64,000 nucleotides of DNA from Selaginella moellendorffii. Its lineage: Eukaryota; Plantae; Lycopodiophyta. The stretch is taken from assembly GCF_000143415.4 (NCBI RefSeq), contig NW_003314290.1, positions 1,726,454 through 1,790,453 on the forward strand. The letters are read 5' to 3'. Positions 1-64,000 of the stretch are shown here, one piece after another. The position numbers and the translations under genes were made by a program. Each line of letters opens with the position of its first letter. Within the stretch, counting starts at the first letter, position 1. A model generated the notes under the pieces. The model saw nothing but the letters and a program-made list of their open reading frames with translations. It did not search any database and had not been told where the DNA came from.

Positions 1-884
1 GTAGCGGTCAAGAGGATTGGCGGTGGATCGCGGCAGGAGGACAAGCAATTTAAGGCGGAGGTGATGTCGATTGGCAGCATCCATCACCTCAATCTCGTCA
101 AGCTGGATTTTGCCTGCATTCTCCCCACAACTTACTCGTCTACAAGTTCCTCGCCAATAGCTCGCTGGATAGATGGGATTTTGCCAAGGACAAGTACCTG
201 CCCTGGGCAACCAGGCTTTCCATCGCGCTCGACGTCGCTTGAGGGCTTGCGTATCTCCACGATGGATGCCGCGAGAAGGTACTCCGTCTAGACATCAAGC
301 CACAGAACATCCTCCTGGACGAGAAGATGAATGCCAAAATTGCCGACTTTGGATTCTCAAAGTTCATTGACAAGGACAAAACGCATGTCGTGACAGTCAT
401 GCGGGGCACGGTGGGATACATGGCTCCCGAGTGGCTCCACTCTCGTGTCACGGACAAGACGGAAGTCTATAGCTTTGGAATCGTCCTCCTGGAGCTTGTT
501 TGTAGCATAAAGGCCGTGGAGTGTTCCTTGTACTCGGACTCGCAGATGGACGTTGTGTTCCTCACCCAGACCGCTTTTAACAAGCTCCACAGTGGAAACG
601 CCAAGGACTTGGTGGACGATCGGCTGCTCAAAGCCGAGGACGGTGGTGGTTTTTTCTTGAGTGGCTTTGAGAACATCCTCCTGATCGGGTTATGGTGTAC
701 GCAGGAGGATCCCTTGCGGCGACCAACGATGTCTGTGGTGGTGAAGATGCTCGAGGGTGCCATGGATGTGTTGGCGCTCCCTCAGCTGGAGAGACCCGCT
801 GCACAGGATTCATCGCTCTTGGTGAGCAGCAGCGAGAGCTCGGGAGTGCAGATCTCCATCTCGGTTTTGGACTTGGCTCGCTAA
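1..884 (+). pseudogene. Receptor-like kinase pseudogene (kinase domain of a kiwellin-RLK-B paralog; 5' part outside window)
   Basis: Nearly colinear with 44590-45440. Has a 4-bp deletion near 106 (aagctggattttg vs aagctggttggattttg in the intact copy) and an in-frame TGA at 240-242. The C-lobe ORF 327-884 (DFG, GTVGYMAPEWL) is still open. Confidence 0.88.
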
Positions 885-1261
885 GTAGATTGCTTAATAA
901 GTTAATCAAAAGGAATGAACTTTCATTTAAGTATATATTTAGAATCCTAATGAGAAACCGGAAGGTCTGGAGGCGGAAGATCTGGAGGAGTTCAGGAAAT
1001 GGCTGAAGAGATCATCAAAACGGCACTTATAAACATGAATGAAACCACTATTTGGGTGATAAAGTTTTTGGCAAAGCGTGAAAGTTTGTACGTCTTTTTA
1101 TGTGCTGAGTCTTTTGGTATACACACACCACACGGCACGGGACGGTAGTTTGAGCACTTCAGTGTTGCTTTGGCAGTCCCTTTCAATGCCAATGGTTTTC
1201 TTGGCTTGGCCTAGAACAGAAAAATTCTTGCAAGAAAGGATGATAGCGATTTGCTTTTGCC

Positions 1262-1443
1262 AGTCAAAAGCTTTAAGTCTAGCTCGCTTCGCCTGGTCAA
1301 AAACGTCTCTTTATTATTCCAGACGACTCGTACAAGAAAGACCAATGCTCAGGTTGGAAAACCATTTGCTGAGCTTTTTTGTTATGACAACAGACGCGTT
1401 ATACACACATCACACGGCATGGCGATGCGTGGCTCCTATAAAA
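1262..1443 (+). promoter_or_regulatory. Promoter of the 3D-domain gene: two W-box cores and a TATA box
   Basis: agtcaa at 1262-1267 and ggtcaa at 1295-1300 (reverse TTGACY). ctcctataaaag at about 1432-1443, roughly 60 bp upstream of the ATG at 1499. Confidence 0.45.
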
Positions 1444-1498
1444 GGTAGAGCTCCGAGGTCATGCAAGAATTATACAGCGAGCAGCGCTGCGTTCATTC

Positions 1499-2092
1499 AT
1501 GGCTAAAAATCATCGATCTTCCGCTTCTCTTGTGCTCTTTCTCTCTTGCATGGCTCTGGGATTCTCAGTGGAGGCAGCCAGAGAGAGTTTCACGTACTAC
1601 TGGACTCCAGAGGAGAGTGATCTATGCGCCAACGAGGCCTCAAACACAGAAATCAAGGATTGCAATGACAACACGATAGCTTCCGTCTGTGGCAGTTTCA
1701 GTTCAAAAATCCATGAGGAGGGTGCTGGAAAGTTGAAGGACGGGCACTACGTGAATTGTCAAGAGAATTGCAACTGCTACTCCGTGACTGATGGTCCCAA
1801 GGGCAGCCGAGATAACGATTTGCATCTTTACGTGTCTATCGCGGTTCCAGATGAAGTGAAGTATCCCTTTGGATCAAAGCTCCAGATAGATCTGCTCCAA
1901 AACTTAGCGCTTCCCAACGGCAGGCAACACAATGGATGTGTTCGGGTGGATGACACGTGTTATGGATGCAACATGGACTTCTACGTGGGATCTGAGAGTA
2001 ACTACCATAATATTGATGATGAGGAGCTACATGATGCTACATTCTGGGATGTCAAGACTGATAACTGCGAGATCCTAGACTATGGCAGCTAG
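1499..2092 (+). CDS. Secreted Cys-rich 3D-domain (MltA-like DPBB) protein, 197 aa, intronless
   Basis: Signal peptide (LVLFLSCMALGFSVEA) and 10 Cys in the mature part. Motifs TYYW, EGAGKL, SIAVPD..YPFGS, LPNGRQHNGCVRVDDT...MDFYVG resemble 3D-domain (three-Asp) proteins as I recall them from bacteria and early-diverging fungi. TATA box upstream. Confidence 0.75.
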   Translation: MAKNHRSSASLVLFLSCMALGFSVEAARESFTYYWTPEESDLCANEASNTEIKDCNDNTIASVCGSFSSKIHEEGAGKLKDGHYVNCQENCNCYSVTDGPKGSRDNDLHLYVSIAVPDEVKYPFGSKLQIDLLQNLALPNGRQHNGCVRVDDTCYGCNMDFYVGSESNYHNIDDEELHDATFWDVKTDNCEILDYGS

Positions 2093-2199
2093 ATTGGAAA
2101 TGCTTGCACTTGGTTTGCTATTAAGAATAAATCGCACTAATAAATAGCTCATCTATCTTTTTATCTTTTTAGTTGCAAGTCTACGGGCGATTTAAATTT

Positions 2200-2555
2200 A
2201 TTGCTGGCGTCAGGGCTTTCCTGTCCAATTCCAGCCCGCCCAGGCTATTGTGTACGTGACTGGAGGGCTTGCAGACAAAACCGCTTTGGGATCGTATACT
2301 CCTGAGCTCGTACGCTATAGTTTCATTGCTAGTGGAGCGGTGGTCGCACTGGTGCTCTTATCAGGGCTTTTGTGCTGGAACCTCTTGCATCGATCCAATG
2401 TCACCACCGAGCAACAGCAGCAGCAGCAGGAGGAGCTCCTCATGAATGTGCCCCGGCAATTCAGTTACCAGGAGGTGTATCAAGGGATTCCAGAGCAAGG
2501 TGGGTGAAAGAGGGTTTGGGTGCTGCTGGTGGAGAGATTGTGGCAGGAGATGGAG
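2200..2555 (+). pseudogene. Scrambled RLK fragment (kissper end, TM, juxtamembrane, start of kinase)
   Basis: tttcctgtccaattcc..gcccgcccag matches the kissper end of RLK-B. Translation IASGAVVALVLLSGLLCW..PRQFSYQEVY. Multiple internal deletions. Confidence 0.7.
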
Positions 2556-4092
2556 ATGAACATCGTTTGCTAGTAGGTCAATTGTCGACAAAGAACAGAG
2601 GACTACATCAACAGGATGACAGAGTTGGGAAATAGGCTGTAGTCATCCTTTAAAGACGAAGCCACTTCCTTGAATCAAGCACAACATCTTCCAAAAGCAG
2701 ACACGTTCCTTAAGGGGGAGTGACATCAGCTTGTCCAGTGACACATCCAAACGATTCTATAATGATGTAACCGACATGCTATGAAGTTAATTGAGCAAAA
2801 TTCTTACAGGTTGAAACAATCCAATGGCCAATCTGAACTGGCACAGAAGAAACGAGGAGAGGGCACAAGCGCTCACAACACTTGCACGAGTTACAAGAGG
2901 CGGGATGAGATGCAGTGATACCCTTGCTGCTCTAGGATATGTGGCCAAACCATCCCTAGGAAAGACTAGTCTCCACCACCACCTCATTACTAGATTTGTT
3001 CTAGATTCTAATGGGTCTCCACCTCCTGCGTCTCCTGGAAACTGGGACAGTTGGGAGAAGATGCTTAACAAATTCACATGAATAAACTTTGTGACATGGT
3101 GTTCCAAAGCCAACTCATCCTCATTGTTAAGGACTGCTGGGGTATCATGGGCAGAACAGAGCGAGTTGCAATTGCAAGGCGCTATCTATGATTGGAATTG
3201 GATTGGGTGATGAGTACATACACTCGCTTGATTGTGAAGGATGCACATGCAAACTGGGATGCTCTTCTAGTTGTTTTCTCAGCCAAAGCTGAGAATGCTG
3301 AAATGACACTTACCTAGAAATTCCTAAACATATGGATGGACCTGAAAAACTGTTGCGACCTATCTGCAAGTTTTGTGGACCGGGGTGACAAAGCAGAGAA
3401 TCACCGCCTTGGCTTGTTCTTTAGAGGTAGGAGACTCAGCCTCTTTGAGTTCAGCCACATTCCAGGTCAAACGCTTGAGTTGGCTTTGCTGGAAGAAGAG
3501 TTCAAGAACATAATCAGGCCTCTTGGGATGCTTCTTGTGAGCAGGCCCTATACATCAGTAGCAAACCCTCTAGAGACAAGAAGAAAGGGGCATTCTCATA
3601 GAAACCCAACACCTCTTCTTCTCAATCTGGCACAAACATTACCAAGAAAAGAGTGGCAAGATAGAGTTAGGGTAGGTTTTGAGTTCATCAGTTCACAACT
3701 TTTAAAACACAAGAAAAACATTAGTTTGACTTGAACTAACATTTTTTCATGTTTCAAATTTTGATTTAATAAATATAAATATAAATCCAAACACTAAAAG
3801 AAATTTAAAAACACTTCTCAAGCTCTGCAATTTTAAAGCTTGCCTAATGGATATAATGATCAATTTTAAGATTTTGTAATAGATTTGTTTGTAGGCTAAA
3901 TATACCATTCCTTTGTTCTCCCTTTGTTGAATGGGGATTTCATATTTATCCTCCAAAAAACCATAGATATCTGGTTTTGACATGCTTGAAATCAGGAAAG
4001 AGTATATTGGGGGGTAATAACGAATGAAGGATCAATGGAATTAAAGTCTGATTCTGTGCAATTCAAATTAAGGAAACAAGAGTCTGGTTTTG

Positions 4093-6600
4093 TGTAGCCT
4101 GCCACTCACTCCACAAACACATGCTCCCAATCCTTAGTGGTTTTGAACTTTATGCTTTATCCATGGTCCCCAGTCTCATCTCTCCTATATCGACTATGCC
4201 TACCAATGTGAGGGACTTGAGTTCGTCATGAAATTAGTGGAGGTACACTGCCCTTGCTTAATCTCCATCTGTATGGCATCTATAGTTTCCCAGAGATATA
4301 AAAAGCCCTTGAAGATGTACAATCCTAGATCCTATAGTGTAGTGAATTGAGGAAGAGTGTATAATCTTTAGTAATGGTGATGTTGCTGTTGCCTGGAAGT
4401 CTTCTCGTTGCTACTATGTTGTAAGCCACAAAATTTTCTTTCCAATTTGCTAGTTTACCTCATCTATCCAACCAACACTGCTTTAGCTTTAGCTAAATTC
4501 CCCCGCCAAGGTTCCTGCCTATGGTACTAGCTCCTACTTGGTCCTACTTGGTTTTAACTACTCACTACACGAGCAACAGAACATTAGTCATTCATCCATG
4601 GATTCCCAAATCTCTCCCAATCCCCCTCCTCGGGTTAGATTGAACTTAAGGTTTGGCTACACTCCCCGTAAGCACAAGCAGCCAAGCACACCAAGCCTCC
4701 AGATTCCTAACATCCCTTGGTACCAGAAGACTTGATCATGGGACCCTCTAAATCCCAAGTCTTGGGTGCAACACATGCTTTGGGATGCTAGGGTGAAACA
4801 CCGTGGCTTAACAGGCCAATATGGGTACCTCTACCCCCCCACTTCCATCCCAAAGGGAAAGTCCAAGCCCCTAGGAAGGGCGAGGACTAATGAGTTGCAA
4901 GGTACTCAAGTGGGGCACCACTCCACATGAGCCAGGAGCACCATAGTCGGTTTCCCTTTCGGGAATGGGAGCTACTTTTGAGCACTTCCTTAGGTGGCCC
5001 CTCCAGCACTACCCGAGTCCATGCTCACTCCCACCCAAGGCCCCTCGGCCCCAGTCTTAACCTCAAGTCAGTTTAGAAGCACCACTGAAGAGTTCTTTCA
5101 AGACTGATTCCTGAACCTCACTATCTCTACTATACTTTTGGAACCCCTTGTAGCCCCCCCCCCCACCCCTGACCTATATTAGTACTTGGACTCGGTTTCG
5201 GACTCGATCTTAGACCCGACTTCAGACTCGGTCTCATACTCGATCTCGGACCTGATCTCAGACTCGACTTTGGACTCGACCTCGGACCCGGTCTCGGACC
5301 CGATCTCGGATCTCAGACTCTGTCTCGAACTCGGTCTCGAACTCGGTCTCTAAGTCGGCCTCGGACTCGATCCCGAACTCTATCTCGAACTTGGTTTCAG
5401 AGTCGGTCTTGGACTCGATCTCAAACTCGGTCCCATCTGATGAACTCTTTGTCATTTTGGTCATGCTTTTGGGGATCCTTTAGCTTACAACACCTCGGGG
5501 AGTTGGTTCCTTACAACTCCACCACCCATAGAAGAAGTTCAATGCCCACATCGAATATCTCTTTTTATTCTACGACTTGTTGACCATGTCTCCGAGGGCA
5601 TCCCTCCATTTAGCAGTGTGCCTAAGTTAGCTTCCCTGGCCAAGAGCCCATGACAACAGAATATAAGTGTCTCTATACCCCTCACCCCACCATGCCCTAG
5701 TATGGGGTTGGGACTTGAACCTAACCTTGCTTTACTAGGGGGTTGAGACTCGAACCCAACCTTTGTAGAATACGTCTACGGATTTGACATCCCTGTGGAG
5801 AGTTGGGCGTAGTTCTCTATACTTGGTCGACTTAGTTAACCCATGCTAATTAGCTTACCTTCGGCGTGCCTTCAGGTCCCAACCTATGCCATTGCTCAAC
5901 TTCACAAATGGATGCTTTTAATTGAACTTTGCATAAGTATATAAGGTTTTACTTTGCAGAAATTCCTCCACTAGATCTCGCGCATTTGTTAAGTTCTTCT
6001 CCGGTTCCCATGTTATTTCGCAGTGTGGAAATACTTTCCACTTCACATGGAACTCTCTCACCTCGTGTTCTTATCGTTTATTCTTGTGCGCATTGAGGAT
6101 AACCTCCACTTCGTATTCCTCTTCCCCTTGGATAACCTCAGGTAAAGGTCTCACTTGGATCCTTGTCATCCTCATGTTGTAAAGTTTGCAACTTTTTAAT
6201 ATTTGACTTACTGTCAATAGAAGATTAGCTATTCTTTTTGCCCTACTACTTATTCTTTAGCTGTGGATAATCAACATTGTAGTGTCTCAACTTGCTGCAA
6301 TGATGACAACCCTGTTTATAATTCTTCACAAAAAACTTTTACTTCTTTAACCCCTTTGCATCCAAAGTAGCCACCATAAACTTTAGCTTGTGATGCTTGT
6401 TCCCTCATCACAATGATTTTCAATAGAAGGATTGGCACTAAAAGATAAAGATTTAATATCCCTAAACTATGTTATCTTCTTCTTGAGGTTCTTCACCACC
6501 CAACCACCTTTGAACTACCTCAAAAGCTCATTACACTACTGCTTCATTATGAGCCCTAGGATAGACCATGTGGTCAAAGCTAGTGCCTAACAAGTCCCAT
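4093..6600 (-). mobile_element. Degenerate LTR (about 4093-5515) plus adjacent internal sequence, related to the 24377-32012 element family
   Basis: Contains a degenerate (gactcg/gtctcg)n array at about 5188-5435. Ends ...ttaca followed by actccaccaccca, the same PPT-side junction as at 26087. 5590-5790 resembles 27490-27675. Boundaries approximate. Confidence 0.6.
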
Positions 6601-9140
6601 CTATGAGTGTGTATGCTCCTCCAGGGGTGGCAGACTTGACGAAGAAAGGACCAAGCCACTATGGAGAGAACTTAGTAGCAAGGGTATGATCCTTGAGAAG
6701 AACAAACTGTCCATTGGTATTTGCTGCCTGGCCTTGAGTTGACACTTTTCAGTGTGAAGGTGCTCAATAGAATGTCGTCACTGTTCATCAAAGCTAGGAG
6801 ATCCCAGGCTCTAGCCTGAAGCTTGTCATCGTCAGAGAGCTGGAACTCAGCAGCATGTTGCAAAGAGAATTGGAGTGAAGGGACTTGTAGCTCCACTAAA
6901 AGCACAGCTTCAGTCCCATAGACCAATGAGAATGGTGTGGCTTAGATATCTATCTTGTACATCATCTAGAATGCCCACAGTGCTGTTTGTAAATGCTTGT
7001 GCCATTTCCTTGGATACTCATCCACCAACTTGGAGAGGACAGCCTTGAGGATCTTGTTGCTGGACTCAGCTTGCCTATTGAATTGTGGAAAGTAGCTACT
7101 TCTCTTGACATGTTGGATGTGAAGTTTCTGCAAGAGATACTCCACAACTCATCCAAGAAAAGCACCACCATGATCAGAAAAGAGAATAGCTAGAACCCTG
7201 AAGCAGCACATAATAAACTCATATAGGAACTTTGTTGTAGATGTCTCACCTAAGAGGAACTACCTCAATATACTTTGTGAAATAGTCCACTGCCATCAAA
7301 ATATAGCAATGTCCATCTGAGCTTGGGGGAGAAATAGGGCCGATGGAGTCTAAACCCCATTTGAAGAAAGGCTTAGTGGAGACCACAAACTGAAATGGAA
7401 GACGTGGAATACTGTTGTGGGGGTTGAATTGCTGGCACTGGAAACACATACTTGGCTGTGTTGTGGTGAATGGAAGGCCAGTAGAAACCATTTCATAAAA
7501 GAAGCTAAGCTGTTGTTTTGCCTGCAAAGTGTCTAGAGCACGAGTGAAAAGCTTGCAAGAGCTTGGGATTTCAGCCTCGGTGACATAGTGAAGCAAGACC
7601 CCATGTGTGGTGTGGTGATAGAGGGAACCTCCCAAGACACAATAATACCATGCTTGGATCCCCAAAGCTTGCTGCTGTGTCTTGGACATGTGGTCCAAAA
7701 GAGAGCTAGTGTCCAAGTGCTTTGCCACCTTAATCAGAGATGCTGGGACTGCAAACTCCTAAGCCATAGCCACTGTCAACTGGCTAGGGTCGAGAATACG
7801 CTTCTTCTTCAGCCCAAAACAAGGCTTGAACTCTTGAATCACAAATATCCACAATAAATTCCATGGAGCATGAGTGTTTTGCTGTAAAAGAAATGTTAGA
7901 ACATTGTTAGAAACTTGGAAAAAGATATCACTCCCCAGTAGAATGTGTTTGAAACCTTGGAGAGTATAAACCACTTCCACAGCCTCTTTTTCCACCTCAA
8001 GAAACTTGCTCTCGGACTTCCTGAATGAGTGAGATGCAAAGTTTGTTGCATGTGGTTGCTAAAGGCAAATCCCAAATGCCTCATCCCCAACCGTGACAAA
8101 GATCTCAAATGGTTAGCCCAATACCAGTGGTGAGAGAATGGGTGGCAACCTCAATGCTACTTTCAAATGATAAAAAATGTGTTGCTGAGTGTGTCCCCAA
8201 GAGAAAGAGGTGTCATGCTTGAGTACGGCCACCAGAGGACAAGTCAGAGCAGCATAATCCTGGATGAACCTCTTGAAGAATCCCGTCTTGCCAAGAAAAC
8301 TTCACAACTATTTCACTGTGGAAGGAGGAGGTTGCTGGATGATGTCCTAGCACTTGGATGCATGTGGAGAAATGCCTTGAGCAAAGACATCAAATCCCAA
8401 CCTTTGGTGACCCCAAACTTGCACTTTGCTGGGTTGAGTGAGAAATAGTGTCGTCAGCACTGACTAAAGACCTGTTCCAAATGTTGGAGATGATCCTGGA
8501 ACATCTAGGAAGCTGTGCATAAGTCATCCATGTACACACATAGAGCTCCTCCCAAGAGATCATGGAAAGAGTGTGTCATGAATCATTGAAACAGCATTGC
8601 ACAAACCAAAAGGGAGCACATTATAAGTGAAAACTCCCCAAGTTCTGCAAAAAGCAGTGAGTGCACGATCAGAAGGATGAATCTGAAGCTGGTTCAGAAT
8701 CCATCCATAAAAGAATAAAACTGGTGGTAGGCCATTTCGTCCACAATCTCATCAAGGAACGGTGTAGGAAAATGGTTGCAGGCTGTGACCTGGTTGAGCA
8801 CTCTAAATTCTATGCAAAGGTGGAGCTTGCTGTTCACTTTGCATGCTGGGATGACATTGGAGATCCATTGAGAGTGTTCTACTGGGTAAATAAAATCTGC
8901 AGCAAGCAACTTCTTGATTTCAATCTTGATGTCCGGCAAAAGGGAGTTGTTGAATCGTCGCATCTTTTGCTTCATAGGGTACCAGTCCCCATTGAGACAC
9001 ACTTCATGGCAATGATCATCAGGTTCGTCAAAGACTGCAGCAAAGTTGGGCTCTATGATGGTGTTTTGCCATGAAGGTGAACTTGCTTGAGTCTGTATGA
9101 GTGTGTTTTGAGTAGCGTTGTCTTGTTTGGGTTTGGACTC
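6600..9140 (-). mobile_element. Ty3/Gypsy (Athila/Tat-like) pol remnants: RT, RNase H, integrase
   Basis: Minus-strand fragments: RT FIYPVEHSQWISNV..FYSFMDGF; RNase H EKEAVEVVYTLQGFKHILLG; integrase KWGLDSIGPI..AVDYFTKYIE and VYGTEAVLLVE. Many stops and frameshifts. Confidence 0.85.
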
Positions 9141-9259
9141 GGGCGCCAAGGAGCAAGGCTCTGGTGGACGGGATTCTCAGCGTGCTGTCGCGCGGGCGGT
9201 ATGCTAGTTCTTCCCGTGTCCACGGCAATGCATGGCTCCTATAAAAGCTACGTCATATG

Positions 9260-10260
9260 CTTAGGAAAAAGGTAACAAATATTATGAAATTACCGAATCA
9301 TTTCTAAAGTCGTATTCCTCAAGCATCAGATAGGTTAAAGCACTTGGCAGGCACCTCTGCTTCACATGTTCTACCTGAAAAGTTCATGTGTACTTAACCA
9401 ATACATGAATAGTTACTTGAGCAGGATCAATTTCAAAACACATCACATCCTCAGCAGTGACTTCATCCCCGGCAAGCAATTCTTGTTCTATTGGACAATG
9501 ACTTGTTGATCATAAAACCGTGCTCTGCACTTGCCTAGAAGATTTTGCAGTGAGAAAGCTAGACAGGATTTGAAAGAAAAGCTTTCAAATGCCTCCGATA
9601 AAATTCTGGCTCGAGAGATGACATCATCCTTTAAAACCCTCTCCAGAATCTGCATGACAGAGTAAGTTTCACCAATCAAAGTTGCACCATACCTCTAGAT
9701 AAGAAGATTCTACAAAATAACGATTCTTTTTCAGAACTAGTTTTACTTTGCCATAGTTGAGAGTCGACTCTTTGATGAAATTCACAATCTTCTGCCGGAG
9801 CCTTGCTTTCGACAGCCATTCCATCACCGTAATGACTATCTGAGTCTCAAGACCAATGGAGACAGCCGGATACAAAGGATGTGGTGTGAGATTGTACTCA
9901 TGCATATGTTCTGGCCTGGAACAATGTTTCAAAGAAAATACTTGAGTGTAAGAACTTCTCATATCAGCAAGACCTGAAGCTTACTGACACACAGGCTCGG
10001 CAGTCACAATGAGAAAGCCGTATGCTTGCTTGTGTAGCGGAGAAAACGTCTTGAGAAAGATATGGCCATCAGGTCCAACCCAGAGTGGTCTCTTCTTGTG
10101 GTCTGGCTTTAGCTCGAGCTTGCTAAATCCATTTTCCCTGCGGTTTCATGCTTGTCGACTACATACAACATTCTAGTGCCAGTATGGGGATAAAGAAGAG
10201 GAGGAAGAGCAACACAATGATAAAGTATCACAACAAATCCCATCCTTCTTAAGGTTAGAA
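9260..10260 (-). pseudogene. XPB: XPB (TFIIH helicase) 5' gene fragment with introns, copy 1
   Basis: [78 protein letters not shown] match the XPB/ERCC3 N-terminus. Truncated and degraded. Confidence 0.85.
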
Positions 10261-11084
10261 GGAACTAGAAAGAGAAAAAGAGGGGTAGAGAGATGAACAT
10301 AGTCTTCTTCTATGTCGTGAGCAGTAGGAATTTTGGGGTGGGTGGGGGCTTGATAAAAAATTTATTAAGGAAGAGATCTATGTAGCCTTCTTTCACCTAC
10401 AGAAAGATTGAGCTCCCAGAACCCCCCTCTCCCGCTAAATTGATGGCCCAAAGTGATAAAGAAGAAGAATATATCTTTCATAATGCTATGGAAGTGAGTG
10501 ATTGTTAAATCAAATTTTTTTACTTCAATTAAAACTGTTATACATTACGACTGAATCAAAGAGTTAAGTTCAAAGCCTTGAAAATTTTTATTGACTTACA
10601 AAATATTTCACAAATAGGGTTTAAGGGTTTTGAAATGGAGTCTAAAGGGAAAAGAAAAGTGTTTAGTATGAAAAAGCAGAAATGTAAATAACAAGAATGA
10701 TAAGGCAGCATTAAGAGCAACAATAGCGAGAATGGTAGCAGCTAAAGGAACATCAATCAATTGAAGAAAAGGAAGAAGAGTGTTTGAAATTTGATTAGCA
10801 AAGTCATTTAAGTTGCATAATAAAATTTTAAAGACCTTTTTGAAAGGGTGTGCTCTATTAGGATTTATATGGAAGTTACACTAAAATTAATATCATTTCA
10901 GTGGTGACAGTTTTAAAAAGAAAATCTAAAAGATGGGTGGCTACTCTTTTGGGTTATGTTTGAATGGTTCAATTTCCCATGCAGAAAGGAACTAATTACT
11001 TATAAATTTCAAGTGATTCTAAATCCTTCCCCAATCCAGTTCTAAGAAAGAATAAAAAAAAGAAAATAAGTGAATTGATGGAAA

Positions 11085-11700
11085 CTTACCTGTCCAAACA
11101 TCCTCCATGCCAGATCAAGTAAAGCAGCCTCGATTCTCTCTCAAACCCCTCTGGTGGCGGCAGTCAGCTTGCTCTTTAAGATCTAGCTTTTCTTCTGGCA
11201 TTGCATTCGCAATGTCAAAATTCATAAGATCTGCTTCTCCTTGTTCGGCCGAGTTGTGAAGTTCAATTGAACGCTAGTCAGTCGTCACGATTAATGCTAA
11301 AATGTCTGAGCCCAAGTTCACACCTGGAACATCTAGTGCCCGACTGTTCAATAAAACCAGGCAGCAGAAAATTACCATTTGACAGTTAAGATTATAGAAA
11401 CAGCTTTTGTGTGAGGAAACGCAAAACTGTGGCATCTGGGAACGTCAAAGTTCAACTACAGTTGCTTTGGTGCAAGCGACCGAGAAGGTAACCAGACTTC
11501 CAGTGAGGCTGATAGGGGTGTGGACGAAGAGCCTTGATTCTTTGAAATACCTCTTGTTTATCCGTTGGCTAGAAGTAGAGAGTCCGGAAAACTTGGAAGA
11601 AGCGAGGAGGTTTTTCTGGCTTAGCAGAAGAAAAGAAGAATTCCTCCAAAAGCTTCAATCTGACAAATCTAGCTCCTCACCAGACGCAAGAGACTTTGGA
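11085..11700 (-). pseudogene. Unidentified degraded gene fragment (copy 1; copy 2 at about 37630-38250)
   Basis: Duplicated, coding-like minus-strand segment (..DLMNFDIANAMPEE..EDVWT|gtaag donor). Identity not recognised. Confidence 0.35.
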
Positions 11701-11865
11701 CTTCTTCTAGAGCTTTTAAACCACTTTACACGTTTCTGCCATGGATCATCGCAGCATTTCCCTCGGGCTCGTGGTGGTGTTGATCACTTCATTTGCCAGC
11801 TCCACCGCACAGCAATTCTCTTCCTTCTGCAACAAGAGATGTGACTTTGCGCTTGTTTTGGCAGC

Positions 11866-14800
11866 TGTAGGAATAATGATGAACATGACAAGCAAGACGA
11901 TTCATATCAGAAGCAGTCCGAATCGTGATCAGATCTCTAGTGATTTCCAATTTGATTGAAGTTGTATATATATACAGCCATATATGAATCAACGCGTGTG
12001 TTGAAGTGAAATCCGTTGTTCTTGCTCCGCTTTTCTTTCATGGTATCGGAGCTCAGTTTCTGAACTCTTTCTTCTCCTTTCTTTGTGCCTCACATCATGA
12101 GCTGCAGCAAAGTTGGATTGATCTTGCTTCAGGGAGTCACTGCCTTTGATGGGAGGAGAGGGTTGAACACCTGGTCCGAGAAAATGATGCGCGTGCTGCA
12201 GATGGAAGAACTCTGGGAAATCGTTTCACCACTGACAATTGCTGCAGATGCTTGTACGCGGCAAGCCCCTGCTGCGTTGGGAGCTTCAACTTTGGTGGAA
12301 GGAGAAGTCATGGATGAAGAGGCAATTCGTGCCTCTGTTGCAGCAGCTCGACAACAGCTTGATCCAGGGGAACAAGCTGCGCTGGAGAAGAAGGAATCTT
12401 GAGCAAAAGGATTGATTCTTTCTAAGCTTGCAGATTATGATGCGTTTGCATCATAAGAGTGCTTGTGAGATCTGGGCTCATCTCCACAACAAGTATGCTG
12501 TTCTTTCCCTCTCCAAGATCAGCATGGTTGAGACTTGCATTCATGAGACCCGTTTTCATCCAGGCGAGAACTTTGAAGAGTTCCTCGCCAAGATGCAAGA
12601 TCTGTGGATGGAGCTTGACTTGAAGGCAGTCCAGCGGCATTCAACAAAAGCAAAAAAGTTCTGGCACTTTGCGAGGCCATGCAAGATTCTTCTTTTAGTT
12701 CTTTTGTCCCTACCGTTCGCATGATGTCGCTCAACTTTGAACAAGCTGAGCAAACTTTATGCTCGGAGCTGGCTGCGAGAGGTTTGATTATGGACTTTGA
12801 TCAGAGGCCTTCCCATGTTTTGATCTCACAGTCTACATCAAATGTTTCTGCATCAAGCAATCAGTCAGGGACTGATTCAGCTTTATGGGCTGGAAATCAT
12901 CTAGGCAGAGGAGGTCGCGGAAGAGGAGGACGAGGCAGAGGTCGCAGGTTTAGGGGAAATCCACAGCAGCAGCAGAATTCAAGGAATTCTGGTAAAGAAG
13001 CAGCAGTTTGGGATTGTTTTGTGGGCAAGAACAAACAGGAATGCTGGACCTGTGGGATGCCAGGACACTACTCCAAGGATTGCCCAGTTGCAGCTTGGCT
13101 GTAGCGCATGAACATAAGGCTCGCAGCAAATTCTCAGGAAGGGGAAACACAGGAACTTGCGGCATCATTTGAGGTAGTAGTTCCAAATGTTTCTGAAAAA
13201 CTGACCATTGATTTAGGTTCAGAGAGACACCTGATGCAAAGCGGGTCAAACTTTGTGTAGTTGCGTGCTGCAAAAGGGAAGTGCATTGGTGTGGGAGATG
13301 GAAGCATTTTACCTATTCGCACAACTAGGGATGTGTGAGTTCCACTAGGAAGAAAGTCTCTGCTCTTGAAGAATGCGTGGTATGTTCCAAAGATAGTGAA
13401 GAATCTGGTTTCTGTAGCCAGGCTTATGGATGAAGGTTTGGATGTCAATTTCTCCAAACATCAATGTCAAGTTCTTGCAAATGGTCGTCCATTACTGCAT
13501 TTTCCCAGATGTGGTAACCTGTTTGAGAAGGAGATAGCTTCTGGAGAAAAATCGAACGCTCCTGAGATATGCATGACTGTAGATAGTTCTCTCTGGCATT
13601 CTCGACTTGCACATGCCAATCCCTCTCTCATGAGGTGTATGCAGAAGCAGGAGCTTGTGGATGGCTTCAACGACCACATTTTTCAAAGTTCAGCAAAATG
13701 TCACACTTGCATTCTTGGCAAGCAAACCTGTCATACTTTCAAACCTACTATGATCAGAAGCACTCATCCCTTGCAGCTCATTCACTCAGATGTTTGTGGA
13801 CCCATGCGACTGTTTGCTCAGAATGGTGCAAAGTATTTTGTGATGTTTACAAATGATTTCTCCAGGCACACGAACGTCTTCTTTCTTCATCACAAAGATG
13901 AAGTCTTCAGCAAATTCAAGCAATTCGTAGCAGAAGCCGAAATGAAAACTGGTTAGAGGGTTGGTTGTTTATGTACTGATTTAGGAGGGGAATACGTCAA
14001 CAAGTCCTTTCAGCAGTTTTGTGTTGAACAAGGAATTCTTCATCAGCACTCTTGCTCTTATACCCCTCAATAGAATGGAGTCTCTGAGCGCAAGAACAAG
14101 ACAATCATGAACGCAGTTCGGTGCTTCCTTCAAGAATCAGGACTACCAAAATTCCTCTGGGCTGAAGCAGTTGGATCAGTTGTGCACATTCAAAACCTTC
14201 TCCCTCATTCTTGCAATCCCAACAAGATCCTAGAAGAGCTTTGGACTGGTCAAAGACAATCAGTGGTGCATCTCAAGTGTTTTGGTTGTTTAAGCTTTGC
14301 AAAAAGGGTGGATGAGCATCTCGGCAAGTTGGAGAGCAGAAGCAAGCCAGCCTTTCTTATTGGATATGATTCCAATTCAAAAGGATATCGCCTGTACCAG
14401 CCTGGTAATCATCAAATTTTTGTAAGCACTGACGTTCGTTTTGATGAAGGAACACTCTACAAAGATCGTGTTCAAGAAGTAGGAAGCTTAGATCAAAACA
14501 TGAACTAGACTCCAAAAGAATGGAGTTGGGATGGTGTTGAAGACAATGATGAAGATGACGATGATTTGACAATCATCTATCCCTCATCTCCTTCAGCAGA
14601 CAACCATCCAACACCAGTCTCTGGATCTTTTTTCCTAAAGAACAGGGCGCTGCTACTCATTGTGCATGAACTGGAGAAGTCGACAGGCTCACACGTGATC
14701 TACTATTCAACATGGAGAACTATGGGCAGAAATCATTTGGACGATCAAGCAGAGCACCTCATCCTAAGTAGTGGTCTTTTGCAGCAACAGAAATAGCTTC

Positions 14801-17286
14801 TAAACCAATCAACTTTGAGCAGGTGATTCAAGCTCCTGATGTAGATAAGTGGATTTCAGCAATGCAAGATGAGTTGAATTCTCTTGATGAGAACCAGACT
14901 TATGACTTGGTGGAAACTCCTGAAGGACATGAAGTTGTTGGATCATGCTGGGTGTTCAAGCTTCACAGAAATCCTGATGGATCAGTATAGCGCTACAAAG
15001 TAAGACTTGTTACTCAAGGATATTCACAAGTTCCTGGAGTGGATTTTGATGAGACGTTCTCACCAATTGTGAAGCAAACAAGTATTAGAACGCTTCTGGC
15101 TTTTTCAACGGAGTTTGGTTTGTGCGCACATCACATGGACATAAAAACAGCCTTCCTTAATGGGAACTTGAAGGAGGAGATATTTATGCGGCAACCCCCA
15201 GGCTTTGAGCTTTTCGGATCACGGTGCTCCAAACTCGTCAGTGTAGCGCATGTGATCATGGGATGAGATTTGGATATACTGTCACCGTGGATCCTTGGAA
15301 CCTTGGGGGATAAGTGGGGATAAAATAACCACTAAGGGCTCTCTCATCAAGCAATTGCCCCTTTTCCAGTTGGCTTAAGGGGAGAGAGATAAGGTGTGCT
15401 ACAGTTGGTATCAGAGCAAATGGCACGGGTTCAATTCCCATTGATTAGTGGCTACTTAAAATATAATATACCCTTGAGCAAGGTATATTCCTACCCCTAA
15501 ATTTGAAATCGTACGTATTGGGCATCCATGCGTACGTCCTTCCTCTTGTGTGGAGTATCCACAGACGAAGGTATCCACCGTGGGACTGCGGTACGGGTGG
15601 ATGACTAGTTGCCTCACATGGAATAACTGGTCTACACCCTCACATGGAATAACTGGTCTACACAATGGAAGGATTGGTAGATTGAGTGCGGAAATGGAGG
15701 TGCTGGTTCCCCTTGGCTCAGTAGGGGTTGCTAGTCAATAGTCAATGAGGACATTGACATCTCTGAAGAGGGTACAACCCCTAGTCAATAGTCAATGAGG
15801 ACATTGACATCTCTGAAGGGGGGGTGAGTGTATGGGATGAGATTTGGATATACTATCACTGTGGATCCTTGGAACCTTGGGGGATAAGTGGGGATAAAAT
15901 AGCCACTAAGGGCTCTCTCATCAAGCAATTGCCCCTTTTCCAGTTGGCTTAAGGGGAGAGAGATAAGGTGCGCTATAGTCTGCAAGCTTTGCAAGGCTCT
16001 TTATGGCCTTAAGCAGGCTTCCTGTCAATGGTATGAATGTTTGGATTCTTTTCTTATGGATCTCGGTATGCAGAGGTTGAACAGCAATGGAAATCTATAT
16101 CTTCTTCAGCAGGGTGATCACTTTGTTGTGATAGCAGTTTATATGGACGACTGTTTGATTGTCAGCAACAATGACACTGTTTTGAAGGATGTGAAGATCA
16201 AGCTTATGGACAGGTTTGTGATGAAGGACTTAGGAGCTGTGCGGCAGCTGTTAGGGATGGAAGTTGACAAGGATGAAGCAAACAGGACAATCACCCTCAC
16301 ACAGTGCTAATATGTGAAGAAGCTTCTCAACCAGTTCAACATGACAAGTTGCAAATCCGTGGCTACGCCAGTCATCATTGGCATCAAGTTCACAAGCAAG
16401 ATGGATGATTTATTTGATTAGCCCTTAGTCTACCAATTGCTTGTTGGAGGACTACTCTACCTCGCCAACATAACTCACCCCAACATCTCCTTTGCCGTTG
16501 GTCTCCTCAGCCGATACATGCAGTCTCCAAGTTGTTATCATTGGTAGATGGCGAAGAGAGTTTTGAGGTATTTGAAAGGAATAGCTGCTCATGGACTGGT
16601 TTACAAATGCTCAGGTCAGTCCAAACTTGTTCTTCAAGCTTACTGCGATGCAGATTGGGCTGGCAACTTGGATACACGACATTCAACCTCCGGAATTTGC
16701 TGCATAATTGCTGGTGCTCCGGTTTCATGGGGAAGCAAGAAGCAAACGACGGTTGCTCTTTCCAGTGCAAAAGCAGAGTACGTAGCTGCCAGTACAGCAG
16801 CAAAGGAGATCATTTGGCTTCGTCAATTACTTGGAGAACTCAATCAACAATAATCAGATGTGACCATTCTGCATTGCGACAGTAGAAGTGCAATTGCCAT
16901 GTCAAAGAATCCTGTGTTTCATGCTCGTACAAAACATATAGACGTGCAGCATCACTTCATTCGCAAACGTGTAGCAGCTGGAGATCTTCACCTGGAATAC
17001 ATTCCTTCACAGTATCAATTGGCAGACCTTCTAACCAAGCCACTTTCGGAGCTCACATTCATCAAGCTAAGGAATCAACTTGGAGTGTCAAGCACCCTCA
17101 GCTTGAAGGGGGAGTGTAAGAATAATGATGAACACAACAAGCAAGACGATTCATATCAAAAGTAGTCTTCATATCCAAGTCTTGTGATTTCCGATTTGAT
17201 TGAAGTTGTATATATATATATAGCCATATATGAATCAATGCGTGTGTTGAAGTGAAATCCATTGTTCTTGCTCCGCTTTTCTTTCA
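11866..17286 (+). mobile_element. Ty1/Copia LTR retrotransposon (full length, degenerate)
   Basis: LTRs 11866-12040 and 17115-17286 (TG..CA). PBS tggtatcggagc at 12041 and PPT gaagggggag at 17105-17114. Domain order gag zinc knuckle (CWTCGMPGHYSKDC), GAG-pre-integrase, integrase (HSDVCGP), RT (YMDD), RNase H (DADWAG, CDSRSAI). TSD gcagc/gtggc. Confidence 0.95.
15242..15977 (+). mobile_element. TRIM-like non-autonomous LTR element nested in the Copia RT
   Basis: Terminal direct repeats 15242-15403 and 15829-15977. PBS tggtatcagagc at 15406 and purine tract before 15829. Non-coding interior of about 425 bp. TSD gtcag/gtctg. Splits the Copia RT at SKLV|CKLCKALYGLKQ. Confidence 0.85.
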
Positions 17287-18379
17287 GTGGCCCCATTTGC
17301 AACCCTGTTAACCAGACTTGTGATGGCGATCTAGGAGATACCACCCTTTCTTGCCCAATTCCCGATTGTGAGCCCGCCCAAGAGCGGGTAAAATGCACAA
17401 TTCAGCACCCCCGTTTATTTAGGGTGGCACTATTTGCTTATTTAGATTTACATGCCACTTCATTACTTACACTTCATTATTATAAATTAAAGATTCTCAA
17501 TAAGATAAGAAATACTATCTGAGCATGATTTATATATTCAGAATGCCACCGCCCACAACCAGGTATCAGTACTTCACTTGCTCGCTGCAAGAGCAACCTC
17601 TTAGTTTCACGGCTTTCTAAGAAGATGGGCACCACATGGGCGCCCGCGGACTTTGGATTCTCAAAGCTCATCGACAAGGACAAGACTCACGTTGTGACGG
17701 TGGGATACATGGCTCCAAGTGGCTCCATTCTCGTGTCACGGACAAGACCGACGTGTTCCAAAACCCCTCCGGAGATCATGGGGGTATGGTGGAATCTTTG
17801 GTTCCAACCTGAAGTGTGCCGGGATTCGCGACAAGCGGCACCCCACGATGCTATAGCTATGGAATCGGCCTCCTGGTGTTTGCAGCATAAAGGCCGTGGA
17901 GTGTTCCTTGGACTCGGACTCGCAGATGGACGTCGTGTTGCTCGCCCAGACCGCTTTCAACAAGCTCCACAATGGAAACTCCGTAGTCTACAACCAACTG
18001 CTCAAAGCCGAGGATGGTTTCTTTGAGTGGCTTTTGAGTACATCGTCCAGATCGGGCTATGATCAGGAGGATCCCTTGCAGCGACCAGTTGTGATGAAGC
18101 TTCTCGAGGGTGCCATGGATGTGTTGGCGTTCCCTCAGCTGGAGAGACCTGCTGCACAGGCTTCGTCCCTCCTCATGAGCAGCAGTGCAAGTTCAGGAGT
18201 ATAAATCTCTATCTCAGACTTGGCTCGCTAAAAAGGCGTTTTTACAAACAAGGAAACTTTGCAAGAAGAATTTATTCCATAGCAGGTGGTAGAAATGCTT
18301 GTGCAAGATAAAAAATACTTATTTTCTTTTTAGTAAAGCATATATAAGAGAATTTGTTTCCAACCAAATACTGTTTTAA

Positions 18380-19096
18380 TTACCCACCGTATTTGTTCTT
18401 GTAGTCAGTCCACAAATCCTGTACGCTCTTTCCAAGCAAATCACTGAACACAGACTCACTCCACGCACCATTTGCAAGCCTCGCATTTATCTGCCACACA
18501 AAATCTCCCCGGAGGCTATTGCAGTAATCAAAGAAATAGGCAGTAACATCGTAGCCCTGGTCCCAGCGATCACCACCGCCCGGCTTCACCCAGTGAGATG
18601 GAGCGAGCCCGGCTTTGAGCCGGACATAATCAGCCACTCCTTCAGTCACTCCACTGGGAGTTCCTTGCCCAAAGTACTGCCAGACGTGAGCCATCTCGTG
18701 GTATATTACCCCTTTGATCCCCTCGTAGTTATCGGCAGATGGAGCATTAAATTGGATCTGGAACTCGCCGGGACTGCCCGTCCCAAATGTGATAGCAACC
18801 GCACCCTGCTGGAGCTGCTTCTCGACCGTGAAGACAACCTTTGTCACTAGTTTTGTGGGAACACCGTCGAGACCATAGTGCAACAGCGACGGGATGAAGT
18901 TGATTGCATCGCCCAGGACTTTGAAGGCCCCGGAGATCCCCATCACCGAGTTGAAGCGCTTGCCACCGTCGGTGTCCTCGGCATTGTTTGCTCCGACGAG
19001 GGCAATGTCTGCATGGACACGGGACGTGATAACGAGAACAAGGGACAAGCAGCTCAAAAGACGTGCAGTGGAAACTCTCAGACAAGTTTGCGTCAT
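18380..19096 (-). CDS. Basic secretory protein / PR-17 (NtPRp27-like) HExxH peptidase-like protein, 238 aa, intronless
   Basis: Signal peptide. GVIYHEMAHVWQ, EGVADYVRLKAGLAPSHWVKPGGGDRWDQGYDVTAYF are typical BSP/PR-17 motifs. First ATG at 19096. Confidence 0.92.
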   Translation of the reverse strand: MTQTCLRVSTARLLSCLSLVLVITSRVHADIALVGANNAEDTDGGKRFNSVMGISGAFKVLGDAINFIPSLLHYGLDGVPTKLVTKVVFTVEKQLQQGAVAITFGTGSPGEFQIQFNAPSADNYEGIKGVIYHEMAHVWQYFGQGTPSGVTEGVADYVRLKAGLAPSHWVKPGGGDRWDQGYDVTAYFFDYCNSLRGDFVWQINARLANGAWSESVFSDLLGKSVQDLWTDYKNKYGG

Positions 19097-19183
19097 TGTT
19101 GATCGCAAAAATCAATATCGTATGACGAACTGAGAGAGTTAGGGGTTTATGTATGAAGTGTTTGTACGCGGTTATGGCTGCGA

Positions 19184-19355
19184 AGTCAACGTCTTTTTGA
19201 CTACGCGGATTTGGCTTCGACGCGGCACTATACGACTGCAACATGGAAAAATCCGTGAGCCCGGGTTGACTTCTAGTGTGCGTGATGACCAACTACACCA
19301 CCCAGACTGTGACACTAAGTTAACTCATTTACAATGCGAAAACAGTTGGAGTCAA
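19184..19355 (-). promoter_or_regulatory. W-box cluster upstream of the BSP/PR-17 gene
   Basis: TTGACT on either strand at 19184-19189, 19197-19202, 19266-19271 and 19350-19355. Three of them are also present upstream of the second copy (about 41228-41305). Confidence 0.55.
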
Positions 19356-19478
19356 GTATTTCTGCTGATTACCTTTATTATTTTAGAAGATATTAATACC
19401 AGAATATTAGAGTCACTAAGCTGATTTCTTTTCCAGAGATATTTCTTGTGGGACGTGTTTCAATATGGTGGTGTAAGA

Positions 19479-19795
19479 TTACAGACTGCTGGAGCTGAAG
19501 TTAAGGGATTCAGGTGGTCGCAAGCTGAAGTTTCTCAAGCTACCCTCACTTGAAGGTGGTGGCAACTCAAGAACATCTACGCTACCATCGAGCATATCCA
19601 ATACGTTTCTCATGGAGGGTCGCATTGCTGTTCGGCTTGGATACACCACAATCCAATCTTCAGGTATCTCTCGGCATCCTTGAAATCCAAGCCACTGCTG
19701 CTGGCGATATCGTTGTTTAGATTATTGACAAAGAGCTTCTCGTCTATGAGCTCCACAACTTTGCCACTGTAAAACATGCTCAATGCGGCTGTACC
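19479..19795 (-). pseudogene. 3' remnant of kiwellin-RLK-A
   Basis: Matches 41454-41768 (GTAALSMFYSGKVVELIDEKL..GLWCIQAE). Has a 1-bp deletion and is truncated at a deletion junction at 19795. Confidence 0.9.
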
Positions 19796-20435
19796 TCCTC
19801 GCCAAGGACAGGTCCCTGCCTTGGGCATCCAGGCTCTCCATCGCGCTCGACGTTGCCCGGGGGCTCGCCTATCTCCACGAAGGATGCCGCGAGAAGATAC
19901 TCCATCTAGACATCAAGCCCCAGAACATCCTCCTGGACGAGAAGATGGGGGCCAAGATCGCCGATTTTGGATTCTCCAAGCTCATTGACAAGGAGAAGAC
20001 TCACATCGTGACCGTCATGAGGGGCACGGTGGGATACATGGCTCCCGAGTGGCTCCACTCTCGTGTCACGGACAAGACGGACGTCTATAGCTTTAAAATC
20101 GTCCTCCTGGAGCTTGTTTGCAACATAAAGGCTGTAGAGTGTTCCTTGGACTCGGACTCGCAGATGGACGTTGTGTTCCTCATCCAGACCGCTTTTAACA
20201 AGCTCCACAGTGGAAATGCCATGGACTTGGTGGACGATCGGCTGCTCAAAGCCGAGGACGGTGGTGGTTTCTCCTTGAGTGGCTTCGAGAACATCGTCCG
20301 GATCGGGCTATGGTGTGCGCAGGAGGATCCCTTGCAGCGACCAACGATGTCTGTGGTGGTGAAGATGCTTGAGGTTGGCATGGATATGTTGGCGTTGCCT
20401 CAGCTGAAGAGACCCGGTGCACAGGATTCATCACT
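19796..20435 (+). pseudogene. 3' remnant of kiwellin-RLK-B (kinase C-terminal part only)
   Basis: Matches 44773-45400 (LSIALDVARGLAYLHEGCREK..HLDIKPQN). Promoter, ectodomain and N-lobe are missing. Confidence 0.88.
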
Positions 20436-20604
20436 TTCGTTTCTATATATTTAGATTCCTCAACGAGAAACCAGAAGGTACTATTTTTTACAAAATTCAC
20501 AAATATACCATTTTATATAGCTGTATAAATATCAAAACACTCCACACATTGTGTTTATCTACTATTACATGCAAACAAGCTCCATGGATTTCAATCTAAA
20601 AACA

Positions 20605-20800
20605 TTAGGATAGCCAAATCCCCATTGAGAATCCCAGAGCCATGCAAGTTAAAAAGAGCACAAGAGAAGTAGGAGATTGGTGACTTTTAGCCATGAATTG
20701 AATGCAGTGCTGCTATTGCATGTGATTGGTGATGTTGGAGGAGCTTGTTTCCGCCCATGCTTGGTCTTGTGTGAAAACCATTTGGTGCTAAATGGTTTTC
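20605..20800 (-). pseudogene. Inverted 5' fragment of the 3D-domain gene and its promoter
   Basis: gagaatcccagagccatgcaag...ttttagccatgaat is the reverse complement of about 1495-1570. Confidence 0.7.
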
Positions 20801-21036
20801 TATCACTCTTGGTGAGCAGCAGCCTTAGTGTCAGACTTGGCTCGCTAGAAATGATTATTGAATTCACCTCCCACAAGCTGGGAAATCACATGCTATCAGA
20901 TGCATTCTATTACCTCAGCTCCAAAATAAATACTTAGACTAGAATATTTGTATTGACTGGAGTATATTTATGCAGGAGACACTTTTGTGGCTACCATGAC
21001 TTTCATGAATAGTTATCTATTTAATATGATTGCATG

Positions 21037-22061
21037 GAATATGGAAATGGAATGCATTAATTAACCCAAAAACTCTAATTTATATATAGGAACGAGTGGT
21101 CCAAATTAAAATTAATTCGATAGCTAATATTAGTATACAACATTGACTTCATATCATCCCCTCCTCTTGGAATGATGGAAGACAATCAAAGTTCTATTAT
21201 GGATAAGCTAGGATCTGGAGGAACATCAAGAGGAGGCATTGGTGCATTTGTAAGTGGTGTTAGTTATTCTTGATCCCTTTGTATAAAGTGTTTTAACTAT
21301 TACATATGCATAATTTTTGAAGGATCGACCTATTGGATATCATGCTGAACCTCATAAAATTGCCATCTAATTTGCCACAACACCAAATACAGTCCCTTTC
21401 ACTAAGCAATGATCCTTTTAAACAAATTTTATACTGTAAGATTGGGAAAATGGATTAACATGAAATCATCCACTTTGTATTTTACATATGGATGATGATA
21501 GAAGTTGTAGTGCCATTGTTGTCTCATTTGTACATGGCTAAATATTCAATAGACTCTATTTGGATAAGTGGAAGAATGCTCATTAAATCCTTTTAGACAA
21601 AACATATACCGTAAGATTAAGAAAACAAACTAATAGGATGCAAAGATTGGTAGCAAGAGTAAGAGTTATACCATATGTCGTGAATGCCACTATAACATTG
21701 AGCAATTGCACCAACTGCTATTCCAAAGTCAAAGGAGGAGGAGGTTGTTACTGTACCATGAAGATAAACAAAAAGAAAAAAAGAAAAGAAAAAAATTTGA
21801 AAAAGTTATAAGGAAAGGAGGATTTAGACAATGCAAAAGTTAAATCGAAATTAAATTCCCAAATCTAAACACTCCTTAGAGACAATCAAAACTACTTCTC
21901 AACTCCACATATGTGAGTGCATAGAATATGGAAATGGAATATAAAAATGTGTATATCAATTAACCCACAAACCCTAGCCTATATACAAAAGTTAATGGTC
22001 TAGATTAAAACCAATTCAACAGCTATCAAAACTTTACTTTGATAATATTAGTATACAACAT
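21037..22061. repeat. Degenerate direct repeats (about 21037-21141 and 21924-22061), possible old small LTR element
   Basis: Both copies read gaatatggaaatggaat...aattaaccc..tatata..attaaaa..aattc..agcta..tattagtatacaaca. A pyrimidine tract follows the first copy. Confidence 0.4.
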
Positions 22062-22212
22062 TGTAGCAATACATTGGACCTCATAAAACTAGTATATAAA
22101 ACACAAAAATCAATAATGATAAATAACCTTTATCAGAAGAGAAAATAGATCCTATACTATTCAAAAACCATTGGAAAAATATTGGTTGACCAAATAAAGC
22201 TTAGCATCCATA

Positions 22213-22345
22213 GCAATGCATGGCTCTTATAAAAGCTTGCTCTGAGGTCATAGAAGAATTCTGTAATCAGCAATACTACATTCAAATTCATGGCTAAAAT
22301 CACTTATCTTCCGCTCTTTTTAGCTTGCCTGACCAGTGGAGGCAC
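22213..22345 (+). pseudogene. Promoter and 5' fragment of the 3D-domain gene (another remnant at about 9220-9250)
   Basis: gcaatgcatggctcttataaaag..gaggtca..ttcatggctaaaatca..tcttccgct matches 1420-1530 and directly abuts the XPB fragment. Confidence 0.7.
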
Positions 22346-25300
22346 TACTCAATACAATGCTTAGGAAAACATGAAAATCAGGTAACAAATATTATGCACA
22401 AAAGAAATTACTGAATCATTTCTAAATTTGTATTCCTTGAGCATCAGATAGTTTAAAGCACTTGGCAGGCACCTCTACTTCATATGTTCTACCTGAAATG
22501 TTCCTATATAAGCCAAACTGACTTAACCAATATAATAATAGTTTCTTGAGTAAGATCAATTTCAAAACACATCACATCCTTCTCTTCTCCAGCAGTGACT
22601 TCATCCCCAACAAACAAGTCTTGTTCTATGGTAGCATTGGACAATGAATTTTGCAGTTAGAAAGCTAGGTGATACGAACCATAGGAATATTTTGAGAATA
22701 TTCCATGGCTTGTGGGATTTAAGGCCATAATGCCTTAAGGGTTGGGAGGCTGGGCTAGGGTTTGCTCTCTTGTTCGTTTCATTGGTATCGGAGCAACATG
22801 TTCTTTTGGGGATGGCAGGTGAGCAAGACATTGATCCTAATAAGGAGTATGGCGTTAGTAATGATAGCCATAACGATGCAGAAGAGACTCTTAATGATGT
22901 CGTTGTGCAGCAAAGATGCCAAATTTCTAAGGTTCAGAGTAACATGAAGGAAGTTAAGGATTCCATCAATCTCATTAAGGATTTCTTGCTCCACATAGAC
23001 CCTCAAAGGTTGAATCAATCTCATGTTTGTGATTACCATTGGTACATCAAGCATGCCAAGGATTATGGTATTGTGGAATGGAAATCATCACCGGATGTTT
23101 GTGATAGTCAAAAGGTTAATTCTTGGTTGGAATTGTGGGAAAGTTGTTGGTCTCACAATCCTTGTAAGGATAAGGTGAAGATAAATTTTTTTGTGATGAA
23201 GCTTATGGGCCATGCTTCTTCATGGTGGAAGAACTATATCAAAACTAATCCAAAACCGACTTCTTGGACAAATTTGACGAAGGTTTTCTGCACTTCATTT
23301 GTCAAGAAATTTGAAGAGGTTGATCTCATGAACCAGCTATTAGAGATCCGGCAGGGGACATTGTCTTTAGATGTATATGCCCGCAAGTTTGTTTTTTGGC
23401 CTCATTACCAACTCCACTCTTCAAACCACAACGGAACAATGGCCGTTTCTTCCCCGAAGGTGAAGTATTGGTTGTTTGGTCATCACGTTGACCTCCCTAT
23501 AGACCATCCCATTGACTAGAGTTGACCAAGTTAACTAATGGTTTGGGTGAAAATATCTAAGCCTTAGTGATAGCATCAGTCAATGTTGCTGGAAAATCCT
23601 TCTTGACCTTCTATTGCACATCCACTAAGCTTAACCCTTTGATAAAACATTGCACCTTTAATAGCTCATTATAAGTGCCCGTGAGACTAAGGTAAAGATC
23701 ATGATCGTTTAGACTAGCGAGAGAAAGACAAGATGGAGGGCAATTGTTTTCATTGTCACAAGGCTGGATATCACAGCAAGGATTGTCCTCTTATGAAAGG
23801 ATCAAAGAATGCTAAGGTGAATGTGGTGGAATCCATCGTGGATACAACTTAGGCATTTGCTGTGGTGGCTCTTCCACACCATATGGCAAAAGTTCAAGAA
23901 TCTAAGTCTCGAGTTCGTATCAACTCTGTAGAGATTGATGGTTCTATGCGCAATCAACTTGTAAAGGCCAAGGGGGACATTCAGGGTAGTGTTGTTAGTA
24001 TTCTTTTCAATCTAGGTGCTACTCACAATTTTTTGAGCTCCAAGGTGGTGAAGAAACTTTGTTTGCCTGTGGAAAAGAGTTCAGTAATCTACAAAGTGGT
24101 TATGGCAGATGGACATAGCACTTTGTTTACGGTGAATAAGCTCCAAATATTCCTTTGACGGTTCAAGGGATTCTCGACCATCCTTCGTTCCAAGTTATGG
24201 ATCTTGGTCACACCGATGTTATTCTTGAGAAGGATTGGTTTTATGACAGGAAGCTAGGGATTGATTGGGAGCGTAATATTCTGCATATCAAAGTTGGTGG
24301 CACTATGAAAGAGATTGTCAGGACAGACAATAGTGATACTCCATTGATTAACGCTTTGGAGTTGGTGACATGCACGTGTAAGCGACTAATTTTTCCATTC
24401 TACTTTAGTCACTTAACCACACCTCCGACCACTTGGAGGAGTCTCATTCACAACCTCCATAAGTCCAACTCAGGACTTGGGGCTTGCTAGCCCCGAGAAT
24501 GGCATCCATGCCACTCAACCTTAGCACTTGGTCCAAGTGCTCCACATGTCCGATCCCATGATCGACACCCCAAGGTACCACCGACGTATCAGCCCGTTAC
24601 GCTAAGGCCATGCCTAATTACCTTGGTCACACTGGTGGTCCAACACCACCTGCATTCCAATCCCGTCTCTCAAAGACTGGGTCATCCGTCCATGAGGGAT
24701 CATCCCAGATCCACTCCTTAACATCCTTAGGATGCCTACAGACATGGGGAATAGCCTTCCCTAATATCTCTGTTCCGGTCCCCACCAAGTCCCTTTCTGT
24801 CCTTGGCTGTGTTCGCCAACACTGCCACTGGATCAAGGCCCACCGGCCCGACCACTAAGTCCCACTATCCTCGAGGACTTCCTCACTGTGTGACTATGTC
24901 CTTGGTCACCCCACCAGAGGGCTACCCCTCTTCCTTTCCACAGTCTGGGACTTTGGGACACCATTTCGGAACACCGTGGCCTTACGCGAGCCACCTGGGT
25001 ACTCTCCCCACCTTTCGCCTTTAGGTGCTCTAGCCATGGGCTTAGAGCGAGGTTCCGTTGAGCCACGCCTGGTATCCAAGTAGGTAGTGCCACCCACACT
25101 TGGACTGGGAGCATCGGCCAGTCGATCTCCCGGGGGAACTAGAGCCGGCTCTTGAACACTTCACCAAGCTACCCCGCTTGTCGGTCCGTGTTCACTCTAG
25201 TTTTGGACTTCCCAGTGGGCAGCTCATCACCCAACACTGAGTCCGGCCTTCCTGGGCCAAACTGACCTTTCCTGGCCAAACTGGCTCCATTGCAGTCCTC

Positions 25301-25381
25301 CCCCCTACTATACTTTTGGAGCTCACCAAACCCCCCAGGGTCTGGGAGACGAACGCTTTGGGCTTTCACCCTCTCAGGCTC

Positions 25382-25856
25382 TGGACTCGGACTCGGACTC
25401 GGACTCGGACTCGGACTTGGGCTCGGCCTCGGTCTCGGTCTCGGCCTCGGTCTCGGTCTCGGTCTCGGTCCTGGTCTCGGTCTCTGGTCTCGGTCTCGAC
25501 TTTGGACTCCATCTCAGGTCCATCTCGGACTCCAACTCGGACTCCATCTCGGGTCCATCTCGGGTCCATCTCGGACTCCATCTCGGACTCCACCTCGGAC
25601 TCCGTCTCGGGTCCATCTCGGGTCCATCTCGGACTCCATCTCGGACTCCATCTCGGGTCCATCTCGGACTCCATCTCGGACTCCATTTCGGGTCCATCTC
25701 GGGTCCACCTCGGACTCCACCTCGGACTCCATCTCGGGTCCATCTCGGGTCCACCTCGGACTCCACCTCGGACTCCACCTCGGACTCCATCTCGGACTCC
25801 ATCTCGGACTCCAACTCGGACTCCACTTCGGACTCCAACTCGGGTCCATCTCGGAC
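25382..25856. repeat. Minisatellite inside LTR (ggactc / ggtctc 6-mers; ggactccatctc / gggtccatctc 11-12-mers)
   Basis: Directly visible tandem array. Confidence 0.95.
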
Positions 25857-28800
25857 ACTTCCATGTGTCATGTGTTGGTCCCTTTGGGTCCCTTTTTGGA
25901 GCCTCGCTTATTGCTCGCTTCGTGCTCGTTCCTCGAACACTTTGTTGGGAGTTCCACTCCCGCTCTCAACCTTTCAAGTCGGAGCTTTTAGTCCAAACGT
26001 TTTACGCTCGTTTGGCTTTCGCTTCGGCCACTACCACGTGGCACCTCTCCAGCTCCACTCTGGGGCCTAGGGACTTTATGTCTCACAACTCCACCACCCA
26101 TAGACGAAGTTCGATGTCCTCATCGAATGGTAAACCATTTTATAAAGTAACACCCGCATGTGTTACCATTTCCATCCTTGGCACCTAGCCAATATTTGTC
26201 AAGGGTTTGACATTGAAGGCTCACCATGCCTTTTGCATATTCCTCAATGGTTTGACACCAAAGGCTCACCATGCCTTGCCCATCCTCTAAGGAGGGTAGT
26301 CTCTCCAACTTGGAGACTGATTGGACCACATGTAGTGGTTCTCTCCTTTTATTGGTTTCGTTCTCGCTAAACCTCTTAGAGACCCTTCTCTAAGTCAATC
26401 CCACTATTCCTTCTCGAGTAGTCTCAATTTCCATCTATGGAACGTTTGCACCTTGGAACTTTTACTCTTTTGACTTTTGGAAGTCAATTTCCTAGGTGTC
26501 TCCAAGACCTTGAATTGCACAGATTGTGCAACTCCACTTCCCCATCCTAGGAAGTTCATTACTTGAGGGCACCGTCATCCTCTCTTCTATTTCGTGCCAC
26601 CTTAGGCACTAAGTTCCATTTATCATACTTTGTGCTAGGGCTGTCCATGGCCCTATCATTTGGCTACCTTACCGCTCCCTCCCTTGGAGCTTCCACTTTT
26701 GCCAAATCGGAGCAATTCGGAATCCATCCTTGGAAACACACTTCCTTTCCCGCAATTTGTTAGCGTCCAACACATTAGTGTTCCTTGCCTAACTTTGCCA
26801 CTTGGATTCCTTCCAAGGGATTCCACGGCCCTATCCTGGCCACTCATCTTTTGCTCTTATCCGTTGATTGTTGCACACAGCAACACCGAAAGTCTACCTC
26901 CTTCTCTGAGGTATTCCTTTGATTCCATAGCAAAGGCTTTGCTTTGCCAAGACTAGGGTGTTCACCCCTAGTAAGTCTCTTTAGCACCTTCTGCTATGGG
27001 CTTTATCCATGGCCCAACTTGTGACCCTCCCATAGGTCTCTTATAGAGACTACTTTCCTTGCTCACACTATGCCATCGCAATGACATAGCTTACTTCCCT
27101 AAGGTGCTTTTCCCACTTGGTCACCTTGATCAAGCCACACCATCATCAATAGTTCAAATCAACACTTTGAACTAGGAACCTTATTCCTTAACCTAAACAA
27201 AGACCTTGTCCTTATTTAGCCACAAGATCACTTAGTGATCTCACCTCGGCACCTTAACAGGTTTGCCAATAGGTACTAGGTCTTCTAGACCTTCAAATTG
27301 TTGACTATAACCCCGGGGGCATCCCCCACACTTGGCGGTGCACCCAAGCCAGCCCTTACGGCCAAGGGTTCATAGCAACTGAGATTAGGTGTCCCCATCT
27401 CACTCACCACGTCCTTGGTGCCACTTGCACCAAAGCGTTCAAGTTAGATATGCTGAGCTTTCACACTAAGCAATCTAACCGTGCATCACGACTCCGAGGC
27501 ATCCCTCGCTTGGCGGTGTGCCCAAACCAGTCTCCCCACTGAGAGTCCATGACCACCGAAATATGAGTGTCCTCATATTCCAAACCATCACCACGCCCTA
27601 GTGATTTGGGACTCGAACCCAAGCACTAGAGGGTCGGGACTCGAACCCAACCTCCGTATATGCATCTACGGACGGCATCACACCGGATGCCTGGCATGAC
27701 TCCCCACGCCGGTGCACCAACTTATATTTAAAGCGCACTATAGATCACAGCTTAGGAACCTAGTTCCTCCACACTGCCAAGTCCTCTCACTTGACAAGCC
27801 TGTGATCATGCATGGACTCCTCCACGCTTGGCCCCATGGCCCACCCTTTTTGAAGTTATCACCTTCAACTAGGGTATTTGTTCCCCTGATTTGCCAATCT
27901 CGCTTGGCAAGTCCTCTGACCACTGTAACATGGTTCTTGCACAAGCGTGAAAGTCCTTGACCATCGACTTTCGTTCAAAGCCCTCTCTTTGAACACTCGG
28001 GAACTACTTCCCTAACCTTGATAGCCTTGCTTCATGGCAAGCTTTAAGACCCCGCTTTTGCTGCGCCACTCTGATTTCGCGCGTTCTATGAACCATTTAC
28101 GCTTGGCCTTTCTAGATACTAAGCTACCTAGAATCGTCTTTGGGAACCTTGAAGGAACTCTGTCCCTTAGCTTGCTAAGGCCTCCCTTTTGCAAGCTTTC
28201 CAATTGCCACATAGTCTAACATGGACAATTCCATATTTTAGACTCTCCATGGCATCACGGTTGCTAGCGGCAACAACCCTCGAGCCCCCACTTGATTCTC
28301 CACTCCCAGCTGGCATAACCAACCTTGGTTATGCCCTTCGATTCCTATGGTTCAGTTCTATCCCCTTACTTCTTGCTTTTGGCTTCGCACCTTTCCTTCG
28401 GTCATTCTCCTCCAGACCAGGAGGATAGCTTTGCACTTTCTATCATGCCTTAGCAAGTATTTCTAGGGATGAACCTACCCAATAGCCCAGGGAGTGGTTC
28501 CTCAATCCGGGTATGCTCACCTTATAATCCCACACACTGGGATTACATTGTTGCTTATAGGCCTTTACATGCCTGTCACTAGCCTTGCCAAAGTTCCATT
28601 TTTTGGCTTTGTCCAACTCGGGTAGACAGTCTTCTCCTGTCTCCGCAACCTTGGACATTTGGATAGCACCTTCTATCCATCATTCGCTAGGGACTTAGTC
28701 CTTTGGCCCTTATCCATTGCTCTCGTGACATCAAACACCACCTTCTGGTGTTCTAGAGTGTTCGGGTGTCCCAATGATGGCTTTCTTGACAATGAGTATT

Positions 28801-31203
28801 TCCTTTTATGACATTGACTTACTATATCGCAACACAAGCAACTTATCCCCCGTAAGGGTATATCCAACTTCCCTATACTATTAAGAAGTCTTGGGTAGCT
28901 ACCTTCTACCCGTTTAACTAATTATTTTGCACCTCTTGCTTAGTTGCCTCATAGTTGTCAAGTCCTACAACTCATTGCTTGGTGCTTCCACACCTCCATC
29001 ATTATCTGGGTCACCACACTCCAACTGCATGCTCTGCAGCTTAGGCTATGCCATTCCCATTTCCATTGGGATTCCTTTGGCAAGGGGTTCTCATGAACCC
29101 ACGAACATAGCCTCAAGGTATCACACCTTGGCACATTTAGTGTCTCCACACCATCGGCTCCACGAGCCTACCTCTATGACACTTCCCCTTTGTGTCTAAG
29201 TCTTTGCCAAGACCAACACCGCTCTCTCTCATGCCAACCATCCGTTAGCACTGCATCATAGAGGTCGCACACAACTTTGTGTCAAAGTTGTTTTCTTCTG
29301 GGAACACCTTTCCCATAACTTCAGCATGGCACATTTTGCCATTGATGAGATACCCTCTGTTCTCATCCTTGGATCCTATGATCCCCCCCCCATCTTTCAT
29401 GGGGTACAACACACCTCAGTCCAAATGCTTCCATCAGTTCTTTTTAGGACCATTCCTTGACTCTACTTGAGTCATCCAGCAGTTTTGGACTTGGTTATTC
29501 CACAGACCCGTAAAGTCCCACTTGTGAGGCACTAGCTCACTGGAATACACTTCCTGCATTCCTGTCCTACTCAGAAGGACTATTTTCACAAGTGTTACTC
29601 TGACACTTGATTTTGTTCTTTGGGGCAACCTCTGCCCCTTAGGACTACTTGTCCATGTGATGAGAATACCAACTCATCTCTAAGTACACCCCCGAACTCC
29701 TTGGGTTGTTCCAGCATTTATTAAAGGTAGCGCCGGCTACCATTTCAAGGACTTGAGTCCTCTTCCGTATTTGACCTCCCACGGTCATTACTTTTGGTCT
29801 CACATTCATGAGCACCAACCTCAACTATATGAGGATAATCTTGTGACTCCTTTATTGTTTTGGAGTCTTTATCTTTCCCGTCATCCTAACTGTAGTTGTT
29901 TACCACAACTACATTAGCCAGTTTGCTAAGTCAAACGCTCATCTAGGTCACATCCTCAACTCTCTGAGGAAAACCATATACTGTTCCCAAGATCCCAAAG
30001 TCGTTCCCTTACTGGCCCCTTTTCTATCCACCACATCGCGCCCAAGTTCATGCATGAACTCGAGTGGAGAGCCATGTCCTCTCAACGTGCTACTCCTCAA
30101 GGATAGGCCCACTCCTAGGACCTTCCGATGCCAATATCAATGGTGATATACTTGAGCACCAATAAAAGTCAGACTAAGGAACAGCTCCGATACCAAGTTG
30201 TAAGCGACTAATTTTTCCATTCTACTTTAGTCACTTAACCACACCTCCGACCACTTGGAGGAGTCTCATTCACAACCTCCATAAGTCCAACTCAGGACTT
30301 GGGGCTTGTTAGCCCCGAGAATGGCATCCATGCCACTCAACCTTAGCACTTGGTCCAAGTGCTCCACATGTCCGATCCCATGATCGACACCCCAAGGTAC
30401 CACTGACGTATCAGCCCGTTACACTAAGGCCATGCCCAATTACCTTGGTCACACTGGTGGTCCAACACCACCTGCATTCCAATCCCGTCTCTCAAAGACT
30501 GGGTCATCCGTCCATGAGGGATCATCCCAGATCCACTCCTTAACATCCTTAGGATGCCTACAGACATGGGGAATAGCCTTCCCCAATATCTCTGTTCCGG
30601 TCCCCACCAAGTCCCTTTCTGTCCTTGGCTGTGTTCGCCAACACTGCCACTGGATCAAGGCCCACCGGCCCGACCACTAAGTCCCACTATCCTCGAGGAC
30701 TTCCTCACTGTGTGACTGTGTCCTTGGTCACCCCACCAGAGGGCTACCCCTCTTCCTTTCCACAGTCTGGGACTTTGGGACACCATTTCGGAACACCGTG
30801 GCCTTACACGAGCCACCTGGGTACTCTCCCCACCTTTCGCCTTTAGGTGCTCTAGCCATGGGCTTAGAGCGAGGTTCCGTTGAGCCACGCCTGGTATCCA
30901 AGTAGGTAGTGCCACCCACACTTGGACTGGGAGCATCGGCCAGTCGATCTCCCGGGGGAACTAGAGCCGGCTCTTGAACACTTCACCAAGCTACCCCGCT
31001 TGTCGGTCCGTGTTCACTCTAGTTTTGGACTTCCCAGTGGGCAGCTCATCACCCAACACTGGGTCCGGCCTTCCTGGGCCAAACTGGCCTTTCCTGGCCA
31101 AACTGGCTCCATTGCAGTCCTCCCCCCTACTATACTTTTGGAGCTCACCAAACCCCCCAGGGTCTGGGAGACGAACGCTTTGGGCTTTCACCCTCTCAGG
31201 CTC

Positions 31204-31781
31204 CGGACTCGGACTCGGACTCGGACTCGGACTCGGACTCGGACTTGGACTTGGACTCGGATTCGGACTCGGACTCGGACTTGGGCTCGGCCTCGGTCTC
31301 GGTCTCGGGCTCGGCCTCGGTCTCGGTCTCGGTCTCAGTCCCGGTCTCGGTCTTGGTCCCGGTCTCGACTTTGGACTCCATCTCAGGTCCATCTCGGACT
31401 CCAACTCGGACTCCATCTCGGGTCCATCTCGGGTCCATCTCGGGTCCATCTCGGGTCCATCTCGGACTCCATCTCGGACTCCACCTCGGACTCCGTCTCG
31501 GGTCCACCTCGGACTCCGTCTCGGGTCCACCTCGGACTCCATCTCAGGTCCATCTCGGGTCCATCTCGGACTCCATCTCGGACTCCATCTCAGGTCCATC
31601 TCGGACTCCATCTCGGACTCCATTTCGGGTCCATCTCGGGTCCACCTCGGACTCCACCTCGGACTCCATCTCGGGTCCATCTCGGGTCCACCTCGGACTC
31701 CACCTCGGACTCCACCTCGGACTCCATCTCGGACTCCAACTCGGACTCCACTTCGGACTCCAACTCGGGTCCATCTCGGAC
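31204..31781. repeat. Minisatellite inside the second LTR, about 100 bp longer than in the sister LTR
   Basis: Same motifs with different copy numbers. Confidence 0.95.
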
Positions 31782-33165
31782 ACTTCCATGTGTCATGTGT
31801 TGGTCCCTTTGGGTCCCTTTTTGGAGCCTCGCTTATTGCTCGCTTCGTGCTCATTCCTCGAACACTTTGTTGGGAGTTCCACTCCCGCTCTCAACCTTTC
31901 AAGTCGGAGCTTTTAGTCCAAACGTTTTACGCTCATTTGGCTTTCGCTTCGGCCACTACCACGTGGCACCTCTCCAGCTCCACTCTGGGGCCTAGGGACT
32001 TTGTGTCTCACATCACGCATGAGATAGCTAATTCTTTTGTGGTATACCTGTTTCTTTCTAATATGATCATGTCTGATTTGGAGTATGTTCATGGGCATAG
32101 GGCTAGGGTGGATTCCATTCAGGAGGAGTTTCGTGACGTATTTCCGAATGAGTTACCTGATGGTTTGCCTCCCAAACATGGCATTCAACATAAGATTGAC
32201 TTGGTTCCTAGAGCTACTCCTTATCAGCGACAACTGACTTGTACTAGTCCTGCTGAAGACAAAGAGATTAATAGGCAGTTTGCTGAATACCTTCGGAAAG
32301 GGTGGTTACGGATTAGCAAGTCCCCTTAGGCTGCTTCAGTGGTGATGGTCAAAAAGAAAGATGGTACATAGCGTCTCTATGTGAATTACAAGGGATTGAA
32401 TGATAGGATAGTGAAGAATATGTTCCTGATCCCTCATATCGATGATTTGCTTGATCGTCTTCATGGTGCTCAATATTTTTCGAAGATTGATTTGAGGCAA
32501 GGGTATCATCAGATTTGTGTCAAGCTAGAGGATGTTCCAAAAACTACATTTTGGACAAAGATAGGTCACTATGAGTTTGTAGTGATGTTGTTTGGTTTGA
32601 CAAATGCTCCTACAACTTTTTAGAGATTGATGAATCAAGTTTTACAACCTTACTTAGGAAAGTTTGCAATTGATTATTTTGATGATATCCTGGTATTCAG
32701 CTTTTCTATGGAGGAATATGAGATGCATGTGTGAAGTGTTTTACAACTTTTGAGGGACAACAAGTTCTACTCAAAGTTATCCAAGTGTGAATTTTTTTTA
32801 GAGGAGATTGAATATCTCGGGCATTTGATTTTAGTACATAGCATGAGAGTTGATCCTGCAAAGATTTAGGCCGTGGTTGATTGGCCTATACCTTTGATAG
32901 TGCATGATCTCCATAGTTTCTTTGGTATGGCTGGAGTTTTTCGACAATTTGTGAAGGACTTTTCAGGGATAGCAGCCCCTTTAACTGATCTTCTCTAGAA
33001 TATGTCAAAACATACTACTATTCATGGTTGGGATGAGAACTGTGAAGTGGCATTTCAACGTTTGAAATAGTGTTGTATCTTTGCTCCAGTGTTGAAGATT
33101 TTTTATCCTAAAAAGCTTCTTGTGGTTGAGATAGATACAAGTGACATTGTTATTAGAGTTGTATT

Positions 33166-34286
33166 TGTCGCGAATGTGACTTTGGATATCGAAAGTTATC
33201 TGTCGGTCAGTCCTTACGGACACTCTTTCCTTACTGCCACGATGGTAGGGGGTTGGTATTGCTGAATTCGTTATCAATTTCCCACTTGAGTTAGTTGAGA
33301 AACTGGTCAATGACCATGTATTTAGATTGGATAAACATAAGGTAGGAACCCTATGTGTTTCTTGTTGAGCATACTCGGCCTGGTTTGAGAAACTTGAGTC
33401 ATTGGCTTGCACTTACTAGTATCAAGAACCCCCGCGATATTAAGACTAGTCCCTCAGTATTTGCTAAATGATAGCTTATTGTGTTTGCCAAACACCCTCG
33501 CTATCATGCCTTTTGTGTTAGTTTCATTTCGGTCTTAAATGCTATTTATAGATTTGCTCATTTGGCATATCTACGGAATGTAGAGATTGGCCTGAACACA
33601 ATGGTGTTCGTCCCGTGTCCAAATTCGCAATCTAGCGCCATTTCATATTTAGTAAGTTTCGAGCTTGTCCCAGAGATTAACTCCTGATACTAAGGGAGGC
33701 TTGGGGTGAAAACCCAAAGCATGTGTTCCTCAAGGGGGGGGGGGGCTGTGGGGGGTTCCAAATATATAGTAGGGATAGTGGCTAGGTTGAGCATGGCCGA
33801 CCAACTTGAGGCATAGTCTAGCTCCTGCTTGCGTGCTTGTCCTTGTTTTGCATCCGGCTTGGGTCTAAGCCCAAGTTCCATTCCATGCTAGCTGGTGGAG
33901 TACCCATGTCCATGCATTAGGCCACCGATATGCCAAAATAGCACTAGACTCAATTTGGCTCTGTTTTGCGTGTTGGTCCTGGCATTGGGATGCTAGTTAC
34001 TTTAAGACTGTTCCAAGTCGCTCTGGGCTCCTGTCCCTTCGCTCCTTCAGCTGTATGCTCGAGAGTTACTCCGTGGTCCGGTTCCGTCACTCCTTAGCCC
34101 CATGCTTGGGAGTTTGGCACCGTTCCTTTGTTTAGTAGCCCAAGGCCCTGAACCTTGGGTTCCACACCACCATCCTTTGGACACATGGCATGTGTCACGT
34201 GGCATAAAGAGGGTTTAAGTTCCGCTTCGTGGTGTTATCCTATGGTAAACCACCATAGGATAAAGGTCAAAACCACATGCGCTACA
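33166..34286. mobile_element. Solo LTR inserted in the Gypsy RNase H
   Basis: tgtcgcg...cgctaca termini and perfect TSD gtatt (33161-33165 / 34287-34291). Splits VEIDTSDIVIRVV|LLQVGHP. Confidence 0.85.
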
Positions 34287-37200
34287 GTATTGCTTCAAGT
34301 TGGGCATCCTTTTGTGTACATGAGCCATAAGTTTGATGCCATACAGCAGAACTGACTCGAGACAAGGAGTTGTATGTTGTGATTGCTGTTATGAAGGAAT
34401 GGCGACATTATTTATATGGATCGGACTTTTATGTGGATTTAGACCATCAGTCTCTCCAATATTTTAGTCAACAAAAGGATCTTCTTGGCTGCCTTGCTCG
34501 TTGGCAAAAGTTCCTATAGGAAATGTCTATTAAGATATGGTACAAGCATGGAGGTGAAAATAAGGTGGTTGATGCATTATCCAAGATGGTAAATTCTATC
34601 TCGTTCGTGAAGTTATCCAACGATCTCTTGGATGAGCTTAAGGAGTTTGCTGACTTCGACTCCTTTATCACTGATATTTGCGTGAAGGTTTTGTTGAGGG
34701 ACACCTCTACAGATTTGAAGAGTGACAAGTTTGCGTCATTTGAAATACAAGATGGAATCCTGGTGAATAAGGGACATGTAGTGGTTCCTTCATATTGACA
34801 AACTCATCAAACGGATTTTGGTTGAGTGTCATGATGTGCCAAGTGCTGGGCATCCGGGGGTATTGAGAATGTATATGTTGGTGAAGAGGCATTTCTTTTG
34901 GCCTGGGATGAAGTCAGATGTTGAGAAGTACGTACTTGGTTATTTGATCTATCAGGTGGTCAAAGTTGATCATCAAAAGCTTGCTGGCCTCTATCATCCT
35001 TTACATATATCCGAGAATAAGTGGGATAGCATCTCAATGGACTTTATCATTGGTTTGCCCAAAACCTTTCAAGGAAATGATGCTATTTGGGTTGTTGTGG
35101 ATCATTTGACGAAGGTGGCTCACTTCTTCTTTGTGAAGACAACAATAAAAGCTTCTGAACTTGCTCAGTTATTTGTAGACCAGTTATTCAGTCTCTATGG
35201 TTTGCTGGGTGACATTGTGAGTGATCGGGATCCTAAGGTCACATCCAAGTTTTGGCAAACGGTCTTTGAAAAGCTAGAGACTAAGCTGAGCATGAGTAGT
35301 GGTGAGCATCCACAATCTGATGGGCAAACAAAGCACATGAATCAACTATTAGAAGATATGCTAATATCTTTTATGGGAAACTTGACTTGATAGGGAGTAT
35401 GGGAGAAGTATTTGCCTTTGCTTCAGTTTGCTCACAATATTGCTCATCAATCAGCTATTGGCATGTCTCCCTTTATGGTGATGTATGGCTATGAGCCTAA
35501 GTCTCCTGTGAATTTGAATTTAGCTTTGGTTCGGGTTCCTTATGCTTATGATTTCCTGGAGGATATGCAAGACAAGCTTGAGTTGGCAAAATTGAACATG
35601 AGGCAAGCTCAAGAGCGAGACAAAAGATTGGCTAATGAATATCGTCGTTATCAAAAGTACAAAGTTGGTGATAAGGTTTTCTTTAAGCTGTTGTATGCAC
35701 AACAGTCTCTAAAAGGAGGTGGCAGTGCTAAGTTGTTTCCATGGTATTATGGACCTTGGATAATTTTACAGTGTGTGGGGGATTTTACATACACTTTGGA
35801 CTTGCTAGTTAGTTTGAAGATTCATCCAACGTTCCATGTGAGCAAACTTAAAGCATGTTTGCACTCTGGTGATATCGTGGATCAGTCCATCATCCAGGTT
35901 CCAAAGATTGATGCAAAGAAGGCTGGTCCAGCCAATATTCTTGCTCAAAGATTGGTGAAAATACACCAGAAGACAACTAAGGAGTTGTTAATTCAGTGGA
36001 ATGGTTATTCCATGGATAAAGCTATATAGAAAACTAAAGATGACATGAAGAGAGTGTTTCCGAGTTTTGGTTATGACTTGGATGACATTCCTGAGGAAGG
36101 GGAGAATTGAATTCTATAGCCGTATTGCTATATGATTTGAGCCATTTATTCTATTCTCATTCTTTTGTTTCCATGACCGTATTGTCATGTGAGAAAGCTG
36201 TATTGCCTTCTTTCTTTTATAGTTGTTTGTCACGATGTTGGTGTTGCTATTTGCACATTTTTTCTCCATGGCCGTATTGCCTTGAACTCCCTTCATGTGA
36301 GGCTTGTTTAGCTTCTCGAAGTTGTTATATAATGCTAGGTTATGAGGGAGGGGACACAAACTATATGAATATTCTAAGAATATTCCATGGCCTATGGGAT
36401 TTAAGGCCATAATGCCTCAAGGGTTGGGAGGCTAGCCTAGGGTTCACTCTCTTGTTCGTTTCACTAGGCAGGATTAGAAAGAAAAACTTTCTAAAAAATT
36501 TCTAGCTTCAAAGATGACATCATCCTTTAAAACCCTCTCCAGAATCTGCACGACAGAAAGTAAGTTTCACCAATCAAAGTTGCACCATACCTTTGGATAA
36601 GAAGATTTTACAAAATAATGATTCTTTTTTAGAACTAGTTTTACTTTGCCATAGTTGAGAGTCAACTCTTTGCCATTCCATCACTGTAATAACTATCTGA
36701 GACTCAAGACCAATGGAGAGAGCTGCATACAAAGAATGTGGTGTGAGATTGTACTCGTGCATATGTTCTAGCCTGGAATAAAGTTTCAAAGAAAATACTT
36801 GAGTGTAAGAACTTCTAATATCAGCGAGACCTGAAGCTTATTGACACACCAGCTTGGCAGTCACAATGAGAAAGTCATATGCTTGCTTGTGTAGCAGAGA
36901 AAATGTCCTATCAGGTCCAACCCAGAGTGGTCTCTTCTTGTGGTCTGGCTTTAGCTCGAACTTGCTAAAATCCATTACCAGTATGGGGATAAAGAAGAGG
37001 AAGAGCAACACAGTTCACAACAAATCCTATCCTTCTAAAGGTTAAAAGGAACTAGAAAGAGAAAAAAAAAAAAAGAGAGTAAAGAGATGAATGCTCTCTT
37101 CTTTTATGCCGTGATCAACAAGAATTTTGGGGGGTGGGTGGGGGCTTGACCAAAATTTCATCAAGGAAGAGATCTTATGGTGACTGTTAAATCAACCTTA

Positions 37201-38259
37201 ACTAGAGCTGTTATACATTAAGACTGAATTGTACAAAATATTTCACTAAGGTTTTTGAAATGGAGAAAAGAAAAAAACTTAAAATGATAGGGCAACATTG
37301 AGAGTAGCACCAGCCAAAGTGGTAGTAACAGTCACAGTGGTAGTAGCTAAAGGAACATCAACTGATTTAAACACAACAATTGGAGAAAAGAAAGAAGAGT
37401 GCTGGCAATTTATTTCTATAAAGGTTTAACATTTGGTTAAGTCATTTAAATCGCACAATGAGATTTTGAAGAGTTTTTTGAAAAGGTGTGCTCTATTAAA
37501 ATTTATATGGAAGTTACATTAAAATTAGTATTAATTCAATAGTGACAACATCATGTGCTAGAAGATTGGTGTGGTTCTTTTGGGTTATGTTTGAGTGGTT
37601 TACTTTCCCATGCGAAAAAGAATCAATTACTCTTACCTGTCCAAACATCCTCCAAAGCAGCCTCAATTCTCTCTCAAACCCCTCTGGTGGTGCTGGTCGG
37701 CTTGCGAAGGCAAGGATCTAGCTCTTCTTCTGGCATTGCGTTGGCAATGTCAAAATTCATAAGGTCTTTTGATCTGCTTCTGTGACACTGGCCGAGTTGC
37801 GAAGTTCAATTGAATGTTAGTCAGTCGTCACGATTAATGTTAAAATGTCTGAGCCCAAGTTCACACAAGTGCCCGACAGAAAATTACCATTTGACAATTG
37901 AGATTATAGAAACAGCTTTTGTGTTAGGAAGTGCAGATTATTTTCTGATACGATCTCAAAACTGTGGCACTAGGAACGTCAAATTTCAACTACAGTCGCT
38001 TTGGTGCAAGTGACCGAGAAGGTAACCAGACTTCCAGTGAGGCTCATAGGGGTGCGGACAAAGATGATTCTTTGAAATACCTCTTGTTTTCCCGTTGGCG
38101 AGAAGTAGAGAGTCCGGAGAACTTGGAAGAAGAGCAGAAGAAAGAGGAATTCCTCCAGGGAAGTCAAAAGCTTCAATCTGACAAGTCTAGCTTCTCACCA
38201 GACACAAGAAACTTTGGACTTTTTCTAGAGCTTTTAAACCACTTTACACGTTTCTGCCA

Positions 38260-39990
38260 TGGATCATCACAGCGTTTCCCTTCGGGCTCGTGGTGGTGTT
38301 GATCACTTCATTCGCCAGCTCCACCGCACAGCAATTCTCTTCCTTCTGCAACAAGAGATGCGACTTTGCACTTGTTCTGGCAGCCCCATTTGCAACCTTG
38401 TTAACCAGACTTGCGATGGCAATCCAGGAGATACCCCTTTATTGCCCAATTCCCGATTGTGAGCCTGCCCAGAGCGGGTAGAATGCACAATTCAGTATCC
38501 TTTTTTATTTATGGTGAGCCCCATTTGCTTATTTGGATTTGCATGCCACTTAAAGATTCTCAATAAGATAAGAAAAAATAAGATTACTATCTTGAGCATG
38601 ATCTAAAGAGAATGATGAAAAAAAAGAAAATATAAAAAGGAATACAAAACACAATGAAGGAAAACTTAAACCAAGCTTAGGTTATATACTTATAAATCCA
38701 CTACCAGTTAATAACATCTACTAATTATAATTTAACGTTACTAATTTAAATTTAGTCGCTCAATATTTAGGGCTGCGTGGCACAAAGCACCAAGTGAGCG
38801 TGGCAAAAGAGTAACCACGTAAGAGAGGGTGCATTTCTCCCCCAGAGCTTCATCTACTTGAATGCCACCGCCCACAACCCAGGTATCAGTACTTCACTTG
38901 CTCACTGTGCCCCTCACGACGGTCACGATGTGAGTCTTGTCCTTGTCGATGAGCTTTGAGAATCCAAAGTCGGCGGGCGCCCATGTGGTGCCCATCTTCT
39001 TATCCAGCAGGATGTTCTGGGGCTTGATGTCGAGATGGAGTTGGCATCCTTCGTGAAGATATGTGAGCCCTCGGGCAACATCAAGCGCGATGAAGAGCCT
39101 GGATGCCCAAGCCAGGCACTTGTCCTTGGCGAATCCAGCGAGTAGACGAGCAAGAGTGGAGGCAAAATCCAATCATCTTGACGAAATTGAGGTTGTGAAT
39201 GCTGCCGATCGACATCACGTCATGATCGACATCACGCCTTGGCAAATCCATGAGATTGCCGAGATCAAGCGGCCCCACGGCAGCTTGGAAGTCCGTCGCA
39301 AGAACTTCCACCACACTAGCCTTAAGAGCGCCAAGCTGATGAACGGCAGCAATGGCAATCTGTCTAGAGTTGGAATTCTCGCCCTTCCAGCTCCAACCGA
39401 CAGCCAAATCGAAGTAGTGCTTCTCACACCACTCGCGTCCCTCCCACCACCTCGATGCCGTGAAATTAAAAGGTTCCGAGTGCCTCCATTCTCGTGTCAC
39501 GCACAAGACCGACGTGTTCCAAAACCTGTCCCGGGACCATGGGGGTATGGTGGAATCTTTGGTTCCAACCTGAAGTGTGCCGGGATTCGCGACAAGCAGC
39601 ACCCCACGATTTGGAATCGTCCTTCTGCTGTTTGCAGCATAAAGGCCGTGGAGTGTTCCTTGGACTCGGACTCGCAGATGGACGTCGTGTTCCGCTTTCA
39701 ACAAGCTCCACAATGGAAACTCCGTAGTCTACGACCAACTGCTCAAAGCCAAGGATGGTTTCTTACCAACTGCTCAAAGCCAAGGATGGTTTCTTTCTGA
39801 GAGGCTTTCGAGCACATCGTCCAGATCGGGCTATGATCAGTTGGATCCCTTGCAGCGACCAGTTGTGATGAAGATTCTCAAGGGGTGCCATGGATGTGTT
39901 GGTGTTCCCTCAGCTGGAGAGACCTGCTGCACAGGCTTCGTCCCTCCTCATGAGCAGCAGTGCAAGTTCAGGAGTATAAATCTCTATCTC
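38260..39990 (+). pseudogene. Kissper-kiwellin RLK-B paralog pseudogene, copy 2, with internal inversion (about 38908-39473)
   Basis: Empty-site version of 11741/17287 (ctggcagccccatttgc). Kinase, TM and ectodomain pieces lie on the minus strand at 38908-39473, flanked by plus-strand pieces. Confidence 0.82.
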
Positions 39991-40143
39991 AGATAAGAAG
40001 GCGTTTTTACAAACAAGGAAACTTTGCAAGAAGAATTTATTCTATAGTGAACTCTTGGAGCAAGATAAAAATTATTTTTTTGGGTTGCTTAAGCAAACCT
40101 GTACATAGATTACGATGGTAATGGATATACCTAAAATATACTT

Positions 40144-40183
40144 GAATATTCTAGAATATTCTAGAATATTCTAGAATATTCTA
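40144..40183. repeat. (gaatattcta)4 palindromic tandem repeat in an AT-rich insertion of about 300 bp
   Basis: Seen directly. The segment is absent from the paralogous position near 18310. Confidence 0.8.
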
Positions 40184-40420
40184 CCATCTAACGGTTGTTA
40201 TTCATTTAGATTAATTTTGTATTTATAATTTATAAACTTTCTTAAACTTTTCAAGTATATTCTTTTTTATTCTATCATATGCAATAAGATTAATTATAAT
40301 TATAAAATTTACTTGATTAATTGAATTAATAAGTAAAAATAACACTACTATTAGAAAATCAAACATTGCAATTTATTTCTTTTTCATAAAGAAAATTCTC
40401 TTATATAAATACTGTTTTAA

Positions 40421-41135
40421 TCACCCACCGAATTTGTTCTTGTAGTCTGTCCACAAATCCTGTAAGCTCTTTCCAAGCAAATCACTGAACACAGACTCAC
40501 TCCACGCATCATTTGCAAGCCTCGCATTCATCTGCCACACAAAATCTCCCCAGAGGCTATTGCAGTAATCGAAGAAATAGGCAGTAACATCGTAGCCCTG
40601 GTCCCAGCGATCACCACCACCCGGCTTCACCCAGTGAGATGGAGCGAGCCCGGCTTTGAGCCGGACATAATCAGCCACTCCTTCAGTCACTCCACTGGGA
40701 GTTCCTTGCCCAAAGTACTGCCAGACGTGAGCCATCTCGTGGTATATTACCCCTGTGATCCCCTCGTAGTTATCGGCAGATGGAGCATTAAACTGGATCT
40801 GGAACTCGCCGGGACACCGTCCCAAATGTGATAGCAACCGCACCCTGCTGGAGCTGCTTCTCGACCGTGAAGACAACCTTGGTCACTAGTTTTGTGGGAA
40901 CACTGTCGAGACCATTGTGCAACAGCGGCGGGATGAAGTTGATTGCATCGCCCAGGACTTTGAAGGCCCCGGAGATCCCCATCACCGAGTTGAAGCGCTT
41001 GCCACCGTCGGTGTCCTCGGCATTGTTTGCTCCGACCAGGACAATGTCTGCATGGACACGGGAAGTGATAACGAGAACAAGGGACAAGCAGCTCAAAAGA
41101 TGTGCAGTGGAAACTCTCAGACAAGTTTGCGTCAT
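40421..41135 (-). pseudogene. BSP/PR-17 copy 2, frameshifted
   Basis: Nearly identical to 18380-19096 but 2 bp shorter (gggacaccgt vs gggactgcccgt at about 40816), which splits it into two ORFs. Confidence 0.9.
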
Positions 41136-41453
41136 TGTTAATCGCAAAAATCAATATCGTGTGAGGAACGCAGAAAGTTGGCTCATGAAGGGGTTTATAA
41201 AGTGTTTGTACGCGGTTATGGCTACGAAGTCAACGTATTTTGACTACGCGGATTTGGCTTCGACACGGCACTATATGGAAAAATGCTTGAGCCCGGGTTG
41301 ACTTCTAGTGTGTGAGACTAGCGTGATGACCAACTACACCACCCAGACTGTGACACTAAGTTGGTTTCCACAACTAATTTACAATGAAGCTGATTGCTTT
41401 TCCAGAGATATTTCTTGTGGGACGTTTTAGAGTTTCAATATAGTGGTGTAACA

Positions 41454-43388
41454 TTACAAACTGGTGGAGCTGAAGGAGGATTCAGGTGGTCGCAAGCTAA
41501 AGTTTCTCGAACTACCATCACTTGAAGGTGGTGGCAACTCAAGAACATCTATGCTACCGTCGAGCATATCCAATACGTTTCTCATGGAGGGTCGCATTGC
41601 TGGTTCGGCTTGGATACACCACAATCCAATCTTCAGGTATCTCTCGGCATCCTTGAAATCCAAGCCACTGCTGCTGGCGATATCGTCGTTTAGATTATTG
41701 ACAAAGAGCTTCTCGTCAATGAGCTCCACAACTTTGCCACTGTAAAACATGCTCAATGCGGCTGTACCAAGGAAGTGCACTGTCGGTTGTGAGGAGGAGG
41801 AGGAGGAGGATGTCAAAGGATGAAATTCCAAGGCCCGCTTGGAGGTTACAAGCTCAAGCAGCACAATTCCAAAGCTGTAGACGTCGGTCTTGTCCGTGAC
41901 TTTGGTATGGAGCCACTCGGGCGCCATGTATCCGGGAGTTCCTCGCATGACAGTCACCACCTGACTCTTTCCTCGCTCGGCGAGCTTGCTCAGGCCAAAG
42001 TCGGAGATCCTGGCTCGCAAGTTCTCGTCCAGGAGGATGTTTTGCGGCTTGATGTCCAGGTGAAGAACTTGCTCCCGGCATCCCTCATGGAGATACGTGA
42101 GTCCTCGAGCAACATCTATCGCGATTGAGTGTCTCTGGTTCCAGTCCAGCAGGATTCCGCCAGCTTTGCCATCATTGTATTCGGTGAAGATCCACTTGTC
42201 CAATGAGCCATTGGGCATAAACTCGTAGACAAGCAATGCAGCTGGTCCCTGGATGCAAAATCCCCGGAGCCTTACCAAGTTGAAGTGATGGATGCTTCCA
42301 ATGGACATCACCTCGGCCTTAAACTGTGACTGTCCTTGTGTAGAGCCTTCTATCTCTACATCCATTTTCTTGACAGCAACCAGGCTTCCATCTGCAAGCT
42401 CCCCCTTAAAGACGGATCCAAATCCGCCAGCTCCGAGCATGAACTGTGGAGCAAAGTTTCCAGTCGCTGCTCTCAAGTCGTGATAGCTAAACTGGTGTGG
42501 AAGTAACTTATCGAGCCTCATTCCATCCATGAGCGCTTGCTCATCTTTTCTTCGCCTCTCAAGAGATCTCCTCCATCGCCTGGTTGCTGTGAAGGCTGCG
42601 ACACTAACCAACACCACCACCACAGCACCCACTATGCCAGCAATTAATCCCAGCTTGCGGTTCATGCGTCTTGGAGACGGTAATTGTGGAGGATTACTGT
42701 TAGTAGTGATACTCCAGGTGATATTTTCTACGATTCCAATGCCTGGATCATACCCAAGCTGCCTCCACACTTGCTCGTTCGCTGCCACGGCATTTGGAGC
42801 ACAGGGCTCCGTGAACGAAAAATTGCCGAGACACCCTCCCCCGGAGTAGCATTGAGCCACGACTCTGGCCACCACAGTTCGTCCATTTGGAGCTAAAACT
42901 TGGATATTCGTGGAGCACAAGCTTCGGTCTTGGTTATACCACCCAGTGGCCACCGCCGCCATGAGATCAAAATCCCACCCGAAGGACGTGCACGACCTGA
43001 GAGAACCCGGATTTGAGAGATTGAATCTTGTGACATATAAGACGGCATTGTTGGTCTCTTGAAAAATTGGAGAGCAAGTGAAAGTCCTGTAAGCCAGGCC
43101 TGGGACGCAGCAATTTGGGCAGTCTGGAGCGATGGTGTCATTGAAAACAAAGCTGGAACTGGGCTGGCAAACGTCTGAATCGCTAAGGTATGGCTCGGAT
43201 CGATTGCTCGCTTGGTAGCAGGACGAGTTCCGGAGTGAACGGTTGCCGCCGAGCATGGGCTCCGGGAAACAAAGGGACCCATTTTGGCAATCGGTCGACG
43301 AAGAACATACCTGTTGTTGGGCTTGCGAGTAGTGGAAGCTCTTTGCGCTACATGCTAGGACGATGATGAAGCACAGGAGTACCTCCAT
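41454..43388 (-). CDS. Kiwellin-ectodomain receptor-like kinase A (644 aa, intronless, non-RD)
   Basis: Signal peptide; Cys-rich N-terminus; kiwellin/ripening-related motifs CCVPG..FTCSP, AVATGWYN, C..NI.V.APNGRTVVARVVAQC, GC..EPC.PN.V..VW..LG....G...ITWS; single TM; kinase GAGGFG, VAVKK, HLDIKPQNILLD, DFG, GTPGYMAPEWL. Confidence 0.92.
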   Translation of the reverse strand: MEVLLCFIIVLACSAKSFHYSQAQQQVCSSSTDCQNGSLCFPEPMLGGNRSLRNSSCYQASNRSEPYLSDSDVCQPSSSFVFNDTIAPDCPNCCVPGLAYRTFTCSPIFQETNNAVLYVTRFNLSNPGSLRSCTSFGWDFDLMAAVATGWYNQDRSLCSTNIQVLAPNGRTVVARVVAQCYSGGGCLGNFSFTEPCAPNAVAANEQVWRQLGYDPGIGIVENITWSITTNSNPPQLPSPRRMNRKLGLIAGIVGAVVVVLVSVAAFTATRRWRRSLERRRKDEQALMDGMRLDKLLPHQFSYHDLRAATGNFAPQFMLGAGGFGSVFKGELADGSLVAVKKMDVEIEGSTQGQSQFKAEVMSIGSIHHFNLVRLRGFCIQGPAALLVYEFMPNGSLDKWIFTEYNDGKAGGILLDWNQRHSIAIDVARGLTYLHEGCREQVLHLDIKPQNILLDENLRARISDFGLSKLAERGKSQVVTVMRGTPGYMAPEWLHTKVTDKTDVYSFGIVLLELVTSKRALEFHPLTSSSSSSSQPTVHFLGTAALSMFYSGKVVELIDEKLFVNNLNDDIASSSGLDFKDAERYLKIGLWCIQAEPAMRPSMRNVLDMLDGSIDVLELPPPSSDGSSRNFSLRPPESSFSSTSL

Positions 43389-43652
43389 AGCTGCAGACGA
43401 CCACTGTTCATAGCGACGACCATGGGATTATATGATCAAAACTTCAAATAGATGAGATCGGAGAAGTCGCATCAGTGCTTTTTCTATGGTCATGTTTAGT
43501 GTGAAGCTCTGGCAGTATCCTGATGGCAAGTAAGAAAAGTCAAACAAGGATCCTTGGAAGGTTCATATAGCGCTTCCAATTCTTAAAGTTTTTCATTGAC
43601 TTTTAGATAGAGCTTTTAAACTAACTTACCTGGTCCAGGGCAAGCTCCAGCC
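43389..43652. promoter_or_regulatory. 264-bp bidirectional promoter region of the RLK pair with two W-boxes
   Basis: Divergent ATGs at 43388 and 43653. agtcaa at 43538-43543 and ttgact at 43596-43601. Confidence 0.6.
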
Positions 43653-45491
43653 ATGGATCGTCGCACCACTTTCTTCGCGCTCGCGATGATCTTGATCTCT
43701 TCACTCGCCGGCGCCACCGCACAACAGTTCTCCTCCTCCTGCGGCACGAGATGCGACTCTACGCGCGATTGTTCTGGCGGCCTCGTTTGCAATCCTATTA
43801 GCAAGACCTGCGATGGCGATCCATCAGCTAGCACTCTTTCCTGCCCAATTCTCGGCTGCGAGCCCGCCCAGACCTTCGTCTACTCGAATGCCACCGCCCA
43901 CAACCCAGCACTTTGCTTCGACAACACCACCTACCAGTTCTTCAATTGCTCGCCGCAAGAACAGCCTCGCAATTTCGCGGCATTCTACTTCATCGAGCTG
44001 GAGGAGTCCCCTACGAGTTGCAATCGCTCGACGCCGCCAAGGAATTCGGAGCTCCTGGCGTCCATGTCCACGGGGTGGTTCGCCAATGGATCGTCGTGCC
44101 ACAGAGAGATCGTGATCACGGCGGAGAATGGGCTGAGCGTGACGGCGACAGTGATCGACCAGTGTGGATCGAACATCGGGTGTACCGCAGACACTGGATT
44201 CTATGGGCCGTGCTCGCCCAGATCGCTGGGAGGGACGAGAGCGGTGTGGGAAGCGCTGGGGCAGACCTACTTTGATAATGTGTTGGCGGTCACTTGGAGC
44301 TGGAAGGGCGAGGATTCCAACCTGAGAGATCGCAATATCGCCATTGCCGTGGTTTCCAGTGGAGCGATCGTCGTCTTGGCGCTCCTAGGGCTAGTGTGGT
44401 GGAAGTTCTTGCGACGCTCATCCAATGCTGCCGTGAGGGAGCGGCCGCTCGATCTCGGCAACCTCGCGGATTTGCCACGGCAATTCAAGTACCAGGAGGT
44501 GTATCGAGCGACCAAGGGATTCCAGAGCAAGGTGGGACAAGGAGGATTTGCGAGTGTGTTCAAGGGAACGTTGCCCGGCGGGGAGATTGTGGCAGTCAAG
44601 AGGATCGGAGGTGGAGTGCGGCAGAGGGACAAGCAATTCAAGGCGGAGGTGATGTCGATTGGCAGCATCCATCACCTCAATCTGGTCAAGCTGGTTGGAT
44701 TTTGCCTGCATTCTCCACACAACTTGCTCGTCTACGAGTTCCTCCCGAATGGCTCGCTAGATGGATGGATTTTCGCCAAGGAGAAATGCCTGTCCTGGGG
44801 ATCCAGGCTCTCCATCGCGCTCGACGTTGCCCGGGGGCTCGCCTATCTCCACGAAGGATGCCGCGAGAAGGTACTCCATCTAGACATCAAGCCCCAGAAC
44901 ATCCTCCTGGACGAGAAGATGGGCGCCAAGATCGCCGACTTTGGGTTCTCCAAGCTCATCGACAAGGACGAGAGTCACGTCGTGACGGTCATGCGAGGCA
45001 CGGTGGGATACATGGCTCCCGAGTGGCTCCACTCTCGAGTCACGGAGAAGACTGACGTCTATAGCTTTGGGGTCGTCCTTCTCGAGCTCGTTTGCGGCAT
45101 GAAGGCCGTGGAGTGTTCCTCGGGCTCGGGCTCACAGATGGACGTCGTGTTCCTCGGACAAACCGCTTTCAACAAGCTGGACAGTGGAAACTCGATGGAC
45201 TTGGTGGACGATCGGCTGCTCAAAGCCGAGGATGGTGGTGGTTTCTCCTTGACTGGCTTTGAGAACATCCTCCGGATCGGGTTATGGTGTACGCAGGAGG
45301 ATCCCTTGCAGCGACCAACGATGTCTGTGGTGGTGAAGATGCTCGAGGGTGCCATGGATGTGTTGGCATTCCCTCAGCTGGAGAGACCCGCTGCACAGGC
45401 TTCTCCACTCCTGGCGAGCTCGGGGCAATTCTCCATCTCGGTCTCAGGAAGAGATCGTCTCAACTCTCGGATGGAGCTCGATAAAAGCTAG
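43653..45491 (+). CDS. Kissper-kiwellin-ectodomain receptor-like kinase B (612 aa, intronless, non-RD)
   Basis: Signal peptide; kissper-like C-x3-C-x5-C-x5-C-x6-C-x10-C; kiwellin core FNCSP, ASMSTGWFANGSSCHREIVITAENGLSVTATVIDQCGS..GC..PC..AVWEALG..VTWS; TM; kinase VAVKR, HLDIKPQN, DFG, GTVGYMAPEWL. Confidence 0.93.
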   Translation: MDRRTTFFALAMILISSLAGATAQQFSSSCGTRCDSTRDCSGGLVCNPISKTCDGDPSASTLSCPILGCEPAQTFVYSNATAHNPALCFDNTTYQFFNCSPQEQPRNFAAFYFIELEESPTSCNRSTPPRNSELLASMSTGWFANGSSCHREIVITAENGLSVTATVIDQCGSNIGCTADTGFYGPCSPRSLGGTRAVWEALGQTYFDNVLAVTWSWKGEDSNLRDRNIAIAVVSSGAIVVLALLGLVWWKFLRRSSNAAVRERPLDLGNLADLPRQFKYQEVYRATKGFQSKVGQGGFASVFKGTLPGGEIVAVKRIGGGVRQRDKQFKAEVMSIGSIHHLNLVKLVGFCLHSPHNLLVYEFLPNGSLDGWIFAKEKCLSWGSRLSIALDVARGLAYLHEGCREKVLHLDIKPQNILLDEKMGAKIADFGFSKLIDKDESHVVTVMRGTVGYMAPEWLHSRVTEKTDVYSFGVVLLELVCGMKAVECSSGSGSQMDVVFLGQTAFNKLDSGNSMDLVDDRLLKAEDGGGFSLTGFENILRIGLWCTQEDPLQRPTMSVVVKMLEGAMDVLAFPQLERPAAQASPLLASSGQFSISVSGRDRLNSRMELDKS

Positions 45492-45604
45492 CGTGTCAGC
45501 TTTCGAGTGTTTGGCCTGGATGAATGGAGTGTTTTGCTTTCCTGCTAGAATTCTTTGACCTTCGCTCGCGTGATCTTTCTCTTCTCTACTTTCTTTATTC
45601 TTGG

Positions 45605-46747
45605 CTAGTTAATGGAGCCACAGTTATATCGGATCTCTCCTCCAGGTTTGTTCACTTCCAGCAGGCTCATCTTGAGCATCGCGGCTGCAAACTTCTGGAA
45701 GAAGATCTCTGTGTTGTTAGCGAACTGGACAACAGTAGCTCTCGTGATGGGATCATTCACCAGCGTCTGGTCCGATGTAAATATACTTTTGCTTCGAAGG
45801 ATGTCCCTGTAGTAGACTGTGTTCACCTTGGAAGTGGAAGGCTCCGACTCCATGGGAACCGTGTCATCGCTTGTGGCTGACTGGGGGCATTTTGCCTTGA
45901 GCTCTCTCGCATATGTTGGATCCAGTGATGGATCCTGGTCACCATTTCCCGTGAAGTTGTACAAGCGATCCTTGAACGAGGAGCAATGCGATTCTCCAAT
46001 GGTGTGAGCTCCTACAAAAGAAGGTTTTTCTCAAGAGTTAATCGGAGTTTTCGTGACAAGTTTTACCTGAGAGAGTTGCGAGCTCTTCGAGAGTGAAGTT
46101 CTTGGCTGCAAAGTTGGCCTTAAGCTCGCTGACGTTCATTGTTGGCAAGGGCAAAAATTGTGTAGCTCTCGAAGCTTTAGAGACTCGACCGTCTAGTCGT
46201 CCGCCTGGGAGAGCATAAAAAGGCCCTCCATCCTAGCACAAAGAAGAAAAGTAAACTTTGGAGTGATTTAAAAAATTTTCTTACCAGCCGGACTCCATCG
46301 CGAGCTGCAAACTGGATGATATCAGCACACGAGACTGTGTTTGGGCACAAGATCTCGAGCTGAAACTTTGCAGCGTCTATCAACTCAAAGCCCTCCAGAA
46401 ACTTATTCACGGACGCATTCATCTCGGCTAGATTTCCCGGCGTGGACTTTATCAAAGCTGAAGCATCGCATCCCTGTCAATGAAAGAGTTCACAATCACT
46501 ATCAAACCCGACTTGAATGAATTACCTCTACAAAAGCGTCGTGGAAAGCCAATCGAGTAACGTCCGAGGTGATACCGGCATGCAGCTGCTTAGCAATAAC
46601 CATGGTTTGATAGATAACTTGCTCGGCTAGCGGACAGCTCTTGGAGTAATAGTTGTACGCCATACCCGCCGGAAGAGTGTCTTCCGAAAAGAAAAGTCTA
46701 AAACCAAACGCCAGGAAGAACACTAAAACCAAACAGCCATACGTCAT
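45605..46747 (-). CDS. Class III secretory peroxidase (4 exons)
   Basis: YYSKSCP, RLAFHDAFVE|GCDAS, VSCADII, GRLDG, LS|GAHTIG, DPSLDPTYA, FTSDQTL, FAAAMLKM, GEIRYNC. Three introns at the canonical peroxidase positions. Confidence 0.93.
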
Positions 46748-46762
46748 TTGTGGCAAACTACT

Positions 46763-46978
46763 TGGTTATCAGCTTCACAAAAAGCCTTTAAATTAGAAAA
46801 TCATATTAAATCAGCCACAAGACCGTCATTTTATGGTTATCGGCTTCACAAAAAGTCTTTAAATTAGAAAATCATATTAAATCAGCCACAAGACCGAACT
46901 ATAAGAATCATTTTATGGTTATCAGCTTCACAAAAAGTCTTTAAATTAGAAAATCATATTAAATCAGCCACAAGACCG
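46763..46978. repeat. Three tandem copies of a 60-80 bp unit immediately upstream of the peroxidase start
   Basis: ggttatcagcttcacaaaaag.ctttaaattagaaaatcatattaaatcagccacaagaccg occurs three times. Confidence 0.9.
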
Positions 46979-47373
46979 ACTGACTGTAGCTAGGTGCAAC
47001 TATATGAATCAATGTTGTAAGCATGACTTACGCCATAAGACTTTCAGAAAACAATGATTGATGTGAAGCAAGGAAATCGAGTAGTACACATGATGCTTTG
47101 GAGGGACACAGTACAAGTTGAAACTTTCAGAACAATCAGTGGTGTCAAGCAAACGAATCAAGTAAAAGCTTCCTACCAGACTTTCACGCTTTCCGGATGC
47201 TTCGGAGGAACATTTGCTAGCCTGATATCTAGAAAAACCGAGCAAACAAGAATGAGAACCCGTAAACTCTAGCTTGATCAGTATAGACTATATAAACAAA
47301 AAAAAAAAGTTCCCTACCATACTTTCTCCACGTTTAAAATCGACTCGATCATCTTGTCAATGCCGAAACAAGG

Positions 47374-47773
47374 TCACACAAAGAGCTCTTGGAATTCTCC
47401 ATTTGCCATCTGACAGAGCTGGTTGTAGATCGACATATCTAGCAAAAGAGAAGACAAAAAGAATCGAATGAGGAATCCGCAAAGAGAAAGAAATGTGGGT
47501 ACCAAAACCGCCTCCAAAGCTCGTGCACGTCTCCGCCCGGATGCTCCTATCGCCCTCCGCAACGCCGATCACCTCCACGAACTCGGTGAGCGCTCCCACA
47601 GGAGGCGCCCCCATTTGCTTGACAGTCACCTGGACATTGTCCGCCGTCTGCCCGACGATCACACTGCCCCCGGCTTCCATCCTCGACACCCTGATCACGC
47701 AGCGCACTCGCCGCCCAGGGTAGCGCCTCAGCAGCTCGCCATTCACCATGGGGCACGGCGACGATGTGTCCAT
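47374..47773 (-). CDS. RPA3: Replication protein A 14 kDa subunit (2 exons)
   Basis: MDTSSPCPMVNGELLRRYPGRRVR..FVEVIG..TSFGGGF|DMSIYNQLCQMANGEFQELFV. Confidence 0.9.
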
Positions 47774-47943
47774 GCCTCCAACGCTAGAACCCTAAAATGT
47801 GAGCAAGAGCCCTAAAAAATAGAAAAAGAGAAAAATTTGCCCCCAGCTGGCTGTGGAGCCGGGAGCCGGGACAAGGCCGGCAGCTCGGGAGATTTTAGGG
47901 ATCGATCGACCGATGAGCGGGGGATAGATAGCCGGCGCGCGGA

Positions 47944-50900
47944 ATGGGAATCATCTCGAGGCGCGTGCTGCCGCTGTGTGGGCATTTGTGCGTGTGCTGC
48001 CCCGGTTTGAGGGCTAGATCGCGGCAGCCGGTCAAGCGCTACAAGAAGCTCCTCTCTGATCTCTTTCCCAAGTCCCAGGTGAGTTTCTTCTTCTGGATTT
48101 CCCAGCTCTGGTGATAGAATTTTCTTTTTCTTTCGCTCACAGGCCGAGCAACCGAATGATAGGAAGATCTCGAAGCTAACGGACTACGCTGTGAAAAATC
48201 CCTTCCGGATACCAAAGGTTTGGGGGAATTCTTCTCTTTTATCTGTAGCTCATTTTCCTTTGCGAATAGATTGCCAAGAACTTGGAGCTTCGAGGCTACA
48301 AGGAGCTGCGACACGAGCACCATGGATCGGTCAGGGTTATCATGCGCACATTTTTTAAGCTCTTCTCGACGTGCAAAGATCAAATGTGAGCAGCGAGAGA
48401 GTATCTTTGTGTCAGCTACTAACATGTCAGATGCGCAGGCCTCTACTGGCCGTCAGTGCCTTAAACATGATTCATGTGCTACTGGAGCAACAAAATGATG
48501 AAATGCGTGTTCTTGGATGCGTCACAGTCGTGGAATTTATTTACCAACAGGTAGCAAGCGCAGATCTTTTCGTTTTGATGGCGTTCTTAAAGGCTTGGAA
48601 CAGGTTGATACCACGTATATGCACAACCTGGATAGTTTTATACCGAAGTTTTGCGCTCTTGCCCGAGAAACTGGACCCGAGCCGAAGCGAAGTATCTTAC
48701 GAGCTGCAGGACTGCAAGCTCTTTCCGCGATGGTAAGAGATTTCTGGCTGTGGTCTATCCTGTGTCCTATGATTTATATCTTGTCTACTTCCAGTTATGG
48801 TTTATGGGGGAGTTTTCTCACATGCCCTCCGATTTTGATGAGGTGAGGTCTATTTTGTGCTTTAAGATCTTGTGTTTTGACGTCAAACGTGCAGATCGTG
48901 CGTGCTGTTTTGATGAACTATGAAGCGACTGTGACCGCAGTAGAAACCGAAGGCGGTGAAAGGGAGCCGGCACAAAATCTTGTGAAGGGGTTCCTGAAAG
49001 GAAGTGTTATGCGTGATGCACTGGCGCGAATGTCCTTCAACATGGAAAGTATTCGCATCAAGTATCCCAGAAACCTCACCAAGTATGTATCGATCGTTCT
49101 TGAGTTTGTTTCTGATCATCTTTTTGTCTGTTGCCAGAGAAGAATCTGAAACGCCTAAGGTGTGGTCGCAGATCTGTGTCCAGAATATGGCATGCTTAGG
49201 CAAGGAGACAACAACTATACGCTGCGTTTTGGACGCTGCCTTCAACTATTTCGACTCAGAGAAATCATGGTCGCTAGAATCTGGAATCGCTCTCCCCGTT
49301 CTTCGCGATATGGTGTTTCTAATGGAGAAAACAGGTGAAATCTTTTTCAGCATCAAAGAAAAGGTTTCTTATGCTTGAGCTCTCTTTGCAGGTAACGATC
49401 ATCTTGTTCTTGGCGCGCTAGTGAGACACCTAGACCATAAAAATGTTGCGAATGAGCTGCCAGTGAAGACCGAGATTGTCAGGGTCACAACAGTCCTAGC
49501 ACGGCATTCGAAACCCAAGAGCAAGCATTCGGAAGTCGGTATCATCAACGATCTGTCACGCCATCTTCGTAGAAGTTTGCAACTCTCTTTGGAAATGTCT
49601 AGTGGTGTCAACATGGAGCACTTGAACGACTGTCTTCAAGCAATCGAGCGATGTTTGATAGAGCTAGCACGGAGGGTAAATTTTAAGTGCTCTATTTCAG
49701 CTGATGTTTAACGTCGTGTGATTAGATCGGCGAAGCAACTCCTATCCTGGAACAAATGGCCGTTATTCTGGAAAAGCTTTCGTCCAAGAATACAGTTGCC
49801 AGAACGACTATCGAAGCAGTGGCCGTCCTTGCACATATTGTTGTATCACTTCCAAATGAAGATCTGCACATAAAGGTACCATTTTTGCACCTAAAAGGCC
49901 AGGAATTTCATGCTGTAATTGCAGGCATTTCCAGAGGCGTTGCTTTACCAGCTTTTGCGAGCAATGGTACACCCCGACGTCGAAACTCGTTTGGGTTGCC
50001 ACCATATTTTCTTTGTTTTGTTGATACCTCCTTCAGGGGGAGATGCGGTTCTCGTTAAGAGCGACGTGAAAGTTCTATTCCGGACACCTTCTAGTGCAGC
50101 ATCTTCTCTATTTGAGAAAGTTATGAAAGACAAGCAAAAGAGCGTCGAAAACATTGACGAGTTCAAGGACGCTGAAGAATCTCTCGCCGTGAAGGACACA
50201 TCCGCCAAAGAAGTTGTATGTATGTTCTTCAAGCTGTGATGATTGGACTTACAATCTTATTTGCAGGAGATGACGCCTGCCAGGTTAAGCGGATATCAAG
50301 CATCGCTACTTCTTTCGAGCTTATTAATTCAGGCTACAATGGCCGACAATGTGCCCGTCATCTTTGAGGCGCTTGGCCATACTTTTAGCTTAACGCTGCT
50401 TTTTTCTCGACCCAAGGTAAATTCTTGATCGTGCGAAGGTCTTTGTTTCTCATCTTATGGTTTTCAGACTTCCAGCAATAACACTTGCATACGAGCTTTT
50501 CAGCTTGCTCTGACTCTGCGAACTCTTGCTTTAGATCCCAGCGGTATGTCATAACGTCGGGATTACTTGCAATGTACTTATCTTTCTTTACAGCTGTGAA
50601 AAGCTCGTGCCAGCGCCGGTCGCTGTTCACACTTTCGACTGTCATGCTTATCGTTGCTGCCACAATTTACGATGTTCCCCATATCATACCCCTTGTCAAG
50701 GCTAACCTTACAGCTGAAACGGTATTGTTGACGTTGGCTGCTTTACTTTATTGACGCATTTTTCCAGAGGGATCCGTTCCTGGAAGTTACGGAGGACAAC
50801 AAGCTTAAGCTTTGTTCCGGTGCGAATTTTAAGAACTACGGCTCTATAGATGAAGAAAGATCGGCTGCAGCTGCCATGTCACAGATTTCCATTGCATCCG

Positions 50901-51768
50901 ATGCTTCAAACGAGAGCATTGCTTCCATGATAGTCAAGCTCGCACCACCACACCTTGAGGTACATTTTTTTCTGCATATAACGATTTTTCCTTCTGGCTT
51001 TTGACTCCACGTACTACAACTAGATGAGTGGACCTGAGCAGTTGCTCCAAAAGTTTACTCCAGACGACACACTTGTTTTGGGCTCGAAGATACACTTGGA
51101 AGCTTTCAACGGTCACATGGGCATGGAGTCTATGTCTTTTGACGACGTGAGGATAAAACAAGTAGTTTGTATTCAATGTCTTACTTTTCGCTGTGTAGGT
51201 TGTACCCTCGGCTGATGAGGATGCTTTGAGTCCAATGGCTTCTATTGGTCTTCCTCCACTACTGGCTGATGTCCCGGTTCCTCCCCCAGCTGCTATGGGC
51301 GTAAATCAGCTTCTAGAATCGGTAAGACGCTCACTTTCCTGCGTGCTCAAGCAAAGGCAATGTGTTTACAGGCACTGGAAGCTGCCGGCCAAGTCGCCAG
51401 CATCACAACCCCGAACTCTCCGGTTTCTTATCATGCTCTTGCAAGCCAGTGCGAGGCCTTCGTTGCGGGAACGAGGAAGAACATGTCAATCGTGATGAGG
51501 CTTGATAGCAATCTGAAACCGAGCACGCCATCAGCGGACGTAAGTTTTCGCAAGGCTTTTGAGTTTTTATCAATCGCTTACGCTCCCTTGTTTCCAAAAG
51601 GCCAAGGGAAAGTGGACGCAGGCTATCGGCTCCAGGAGCAAGAGCTTGAACGAGAGCCCCGTCTTTAGCCCTCCGTGGTTAACACCATCGGCTGACGAGA
51701 CATGGCCGCTGGTAAAGCTCCCACCCGCGAGCCCCTACGACAATTTCCTCAAGGCTGCCGGCTGCTAA
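47944..51768 (+). CDS. EFR3-like / SEMI-ROLLED LEAF 2-like ARM-repeat protein, many short introns
   Basis: MGIISRRVLPLCGHLCVCCPGLRARSRQPVKRYKKLL, AFPEALLYQLLRAMVHPDVETR, and C-terminal LPPASPYDNFLKAAGC. Confidence 0.92.
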
Positions 51769-53798
51769 ACTGCGACGGTTTGGTGTAAATAGCTCGGTAT
51801 GTTATACTGTTTTTTCGTGTTTCTAACTGCGGGACATTTAAAAGGTTGAGAATGTTCGAAGGTGCTGCAAGTGTCGGCGTCCTTCATACTCAAAAGTATT
51901 AAGCATCTGATGTCAGAGTGCATAAGTAAGTGCCTAGAGCCATCGCAATCAGCCACTAAGTTGCTTGCAACTGGCGAGAACATTGCGGGGACACGGTAAG
52001 TAATTTCGTTTAGAACAAATGAAAGTTTTGCTTTCTTCTTCGTTTGTCACTCTGGCTTTTTGCTCTTTGTAACAGCAGGTCGCCTAACAATCCATCACGC
52101 CGTGTGTTGAGAAGAGTTAACAAAGAGAGAAGAAAGCACAAGCAAAACAAAGCACAGATGTATGAGAGTTTGTCTCGACGGAGTTTGTTCGCTCTTGAAG
52201 AGTTGAAAGCACGCAGCGTTTGGCGGGGAAAGAGCGAACAAAAGGAGGAAGAAAAGTTGGCGATGGCGATGGCGACTCTATCGTCTAGGGAGGTGTTTAA
52301 GGCTGGGGATTAGGTGCTTGGCCATTTTTTCTCTCCTCTCCTCCGACTGTATGGTGAAAGAATGTGACCCACTGTTTCTATCTCGCCACCGGCGGTAAAT
52401 CTGGAGCGGTAACAAAAAAAAAGTGAGAAAAATTTGACAGCGGAGTTTCAAAGGGAACTTCAGAAGAGCTGCATTTTTCAGAGAGATCCTCATGTATCTC
52501 TGCATGCATGCAGCAGCAACAACACCACCACAAAGAAATCTGTTAAGTGTGTGAGTATGTGTGATAAATATTTAGATGGTGATTGTTTTGCTTTGCTTTT
52601 GGAGGGTGTGGTCGTGACATCATTCAATTGCCCACCTTGTGGAATGCCCTAAATTGAATGCATGTGTGTTCTTTAAAACAGATCTTAGCAGATCACCAAG
52701 GATGTTCCTCCTATTATTCTCACCTAACAAGTTTCTGGGTGGTGGGGAATTCTGGGAGACATATGCCCGGTCTCATTCATCCAGACCCCCCACTAAAAAC
52801 ACATTAACCAAAGAAAGTGTTGTTTTACTTTTTTTTTCTTTCACCTTACACTGTTTCTAAGCTATCTAATTATTGACTTGATAGAAAATAAAATATATTT
52901 TCTATTTATATTATTATTTGGTATTATTAAAATTATCACTATTATGATCAAGGAAAAAACAAGCTGTATTGTCACAAAGTGTAGCCGTATCTATGGAAAT
53001 CTTACCCAACTGTGGTGACAACACACGCATAAGTTTCAAGCCCCAACTCCATCTCTCTCACTCTCTCTCTCTCTTCTCAAATCTTTAAAATACTTGCTCG
53101 ATCCGTGACAAGTTTTCGTAAGCACACGAGTGAGGAATAAGGTGGCGGATTTGTTGTGTTGTCGTGGATTCTATGCCCTCTTTCTTCTTAGGTAGAGGAT
53201 TCCGCGTCTTAGTTTAGCTTAGGGAAGATAGGCCAGAGCTTACACACATATTATAGGATTAAAGATTTAACAATTTGTATGGTTGTGGCAATGTGATTCA
53301 TAAGCACAAGTAGATGGGCACTACCAAACAAGGAGCCAAATCTTGTTTGTTAGCTGTGCCCAACTGTTTGGTTTTGTGTGGTGGCGGCCAAAGATGGGTC
53401 ACACTCATTCCATTATCACTGTTCCTTATTAGCGGTAAGTAACGTTGGCATTAACAACAATTAACTCGGAGATCCATTCCCCTCGTCTTGTTCTTCCTTC
53501 TCTTTTTCTTCCATCCCAGGTTTTCATTTTAATTGACGAGTCTTTAAAGAGAGGATTTCATGTCTTTCTTAGCAAGGACAGGACTGCTACGAGAGCGCTG
53601 ATCTTTTTAATCTATGCTGCGATCTCTCCTTCAAAAGAATATATAGTTTGGAGAGGAGGATGTCCACAAGGGCGGCAATTCGCAACAGTGGCCAAGAGCT
53701 GGAAAATTCGTGATTGGAAGCGCAAAAAAACTCCACGAATTTCCAGAGCAGTAGAAGGAGAAGGAGAAAGAGATCGGCTACTAGCTCGATCGATTCGA

Positions 53799-56454
53799 AT
53801 GGCAGCTATGGAAGTATCCTCGGCCTCGCCTCCTGGTTTCATGGCTGCTAGTTCTCACTCCCAGCATGGATCCCCGTCTAGCGGCCCCAGTAACAAGAGG
53901 AAACGACGTCCTGCTGGAACTCCTGGTAAGTTTGCTTCTTCTTTCTTGGATGGCATCTTCTTCTTCATGATTTTCTTTCTTCTTCTTCACGGTTTCTTTC
54001 TCCTTCTTCATGGTTTCTTTGCTACCGGAGCAATCAAAATTTTCTTCTTGCTATACTGGATGATCCATGAATTCCCTTCAAAAACTTCCTGTCTTGTTCT
54101 TTTGCATTGGCTTCTCCGGTCAAATTCCCTTGATGCTGCACCGCGTTGTTGTGAGCTGTATGGCTTGTTTTCGCGCTGATTCGAAAGAAGTTCTTATCGT
54201 TTTTTCCTTTTCCTCGTTTTGTTTTGTTCTTCTGTTTCCAGATCCCGATGCCGAGGTCGTCTCCTTGTCACCCAAGACGCTCATGGAATCCGACCGCTAC
54301 GTATGCGAGATCTGCAACCAAGGCTTCCAGCGCGACCAGAACCTGCAAATGCACCGCCGGCGCCACAAAGTTCCATGGAAACTCCTCAAGCGCGCCACTC
54401 CGGAGGTGCGCAAGCGCGTCTACGTCTGCCCGGAACCGTCGTGCCTCCACCACGATCCCTGCCATGCGCTGGGCGACCTGGTCGGCATCAAGAAACACTT
54501 TCGCCGCAAGCACAGCACTGAGAAGCAGTGGAAGTGCGACAAGTGCTCCAAAGGCTACGCCGTCCAGTCCGACTACAAAGCCCACCTCAAGACGTGCGGG
54601 ACGAGAGGCCACTGCTGCGCTTGTGGGCGTGTTTTCTCGAGGTAAAGATCACATCCAGATCATGCGCAAGCTTTCTTCTTTCTCTCTCTTGATCGAGTCC
54701 TCTGAGAGTTTTTTGAAATTGATGCTCGATGATCTGTGGCTGACGAGCTTAATTTTTGATCTTGCAGGGTCGAGAGCTTCATAGAGCATCAGGACACTTG
54801 CACGGTGGCCAAAGAAAAAGCGTCGCTGGGTGACAGCGATGTGAGCGCGAGTCCGTCAAGCAATTTGCATTTCCTGCTCCTGGGCGGCCAGAGCACCGGT
54901 AGCAGCGGTGTTACCACCGCCACCACTCGCGGCGGTGGCCACTATCCTCCTCCCACCTTCACGCCCAGCTCGCCAGATCTTCACCATCCAGGCAGCGCTA
55001 GCGTGATGAGCACCAGATCTCTCTTCGAGCCATCGAGCAGTAGCCGTAGTCCGCCTCCGCCTCCCAGCCACCGCTGTCCAGAACAACGCCACGAGCTCCA
55101 GCTCATGCCAACGAACAGCGATCCTGGACGAGTTTTTACGCTGCCGACCAGCTATAATACCATGCTCGCCAACAAGAGCGCGAGTTTGCAGCCCATTTCA
55201 AACGTCTACCGGTTCGTCTCAAGACCCTCGTCCGTGCTCGATGACTGTCTCAAGAACAGCACGATGATGGTCCCGGGAAGGAAGTGCCATGATGGTGATC
55301 GAGCATCACCAGGAGAGGAGTCGAGGCTGCAGCTATCGATCGGGCTCTCGACGTCGAGCGACGATCCAGTCGACACCTACGAGGCCAAGCCGAGGAGCCC
55401 ATGGCGGGAGGAGAGGCTACTCCACCACCAGCAACATCATCACCCGTCCTTGGGAGCCGGGCATGGCGCCATGAATGCAGCAGCCACTGTCGGGACAGAT
55501 TTGCGATTGTCCTCCCCGCTCATGGCCGAGTTCGCAGATCGGGGGAAGCAGATTCTCTTGGAACGGCAAGCCAGGGGAGGAGGATTAATGTTTGGCGCCA
55601 ACGAGCTCAACAGGCTTGTGCAATTAGAGAGCGCCGCAATGAGAGGCAACAAGGACAACACTAGCATACACACGACGAGCAACAGCGCCGGTTTCTACTT
55701 ATACAACGGAATGCTGCTGCACAATCACCACCATGATCACCGCCACCACCTGGATGCCACCACCAGGCAGCGAGCAGCCGCTGCTGCTGCAGAGATGCAT
55801 CTTTGGCCACAACAAAGATCCATTCCGCAGGTGCCGCAGGGTGGCGGTGGCGGTGGTGGTGGTGGTGTGTGTTTTCCTGCTCCAGGGGGTGGCATGATGA
55901 TGTTGAGGGTGAATGATAGCCTGCTGCACCGTGCGGGATCGTCTATCCAGCAGCAGCAGCAGCAGCGATACCAACACGATCAGATGGAGCACGAGGAGAG
56001 GAGCAAGAGACATCTGTCGGATTTGAAACTGGAGCAGCTCAGACACGAGGCCCGGACGCAGCTGCGTCTCTCGACAAGCGATTCCAGCGCTGCTGCTTCC
56101 AGTCTCGCGTCTCGAGGTCATGGTACCGATCATTCCTCTGATCATCTCCACGGCAAGTATCAGATCGTTGGACAGGCTGTAAATGGCGATCAGGTGGGCG
56201 AGAGCAGCGATGATCATCCAGTTGCCCAGCAAAGACAAGCAGCAGTATTTGGGAAGAACATCATGGCAGCCCAGAGCCACGAAGAATCCAATTATGCCAC
56301 CAGTGTAACAATCAACAACAACAGTAACAGCAACAACAAGAACAGAGACTCTGGTTCGCAGTCGGGCACAACTTCAAACTCGGATTCAAACTCAAATTCA
56401 AATGCTTCGACTGGTCAAGTCGAGTCTCTGACTGCTGCTACTACTAGTTTATAA
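53799..56454 (+). CDS. INDETERMINATE DOMAIN C2H2 zinc-finger TF, SGR5/IDD14-16 clade (3 exons)
   Basis: KRKRRPAGTP|DPDAEVVSLSPKTLMESDRYVCEICNQGFQRDQNLQMHRRRHKVPWKLLKR..CGTRGHCCACGRVFS|RVESFIEHQDTC. Long low-complexity C-terminus with LQLSIG. Confidence 0.93.
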
Positions 56455-58817
56455 AAGAAGAGGAAAATGGAAGTTTTCAAAGCAGGTGCGTCAACTTTCT
56501 GGAGGTTCAAAGGCCCAAAATGCTGCCTGTTGTTCATAGAATACAAATTTACACATCAAAAAATTGATTGATTACATATCCTCTCCTTTTGCTGATGAAA
56601 TGTGGGGGCTCTGATATTGTTTATGATGAGCAACACGTGCAGTGGGCCTTTCTAGTGCTCGACCTTAGAACAACACATCAATATTTTACAAATATTTTCA
56701 TCTCATCCTTTCTATGCATAAAAGAAAAAGGTGGTAGAAAAAAAAAGAAAAGTTTGAAGCTCTCTTTGTCTTTTCTTGAGCTTTAGTTCTGCAATCCTTT
56801 GGAGGGAGCTCCAAGACATTGGTCTGAGTTCATCATACGAGTGAGAACTTGTTTATGAGAAAGAGCACTTTCTCTCTTTGAAGAGGTGGTTTATTTTCTT
56901 GGAGAACTTTAGTTGTGTGCTTTTAGGATGGTGGCATTTGGTGCTCTGCTTGCCCCCATCATTCCCAAAGCCATGTTTTCTCCAGTGTCCTTCCTCGCAT
57001 ATATTTGTCCTTGTTTAAAACCACAGGCATCATTGGGTTATGCCAACTTGGGGCGCGGGGAATTCACTCCATCCCCAAACTTGTGACTTGGTAAAATGCC
57101 AAGCAGGGGCAAAACATATCCTGAGGGGTAAAAACTGGAACAAGGAAGCTATGGCTGTATAGAATACGAACAACATCACAGCACCATCACTAAATGCACA
57201 GTCTCCCAAGCATAAACAATCTTGCAAATTCAGGGAAGTAAAACTTTTCCTCGAGACTGTTGAATCTTCCCAAAACTTGGAGGAGAGAACTTGTCAAATT
57301 TAGAGAGTGTTCATGTATGGCCACTAGAGACAAAGAGCCCAAGATTTATACCCAGCAGCGGAAGCCAGCATCAGCGTGACGTTGTGCAAAAGCCAAGCTC
57401 TCCACCCTTAAAAAACGATCCGGATCGATCAACTATTGCTATGGTGCTTTGGTACGATCTATGAAGCAAAGTAAAAAACTAAACTCCTTTACACGCACCA
57501 TGGAAGCTTTTAGGGGCATGTCTGTCGTCAAACGGAGCGTTTATGATATTAATCTATGGGTGATTCATCTGTTTTGTCTTGGATTGGGAACAAGGGGGCC
57601 ACCAAGTTCATATCTACAGACAAAATAATCTTCCACCCAGCGCGATGTGGCGATCAATTTTTTGGAGGTGGCAAACATTTACCTCTTTGTTTATATCCCC
57701 AGTCAAGCCAAACCACGCACGCAAAAGAATTCCAGTGTTGCCGTGTGGAAGAGTTACCGGGATCCTGCAAGCATTTTCTTCTGGATTTGTCTCCTTTTGT
57801 TGTCAAGAATCATTTCTACTCATGCTCACCTCTATTGTTTTTCCCATCTGGGAATATATCACTGATTCGCTTTGATCGAACTGGGCCATGCCATCCATCA
57901 GCCCCCAATCACTGCGAATCCAATATAAAGAGAGCTCATAATCCTGTCTTAACAAGAGAGAAAATTATTAGATCACTGGTTTCAAGGATGTTGCAAGGCA
58001 TGATTCTACTTCACAAGCCAGTGTTGCCACCCATGATGAATCCAGGACACAAGCCAAGAGAAAAAACAAAAGGACTTGATGGTTTAGTTCCACTCACCGC
58101 AGAGATTTTGGTCCCTTTTTTTAAAGTGAGACAAAGCAGCCTCCTCCGCCTAGCAACAGTGACACTGATACAAACGAAAGCGAGTGAGCATTGGCAGCGA
58201 TTGAGAATTTCTGGGCTACGTACTTGGAGGTTCCTGGGAGCACTTCAAACAGCTTAAAAAACAGGGTCGCTCCAACATGTAGCTTGTCCCTCGTTGCGTT
58301 TGGTCCCCACAGCCAAAGGGAGCCGCTCACTGCAAAAGATAGAAAACGCGAAACGAAAAACAGTTTGAAGGGACCCATCAATCTACATAGTTAGAATGGT
58401 TCTATGTCTGGAACTGAGAGGAAAATAAAAAAGAAAAGAAAAAACACGCAAAGTACCTAACACGCGTGATCACCTCGTAAGACAAGGAGCATGGAGACAA
58501 ACATATTATGCCGTATGGAGCCTTCTCCCAGCAGTCCCTGAGATGAAATAAATAAGGAGAAAAAAAGAACAAGAAAAGTTGAAATTGTTATCTTGTGAGG
58601 AAAAAGTCGCGGATTCTATCCTCCAACTGGATGAATCTCAAACTGTGGTGCATCCGGACAAAAGGATACGCCAGATTACCAAGTCTTCCAGGTAGTTTCG
58701 TTTAAGCCGGGTCTGCACAAGATTGTCCCACTTAAATTTGTATCTAGATAAAATCAAAACAGAAGACGCGTACCTGTGTGCGTATCTAAATCACTCGGGA
58801 TGGCACCCCCGACTCGC

Positions 58818-60653
58818 CTAGTTGGATTCGACTTTACCTCCTGGGAAACTGTTCACAAGCGACCAGAACCAAGCGCTTGACTTGGAACTTTCAAAGTCTG
58901 GATCGTCGACAAGCTCTGCCGCAGTTACCGCCTCGGCTTGACCCAAAAGTTTGAGGGCCGGTATGGCGTCTTGTTCGCGTCCGCATTGCACTGCGACACA
59001 GGCGAGGTTGTAGAGCACGTCACACTGCCGCGAAAAGTCTATATCATGCTCGCCTACAGTTAAGAGAAGCGACTCGCATCAGGAAAATACAGAGTGAGAC
59101 ATAAAGTAAGGAGCTCTTTATGACCCACCTGATTTCAAAAGTTCGATGCATCTCATGTGGTAGGTCGTACTCTGATCGGAGTGATCATGTGAGCCTCGAC
59201 TGTTCCCGAGAAGCCTTGACGATCTCGATGCCAGGCGATGAGCTTCGGCAATACCAAGAAGCGCATCCATGTTAGATGAATTAATTCGTAGAGCGGTTGT
59301 AAAGCTCTCGACTGCAGACAGCATGGTGCTGTATCGCTGTGGGATTAAACACAAGACGGATACAGATAAGAACTCAACGCAAAACAAGTTACCTTTTCGA
59401 AAAATGGTGGCTCCTCAGGTAGCCTCTCGAACTCAGCAATGTAGGAATCTCCCAACGCAGTGAAAAGAGCTATACGAGTTGGGCTTAGCTTTGTGGCCGC
59501 ACACAGCTTCTCACGAGCAATTCCATACAGCTCCAATGCTTCCAAGTAGTCAGGTACATGCTGGAAGTTTCATACGTGAGTAATTGCCAGGAAATGAAAA
59601 TAAATAAATAAATACCTCGGCTTTAGAAACTAAACCTGCAGCCAAGTTTTCCAAGAGCGTGGACAAATCGTCACCCTTCTTGGTATCAGCCACAGAGCAA
59701 ACATATTCATAAACTTCGAGTGCCCGGTCGAAGAGCAACTTCGCTCGATCCCACGACTCCGACGAAGAAGGTCCTTGCGATAACAGTTCTGCCTGCCTAA
59801 TGCAACAGTCAGCCATGTTCGCATGAACATCTAAATCGTCTGGTGACGCTGAAAGAGCCGCAGAATACCTATACTGCAACAGCACATTGAGTGTAAGCCA
59901 TAGAGAAAGAAATGGATATAACACACCGTTCATAAGCGTCGGAGCAGAGCTTCATTGCAACACCCAAGCCTCCACCTTGAGTCTCTGGAAGCTCAACCAA
60001 CACTTCCACTAGCTCGCATAGAACGCTCCCACTATTTGTAAGAGCTTCAGCCTTGAGCTCGCTGAGCTCTATCTTATCGAAAATCTCAAAGCTCTTCCTG
60101 AAAAAAGAATGAACAGAGATTGAGCTGCTAAGTAAAAAAACAAACAAACAAAGATAAAAAGAAAAACATACGTGAAAAGTGGAGCAGCGCGAGCAAATGC
60201 CTCCAATTTCAGTACTTCTGCTCTCGCCTTCTTGGTATCACCAGTTAGAGGAGTTGCGAGCGATGGAACAGCCGTAGCGATGGACTTGGCCCACAGAAAA
60301 CAAGTGTCCGCCTGTTACGCAAGCAACGCAGTCAAGAACAACGACTAGAAAGGAGAAAGTGCGAAAAAGAGACAGTGATCTATCCAAATAAGAACAGTAC
60401 CAGGTCAAACAGGCACTCATCGCGATCCTGTTGCAAGGCCTGCTGTCCAAGAGCTGACTCAAAAATCTCTGCGCTACGCGCCAGCAACGGCTCTCTGGCG
60501 ATGCCCGATTTCCTCTCCGCCTGTTGCTTAAGCCTGCGCGCCTCTGATCAACGCCCGGGCGATCAGAAACCACGCGAATTTCAGGAATATCTCACCAGTT
60601 AGCAGTCCTGGCTCCGCCGATCGACGCGCATTCCTCCCGCGCCCGGGCGCCAT
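58818..60653 (-). CDS. Uncharacterised TPR-like helical-repeat protein, multi-exon
   Basis: Chain of GT-AG bounded exons with TPR-like helices (ALFTALGDSY, ALLGIAEAH, LYNLACVAVQCG..DDPDFES..WF). ATG at 60653, with a telo-box-like aaaccctaa upstream. Confidence 0.7.
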
Positions 60654-60749
60654 AGCCAAACCCCTATAAACCCTAACCTTTGGAACCAAATATTTGCTTG
60701 TTGCTTGCATTGATAGTTTACTTCGTATTTACACACAATCACTGGCCTC

Positions 60750-61296
60750 TCACTTGCGAGAATTCTCGTCATTGGCACAGAGGAAGGCGCTCTCCAGTGC
60801 CTGGAAGAACCACCAAAGGAGCAATCGATCAACCAAATGGAGAGCGAGCAAGGGGGAATCGCGAACTAACCTTGGGCGCAACTGGAGGAATGAGCTTTCT
60901 CACGGGCCGGCGATGGTTCCTCCACAGCAATCCCCGCGAGATGGGCGAGACGAGCGAGTCCGTGGGGCTCAAGTACCTAAGAAGAAATCTCTCCATCTCA
61001 CTCGGAACCAGAAGAATCGATCCCTCTTACCTCTCTGGATGGGAGCCAAACATCATCCTAGGAGGAACCCTCACGACTGGCTTCGCCGCCGCCACCTTCT
61101 TGGATGCCTCCACGCTGCCAAGATCGTCGAAGCGCTTGTTCCTCTCCTGGAGCACGGACTGAGAGCAAGAAATCGCGATTTCGATCGCCGGAGCCGCTGT
61201 AAGCTGCTGATTTTGCTCCAGCGGCGCCGCTTCTTCCATTGCCATATCCATTGCCTTGACCTCGCTGGCGATGGCGCTGGCGCTGGCGATCTCCAT
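60750..61296 (-). CDS. Small hypothetical protein (probably spliced; 3' end uncertain)
   Basis: GC-rich ORF MEIASASAIASEVKAM..HPER ends at a gtaag donor, with further short exon-like segments. No recognised domain. Confidence 0.4.
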
Positions 61297-61481
61297 GCCC
61301 TAGACTCGGTGGAAGAAAGAGGATAGAGCTTGCTTTCAACGGTAAAAATTGGCGGAAATAATATGCCGAGAATATGCTACACTTAAAACAATATCCTTGA
61401 CAAAATGCTTTTCCCATTAACTGCGTTCTTGGAGATCTCGATGATCTCTTCTTCCTTTCGTTCTTTTCTCTCGCCTTCCCT

Positions 61482-64000
61482 TTAGCTGTTTGATACGCTC
61501 TTGGCTCGATGATCGATCCAGTTGCGAAATCTTTGCGCTCGGCCGCGTCTCGAAGCTATCGAGCAAGATGAAGGGATCTTTCGTCTGGCAGGGACACTGT
61601 TGGTGCGATGGAACAAATCCTCTGTGTCGAGTACGTAAGACACCTACATTCATAGACTATTTAGTTCCCGACTCGAAACTACTAAGCCTCTACAAGCCTG
61701 AGGTTGATTTACCTTCGAGGTTTTGCAGGAGATTTTGTATTCCAGGCCGTTCAGCACTCGCACGCCCTCCATGGCGGTGGTCACGTCTTGAGGGTCCTCG
61801 TTAAATGGTGAGCTTCGCTTGTTCCTAGAAGGACGAGCGTAAGCGAAAGGAAAACATCTACACGCATGGCTTACCTCTTTAGAAATACGCCTTTGGCGGC
61901 TTTCGCATCCGGAACCGTTAGTAGGAACCCGTTCAAGTAGTTTGAGAATGAAAACTCCATTGCGCTTGCCGGCACTTCGAGCTTTTCAGAAGCGCCGCTC
62001 ATCAGCTGAATCGATAGCTCTGTTGAGTTTGGGTCCTGTTACGTGAAGGAATTAGACGCGACAATGCGGACTCCAGAGTGAAAATAGCTTACAAGTTCGA
62101 AGCGGTAGATACTCTCGTCGTGGAGGAGAACGCACGTATTAGCATGGTACACGGGATCATAGAATCCACCCGGACCACGAGACTTCTCGTACGCATAAAG
62201 CGCAAGAAGCTTAGTTGCGGTTTCATCCGCCGCGACGGCTTGCAGCTGCAACATCCAGAGTAAGGATCGGATGGCATGCAATCAGCAGATTACCTGTTTT
62301 ACAAGCTTGTATATCAACTTATCCAGCGTGAATAGAACATATGATTGTGTTCCAATTATTGACCTGCACTCGTCCTCAAACTTCGCGTTGTCGGCCGTGC
62401 CATCAAGGAGATCATAAAGGACACGCACAAACCTGGAGAGTTTATCATGAATTAATGCATGACAATTAGAAGGAGAGGTTACTTACTTTGCATATAAGTT
62501 TGGAGGTGTGTTGTCCTTCAGCGACTTCCACTTTTGCTCCGCCGCAAGAGAATTTGTCTTCGCGGAGTGCATGCGCTCGTAAAAGGTCTGCGGCTCTGTG
62601 TTAGCACAAGCAAGACTATATCAGAGTCTTTACCTGATGAAGTCTGAAGAGAATGTAGAACATGTCGTTCCCATAAAAGACTGTGCTGTCTTTCTGAGCG
62701 TCCAGAGAGCCTGCATGAGATGCAAGCGGCTTGCAAAACACGGAAAACCGGTCGGGAGAAGAGATGCCGTCGGCGTCGGTGTTATCTGCATCCGCCATGC
62801 CTTCACATTCGCTCTCAACCTTTTGTTCGTGTTCTTCATCTGCGTCCTCTTCTTCATCCTCGTCATGGTCATCCCGTGAACCATCGGGATCACCAGCATC
62901 ACTGCCAGAGACTTCTTCACCTGCCTCTGAAGCGTTCTCATTTTCACTATCATCGCTAGACTTTTGTCCACTTTCTTCCCCCTCGTCACCACCATCTCCA
63001 TTGTGATCTACATCAGCGTCTGCATCACCTGAACCGTCTTTTCTCAGAACATTCTTTCCCTCGTTCCTCTCAGGTGATAGCTCCCCTTCCTCCCTCTCAC
63101 CCTTTCCATGAGCACTTGTTCTATGAGAAGATGTTGCATTCCTCGTTGTCTCCAACTCATGCTGCAAAATAATGTCAAATAAAGAAGAAAAAAACTAATT
63201 TATCCGCAGACCTCGTGCCTCGAAGAGCTTTTAGCCTCTGTAGCTGCCAAAAAAGAAAGAAAAAACAAGACAGCCTTAGGAACGGAACTTACCAACAAAA
63301 GCTAAAATTTACCATCTAAGCCGTCTTTCCTTTCAAGACTGGCTTCTCGTTGCATGGCAGCGTTGTCACCATGTCTTCCTTCCTCACCTTTACGTTTTCT
63401 TCTGGAGTCGTGCACAACTGAGTTTGCTACGGGCCGACTAGAAGCCGTTGCGCATTCTTCCTGAGCATTCTTTCCCTCGTTCGCTGGGCTCCCTGTTCCA
63501 CCACTTGCAGCACTTTCACCGGAGCTCGACTGTTCCTCTTTGGAGACACAATTCGCCCTCACCGCCTCCTCTGTATCGTCGGTGCCACGAGGTCGAGGTG
63601 GCACACCAAATAAAAGCTCCAGGGACATGGTCCATACACGCATTATTTTATCGGACTGCTCCATGGTGTTGCATACTTCGTCCGCAGAGTACTTCATGAT
63701 TTGGAACAAATCTTCGTGAATAGACGAGTCGGGATAGCCGAACTTCATATCGGGAGTAGGTAGCCTCTTGTTTCCCATTATCAAATGAAGAACAGACTCG
63801 TCTTCTTTCCTCTTCTTCTCGTGCACATCCTTGATTTCGGCAAGAAGTCCTGAAACCAACCGCAGCATGCTATGAGAAAAAACGAAAACAAGCAAAAAGA
63901 AGAATACCTTTAGAGCTCAAGCTCTTTTTGTCTTGCTGCTTGAAGTAGAAACTTCGATGATCTAGAGACTTGTGATAGTTTTTAGTATATACTTCTGCCC
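61482..64000 (-). CDS. SIN3-like co-repressor (paired amphipathic helix protein), 3' part
   Basis: [14 protein letters not shown]|[77 protein letters not shown]|[11 protein letters not shown]. Runs off the window. Confidence 0.93.

What the first reader, a model, noticed from the sequence alone, without database searches (positions are those of the whole stretch)
1..45491. Four-gene putative apoplastic immune module duplicated as a block, with one intact copy of each gene
Seen: a recurring order (3D gene/promoter - XPB fragment - unknown fragment - broken RLK-B - BSP - RLK-A - RLK-B) at about 9.2-20.4 kb and 22.2-45.5 kb, plus the tail of an earlier unit at 1-2.1 kb. Losses are complementary: the 3D gene is intact only in the first unit, BSP only in the middle unit, and RLK-A and RLK-B only in the last. 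Three of the four products appear to share the DPBB fold. Inference: a functional cluster in which secreted hydrolase-like proteins (3D, PR-17 HExxH) could release ligands or act as outputs for the kiwellin-RLKs, with selection keeping one working copy of each.
Basis: partly seen in the sequence, partly recalled or inferred. Interest (0 to 1): 0.78.

Follow-up and report, generated by a model that had tools for sequence, protein, structure and literature searches.

The report
Decaying tandem defence-gene array, spikemoss
This stretch of the spikemoss Selaginella moellendorffii holds repeated copies of a roughly 9-kb block carrying two kiwellin receptor-kinase genes, a PR-17 gene and remnants of a fungal-type MltA-like gene; most copies are broken, which is the ordinary fate of duplicated defence genes and does not show that the four genes work together.

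Summary
Unit 1 (9265-20435) and unit 2 (22373-45419) are collinear copies, about 10-18% diverged outside coding sequence, and 1-884 is the tail of an earlier unit. Within the window exactly one copy of each gene is intact:
- MltA-like "3D" gene: 1499-2092
- PR-17/BSP: 18380-19096
- kiwellin kinases RLK-A and RLK-B: 41454-43388 and 43653-45491

The other copies are truncated, frameshifted or reduced to 31-117-bp remnants. Three retrotransposon insertions, each private to one unit, explain the different unit lengths.

The gene identities are right. However, "one intact copy each" is expected in 18-51% of neutral-decay trials, and the units also carry junk (an XPB fragment, an older dead RLK-B). 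No BSP paralogue of 63-80% identity turned up to match those of 3D and RLK-B on other scaffolds. Only the RLK-B-to-3D adjacency recurs at a second locus.

I read this as a birth-and-death tandem array with gene conversion. Earlier notes of this scan describe the kinase pair and the kinase-plus-3D block on other pieces of this genome.

The parts
1..884 (+). RLK-B0: kinase tail of the preceding unit, a pseudogene
   Evidence: 88% identical to 44589-45419. It has a 4-bp deletion near position 104 and an in-frame TGA at the codion equivalent to RLK-B residue 394, near position 240.
1499..2092 (+). Intact 3D/MltA-like secreted protein gene (197 aa, signal peptide, intronless)
   Evidence: Single ORF. 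A profile search gives 451 relatives, the nearest outside Selaginella being Entomophthora, Conidiobolus and Dimargaris. Ten of 40 aligned homologues carry PF06725. The AF2 model has pLDDT 91.2 and Foldseek ranks MltA 2ae0/7esj first at E 1e-5. D152 and D160 are conserved in 39/40 and 36/40 sequences.
2196..2529 (+). RLK-B-type transmembrane/juxtamembrane fragment
   Evidence: tblastn matches RLK-B residues 234-303. DNA is 66.7% identical to 44353-44587.
6675..9176 (-). Decayed gypsy-type retroelement debris between the 3D gene and unit 1
   Evidence: RT_RNaseH hit at 7762-8058, E 3.6e-7. RT- and integrase-like ORFs by eye.
9219..9249 (+). 31-bp remnant of the 3D promoter at the left edge of unit 1
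   Evidence: 90% identical to 22207-22237, which in turn aligns to 1418-1448.
9265..20435 (.). Unit 1 of the tandem array
   Evidence: Collinear with 22373-45419. Substitution divergence per block is K 0.03-0.18.
9488..9962 (-). XPB/ERCC3 helicase gene fragment, a passenger pseudogene; its counterpart lies within 36464-37175
   Evidence: Helicase_C_3 hit on ORF 9669-9962, E 4.8e-16. The neighbouring ORF 9488-9679 continues the XPB sequence by eye. Exons were scanned singly and never joined.
11741..18159 (+). psi-RLK-B' of unit 1: an older dead RLK-B-type gene split by the copia insertion
   Evidence: tblastn pieces cover residues 1-52 (11741-11899), 43-87 (17289-17417) and 419-582 (17613-18159).
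11866..17286 (+). Copia-type LTR retrotransposon, present only in unit 1
   Evidence: DUF4219, zf-CCHC, gag_pre-integrs and SH3_retrovirus hits. LTRs of about 175 bp run TG...CA with K 0.108. A degenerate 5-bp target duplication is present, and the empty site is seen at 38383/38384.
18380..19096 (-). BSP1: intact PR-17/BSP gene (238 aa from the ATG, signal peptide, HEMAH)
   Evidence: PF04450 at 4e-51. Translation. The exact protein is on record (P0170), and a 98.7%-identical intact copy (P0293) lies on scaffold 3,093,912. There are 4 W-boxes in the 384 bp upstream against 0.43 expected.
19481..19795 (-). RLK-A1: 3' tail only (about residues 541-644), with a 1-bp deletion
   Evidence: tblastn 92%. 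Lesions and Ks 0.083. Junction sequence.
19799..20454 (+). RLK-B1: kinase C-terminal half only (from about residue 368)
   Evidence: tblastn 83%. DNA is 89.6% identical to 44773-45409 and 91% to 183-817.
20622..20714 (-). Inverted 93-bp remnant of the 3D gene start
   Evidence: 86% identical to 1480-1571 in reverse orientation.
22209..22325 (+). Forward remnant of the 3D promoter plus the first 37 nt of coding sequence, at the left edge of unit 2
   Evidence: 73.6% identical to 1418-1536.
22373..45419 (.). Unit 2 of the tandem array, the last unit
   Evidence: Collinear with unit 1. It is followed by unrelated genes: RPA3 at 47357-47773, an EFR3-like gene, and an IDD zinc-finger gene.
22668..36463 (+). 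Gypsy-type LTR retrotransposon, present only in unit 2, itself carrying a nested element
   Evidence: Retrotrans_gag at 22770-23519; Integrase_H2C2, rve and SH3_Tf2-1 at 34818-36029. LTRs of about 114 bp have K 0.134. A CTAG target duplication is present, and the empty site in unit 1 lies near 9540.
24378..32012 (+). Young nested LTR element with 1.7-kb LTRs that hold 12/46-bp tandem repeats
   Evidence: LTR pair 24378-26087 and 30199-32012, 98.8% identical, TG...CA ends, 5-bp target duplication.
38281..39934 (+). psi-RLK-B' of unit 2, with its middle part (38903-39434) inverted
   Evidence: tblastn pieces cover residues 8-74 (+), 200-451 (-) and 457-582 (+). 17618-17701 matches 39002-38919 in reverse.
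40424..41135 (-). BSP2: PR-17/BSP copy with a 2-bp deletion at nt 319 (frameshift)
   Evidence: Two tblastn pieces in different frames, 94-95% identical. Lesion and Ks 0.045. RefSeq XP_024536701.1 skips 40886-40799 as an 88-nt GT-AG intron and so drops 30 conserved residues.
41454..43388 (-). RLK-A2: intact kiwellin-ectodomain non-RD receptor kinase (644 aa)
   Evidence: KWL1 at 8e-21 and Pkinase at 1.3e-43. Solved kiwellins 6ti2 and 6fpg at 1e-21. Signal peptide, transmembrane segment and the VAVK, HLD and DFG motifs are seen in the translation.
43389..43652 (.). 264-bp divergent promoter shared by RLK-A2 and RLK-B2
   Evidence: ORF coordinates. 2 W-boxes against 0.3 expected.
43653..45491 (+). 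RLK-B2: intact kiwellin-ectodomain non-RD receptor kinase (612 aa)
   Evidence: KWL1 at 9e-20 and Pkinase at 9e-45. Kiwellin 4pmk at 4e-21, covering residues 28-216. Translation. A 95%-identical intact copy, XP_024528945.1, lies on scaffold 3,093,912.

Best explanation
This is the distal end of a birth-and-death tandem array in Selaginella moellendorffii.

**Origin.** A compact, intronless ancestral block of about 9 kb was copied head to tail at least three times, probably by unequal crossing-over. Its order was BSP(-), RLK-A(-), a 264-bp divergent promoter, RLK-B(+), then a 3D/MltA-like gene about 0.6 kb downstream. The block also carried passenger debris: an XPB fragment and an older dead RLK-B.

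**Decay.** The redundant copies then decayed independently:
- a 3-kb deletion removed the heads of RLK-A1 and RLK-B1;
- small indels broke RLK-B0 and BSP2;
- the 3D gene was reduced to stubs in three places;
- three LTR retrotransposons inserted into single units.

Patches of much lower divergence (BSP, the RLK-A tail) indicate later gene conversion between units.

**Function.** Each intact gene most likely acts on its own in extracellular defence:
- two non-RD receptor kinases with kiwellin ectodomains;
- a zinc-binding PR-17 protein;
- a secreted MltA-like glycan-cleaving enzyme of fungal type.

**Shown versus inferred.** The anatomy and gene identities are shown. The unequal crossing-over, the gene conversion and the defence roles are inferred.
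For: - **Collinear units.** Units diverge by K 0.10-0.18 in non-coding blocks.
- **Private TE insertions.** Each has target-site duplications and an empty site in the sister unit. LTR K is 0.108, 0.134 and 0.012.
- **Independent lesions in each copy**.
- **Passenger pseudogenes copied along with the genes**.
- **Mosaic divergence.** BSP has Ks 0.045 against Ks 0.29 for the RLK-B tails of the same two units. That is 7 synonymous differences where 16-46 are expected, P<0.01.
- **Neutral expectation.** Every family keeps at least one intact copy in 18-51% of neutral-decay cases.
- **BSP is local.** BSP has no 63-80% paralogue, although 3D and RLK-B have them on other scaffolds.
- **Decay elsewhere too.** On scaffold 3,093,912 the RLK-A model has lost its kinase C-lobe. 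On scaffold 2,305,360 the RLK-B-like gene is truncated next to two 3D-like pieces.
- **End of the array.** The array stops at about 45.5 kb, next to housekeeping-type genes.
Against: - RLK-B tails show Ka/Ks of 0.27-0.34, so the copies were under purifying selection for part of their history.
- The RLK-B-to-3D adjacency recurs in a paralogous locus at 70-76% identity, which could reflect more than chance linkage.
- All four genes are intronless, tightly packed and encode extracellular or cell-surface proteins.
- W-boxes are enriched upstream of BSP and, weakly, in the RLK promoter, compatible with shared defence regulation.
- No expression data, no upstream sequence and no genomes of related species could be examined.
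Confidence: 0.7

Rival explanations
1. The four genes form a co-adapted apoplastic immune module. The secreted hydrolase-like proteins (3D, PR-17) release ligands for, or act downstream of, the kiwellin receptor kinases. Selection keeps one working copy of each gene.
For: - All four products are secreted or cell-surface proteins of defence-associated types.
- The composite arrangement is compact: BSP, RLK-A, RLK-B, 3D.
- W-boxes are enriched upstream of BSP.
- PRp27 acts in immunity, and its authors list release of elicitors from the pathogen as one possibility (PMC9322406).
- Exactly one intact copy of each gene lies in the window.
Against: - No unit in the window holds all four genes intact.
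- The retention pattern is not improbable under neutral decay.
- The units also copy dead passengers.
- BSP lacks the older paralogues that 3D and RLK-B have elsewhere.
- The RLK-A model on the other scaffold is damaged.
Confidence: 0.08
2. The old, possibly functional unit has three genes: the head-to-head RLK-A/RLK-B pair plus the 3D/MltA-like gene. BSP is only a local neighbour caught in the latest round of tandem duplication. The MltA-like enzyme could cut microbial wall glycans whose fragments the DPBB-type kiwellin ectodomains bind.
For: - A chimeric gene model on scaffold 2,305,360 (P0291) joins an RLK-B-like ectodomain (76% identical) to two 3D-like pieces (72% identical).
- 3D paralogues lie on at least four other scaffolds.
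- Earlier notes of the scan report the pair plus 3D copied to several places; I tested this only in part.
- Both protein types belong to glycan-binding DPBB fold classes.
Against: - At every locus seen so far, at least one partner is broken (note s1-433185).
- Adjacency can persist simply because segmental duplications copy neighbours.
- There is no biochemical or expression evidence.
- The only kiwellin ligand I know of is a protein (Cmu1 of Ustilago maydis), not a glycan. This is from my own knowledge, apart from the 6fpg hit.
Confidence: 0.17
3. The repeats are an assembly artefact, for example two haplotypes or mis-joined contigs laid side by side, and not real tandem copies.
For: The published S. 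moellendorffii assembly is known to contain both haplotypes (my own knowledge). Highly similar copies of BSP, RLK-A and RLK-B do exist on a second scaffold.
Against: - Units differ by 10-18% in non-coding sequence, far more than BSP differs between the two scaffolds (98.7% protein identity).
- Each unit has its own old TE insertion with target-site duplications.
- Each unit has its own distinct deletions.
- There are no Ns in the window.
Confidence: 0.03

Closest known systems
Birth-and-death tandem arrays of plant receptor-kinase, NLR and PR genes
   Same: - Head-to-tail segmental copies.
- Independent pseudogenisation of copies.
- Transposon insertions private to single copies.
- Patches homogenised by gene conversion.
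- One or a few intact members left.
   Different: The unit here holds four non-homologous genes plus passenger fragments. Two of the families are unusual for plants: kiwellin-ectodomain kinases and a fungal-type MltA-like protein.
Hydrolase-releases-ligand systems of plant immunity, such as Arabidopsis LYS1 with LYM1/LYM3/CERK1 (my own knowledge)
   Same: A secreted wall-cleaving enzyme and a cell-surface receptor act in the same compartment.
   Different: As far as I know, the genes of those systems are not clustered, and the enzyme-receptor link was shown experimentally. Here only physical linkage is seen and nothing functional was tested.
Kiwellins (kiwifruit kiwellin 4pmk; maize ZmKWL1 6fpg, which binds the Ustilago maydis effector Cmu1)
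   Same: The ectodomains of RLK-A and RLK-B match solved kiwellins at E 1e-16 to 1e-21. RLK-B covers the protein from the kissper region onward.
   Different: Known kiwellins are free secreted proteins. Here the domain is fused to a transmembrane segment and a non-RD kinase. The kiwellin family review (PMC9813671) does not mention kinases.
PR-17 / BSP proteins (NtPRp27, HvPR-17, WCI-5)
   Same: PF04450 across the whole protein, a signal peptide, an HExxH motif, and 41-59% identity to seed-plant and fern BSPs.
   Different: This is a lycophyte member. It lies 318 bp downstream of a receptor-kinase gene and has one frameshifted tandem twin.
MltA / YuiC 3D-domain lytic transglycosylases
   Same: The fold matches: MltA is the top Foldseek hit, and the profile hits YuiC at E 0.009. 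The conserved Asp residues of the 3D motif are present.
   Different: The protein is small, secreted, cysteine-rich and eukaryotic. It is below the Pfam threshold itself. Its nearest relatives are in Entomophthoromycotina and Kickxellomycotina fungi, not bacteria or plants.
Head-to-head paired immune receptors (for example the rice RGA4/RGA5 NLR pair; my own knowledge)
   Same: Two diverged receptors (41% identical) are transcribed divergently from a short shared promoter and are copied as a unit.
   Different: These are receptor kinases, not NLRs. Pairing is inferred from gene order only, and copies often lose one partner.

Membership tests
Kiwellin (PF24300) | Pfam KWL1 match above the gathering score | tested here: met
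   RLK-A scores 75 bits and RLK-B 71.6 bits against a cut-off of 27.
Kiwellin (PF24300) | Sequence similarity to solved kiwellin structures | tested here: met
   4pmk, 4x9u, 6fpg and 6ti2 at E 1e-16 to 1e-21.
Kiwellin (PF24300) | Free, soluble secreted protein | tested here: not met
   The domain is followed by a transmembrane segment and a kinase within one ORF.
RLK/Pelle receptor kinase | Signal peptide, single transmembrane segment, and a complete kinase domain with the catalytic Lys, HxD and DFG motifs | tested here: met
   Pkinase at 1e-43 to 9e-45. VAVK, HLDIKPQN and DFG are seen in the translations. The residue before the catalytic Asp is L, so the kinases are non-RD.
PR-17 / BSP (PF04450) | BSP domain across the mature protein, with the HExxH motif | tested here: met
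   174 bits against a cut-off of 23.8. HEMAH is present.
PR-17 / BSP (PF04450) | Induced by pathogens (the definition of a PR protein) | not testable with these tools
   There is only an indirect hint: 4 W-boxes in 384 bp upstream against 0.43 expected.
3D domain / MltA-like lytic transglycosylase (PF06725) | Direct Pfam 3D match | tested here: not met
   No Pfam family even at E up to 10 for the protein itself. Ten of 40 aligned homologues do match, the best at 1.9e-13.
3D domain / MltA-like lytic transglycosylase (PF06725) | MltA-type fold including the double-psi beta-barrel | tested here: met
   The AF2 model has pLDDT 91.2. The best Foldseek hits are MltA chains at E 1e-5 to 1e-4 with probability 1.0. 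YuiC, barwin-like proteins and expansins rank lower.
3D domain / MltA-like lytic transglycosylase (PF06725) | Conserved aspartates of the 3D motif | tested here: met
   D152 is conserved in 39/40 and D160 in 36/40 sequences. D118 is conserved in 21/40, and 10 further sequences have Asp one position earlier. Equivalence to the MltA catalytic Asp is by motif only and was not checked by superposition.
3D domain / MltA-like lytic transglycosylase (PF06725) | Glycan-cleaving activity | not testable with these tools
   This needs an enzyme assay.
Functional cluster of non-homologous genes (co-adapted module) | The same gene set is linked at independent loci or in other species | tested here: inconclusive
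   The RLK-B-to-3D adjacency recurs on scaffold 2,305,360. No close BSP paralogue was found elsewhere. No relatives of the RLK-B ectodomain or of close 3D outside S. moellendorffii were found by word search. Genomic context could not be fetched.
Functional cluster of non-homologous genes (co-adapted module) | Co-expression and shared phenotype | not testable with these tools
Functional cluster of non-homologous genes (co-adapted module) | Retention pattern beyond the neutral expectation | tested here: not met
   The probability that every family keeps at least one intact copy is 0.18-0.51 under neutral decay.
Birth-and-death tandem array | Collinear diverged copies with independent disabling lesions and insertions private to single copies | tested here: met

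The most novel reading that the evidence does not exclude
The kiwellin receptor-kinase pair and the fungal-type MltA-like secreted enzyme form an old, co-duplicated receptor-plus-enzyme unit. At this locus a PR-17 protein has joined them. The horizontally acquired wall-cleaving enzyme produces the glycan fragments that the DPBB-type kiwellin ectodomains sense. The tandem array is a reservoir from which working combinations are kept.
Probability: 0.1. Interest if true: 0.75.

Novelty: new member of a known kind. Interest (0 to 1): 0.3.

Why it matters
If the four genes really formed a receptor-plus-enzyme module, this would be a rare case of plant immune components encoded as a physically linked unit of non-homologous genes, including a probable fungal gene transfer. 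That would give a direct handle on what kiwellin receptor kinases sense.

As it stands, the locus is a well-resolved example of how a compact spikemoss genome makes and loses defence-gene copies. It also warns that "one intact copy of each" is the default outcome of redundancy and is not evidence of joint function.

The useful by-products are precise lesion and TE maps, the sign of gene conversion over BSP, and the recurrence of the RLK-B-to-3D adjacency.

Tried and rejected
- **The look-up of encoding contigs.** I tried it to read upstream of the window and the other haplotype.
- **Direct Pfam and PDB sequence searches with the 3D ORF or its three-member alignment.** These gave nothing. Only the 40-sequence profile and the fold search placed it.
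- **Profile-profile comparison of the 3D family with the RLK-B kiwellin ectodomain.** It gave no relationship (probability 0.1%). The shared DPBB fold is a fold-class resemblance only.
- **Microhomology at the unit-1 deletion junction (19795/19799).** I found none convincing.
- **Similarity among the sequences downstream of the three RLK-B tails.** I found none.
- **Ka/Ks of BSP1 against BSP2.** There are too few changes to be informative (12 non-synonymous, 7 synonymous; P=0.12).
- **Pfam scans of the "unknown fragment" ORFs (11407-11844, 37964-38302) and of 1078-1506.** These gave nothing.
- **Literature search for kiwellin plus receptor kinase, or plus Selaginella.** It found no description of such receptors or of this cluster.
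- **Spliced models.** The XPB exons and the two BSP2 pieces were searched separately.

Full report
**Source.** The window comes from Selaginella moellendorffii, from a scaffold of 1,886,115 bp. The 3D, RLK-A, RLK-B and BSP proteins are all on record for that contig, and their closest relatives carry S. moellendorffii names.

**Is the repeat real?** Yes.

Self-BLAST shows two collinear units, 9265-20435 and 22373-45419. The kinase tail of a third, earlier unit lies at 1-884.

Aligned blocks differ by JC K 0.10-0.18 where they are non-coding or dead. The units differ in length because of three LTR retrotransposons, each present in one unit only:
- A copia-type element at 11866-17286 in unit 1.
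- A gypsy-type element at 22668-36463 in unit 2.
- A young element at 24378-32012, nested inside the gypsy element.

The first two show target-site duplications and a matching empty site in the sister unit; the nested element shows its own 5-bp target duplication.

Without these insertions, and allowing for a 3-kb deletion in unit 1, the unit is about 9 kb. The array ends near 45.5 kb. Beyond it lie an RPA3 gene, an EFR3-like gene and an IDD zinc-finger gene.

**What are the genes?**

*RLK-A and RLK-B.* RLK-A (41454-43388, minus strand, 644 aa) and RLK-B (43653-45491, plus strand, 612 aa) are single-ORF genes, head to head across 264 bp.
- Both have a signal peptide, a kiwellin ectodomain, one transmembrane segment and a complete kinase. 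The kiwellin domain matches Pfam KWL1 and the solved kiwellins 4pmk, 6fpg and 6ti2.
- The catalytic Asp is preceded by Leu, so the kinases are non-RD.
- The two proteins are 41% identical to each other.

*BSP1.* BSP1 (18380-19096, minus strand, 238 aa from the first ATG) is a full PR-17/BSP protein with a signal peptide and HEMAH.

*The "3D" ORF.* This ORF (1499-2092, 197 aa) has no Pfam hit of its own.
- A profile search found 451 relatives.
- Ten of 40 aligned relatives carry the 3D domain.
- The nearest relatives outside Selaginella are in Entomophthora, Conidiobolus, Neoconidiobolus and Dimargaris.
- A confident AF2 model (pLDDT 91) hits MltA lytic transglycosylases first. YuiC, barwin-like proteins and expansins rank further down.
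- The motif aspartates are conserved.

This is a fold-class resemblance only, because 3D and kiwellin show no detectable sequence relationship.

**State of each copy.**
- **RLK-B0 (1-884):** a 4-bp deletion and an in-frame TGA.
- **RLK-A1 and RLK-B1:** unit 1 lacks the equivalent of 41769-44772. Only the last ~100 codons of RLK-A1 (19481-19795, itself with a 1-bp deletion) and the kinase C-terminal half of RLK-B1 (19799-20454) remain.
- **BSP2 (40424-41135):** a 2-bp deletion at nt 319. RefSeq XP_024536701.1 hides it behind an 88-nt GT-AG intron that removes 30 conserved residues.
- **3D:** apart from the intact gene, it survives only as stubs at 9219-9249, 20622-20714 (inverted) and 22209-22325.
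- **Passengers:** each unit also carries an older, fragmentary RLK-B-type pseudogene (11741-18159; 38281-39934, partly inverted in unit 2) and an XPB helicase fragment (9488-9962 and its counterpart).

Within the window the count is one intact copy of each of the four genes, out of about 13 copies in all.

**Does the pattern imply a module?** I think not, for five reasons.

1. If copies break at random at the observed rate (9 of 13), every family keeps at least one intact copy in 18% of cases. At break rates of 0.5-0.6 the figure is 33-51%. In addition, any single gene that is useful on its own would keep one copy.
2. The units copy dead passengers as faithfully as genes. The unit is therefore defined by breakpoints.
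3. The block copied between units 1 and 2 already carried only a 3D stub.
4. 3D has paralogues of 63-79% identity on at least four other scaffolds, and RLK-B has one of 76%. A BSP paralogue of that age would have topped the BSP search, yet only this locus and its twin on scaffold 3,093,912 appear among the best 120 of 632 hits. BSP therefore looks like a local neighbour.
5. On scaffold 3,093,912, probably the other haplotype, BSP (98.7% identical) and RLK-B (95%) are intact, but the RLK-A model has a scrambled kinase C-lobe.

That is exactly where RLK-A0 should be.

**What speaks for some coupling?**
- The old chimeric gene model P0291 on scaffold 2,305,360 joins an RLK-B-like ectodomain (76% identical) to two 3D-like pieces (72% identical). 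RLK-B followed by 3D is therefore an adjacency older than this array. Earlier notes (s1-433185 and others) say the same, and also that no copy keeps all partners intact.
- The composite block is compact and intronless: BSP, 318 bp, RLK-A, 264 bp, RLK-B, 615 bp, 3D.
- W-boxes are enriched upstream of BSP (4 against 0.43 expected) and slightly in the RLK promoter.
- PRp27, a PR-17 protein, contributes to immunity by an unknown mechanism. Its authors list release of elicitors from the pathogen as one possibility (PMC9322406).

These points keep a three-gene or four-gene functional reading alive at low probability.

**An unexplained detail.** Divergence between units 1 and 2 is mosaic.
- BSP coding sequence has K 0.029 (Ks 0.045) and the RLK-A tail has K 0.039.
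- Flanking blocks and the RLK-B tails have K 0.10-0.18 (Ks 0.29).
- The private TE insertions have LTR K 0.11-0.13.

The simplest reading is gene conversion between units after the TE insertions. BSP2's frameshift would then be very recent.

**Literature.** I found no paper describing kiwellin receptor kinases or this cluster. The kiwellin family review does not mention kinases.

**Verdict.** The locus is a birth-and-death tandem array of defence-type genes. The four-gene "module kept by selection" is not supported by the retention pattern. Only the RLK-B-to-3D linkage shows any recurrence.

Noticed in passing
window 40799-40886 (minus strand): RefSeq model XP_024536701.1 (LOC9645954) for BSP2 bridges a 2-bp frameshift with an 88-nt GT-AG 'intron'. 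That stretch is plain coding sequence in BSP1, and 30 conserved residues are lost. This is probably an annotation workaround and not a real intron.
   Followed up: partly
window 17706-19795 versus 39467-41768: BSP, the RLK-A tail and part of the older dead kinase are 3-6 times less diverged between the units than their flanks. They are also less diverged than the TE insertions private to each unit. This looks like a gene-conversion tract.
   Followed up: partly
window 24378-32012; also 5184-5438: A young nested LTR element has 98.8%-identical LTRs of 1.7 kb, each holding a 12/46-bp tandem-repeat array of about 350-600 bp, and only about 4.1 kb between the LTRs. A related degenerate 12/48-bp array sits at 5188-5432.
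   Followed up: partly
window 38903-39434: The middle of the older dead RLK-B-type gene is inverted in unit 2 relative to its own ends and to unit 1 (17618-17701 matches 39002-38919 in reverse).
   Followed up: no
protein P0291 (SELMODRAFT_413345), scaffold of 2,305,360 bp: An old gene model fuses an RLK-B-like kiwellin ectodomain to two 3D-like pieces. It marks a paralogous, decayed RLK-B/3D locus.
   Followed up: partly
protein P0006 (XP_024528844.1), scaffold of 3,093,912 bp: The RLK-A counterpart on the presumed other haplotype is 92% identical but loses the kinase C-lobe after about residue 510. This looks like a frameshift. RefSeq names it an L-type lectin receptor kinase although it has a kiwellin ectodomain.
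   Followed up: partly
window 19097-19480 and 41136-41453: There is a cluster of W-box cores (TTGACY) upstream of both BSP copies: 4 and 3 sites where about 0.4 are expected.
   Followed up: partly
window 47357-47773 (-), 48371-48736 (+), 54067-56454 (+): Just beyond the array lie an RPA3 (Rep_fac-A_3) gene, an EFR3-like exon, and an IDD/BIRD zinc-finger gene whose 549-aa downstream ORF has no Pfam match.
   Followed up: no
window 46763-46979: An 82-bp tandem repeat of 2.9 copies lies between the array and the RPA3 gene.
   Followed up: no
window 1499-2092: The MltA-like gene has its nearest relatives outside Selaginella in Entomophthoromycotina and Kickxellomycotina fungi, and no other plant appeared among the hits I looked up. 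This is consistent with an old fungus-to-plant transfer, as earlier notes of the scan suggest.
   Followed up: partly

What the first reader, a model, noticed from the sequence alone, without database searches (positions are those of the whole stretch)
41454..45491. Head-to-head pair of receptor kinases with kiwellin (barwin-like DPBB) ectodomains
Seen: two intact, intronless SP-ectodomain-TM-kinase genes are transcribed divergently, with only 264 bp between ATGs. Both ectodomains carry kiwellin signatures (CSP, [S/A]TGW[YF], NG.[TS]V.A.V..QC, GC..PC, VW..LG, TWS), and both kinases are non-RD (HLD). Established: kiwellins are normally small secreted defence proteins (maize KWL1 binds and inhibits the Ustilago maydis chorismate mutase effector Cmu1), non-RD kinases are enriched among pattern-recognition receptors, and paired divergent immune genes are typical of sensor/helper NLR pairs. 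Inference: an effector- or glycan-binding defence protein has been fused to a kinase to make a surface receptor, possibly acting as a co-regulated heterodimer. Best-hit annotation would likely call these SD2-5/G-lectin-type RLKs because of the kinase and miss the ectodomain. I cannot confirm from here whether this architecture has been described.
Basis: partly seen in the sequence, partly recalled or inferred. Interest (0 to 1): 0.92.

Follow-up and report, generated by a model that had tools for sequence, protein, structure and literature searches.

The report
Paired kiwellin-ectodomain receptor kinases, Selaginella
Two back-to-back, expressed genes in the spikemoss Selaginella moellendorffii encode cell-surface receptor kinases whose outer part is a kiwellin, normally a small secreted plant defence protein. 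This receptor type was absent from the literature I could search; it is kept as head-to-head gene pairs and arose a second time, independently, in cacti.

Summary
Gene A (41454-43388, minus strand, 644 aa) and gene B (43653-45491, plus strand, 612 aa) are intact, intronless and 264 bp apart at their start codons. Both have a signal-peptide-like N-terminus, a kiwellin ectodomain, one transmembrane helix and a complete kinase.

- **Ectodomain:** Pfam KWL1 scores 75 and 72 bits against a cutoff of 27. AlphaFold models match solved kiwellins at TM 0.76-0.91.
- **Expression:** RNA contigs from four studies cover both genes, show no splice joints, and leave the intergenic stretch empty.
- **Organism and naming:** This is Selaginella moellendorffii. 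NCBI names these proteins SD2-5, L-lectin or PERK kinases, so the ectodomain is missed.
- **Evolution:** Kinase and ectodomain trees agree. A kiwellin replaced the lectin ectodomain of an SD-2b kinase once. The A/B split followed, and the head-to-head pair was then copied repeatedly (five A+B loci plus relics, usually 240-291 bp between ATGs), with frequent decay of one partner.
- **Selection:** dN/dS is 0.13-0.23 in the kinase and 0.27-0.64 in the ectodomain.
- **Second origin:** An independent kiwellin-SD-2b fusion exists in cacti; Carnegiea has an intact 592-aa ORF that is mis-modelled in NCBI.
- **Non-RD motif:** HLD is a general SD-2b trait, not special to this pair.

Immune function and A/B heterodimerisation remain inference.

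The parts
41454..43388 (-). Gene A (A1): intronless 644-aa signal peptide - kissper/kiwellin ectodomain - TM - SD-2b-type kinase
   Evidence: ORF; Pfam; RNA contigs without joints, adaptor-tagged ends at 41446 and 43410,
42684..43325 (-). A ectodomain (aa 22-235): kiwellin DPBB domain with N-terminal Cys-rich module, 14 Cys, 8 N-glycosylation sequons
   Evidence: KWL1 75 bits; PDB phmmer 1e-21; AF2 pLDDT 78 and Foldseek top hits 6fpg/6ti2/4x9u/4pmk; features
42576..42665 (-). A transmembrane helix (aa ~242-271) followed by the basic stretch RRWRRSLERRRK
   Evidence: Hydropathy peak 2.86
41571..42440 (-). A kinase domain (aa 317-606) with all catalytic motifs; non-RD HLD
   Evidence: Pkinase 149.8 bits; motifs; SD-2b placement
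43389..43652 (.). 264-bp shared intergenic region, a putative bidirectional promoter. Not transcribed in the middle. Ends conserved between pairs. Two TTGACT (W-box-like) cores at 43541-43546 (reverse strand) and 43597-43602.
   Evidence: Zero RNA depth at 43505-43671 in 4 runs; alignment of four pairs' spacers; sequence
43653..45491 (+). Gene B (B1): intronless 612-aa signal peptide - kissper/kiwellin ectodomain - TM - SD-2b-type kinase
   Evidence: ORF; Pfam; RNA contigs 43682-45497 without joints
43716..44327 (+). B ectodomain (aa 22-225): kissper-like module plus kiwellin DPBB domain, 14 Cys, 5 N-glycosylation sequons
   Evidence: KWL1 71.6 bits; aligns to kiwifruit kiwellin residues 2-187; AF2 pLDDT 86.7 and Foldseek TMt up to 0.91
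44328..44414 (+). B transmembrane helix (aa ~226-254) followed by KFLRR
   Evidence: Hydropathy peak 2.65
44523..45335 (+). B kinase domain (aa 291-561) with all catalytic motifs; non-RD HLD; G-loop GQGGFA
   Evidence: Pkinase 153.6 bits; motifs
1..806 (+). Kinase part of B2, the broken partner of intact A2 (P0002), which lies just off the window's left end. This is pair 2 of the same cluster.
   Evidence: tblastn 85% to B; window 1-8826 is identical to L002; L002 gene table
17613..18159 (+). B-type kinase fragment (relic)
   Evidence: tblastn
19509..20454 (.). Relic pair. An A-type C-terminal fragment (19509-19795, -) abuts a B-type kinase fragment (19780-20454, +). Both 5' halves and the promoter are deleted.
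   Evidence: tblastn; ORF list
38903..39434 (-). B-type fragment (relic)
   Evidence: tblastn

Best explanation
Genes A and B are the best-preserved pair of a small, lineage-specific receptor-like-kinase family of Selaginella moellendorffii. SHOWN: (1) Each protein is signal peptide - kissper/kiwellin double-psi beta-barrel ectodomain - one TM helix - catalytically complete kinase of the SD-2b (G-lectin RLK) lineage. (2) Both are transcribed as unspliced mRNAs from a ~260-bp shared spacer. (3) Ectodomain and kinase trees have the same topology. All Selaginella kiwellin-RLKs form one clade next to Selaginella's own G-lectin SD-2b kinases. They split into an A clade and a B clade, each with the member of the oldest pair (L007) at its base. 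So one domain swap (kiwellin replacing the lectin ectodomain) came before the A/B split, and the head-to-head A+B unit was then copied several times. (4) The family evolves by birth and death: intact pairs, pairs with one decayed partner, and relics. The intact genes are under purifying selection, and the ectodomain evolves 2-4 times faster than the kinase. INFERRED: the proteins sit in the plasma membrane with the kiwellin domain in the apoplast. That domain binds a ligand, most likely a secreted microbial protein by analogy with maize KWL1 clamping the Ustilago effector Cmu1, or less likely a wall-derived glycan as in other DPBB proteins. Binding activates the non-RD kinase, giving a surface immune or damage receptor analogous to PR5K. 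A and B, made from one bidirectional promoter, plausibly act together as a receptor/co-receptor heteromer, but this is the least supported step.
For: Anatomy. Expression without introns, with a silent spacer as internal control. Organism and misleading names. Kinase lineage: the nearest non-kiwellin relatives are B_lectin SD-2b RLKs at 43-48% identity. In the tree, Selaginella KWL-RLKs plus Selaginella G-lectin SD-2b form a clade at 100/99, A clade 99/96, B clade 99/97. Ectodomain tree: the 11 Selaginella RLK ectodomains form one clade at 99/96, A 97/88, B 100/98, with the L007 members basal in both. Conserved head-to-head units: window 264 bp, L001 291 bp, L002 290 bp, L003 259 bp, L004 ~1.15 kb, L007 240 bp between start codons. 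Purifying selection: dN/dS kinase 0.125-0.23, ectodomain 0.27-0.64; A1-A5 dS saturated. Rarity: 351 representatives match the ectodomain profile in 1.84 billion proteins, and among the best 150 only the Selaginella family and P0042 carry a kinase. Convergence on the same design in cacti suggests that a kiwellin on an SD-2b kinase is a workable receptor. Kiwellin-effector precedent: solved complexes 6fpg and 6ti2 are the best structural matches.
Against: There is no functional datum for any member: no ligand, no localisation, no kinase assay, no pathogen-response expression. Signal peptide and TM rest on hydropathy only. Overall dN/dS is below 1 in the ectodomain, so there is no gene-wide arms-race signature. 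Heteromer idea: after duplication, one partner often decayed while the other stayed intact (A2 and A3 intact with B2 and B3 broken; Bx intact beside only an A fragment). Each type can therefore persist without its local partner. A tight pair is also copied as a unit passively, so conserved adjacency is weak evidence of co-function. The cactus fusion is a singleton with no divergent partner within 10 kb. The W-box-like cores in the spacer are about what a 1-in-30 chance would give. The non-RD state is inherited from SD-2b and says nothing specific.
Confidence: 0.7

Rival explanations
1. A and B are independent receptors. The head-to-head arrangement is a passive relic of one ancient inverted duplication, copied along with every later segmental duplication because the spacer is so short. 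There is no heterodimer and no required co-regulation.
For: Pairs with only one surviving partner are common. All pairs descend from one ancestral arrangement, so they count as one event and not five. The independent cactus fusion works, if it works, as a singleton. The A:B depth ratio varies from about 0.45 to 3 between runs, though depth is a poor measure.
Against: The 240-291 bp spacing is kept even in the L007 pair, whose synonymous sites are saturated relative to pair 1. Both partners of the oldest pair and of pair 1 (both haplotypes) remain intact under purifying selection. Both genes are detected in all four RNA data sets.
Confidence: 0.4
2. The family has a non-immune role, for example cell-wall integrity or developmental sensing. 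The DPBB ectodomain would bind a wall polysaccharide or an endogenous peptide instead of a pathogen molecule.
For: After the kiwellins, the next structural neighbours are expansins, loosenin, barwin and GH45 endoglucanases, which bind or act on wall glycans. Most kiwellins have no known ligand (Klemm 2022, PMC9813671). The genes are expressed in four unrelated RNA data sets with no known challenge. There is no gene-wide positive selection.
Against: The only mechanistically understood kiwellins bind a fungal effector protein (6fpg, 6ti2). The family shows birth-and-death turnover and fast ectodomain change typical of immune receptor clusters. Neighbours are defence-type secreted proteins (BSP, class III peroxidase) and, at L007, an NADPH oxidase, though this is only circumstantial.
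Confidence: 0.25
3. The genes are decaying or are annotation artefacts, with ectodomain and kinase not made as one protein.
For: Many family members are broken. NCBI models for several are truncated or chimeric (P0001, P0011, P0031, P0125). No listed RNA contig bridges 42629-42684 in gene A.
Against: Both ORFs are uninterrupted over 644 and 612 codons, and the allelic copies are also intact. dN/dS is well below 1 in both domains. RNA covers both ORFs with no joints, and for B one contig spans ectodomain, TM and kinase start.
Confidence: 0.03

Closest known systems
Kiwellins (Pfam PF24300; kiwifruit kiwellin/Act d 5, maize KWL1 and KWL1-b)
   Same: The ectodomains are homologous by sequence (E ~1e-21) and by fold (TM 0.76-0.91). 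Both have 14 cysteines. B and the oldest pair keep the N-terminal kissper-like Cys module.
   Different: Known kiwellins are small soluble secreted proteins of about 190 aa. Here the domain is tethered to a TM helix and a kinase. The Selaginella RLK ectodomains form their own long-branched clade, apart from Selaginella's stand-alone kiwellins (P0134, P0268). The family survey by Klemm et al. 2022 lists larger kiwellin-containing proteins but reports 'no further domain' and never mentions a kinase.
SD-2b G-type-lectin receptor kinases (e.g. Arabidopsis SD2-5; At5g20050-like short forms)
   Same: The kinase domain belongs to this lineage by best hits and by tree, and shares the HLDIKPQN non-RD signature.
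   Different: The B_lectin/S-locus/PAN ectodomain is absent and replaced by a kiwellin. Database names based on the kinase are therefore misleading.
PR5K / thaumatin-like receptor kinases (Wang et al. 1996, cited in PMC10868138)
   Same: Same design principle: a secreted pathogenesis-related-type, cysteine-rich defence protein serves as the ectodomain of a receptor kinase. DUF26/CRK and, from my own knowledge, chitinase-related CHRK1 are further analogues.
   Different: The ectodomain fold differs (thaumatin versus DPBB kiwellin), as does the kinase subfamily. PR5Ks are not known to me as conserved head-to-head pairs.
Head-to-head sensor/helper NLR pairs (RGA4/RGA5, RRS1/RPS4; established knowledge, not tested here)
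   Same: Two diverged paralogues are transcribed divergently from a short shared spacer and kept together through repeated duplication. One could read the kiwellin as an integrated effector bait.
   Different: These are cell-surface kinases, not NLRs. Both partners carry the kiwellin domain, so there is no obvious sensor/helper asymmetry. Co-dependence is untested, and single survivors exist.
Cactus kiwellin-RLK (Carnegiea gigantea L009:10001-11779; metagenome protein P0042)
   Same: Same architecture (signal peptide, kiwellin, TM, SD-2b kinase), also intronless, with the same HLD kinase signature.
   Different: Independent origin. Its kinase nests in the angiosperm SD-2b clade, and the AU test against one clade with Selaginella gives p = 6e-59. 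Its kiwellin is angiosperm-type and related to a stand-alone kiwellin 4.5 kb downstream. It lacks a kissper module in the Pfam match and has no divergent partner within 10 kb.

Membership tests
Kiwellin (PF24300 KWL1) | Sequence match above Pfam gathering threshold | tested here: met
   A 75.0 bits, B 71.6 bits, cutoff 27. The L007 pair scores 83.9 and 75.9 bits.
Kiwellin (PF24300 KWL1) | Double-psi beta-barrel fold superposable on solved kiwellins | tested here: met
   AF2 models have pLDDT 78 and 86.7. The top nine Foldseek PDB hits for each are kiwellins, TMt 0.76-0.91, rmsd 1.6-2.9 A over the barrel.
Kiwellin (PF24300 KWL1) | Conserved cysteine framework and core motifs (CSP, TGW, NG..V.A.V..C.S..GC, PC, VW..LG, TWS) | tested here: met
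   Both ectodomains have 14 Cys. Invariant or nearly invariant columns are shared with 31 stand-alone kiwellins.
Kiwellin (PF24300 KWL1) | Small soluble secreted protein | tested here: not met
   The domain is followed by a TM helix and a kinase in one ORF and one transcript. It is therefore a kiwellin-domain protein, not a classical kiwellin.
Kiwellin (PF24300 KWL1) | Binding and inhibition of a secreted microbial effector (as KWL1 does with Cmu1) | not testable with these tools
   Needs pull-down or ITC with candidate ligands.
Receptor-like kinase (RLK/Pelle), SD-2b kinase lineage | Kinase domain groups with SD-2b kinases | tested here: met
   Best non-kiwellin hits are B_lectin SD-2b RLKs. 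In the tree, the clade with Selaginella G-lectin SD-2b has 100/99 support. HLDIKPQN is shared.
Receptor-like kinase (RLK/Pelle), SD-2b kinase lineage | G-type lectin (B_lectin / S-locus / PAN) ectodomain | tested here: not met
   No such Pfam hit at E <= 1. The ectodomain is a kiwellin.
Receptor-like kinase (RLK/Pelle), SD-2b kinase lineage | Signal peptide, single TM and catalytically complete kinase | tested here: met
   Hydropathy and motifs. No dedicated signal-peptide predictor was available, and kinase activity itself was not testable.
Genetically paired immune receptors (sensor/helper-like) | Divergent orientation with a short shared promoter, conserved across paralogous loci | tested here: met
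   Five A+B loci plus an extra Bx/A-fragment unit in L001 and relics in the window. Spacing is 240-291 bp in five units and ~1.15 kb in one. A and B clades are congruent.
Genetically paired immune receptors (sensor/helper-like) | Co-expression of the partners | tested here: inconclusive
   Both are detected in all four RNA runs, but contig depth is not a usable expression measure and no condition series was examined.
Genetically paired immune receptors (sensor/helper-like) | Physical interaction and mutual genetic dependence | not testable with these tools
   No multimer prediction or experiment was available. Single surviving partners at L002, L003 and L001 argue against strict local dependence.

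The most novel reading that the evidence does not exclude
The A/B pair is an obligate heteromeric cell-surface immune receptor in which a kiwellin, an effector-binding defence protein, has become an extracellular 'integrated bait'. It would capture secreted pathogen effectors (for example chorismate mutases) and convert binding into kinase signalling. That would make it the apoplastic counterpart of NLR-integrated-decoy pairs, invented in lycophytes and reinvented as a singleton in cacti.
Probability: 0.15. Interest if true: 0.9.

Novelty: new variant of a known kind. Interest (0 to 1): 0.62.

Why it matters
Kiwellins are one of the few plant apoplastic proteins known to neutralise a fungal effector directly. 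Finding them wired to a kinase would show that plants can turn an effector inhibitor into an effector sensor at the cell surface, a concept so far documented mainly for intracellular NLRs with integrated domains.

The family offers several things:
- A receptor class absent from RLK classifications and from the kiwellin family survey.
- A natural experiment in convergence: the same ectodomain fused to the same kinase subfamily in a lycophyte and in cacti.
- A rare case of receptor kinases kept as head-to-head gene pairs through repeated duplication, which makes the receptor/co-receptor question directly testable.

It also exposes systematic mis-annotation, both in kinase-based names and in mis-spliced gene models, which hides such architectures from surveys.

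Tried and rejected
1. Word-indexed searches with either ectodomain, keeping full-length candidates, found only S. moellendorffii proteins. That could have been a sensitivity limit, so I added the exhaustive profile search and a full-length search. These turned up the L007 pair and P0042.

2. I considered that P0042 showed an ancient, shared kiwellin-RLK lineage. The kinase tree and AU test reject this (p = 6e-59). The ectodomain-only AU test was not decisive (p = 0.061).

3. I considered non-RD status as evidence for a pattern-recognition role. I dropped it because all SD-2b kinases share HLD.

4. I considered long kiwellin hits (P0125, P0126, P0216, P0262 and others) as further fusions. Pfam shows tandem kiwellins or a chimeric F-box model. 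P0125 turned out to be a mis-spliced model hiding a real kinase fusion.

5. I looked for promoter motifs. Only two W-box-like cores turned up, near chance level, and there is little conservation in the middle of the spacer.

6. Literature: no paper joins kiwellin with a receptor kinase. The only hint is an unexplained count 'Barwin-RLK 2' in a table of RLPredictiOme (PMC9603095). I could not trace it to species or genes.

7. The scan's own notes had nothing near this place or under these words.

8. Not done: site-wise positive-selection tests (too few sequences), multimer prediction (no tool), and an expression series (one read-laying run only). The remaining 201 weaker hits of the exhaustive search and the unlisted hits were not inspected, so further rare fusions may exist.

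Full report
**Observation**

A is 41454-43388 on the minus strand (644 aa). B is 43653-45491 on the plus strand (612 aa). 264 bp separate the two ATGs.

Pfam finds the kiwellin model KWL1 (PF24300) in both N-terminal halves, at 75.0 and 71.6 bits against a gathering cutoff of 27. It finds a protein kinase domain in both C-terminal halves. The proteins are 42% identical along their whole length.

Hydropathy shows an N-terminal signal-like segment and a single strong TM segment followed by a basic stretch. Each ectodomain has 14 cysteines and 5-8 N-glycosylation sequons. The kinases keep GxGxxG, VAVK, HLDIKPQN, DFG and APE.

**Ectodomain identity**

By sequence alone the ectodomains hit the four solved kiwellin sequences. 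These are maize KWL1 and KWL1-b in complex with the Ustilago effector Cmu1 (6fpg, 6ti2) and kiwifruit kiwellin (4pmk, 4x9u), at E 1e-21 to 2e-16. B aligns from residue 2 of kiwifruit kiwellin, that is, through the N-terminal kissper module.

AlphaFold2 models built on a 40-sequence alignment have mean pLDDT 78 for A and 86.7 for B. For each model the nine best Foldseek matches in the PDB are all kiwellins (TM by target 0.76-0.91, rmsd 1.6-2.9 A over the barrel). Expansins, loosenin, barwin-like, cerato-platanin and GH45 DPBB folds follow. The kiwellin/DPBB call is therefore solid.

**Expression**

Contigs of four RNA data sets from four different studies cover A (about 41446-43410) and B (about 43682-45497 and beyond). 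There are no joints. Depth is zero over 43505-43671 in all four, which serves as an internal control that this is RNA and not contaminating DNA.

In one run, adaptor-tagged contig ends fall at 41446 and 43410, which suggests very short UTRs for A. For B, one contig (43869-44529) runs from the ectodomain through the TM to the start of the kinase. For A, no listed contig bridges 42629-42684, in and just upstream of the TM-coding segment, so full SP-to-kinase continuity of the A transcript is very likely but not strictly shown.

**Organism, naming and locus structure**

The nearest database proteins are all from Selaginella moellendorffii. They are named after the kinase only: 'G-type lectin S-receptor-like kinase SD2-5', 'L-type lectin-domain receptor kinase S.7', 'PERK10' and 'At5g20050'.

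The window's first 8.8 kb is identical to the locus that carries P0002, so the window lies on scaffold GL377594.1. L001 on GL377575.1 is the other haplotype, 96-98% identical from 40.4 to 55.6 kb. That haplotype also has intact A (646 aa) and B (612 aa) ORFs. NCBI's 570-aa model P0001 is a mis-model.

**The pair is the unit of inheritance**

Fetching every paralogous locus showed an A-type and a B-type gene, or their remains, head-to-head each time. Spacing is the distance between start codons.

| Locus | A-type | B-type | Spacing |
|---|---|---|---|
| Window | A1 intact | B1 intact | 264 bp |
| L001 | intact | intact | 291 bp |
| L001, second unit | fragment only | Bx intact | not measured |
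| L002 | A2 intact | B2 broken | 290 bp |
| L003 | A3 intact | B3 broken | 259 bp |
| L004/L006 | A4 truncated at the C-terminus, plus another broken A | B4 intact | ~1.15 kb |
| L005 | broken copies only | none detected | not applicable |
| L007 (oldest) | 630 aa, complete | 589 aa, complete | 240 bp |

Both proteins of the L007 pair carry KWL1 and Pkinase. The window itself holds relics. These are the kinase half of B2 at 1-806, B fragments at 17.6-18.2 kb and 38.9-39.4 kb, and a collapsed pair at 19.5-20.5 kb in which an A 3' fragment abuts a B 3' fragment. This is birth-and-death evolution of a pair.

**Phylogeny**

A kinase-domain tree (35 sequences, IQ-TREE with mixture model) gives the following:
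- All Selaginella kiwellin-RLKs group with two Selaginella G-lectin SD-2b kinases in one clade (100/99).
- Within it there is an A clade (99/96) and a B clade (99/97), each with the L007 member basal.

A kiwellin-domain tree gives the same picture:
- The 11 Selaginella RLK ectodomains form one clade (99/96), separate from Selaginella's stand-alone kiwellins.
- It splits into A (97/88) and B (100/98), with the L007 members basal.
- Stem branches are several times longer than in the kinase tree.

Hence there was one fusion, then the A/B split, then co-duplication of the pair.

Pairwise dN/dS is 0.125-0.23 for the kinase and 0.27-0.64 for the ectodomain. Synonymous sites between A1 and A5 are saturated. 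The genes are therefore constrained, the ectodomain less so, and the arrangement is old.

**How rare is the architecture?**

A profile of six ectodomains was searched exhaustively against 1.84 billion representative proteins and found only 351 matches at E <= 1e-3. Among the best 150, the only proteins with a kinase are the Selaginella family and one metagenome protein, P0042.

P0042's kinase nests inside the angiosperm SD-2b clade (99/98). Forcing it into one clade with the Selaginella genes is rejected (AU p = 6e-59). Its kiwellin domain is 92% identical to the first domain of a Carnegiea gigantea protein.

The saguaro locus contains an intact, intronless 592-aa ORF (L009:10001-11779) with KWL1 at 187.6 bits and Pkinase at 185 bits. 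NCBI's model splices out the kinase and joins a stand-alone kiwellin 4.5 kb downstream. So the same design, a kiwellin on an SD-2b kinase, arose independently in Cactaceae. There it is a singleton with no divergent partner within 10 kb.

**Literature**

No paper in the searchable library combines kiwellin with a receptor kinase.
- The kiwellin family survey (Klemm et al. 2022, PMC9813671) mentions 61 larger kiwellin-containing proteins. [quoted passage not shown]
- Large RLK surveys and a 2024 review do not list such a class.
- A machine-learning survey lists an unexplained 'Barwin-RLK: 2'.
- The closest described analogue in kind is PR5K, a thaumatin-like PR protein fused to a kinase.

**Interpretation**

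Shown:
- the architecture
- its transcription
- its single origin within the SD-2b lineage of Selaginella
- conservation and turnover of head-to-head pairs
- purifying selection
- an independent second origin in cacti

Inferred:
- plasma-membrane topology
- ligand binding by the kiwellin domain (a microbial protein by analogy with KWL1-Cmu1, or a glycan by analogy with other DPBB proteins)
- an immune role
- cooperation of A with B

The non-RD motif is common to all SD-2b kinases. The ectodomain shows no gene-wide positive selection. Many duplicated pairs retain only one partner. Circumstantial context includes a basic secretory protein gene and a class III peroxidase gene flanking pair 1, and an NADPH oxidase gene next to the L007 pair.

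**Verdict**

This is a real, well-supported feature, and I found no published description of it. I class it as a new variant of a known kind: a receptor kinase with a PR-type ectodomain. It has two unusual properties, conserved divergent pairing and convergent origin. Function is untested.

Noticed in passing
window 40421-41147 (-) and 45605-~46750 (-): Pair 1 is flanked by a basic secretory protein (BSP, PF04450) gene and a class III peroxidase gene. Both are secreted, defence-associated families. The same neighbours occur on the other haplotype (L001).
   Followed up: partly
L007:11933-15717 (-): The oldest kiwellin-RLK pair lies directly next to an NADPH oxidase (Rboh-type) gene, the enzyme class that makes the immune ROS burst. 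This could be coincidence.
   Followed up: no
L009:10001-11779 (+) and 16112-16789 (+), Carnegiea gigantea JAKOGI010000032.1: There is an intact 592-aa kiwellin-TM-kinase ORF here. NCBI's model (P0125, KAJ8448161.1) splices out the kinase and fuses it to a downstream stand-alone kiwellin. This is an independent cactus origin of the architecture. P0042, from JGI metagenome 3300010395, is 88% identical at DNA level and presumably comes from another cactus.
   Followed up: yes
L001:7769-9709 (-); L007:9854-11746 (+) and 7844-9613 (-): Several NCBI gene models of the family are wrong. P0001 (570 aa, with invented introns) hides an intact 646-aa ORF. P0011 and P0031 start downstream of the true signal-peptide-encoding ATGs.
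   Followed up: yes
window 19509-20454: A collapsed pair: an A-type 3' fragment on the minus strand abuts a B-type kinase fragment on the plus strand. It looks as if a deletion removed both 5' halves and the shared promoter.
   Followed up: partly
window ~22600-36500: This stretch has raised GC (up to 0.57) and strongly negative GC skew. It shares 83-91% identical segments with regions of L003 and L004 that carry a chromodomain/Tf2-type retroelement gene, so it is probably LTR-retrotransposon insertions inside the receptor cluster.
   Followed up: partly
protein P0127 (Closterium sp. NIES-65, CAI5992497.1): A tandem two-domain kiwellin occurs in a zygnematophyte alga. This suggests kiwellins predate land plants, earlier than the 'oldest embryophyta' statement in the 2022 family survey.
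   Followed up: no
window 1-8826: This stretch is 100% identical to L002 (GL377594.1), which places the window on that scaffold. Intact A2 (P0002) lies about 1.2 kb to the left of the window start.
   Followed up: yes
RNA run X12 ('organism B'): A run labelled with a different organism code holds the pair mostly at 95-99% identity. It may be the other haplotype, another accession or a close relative. This could not be resolved because names are coded.
   Followed up: no
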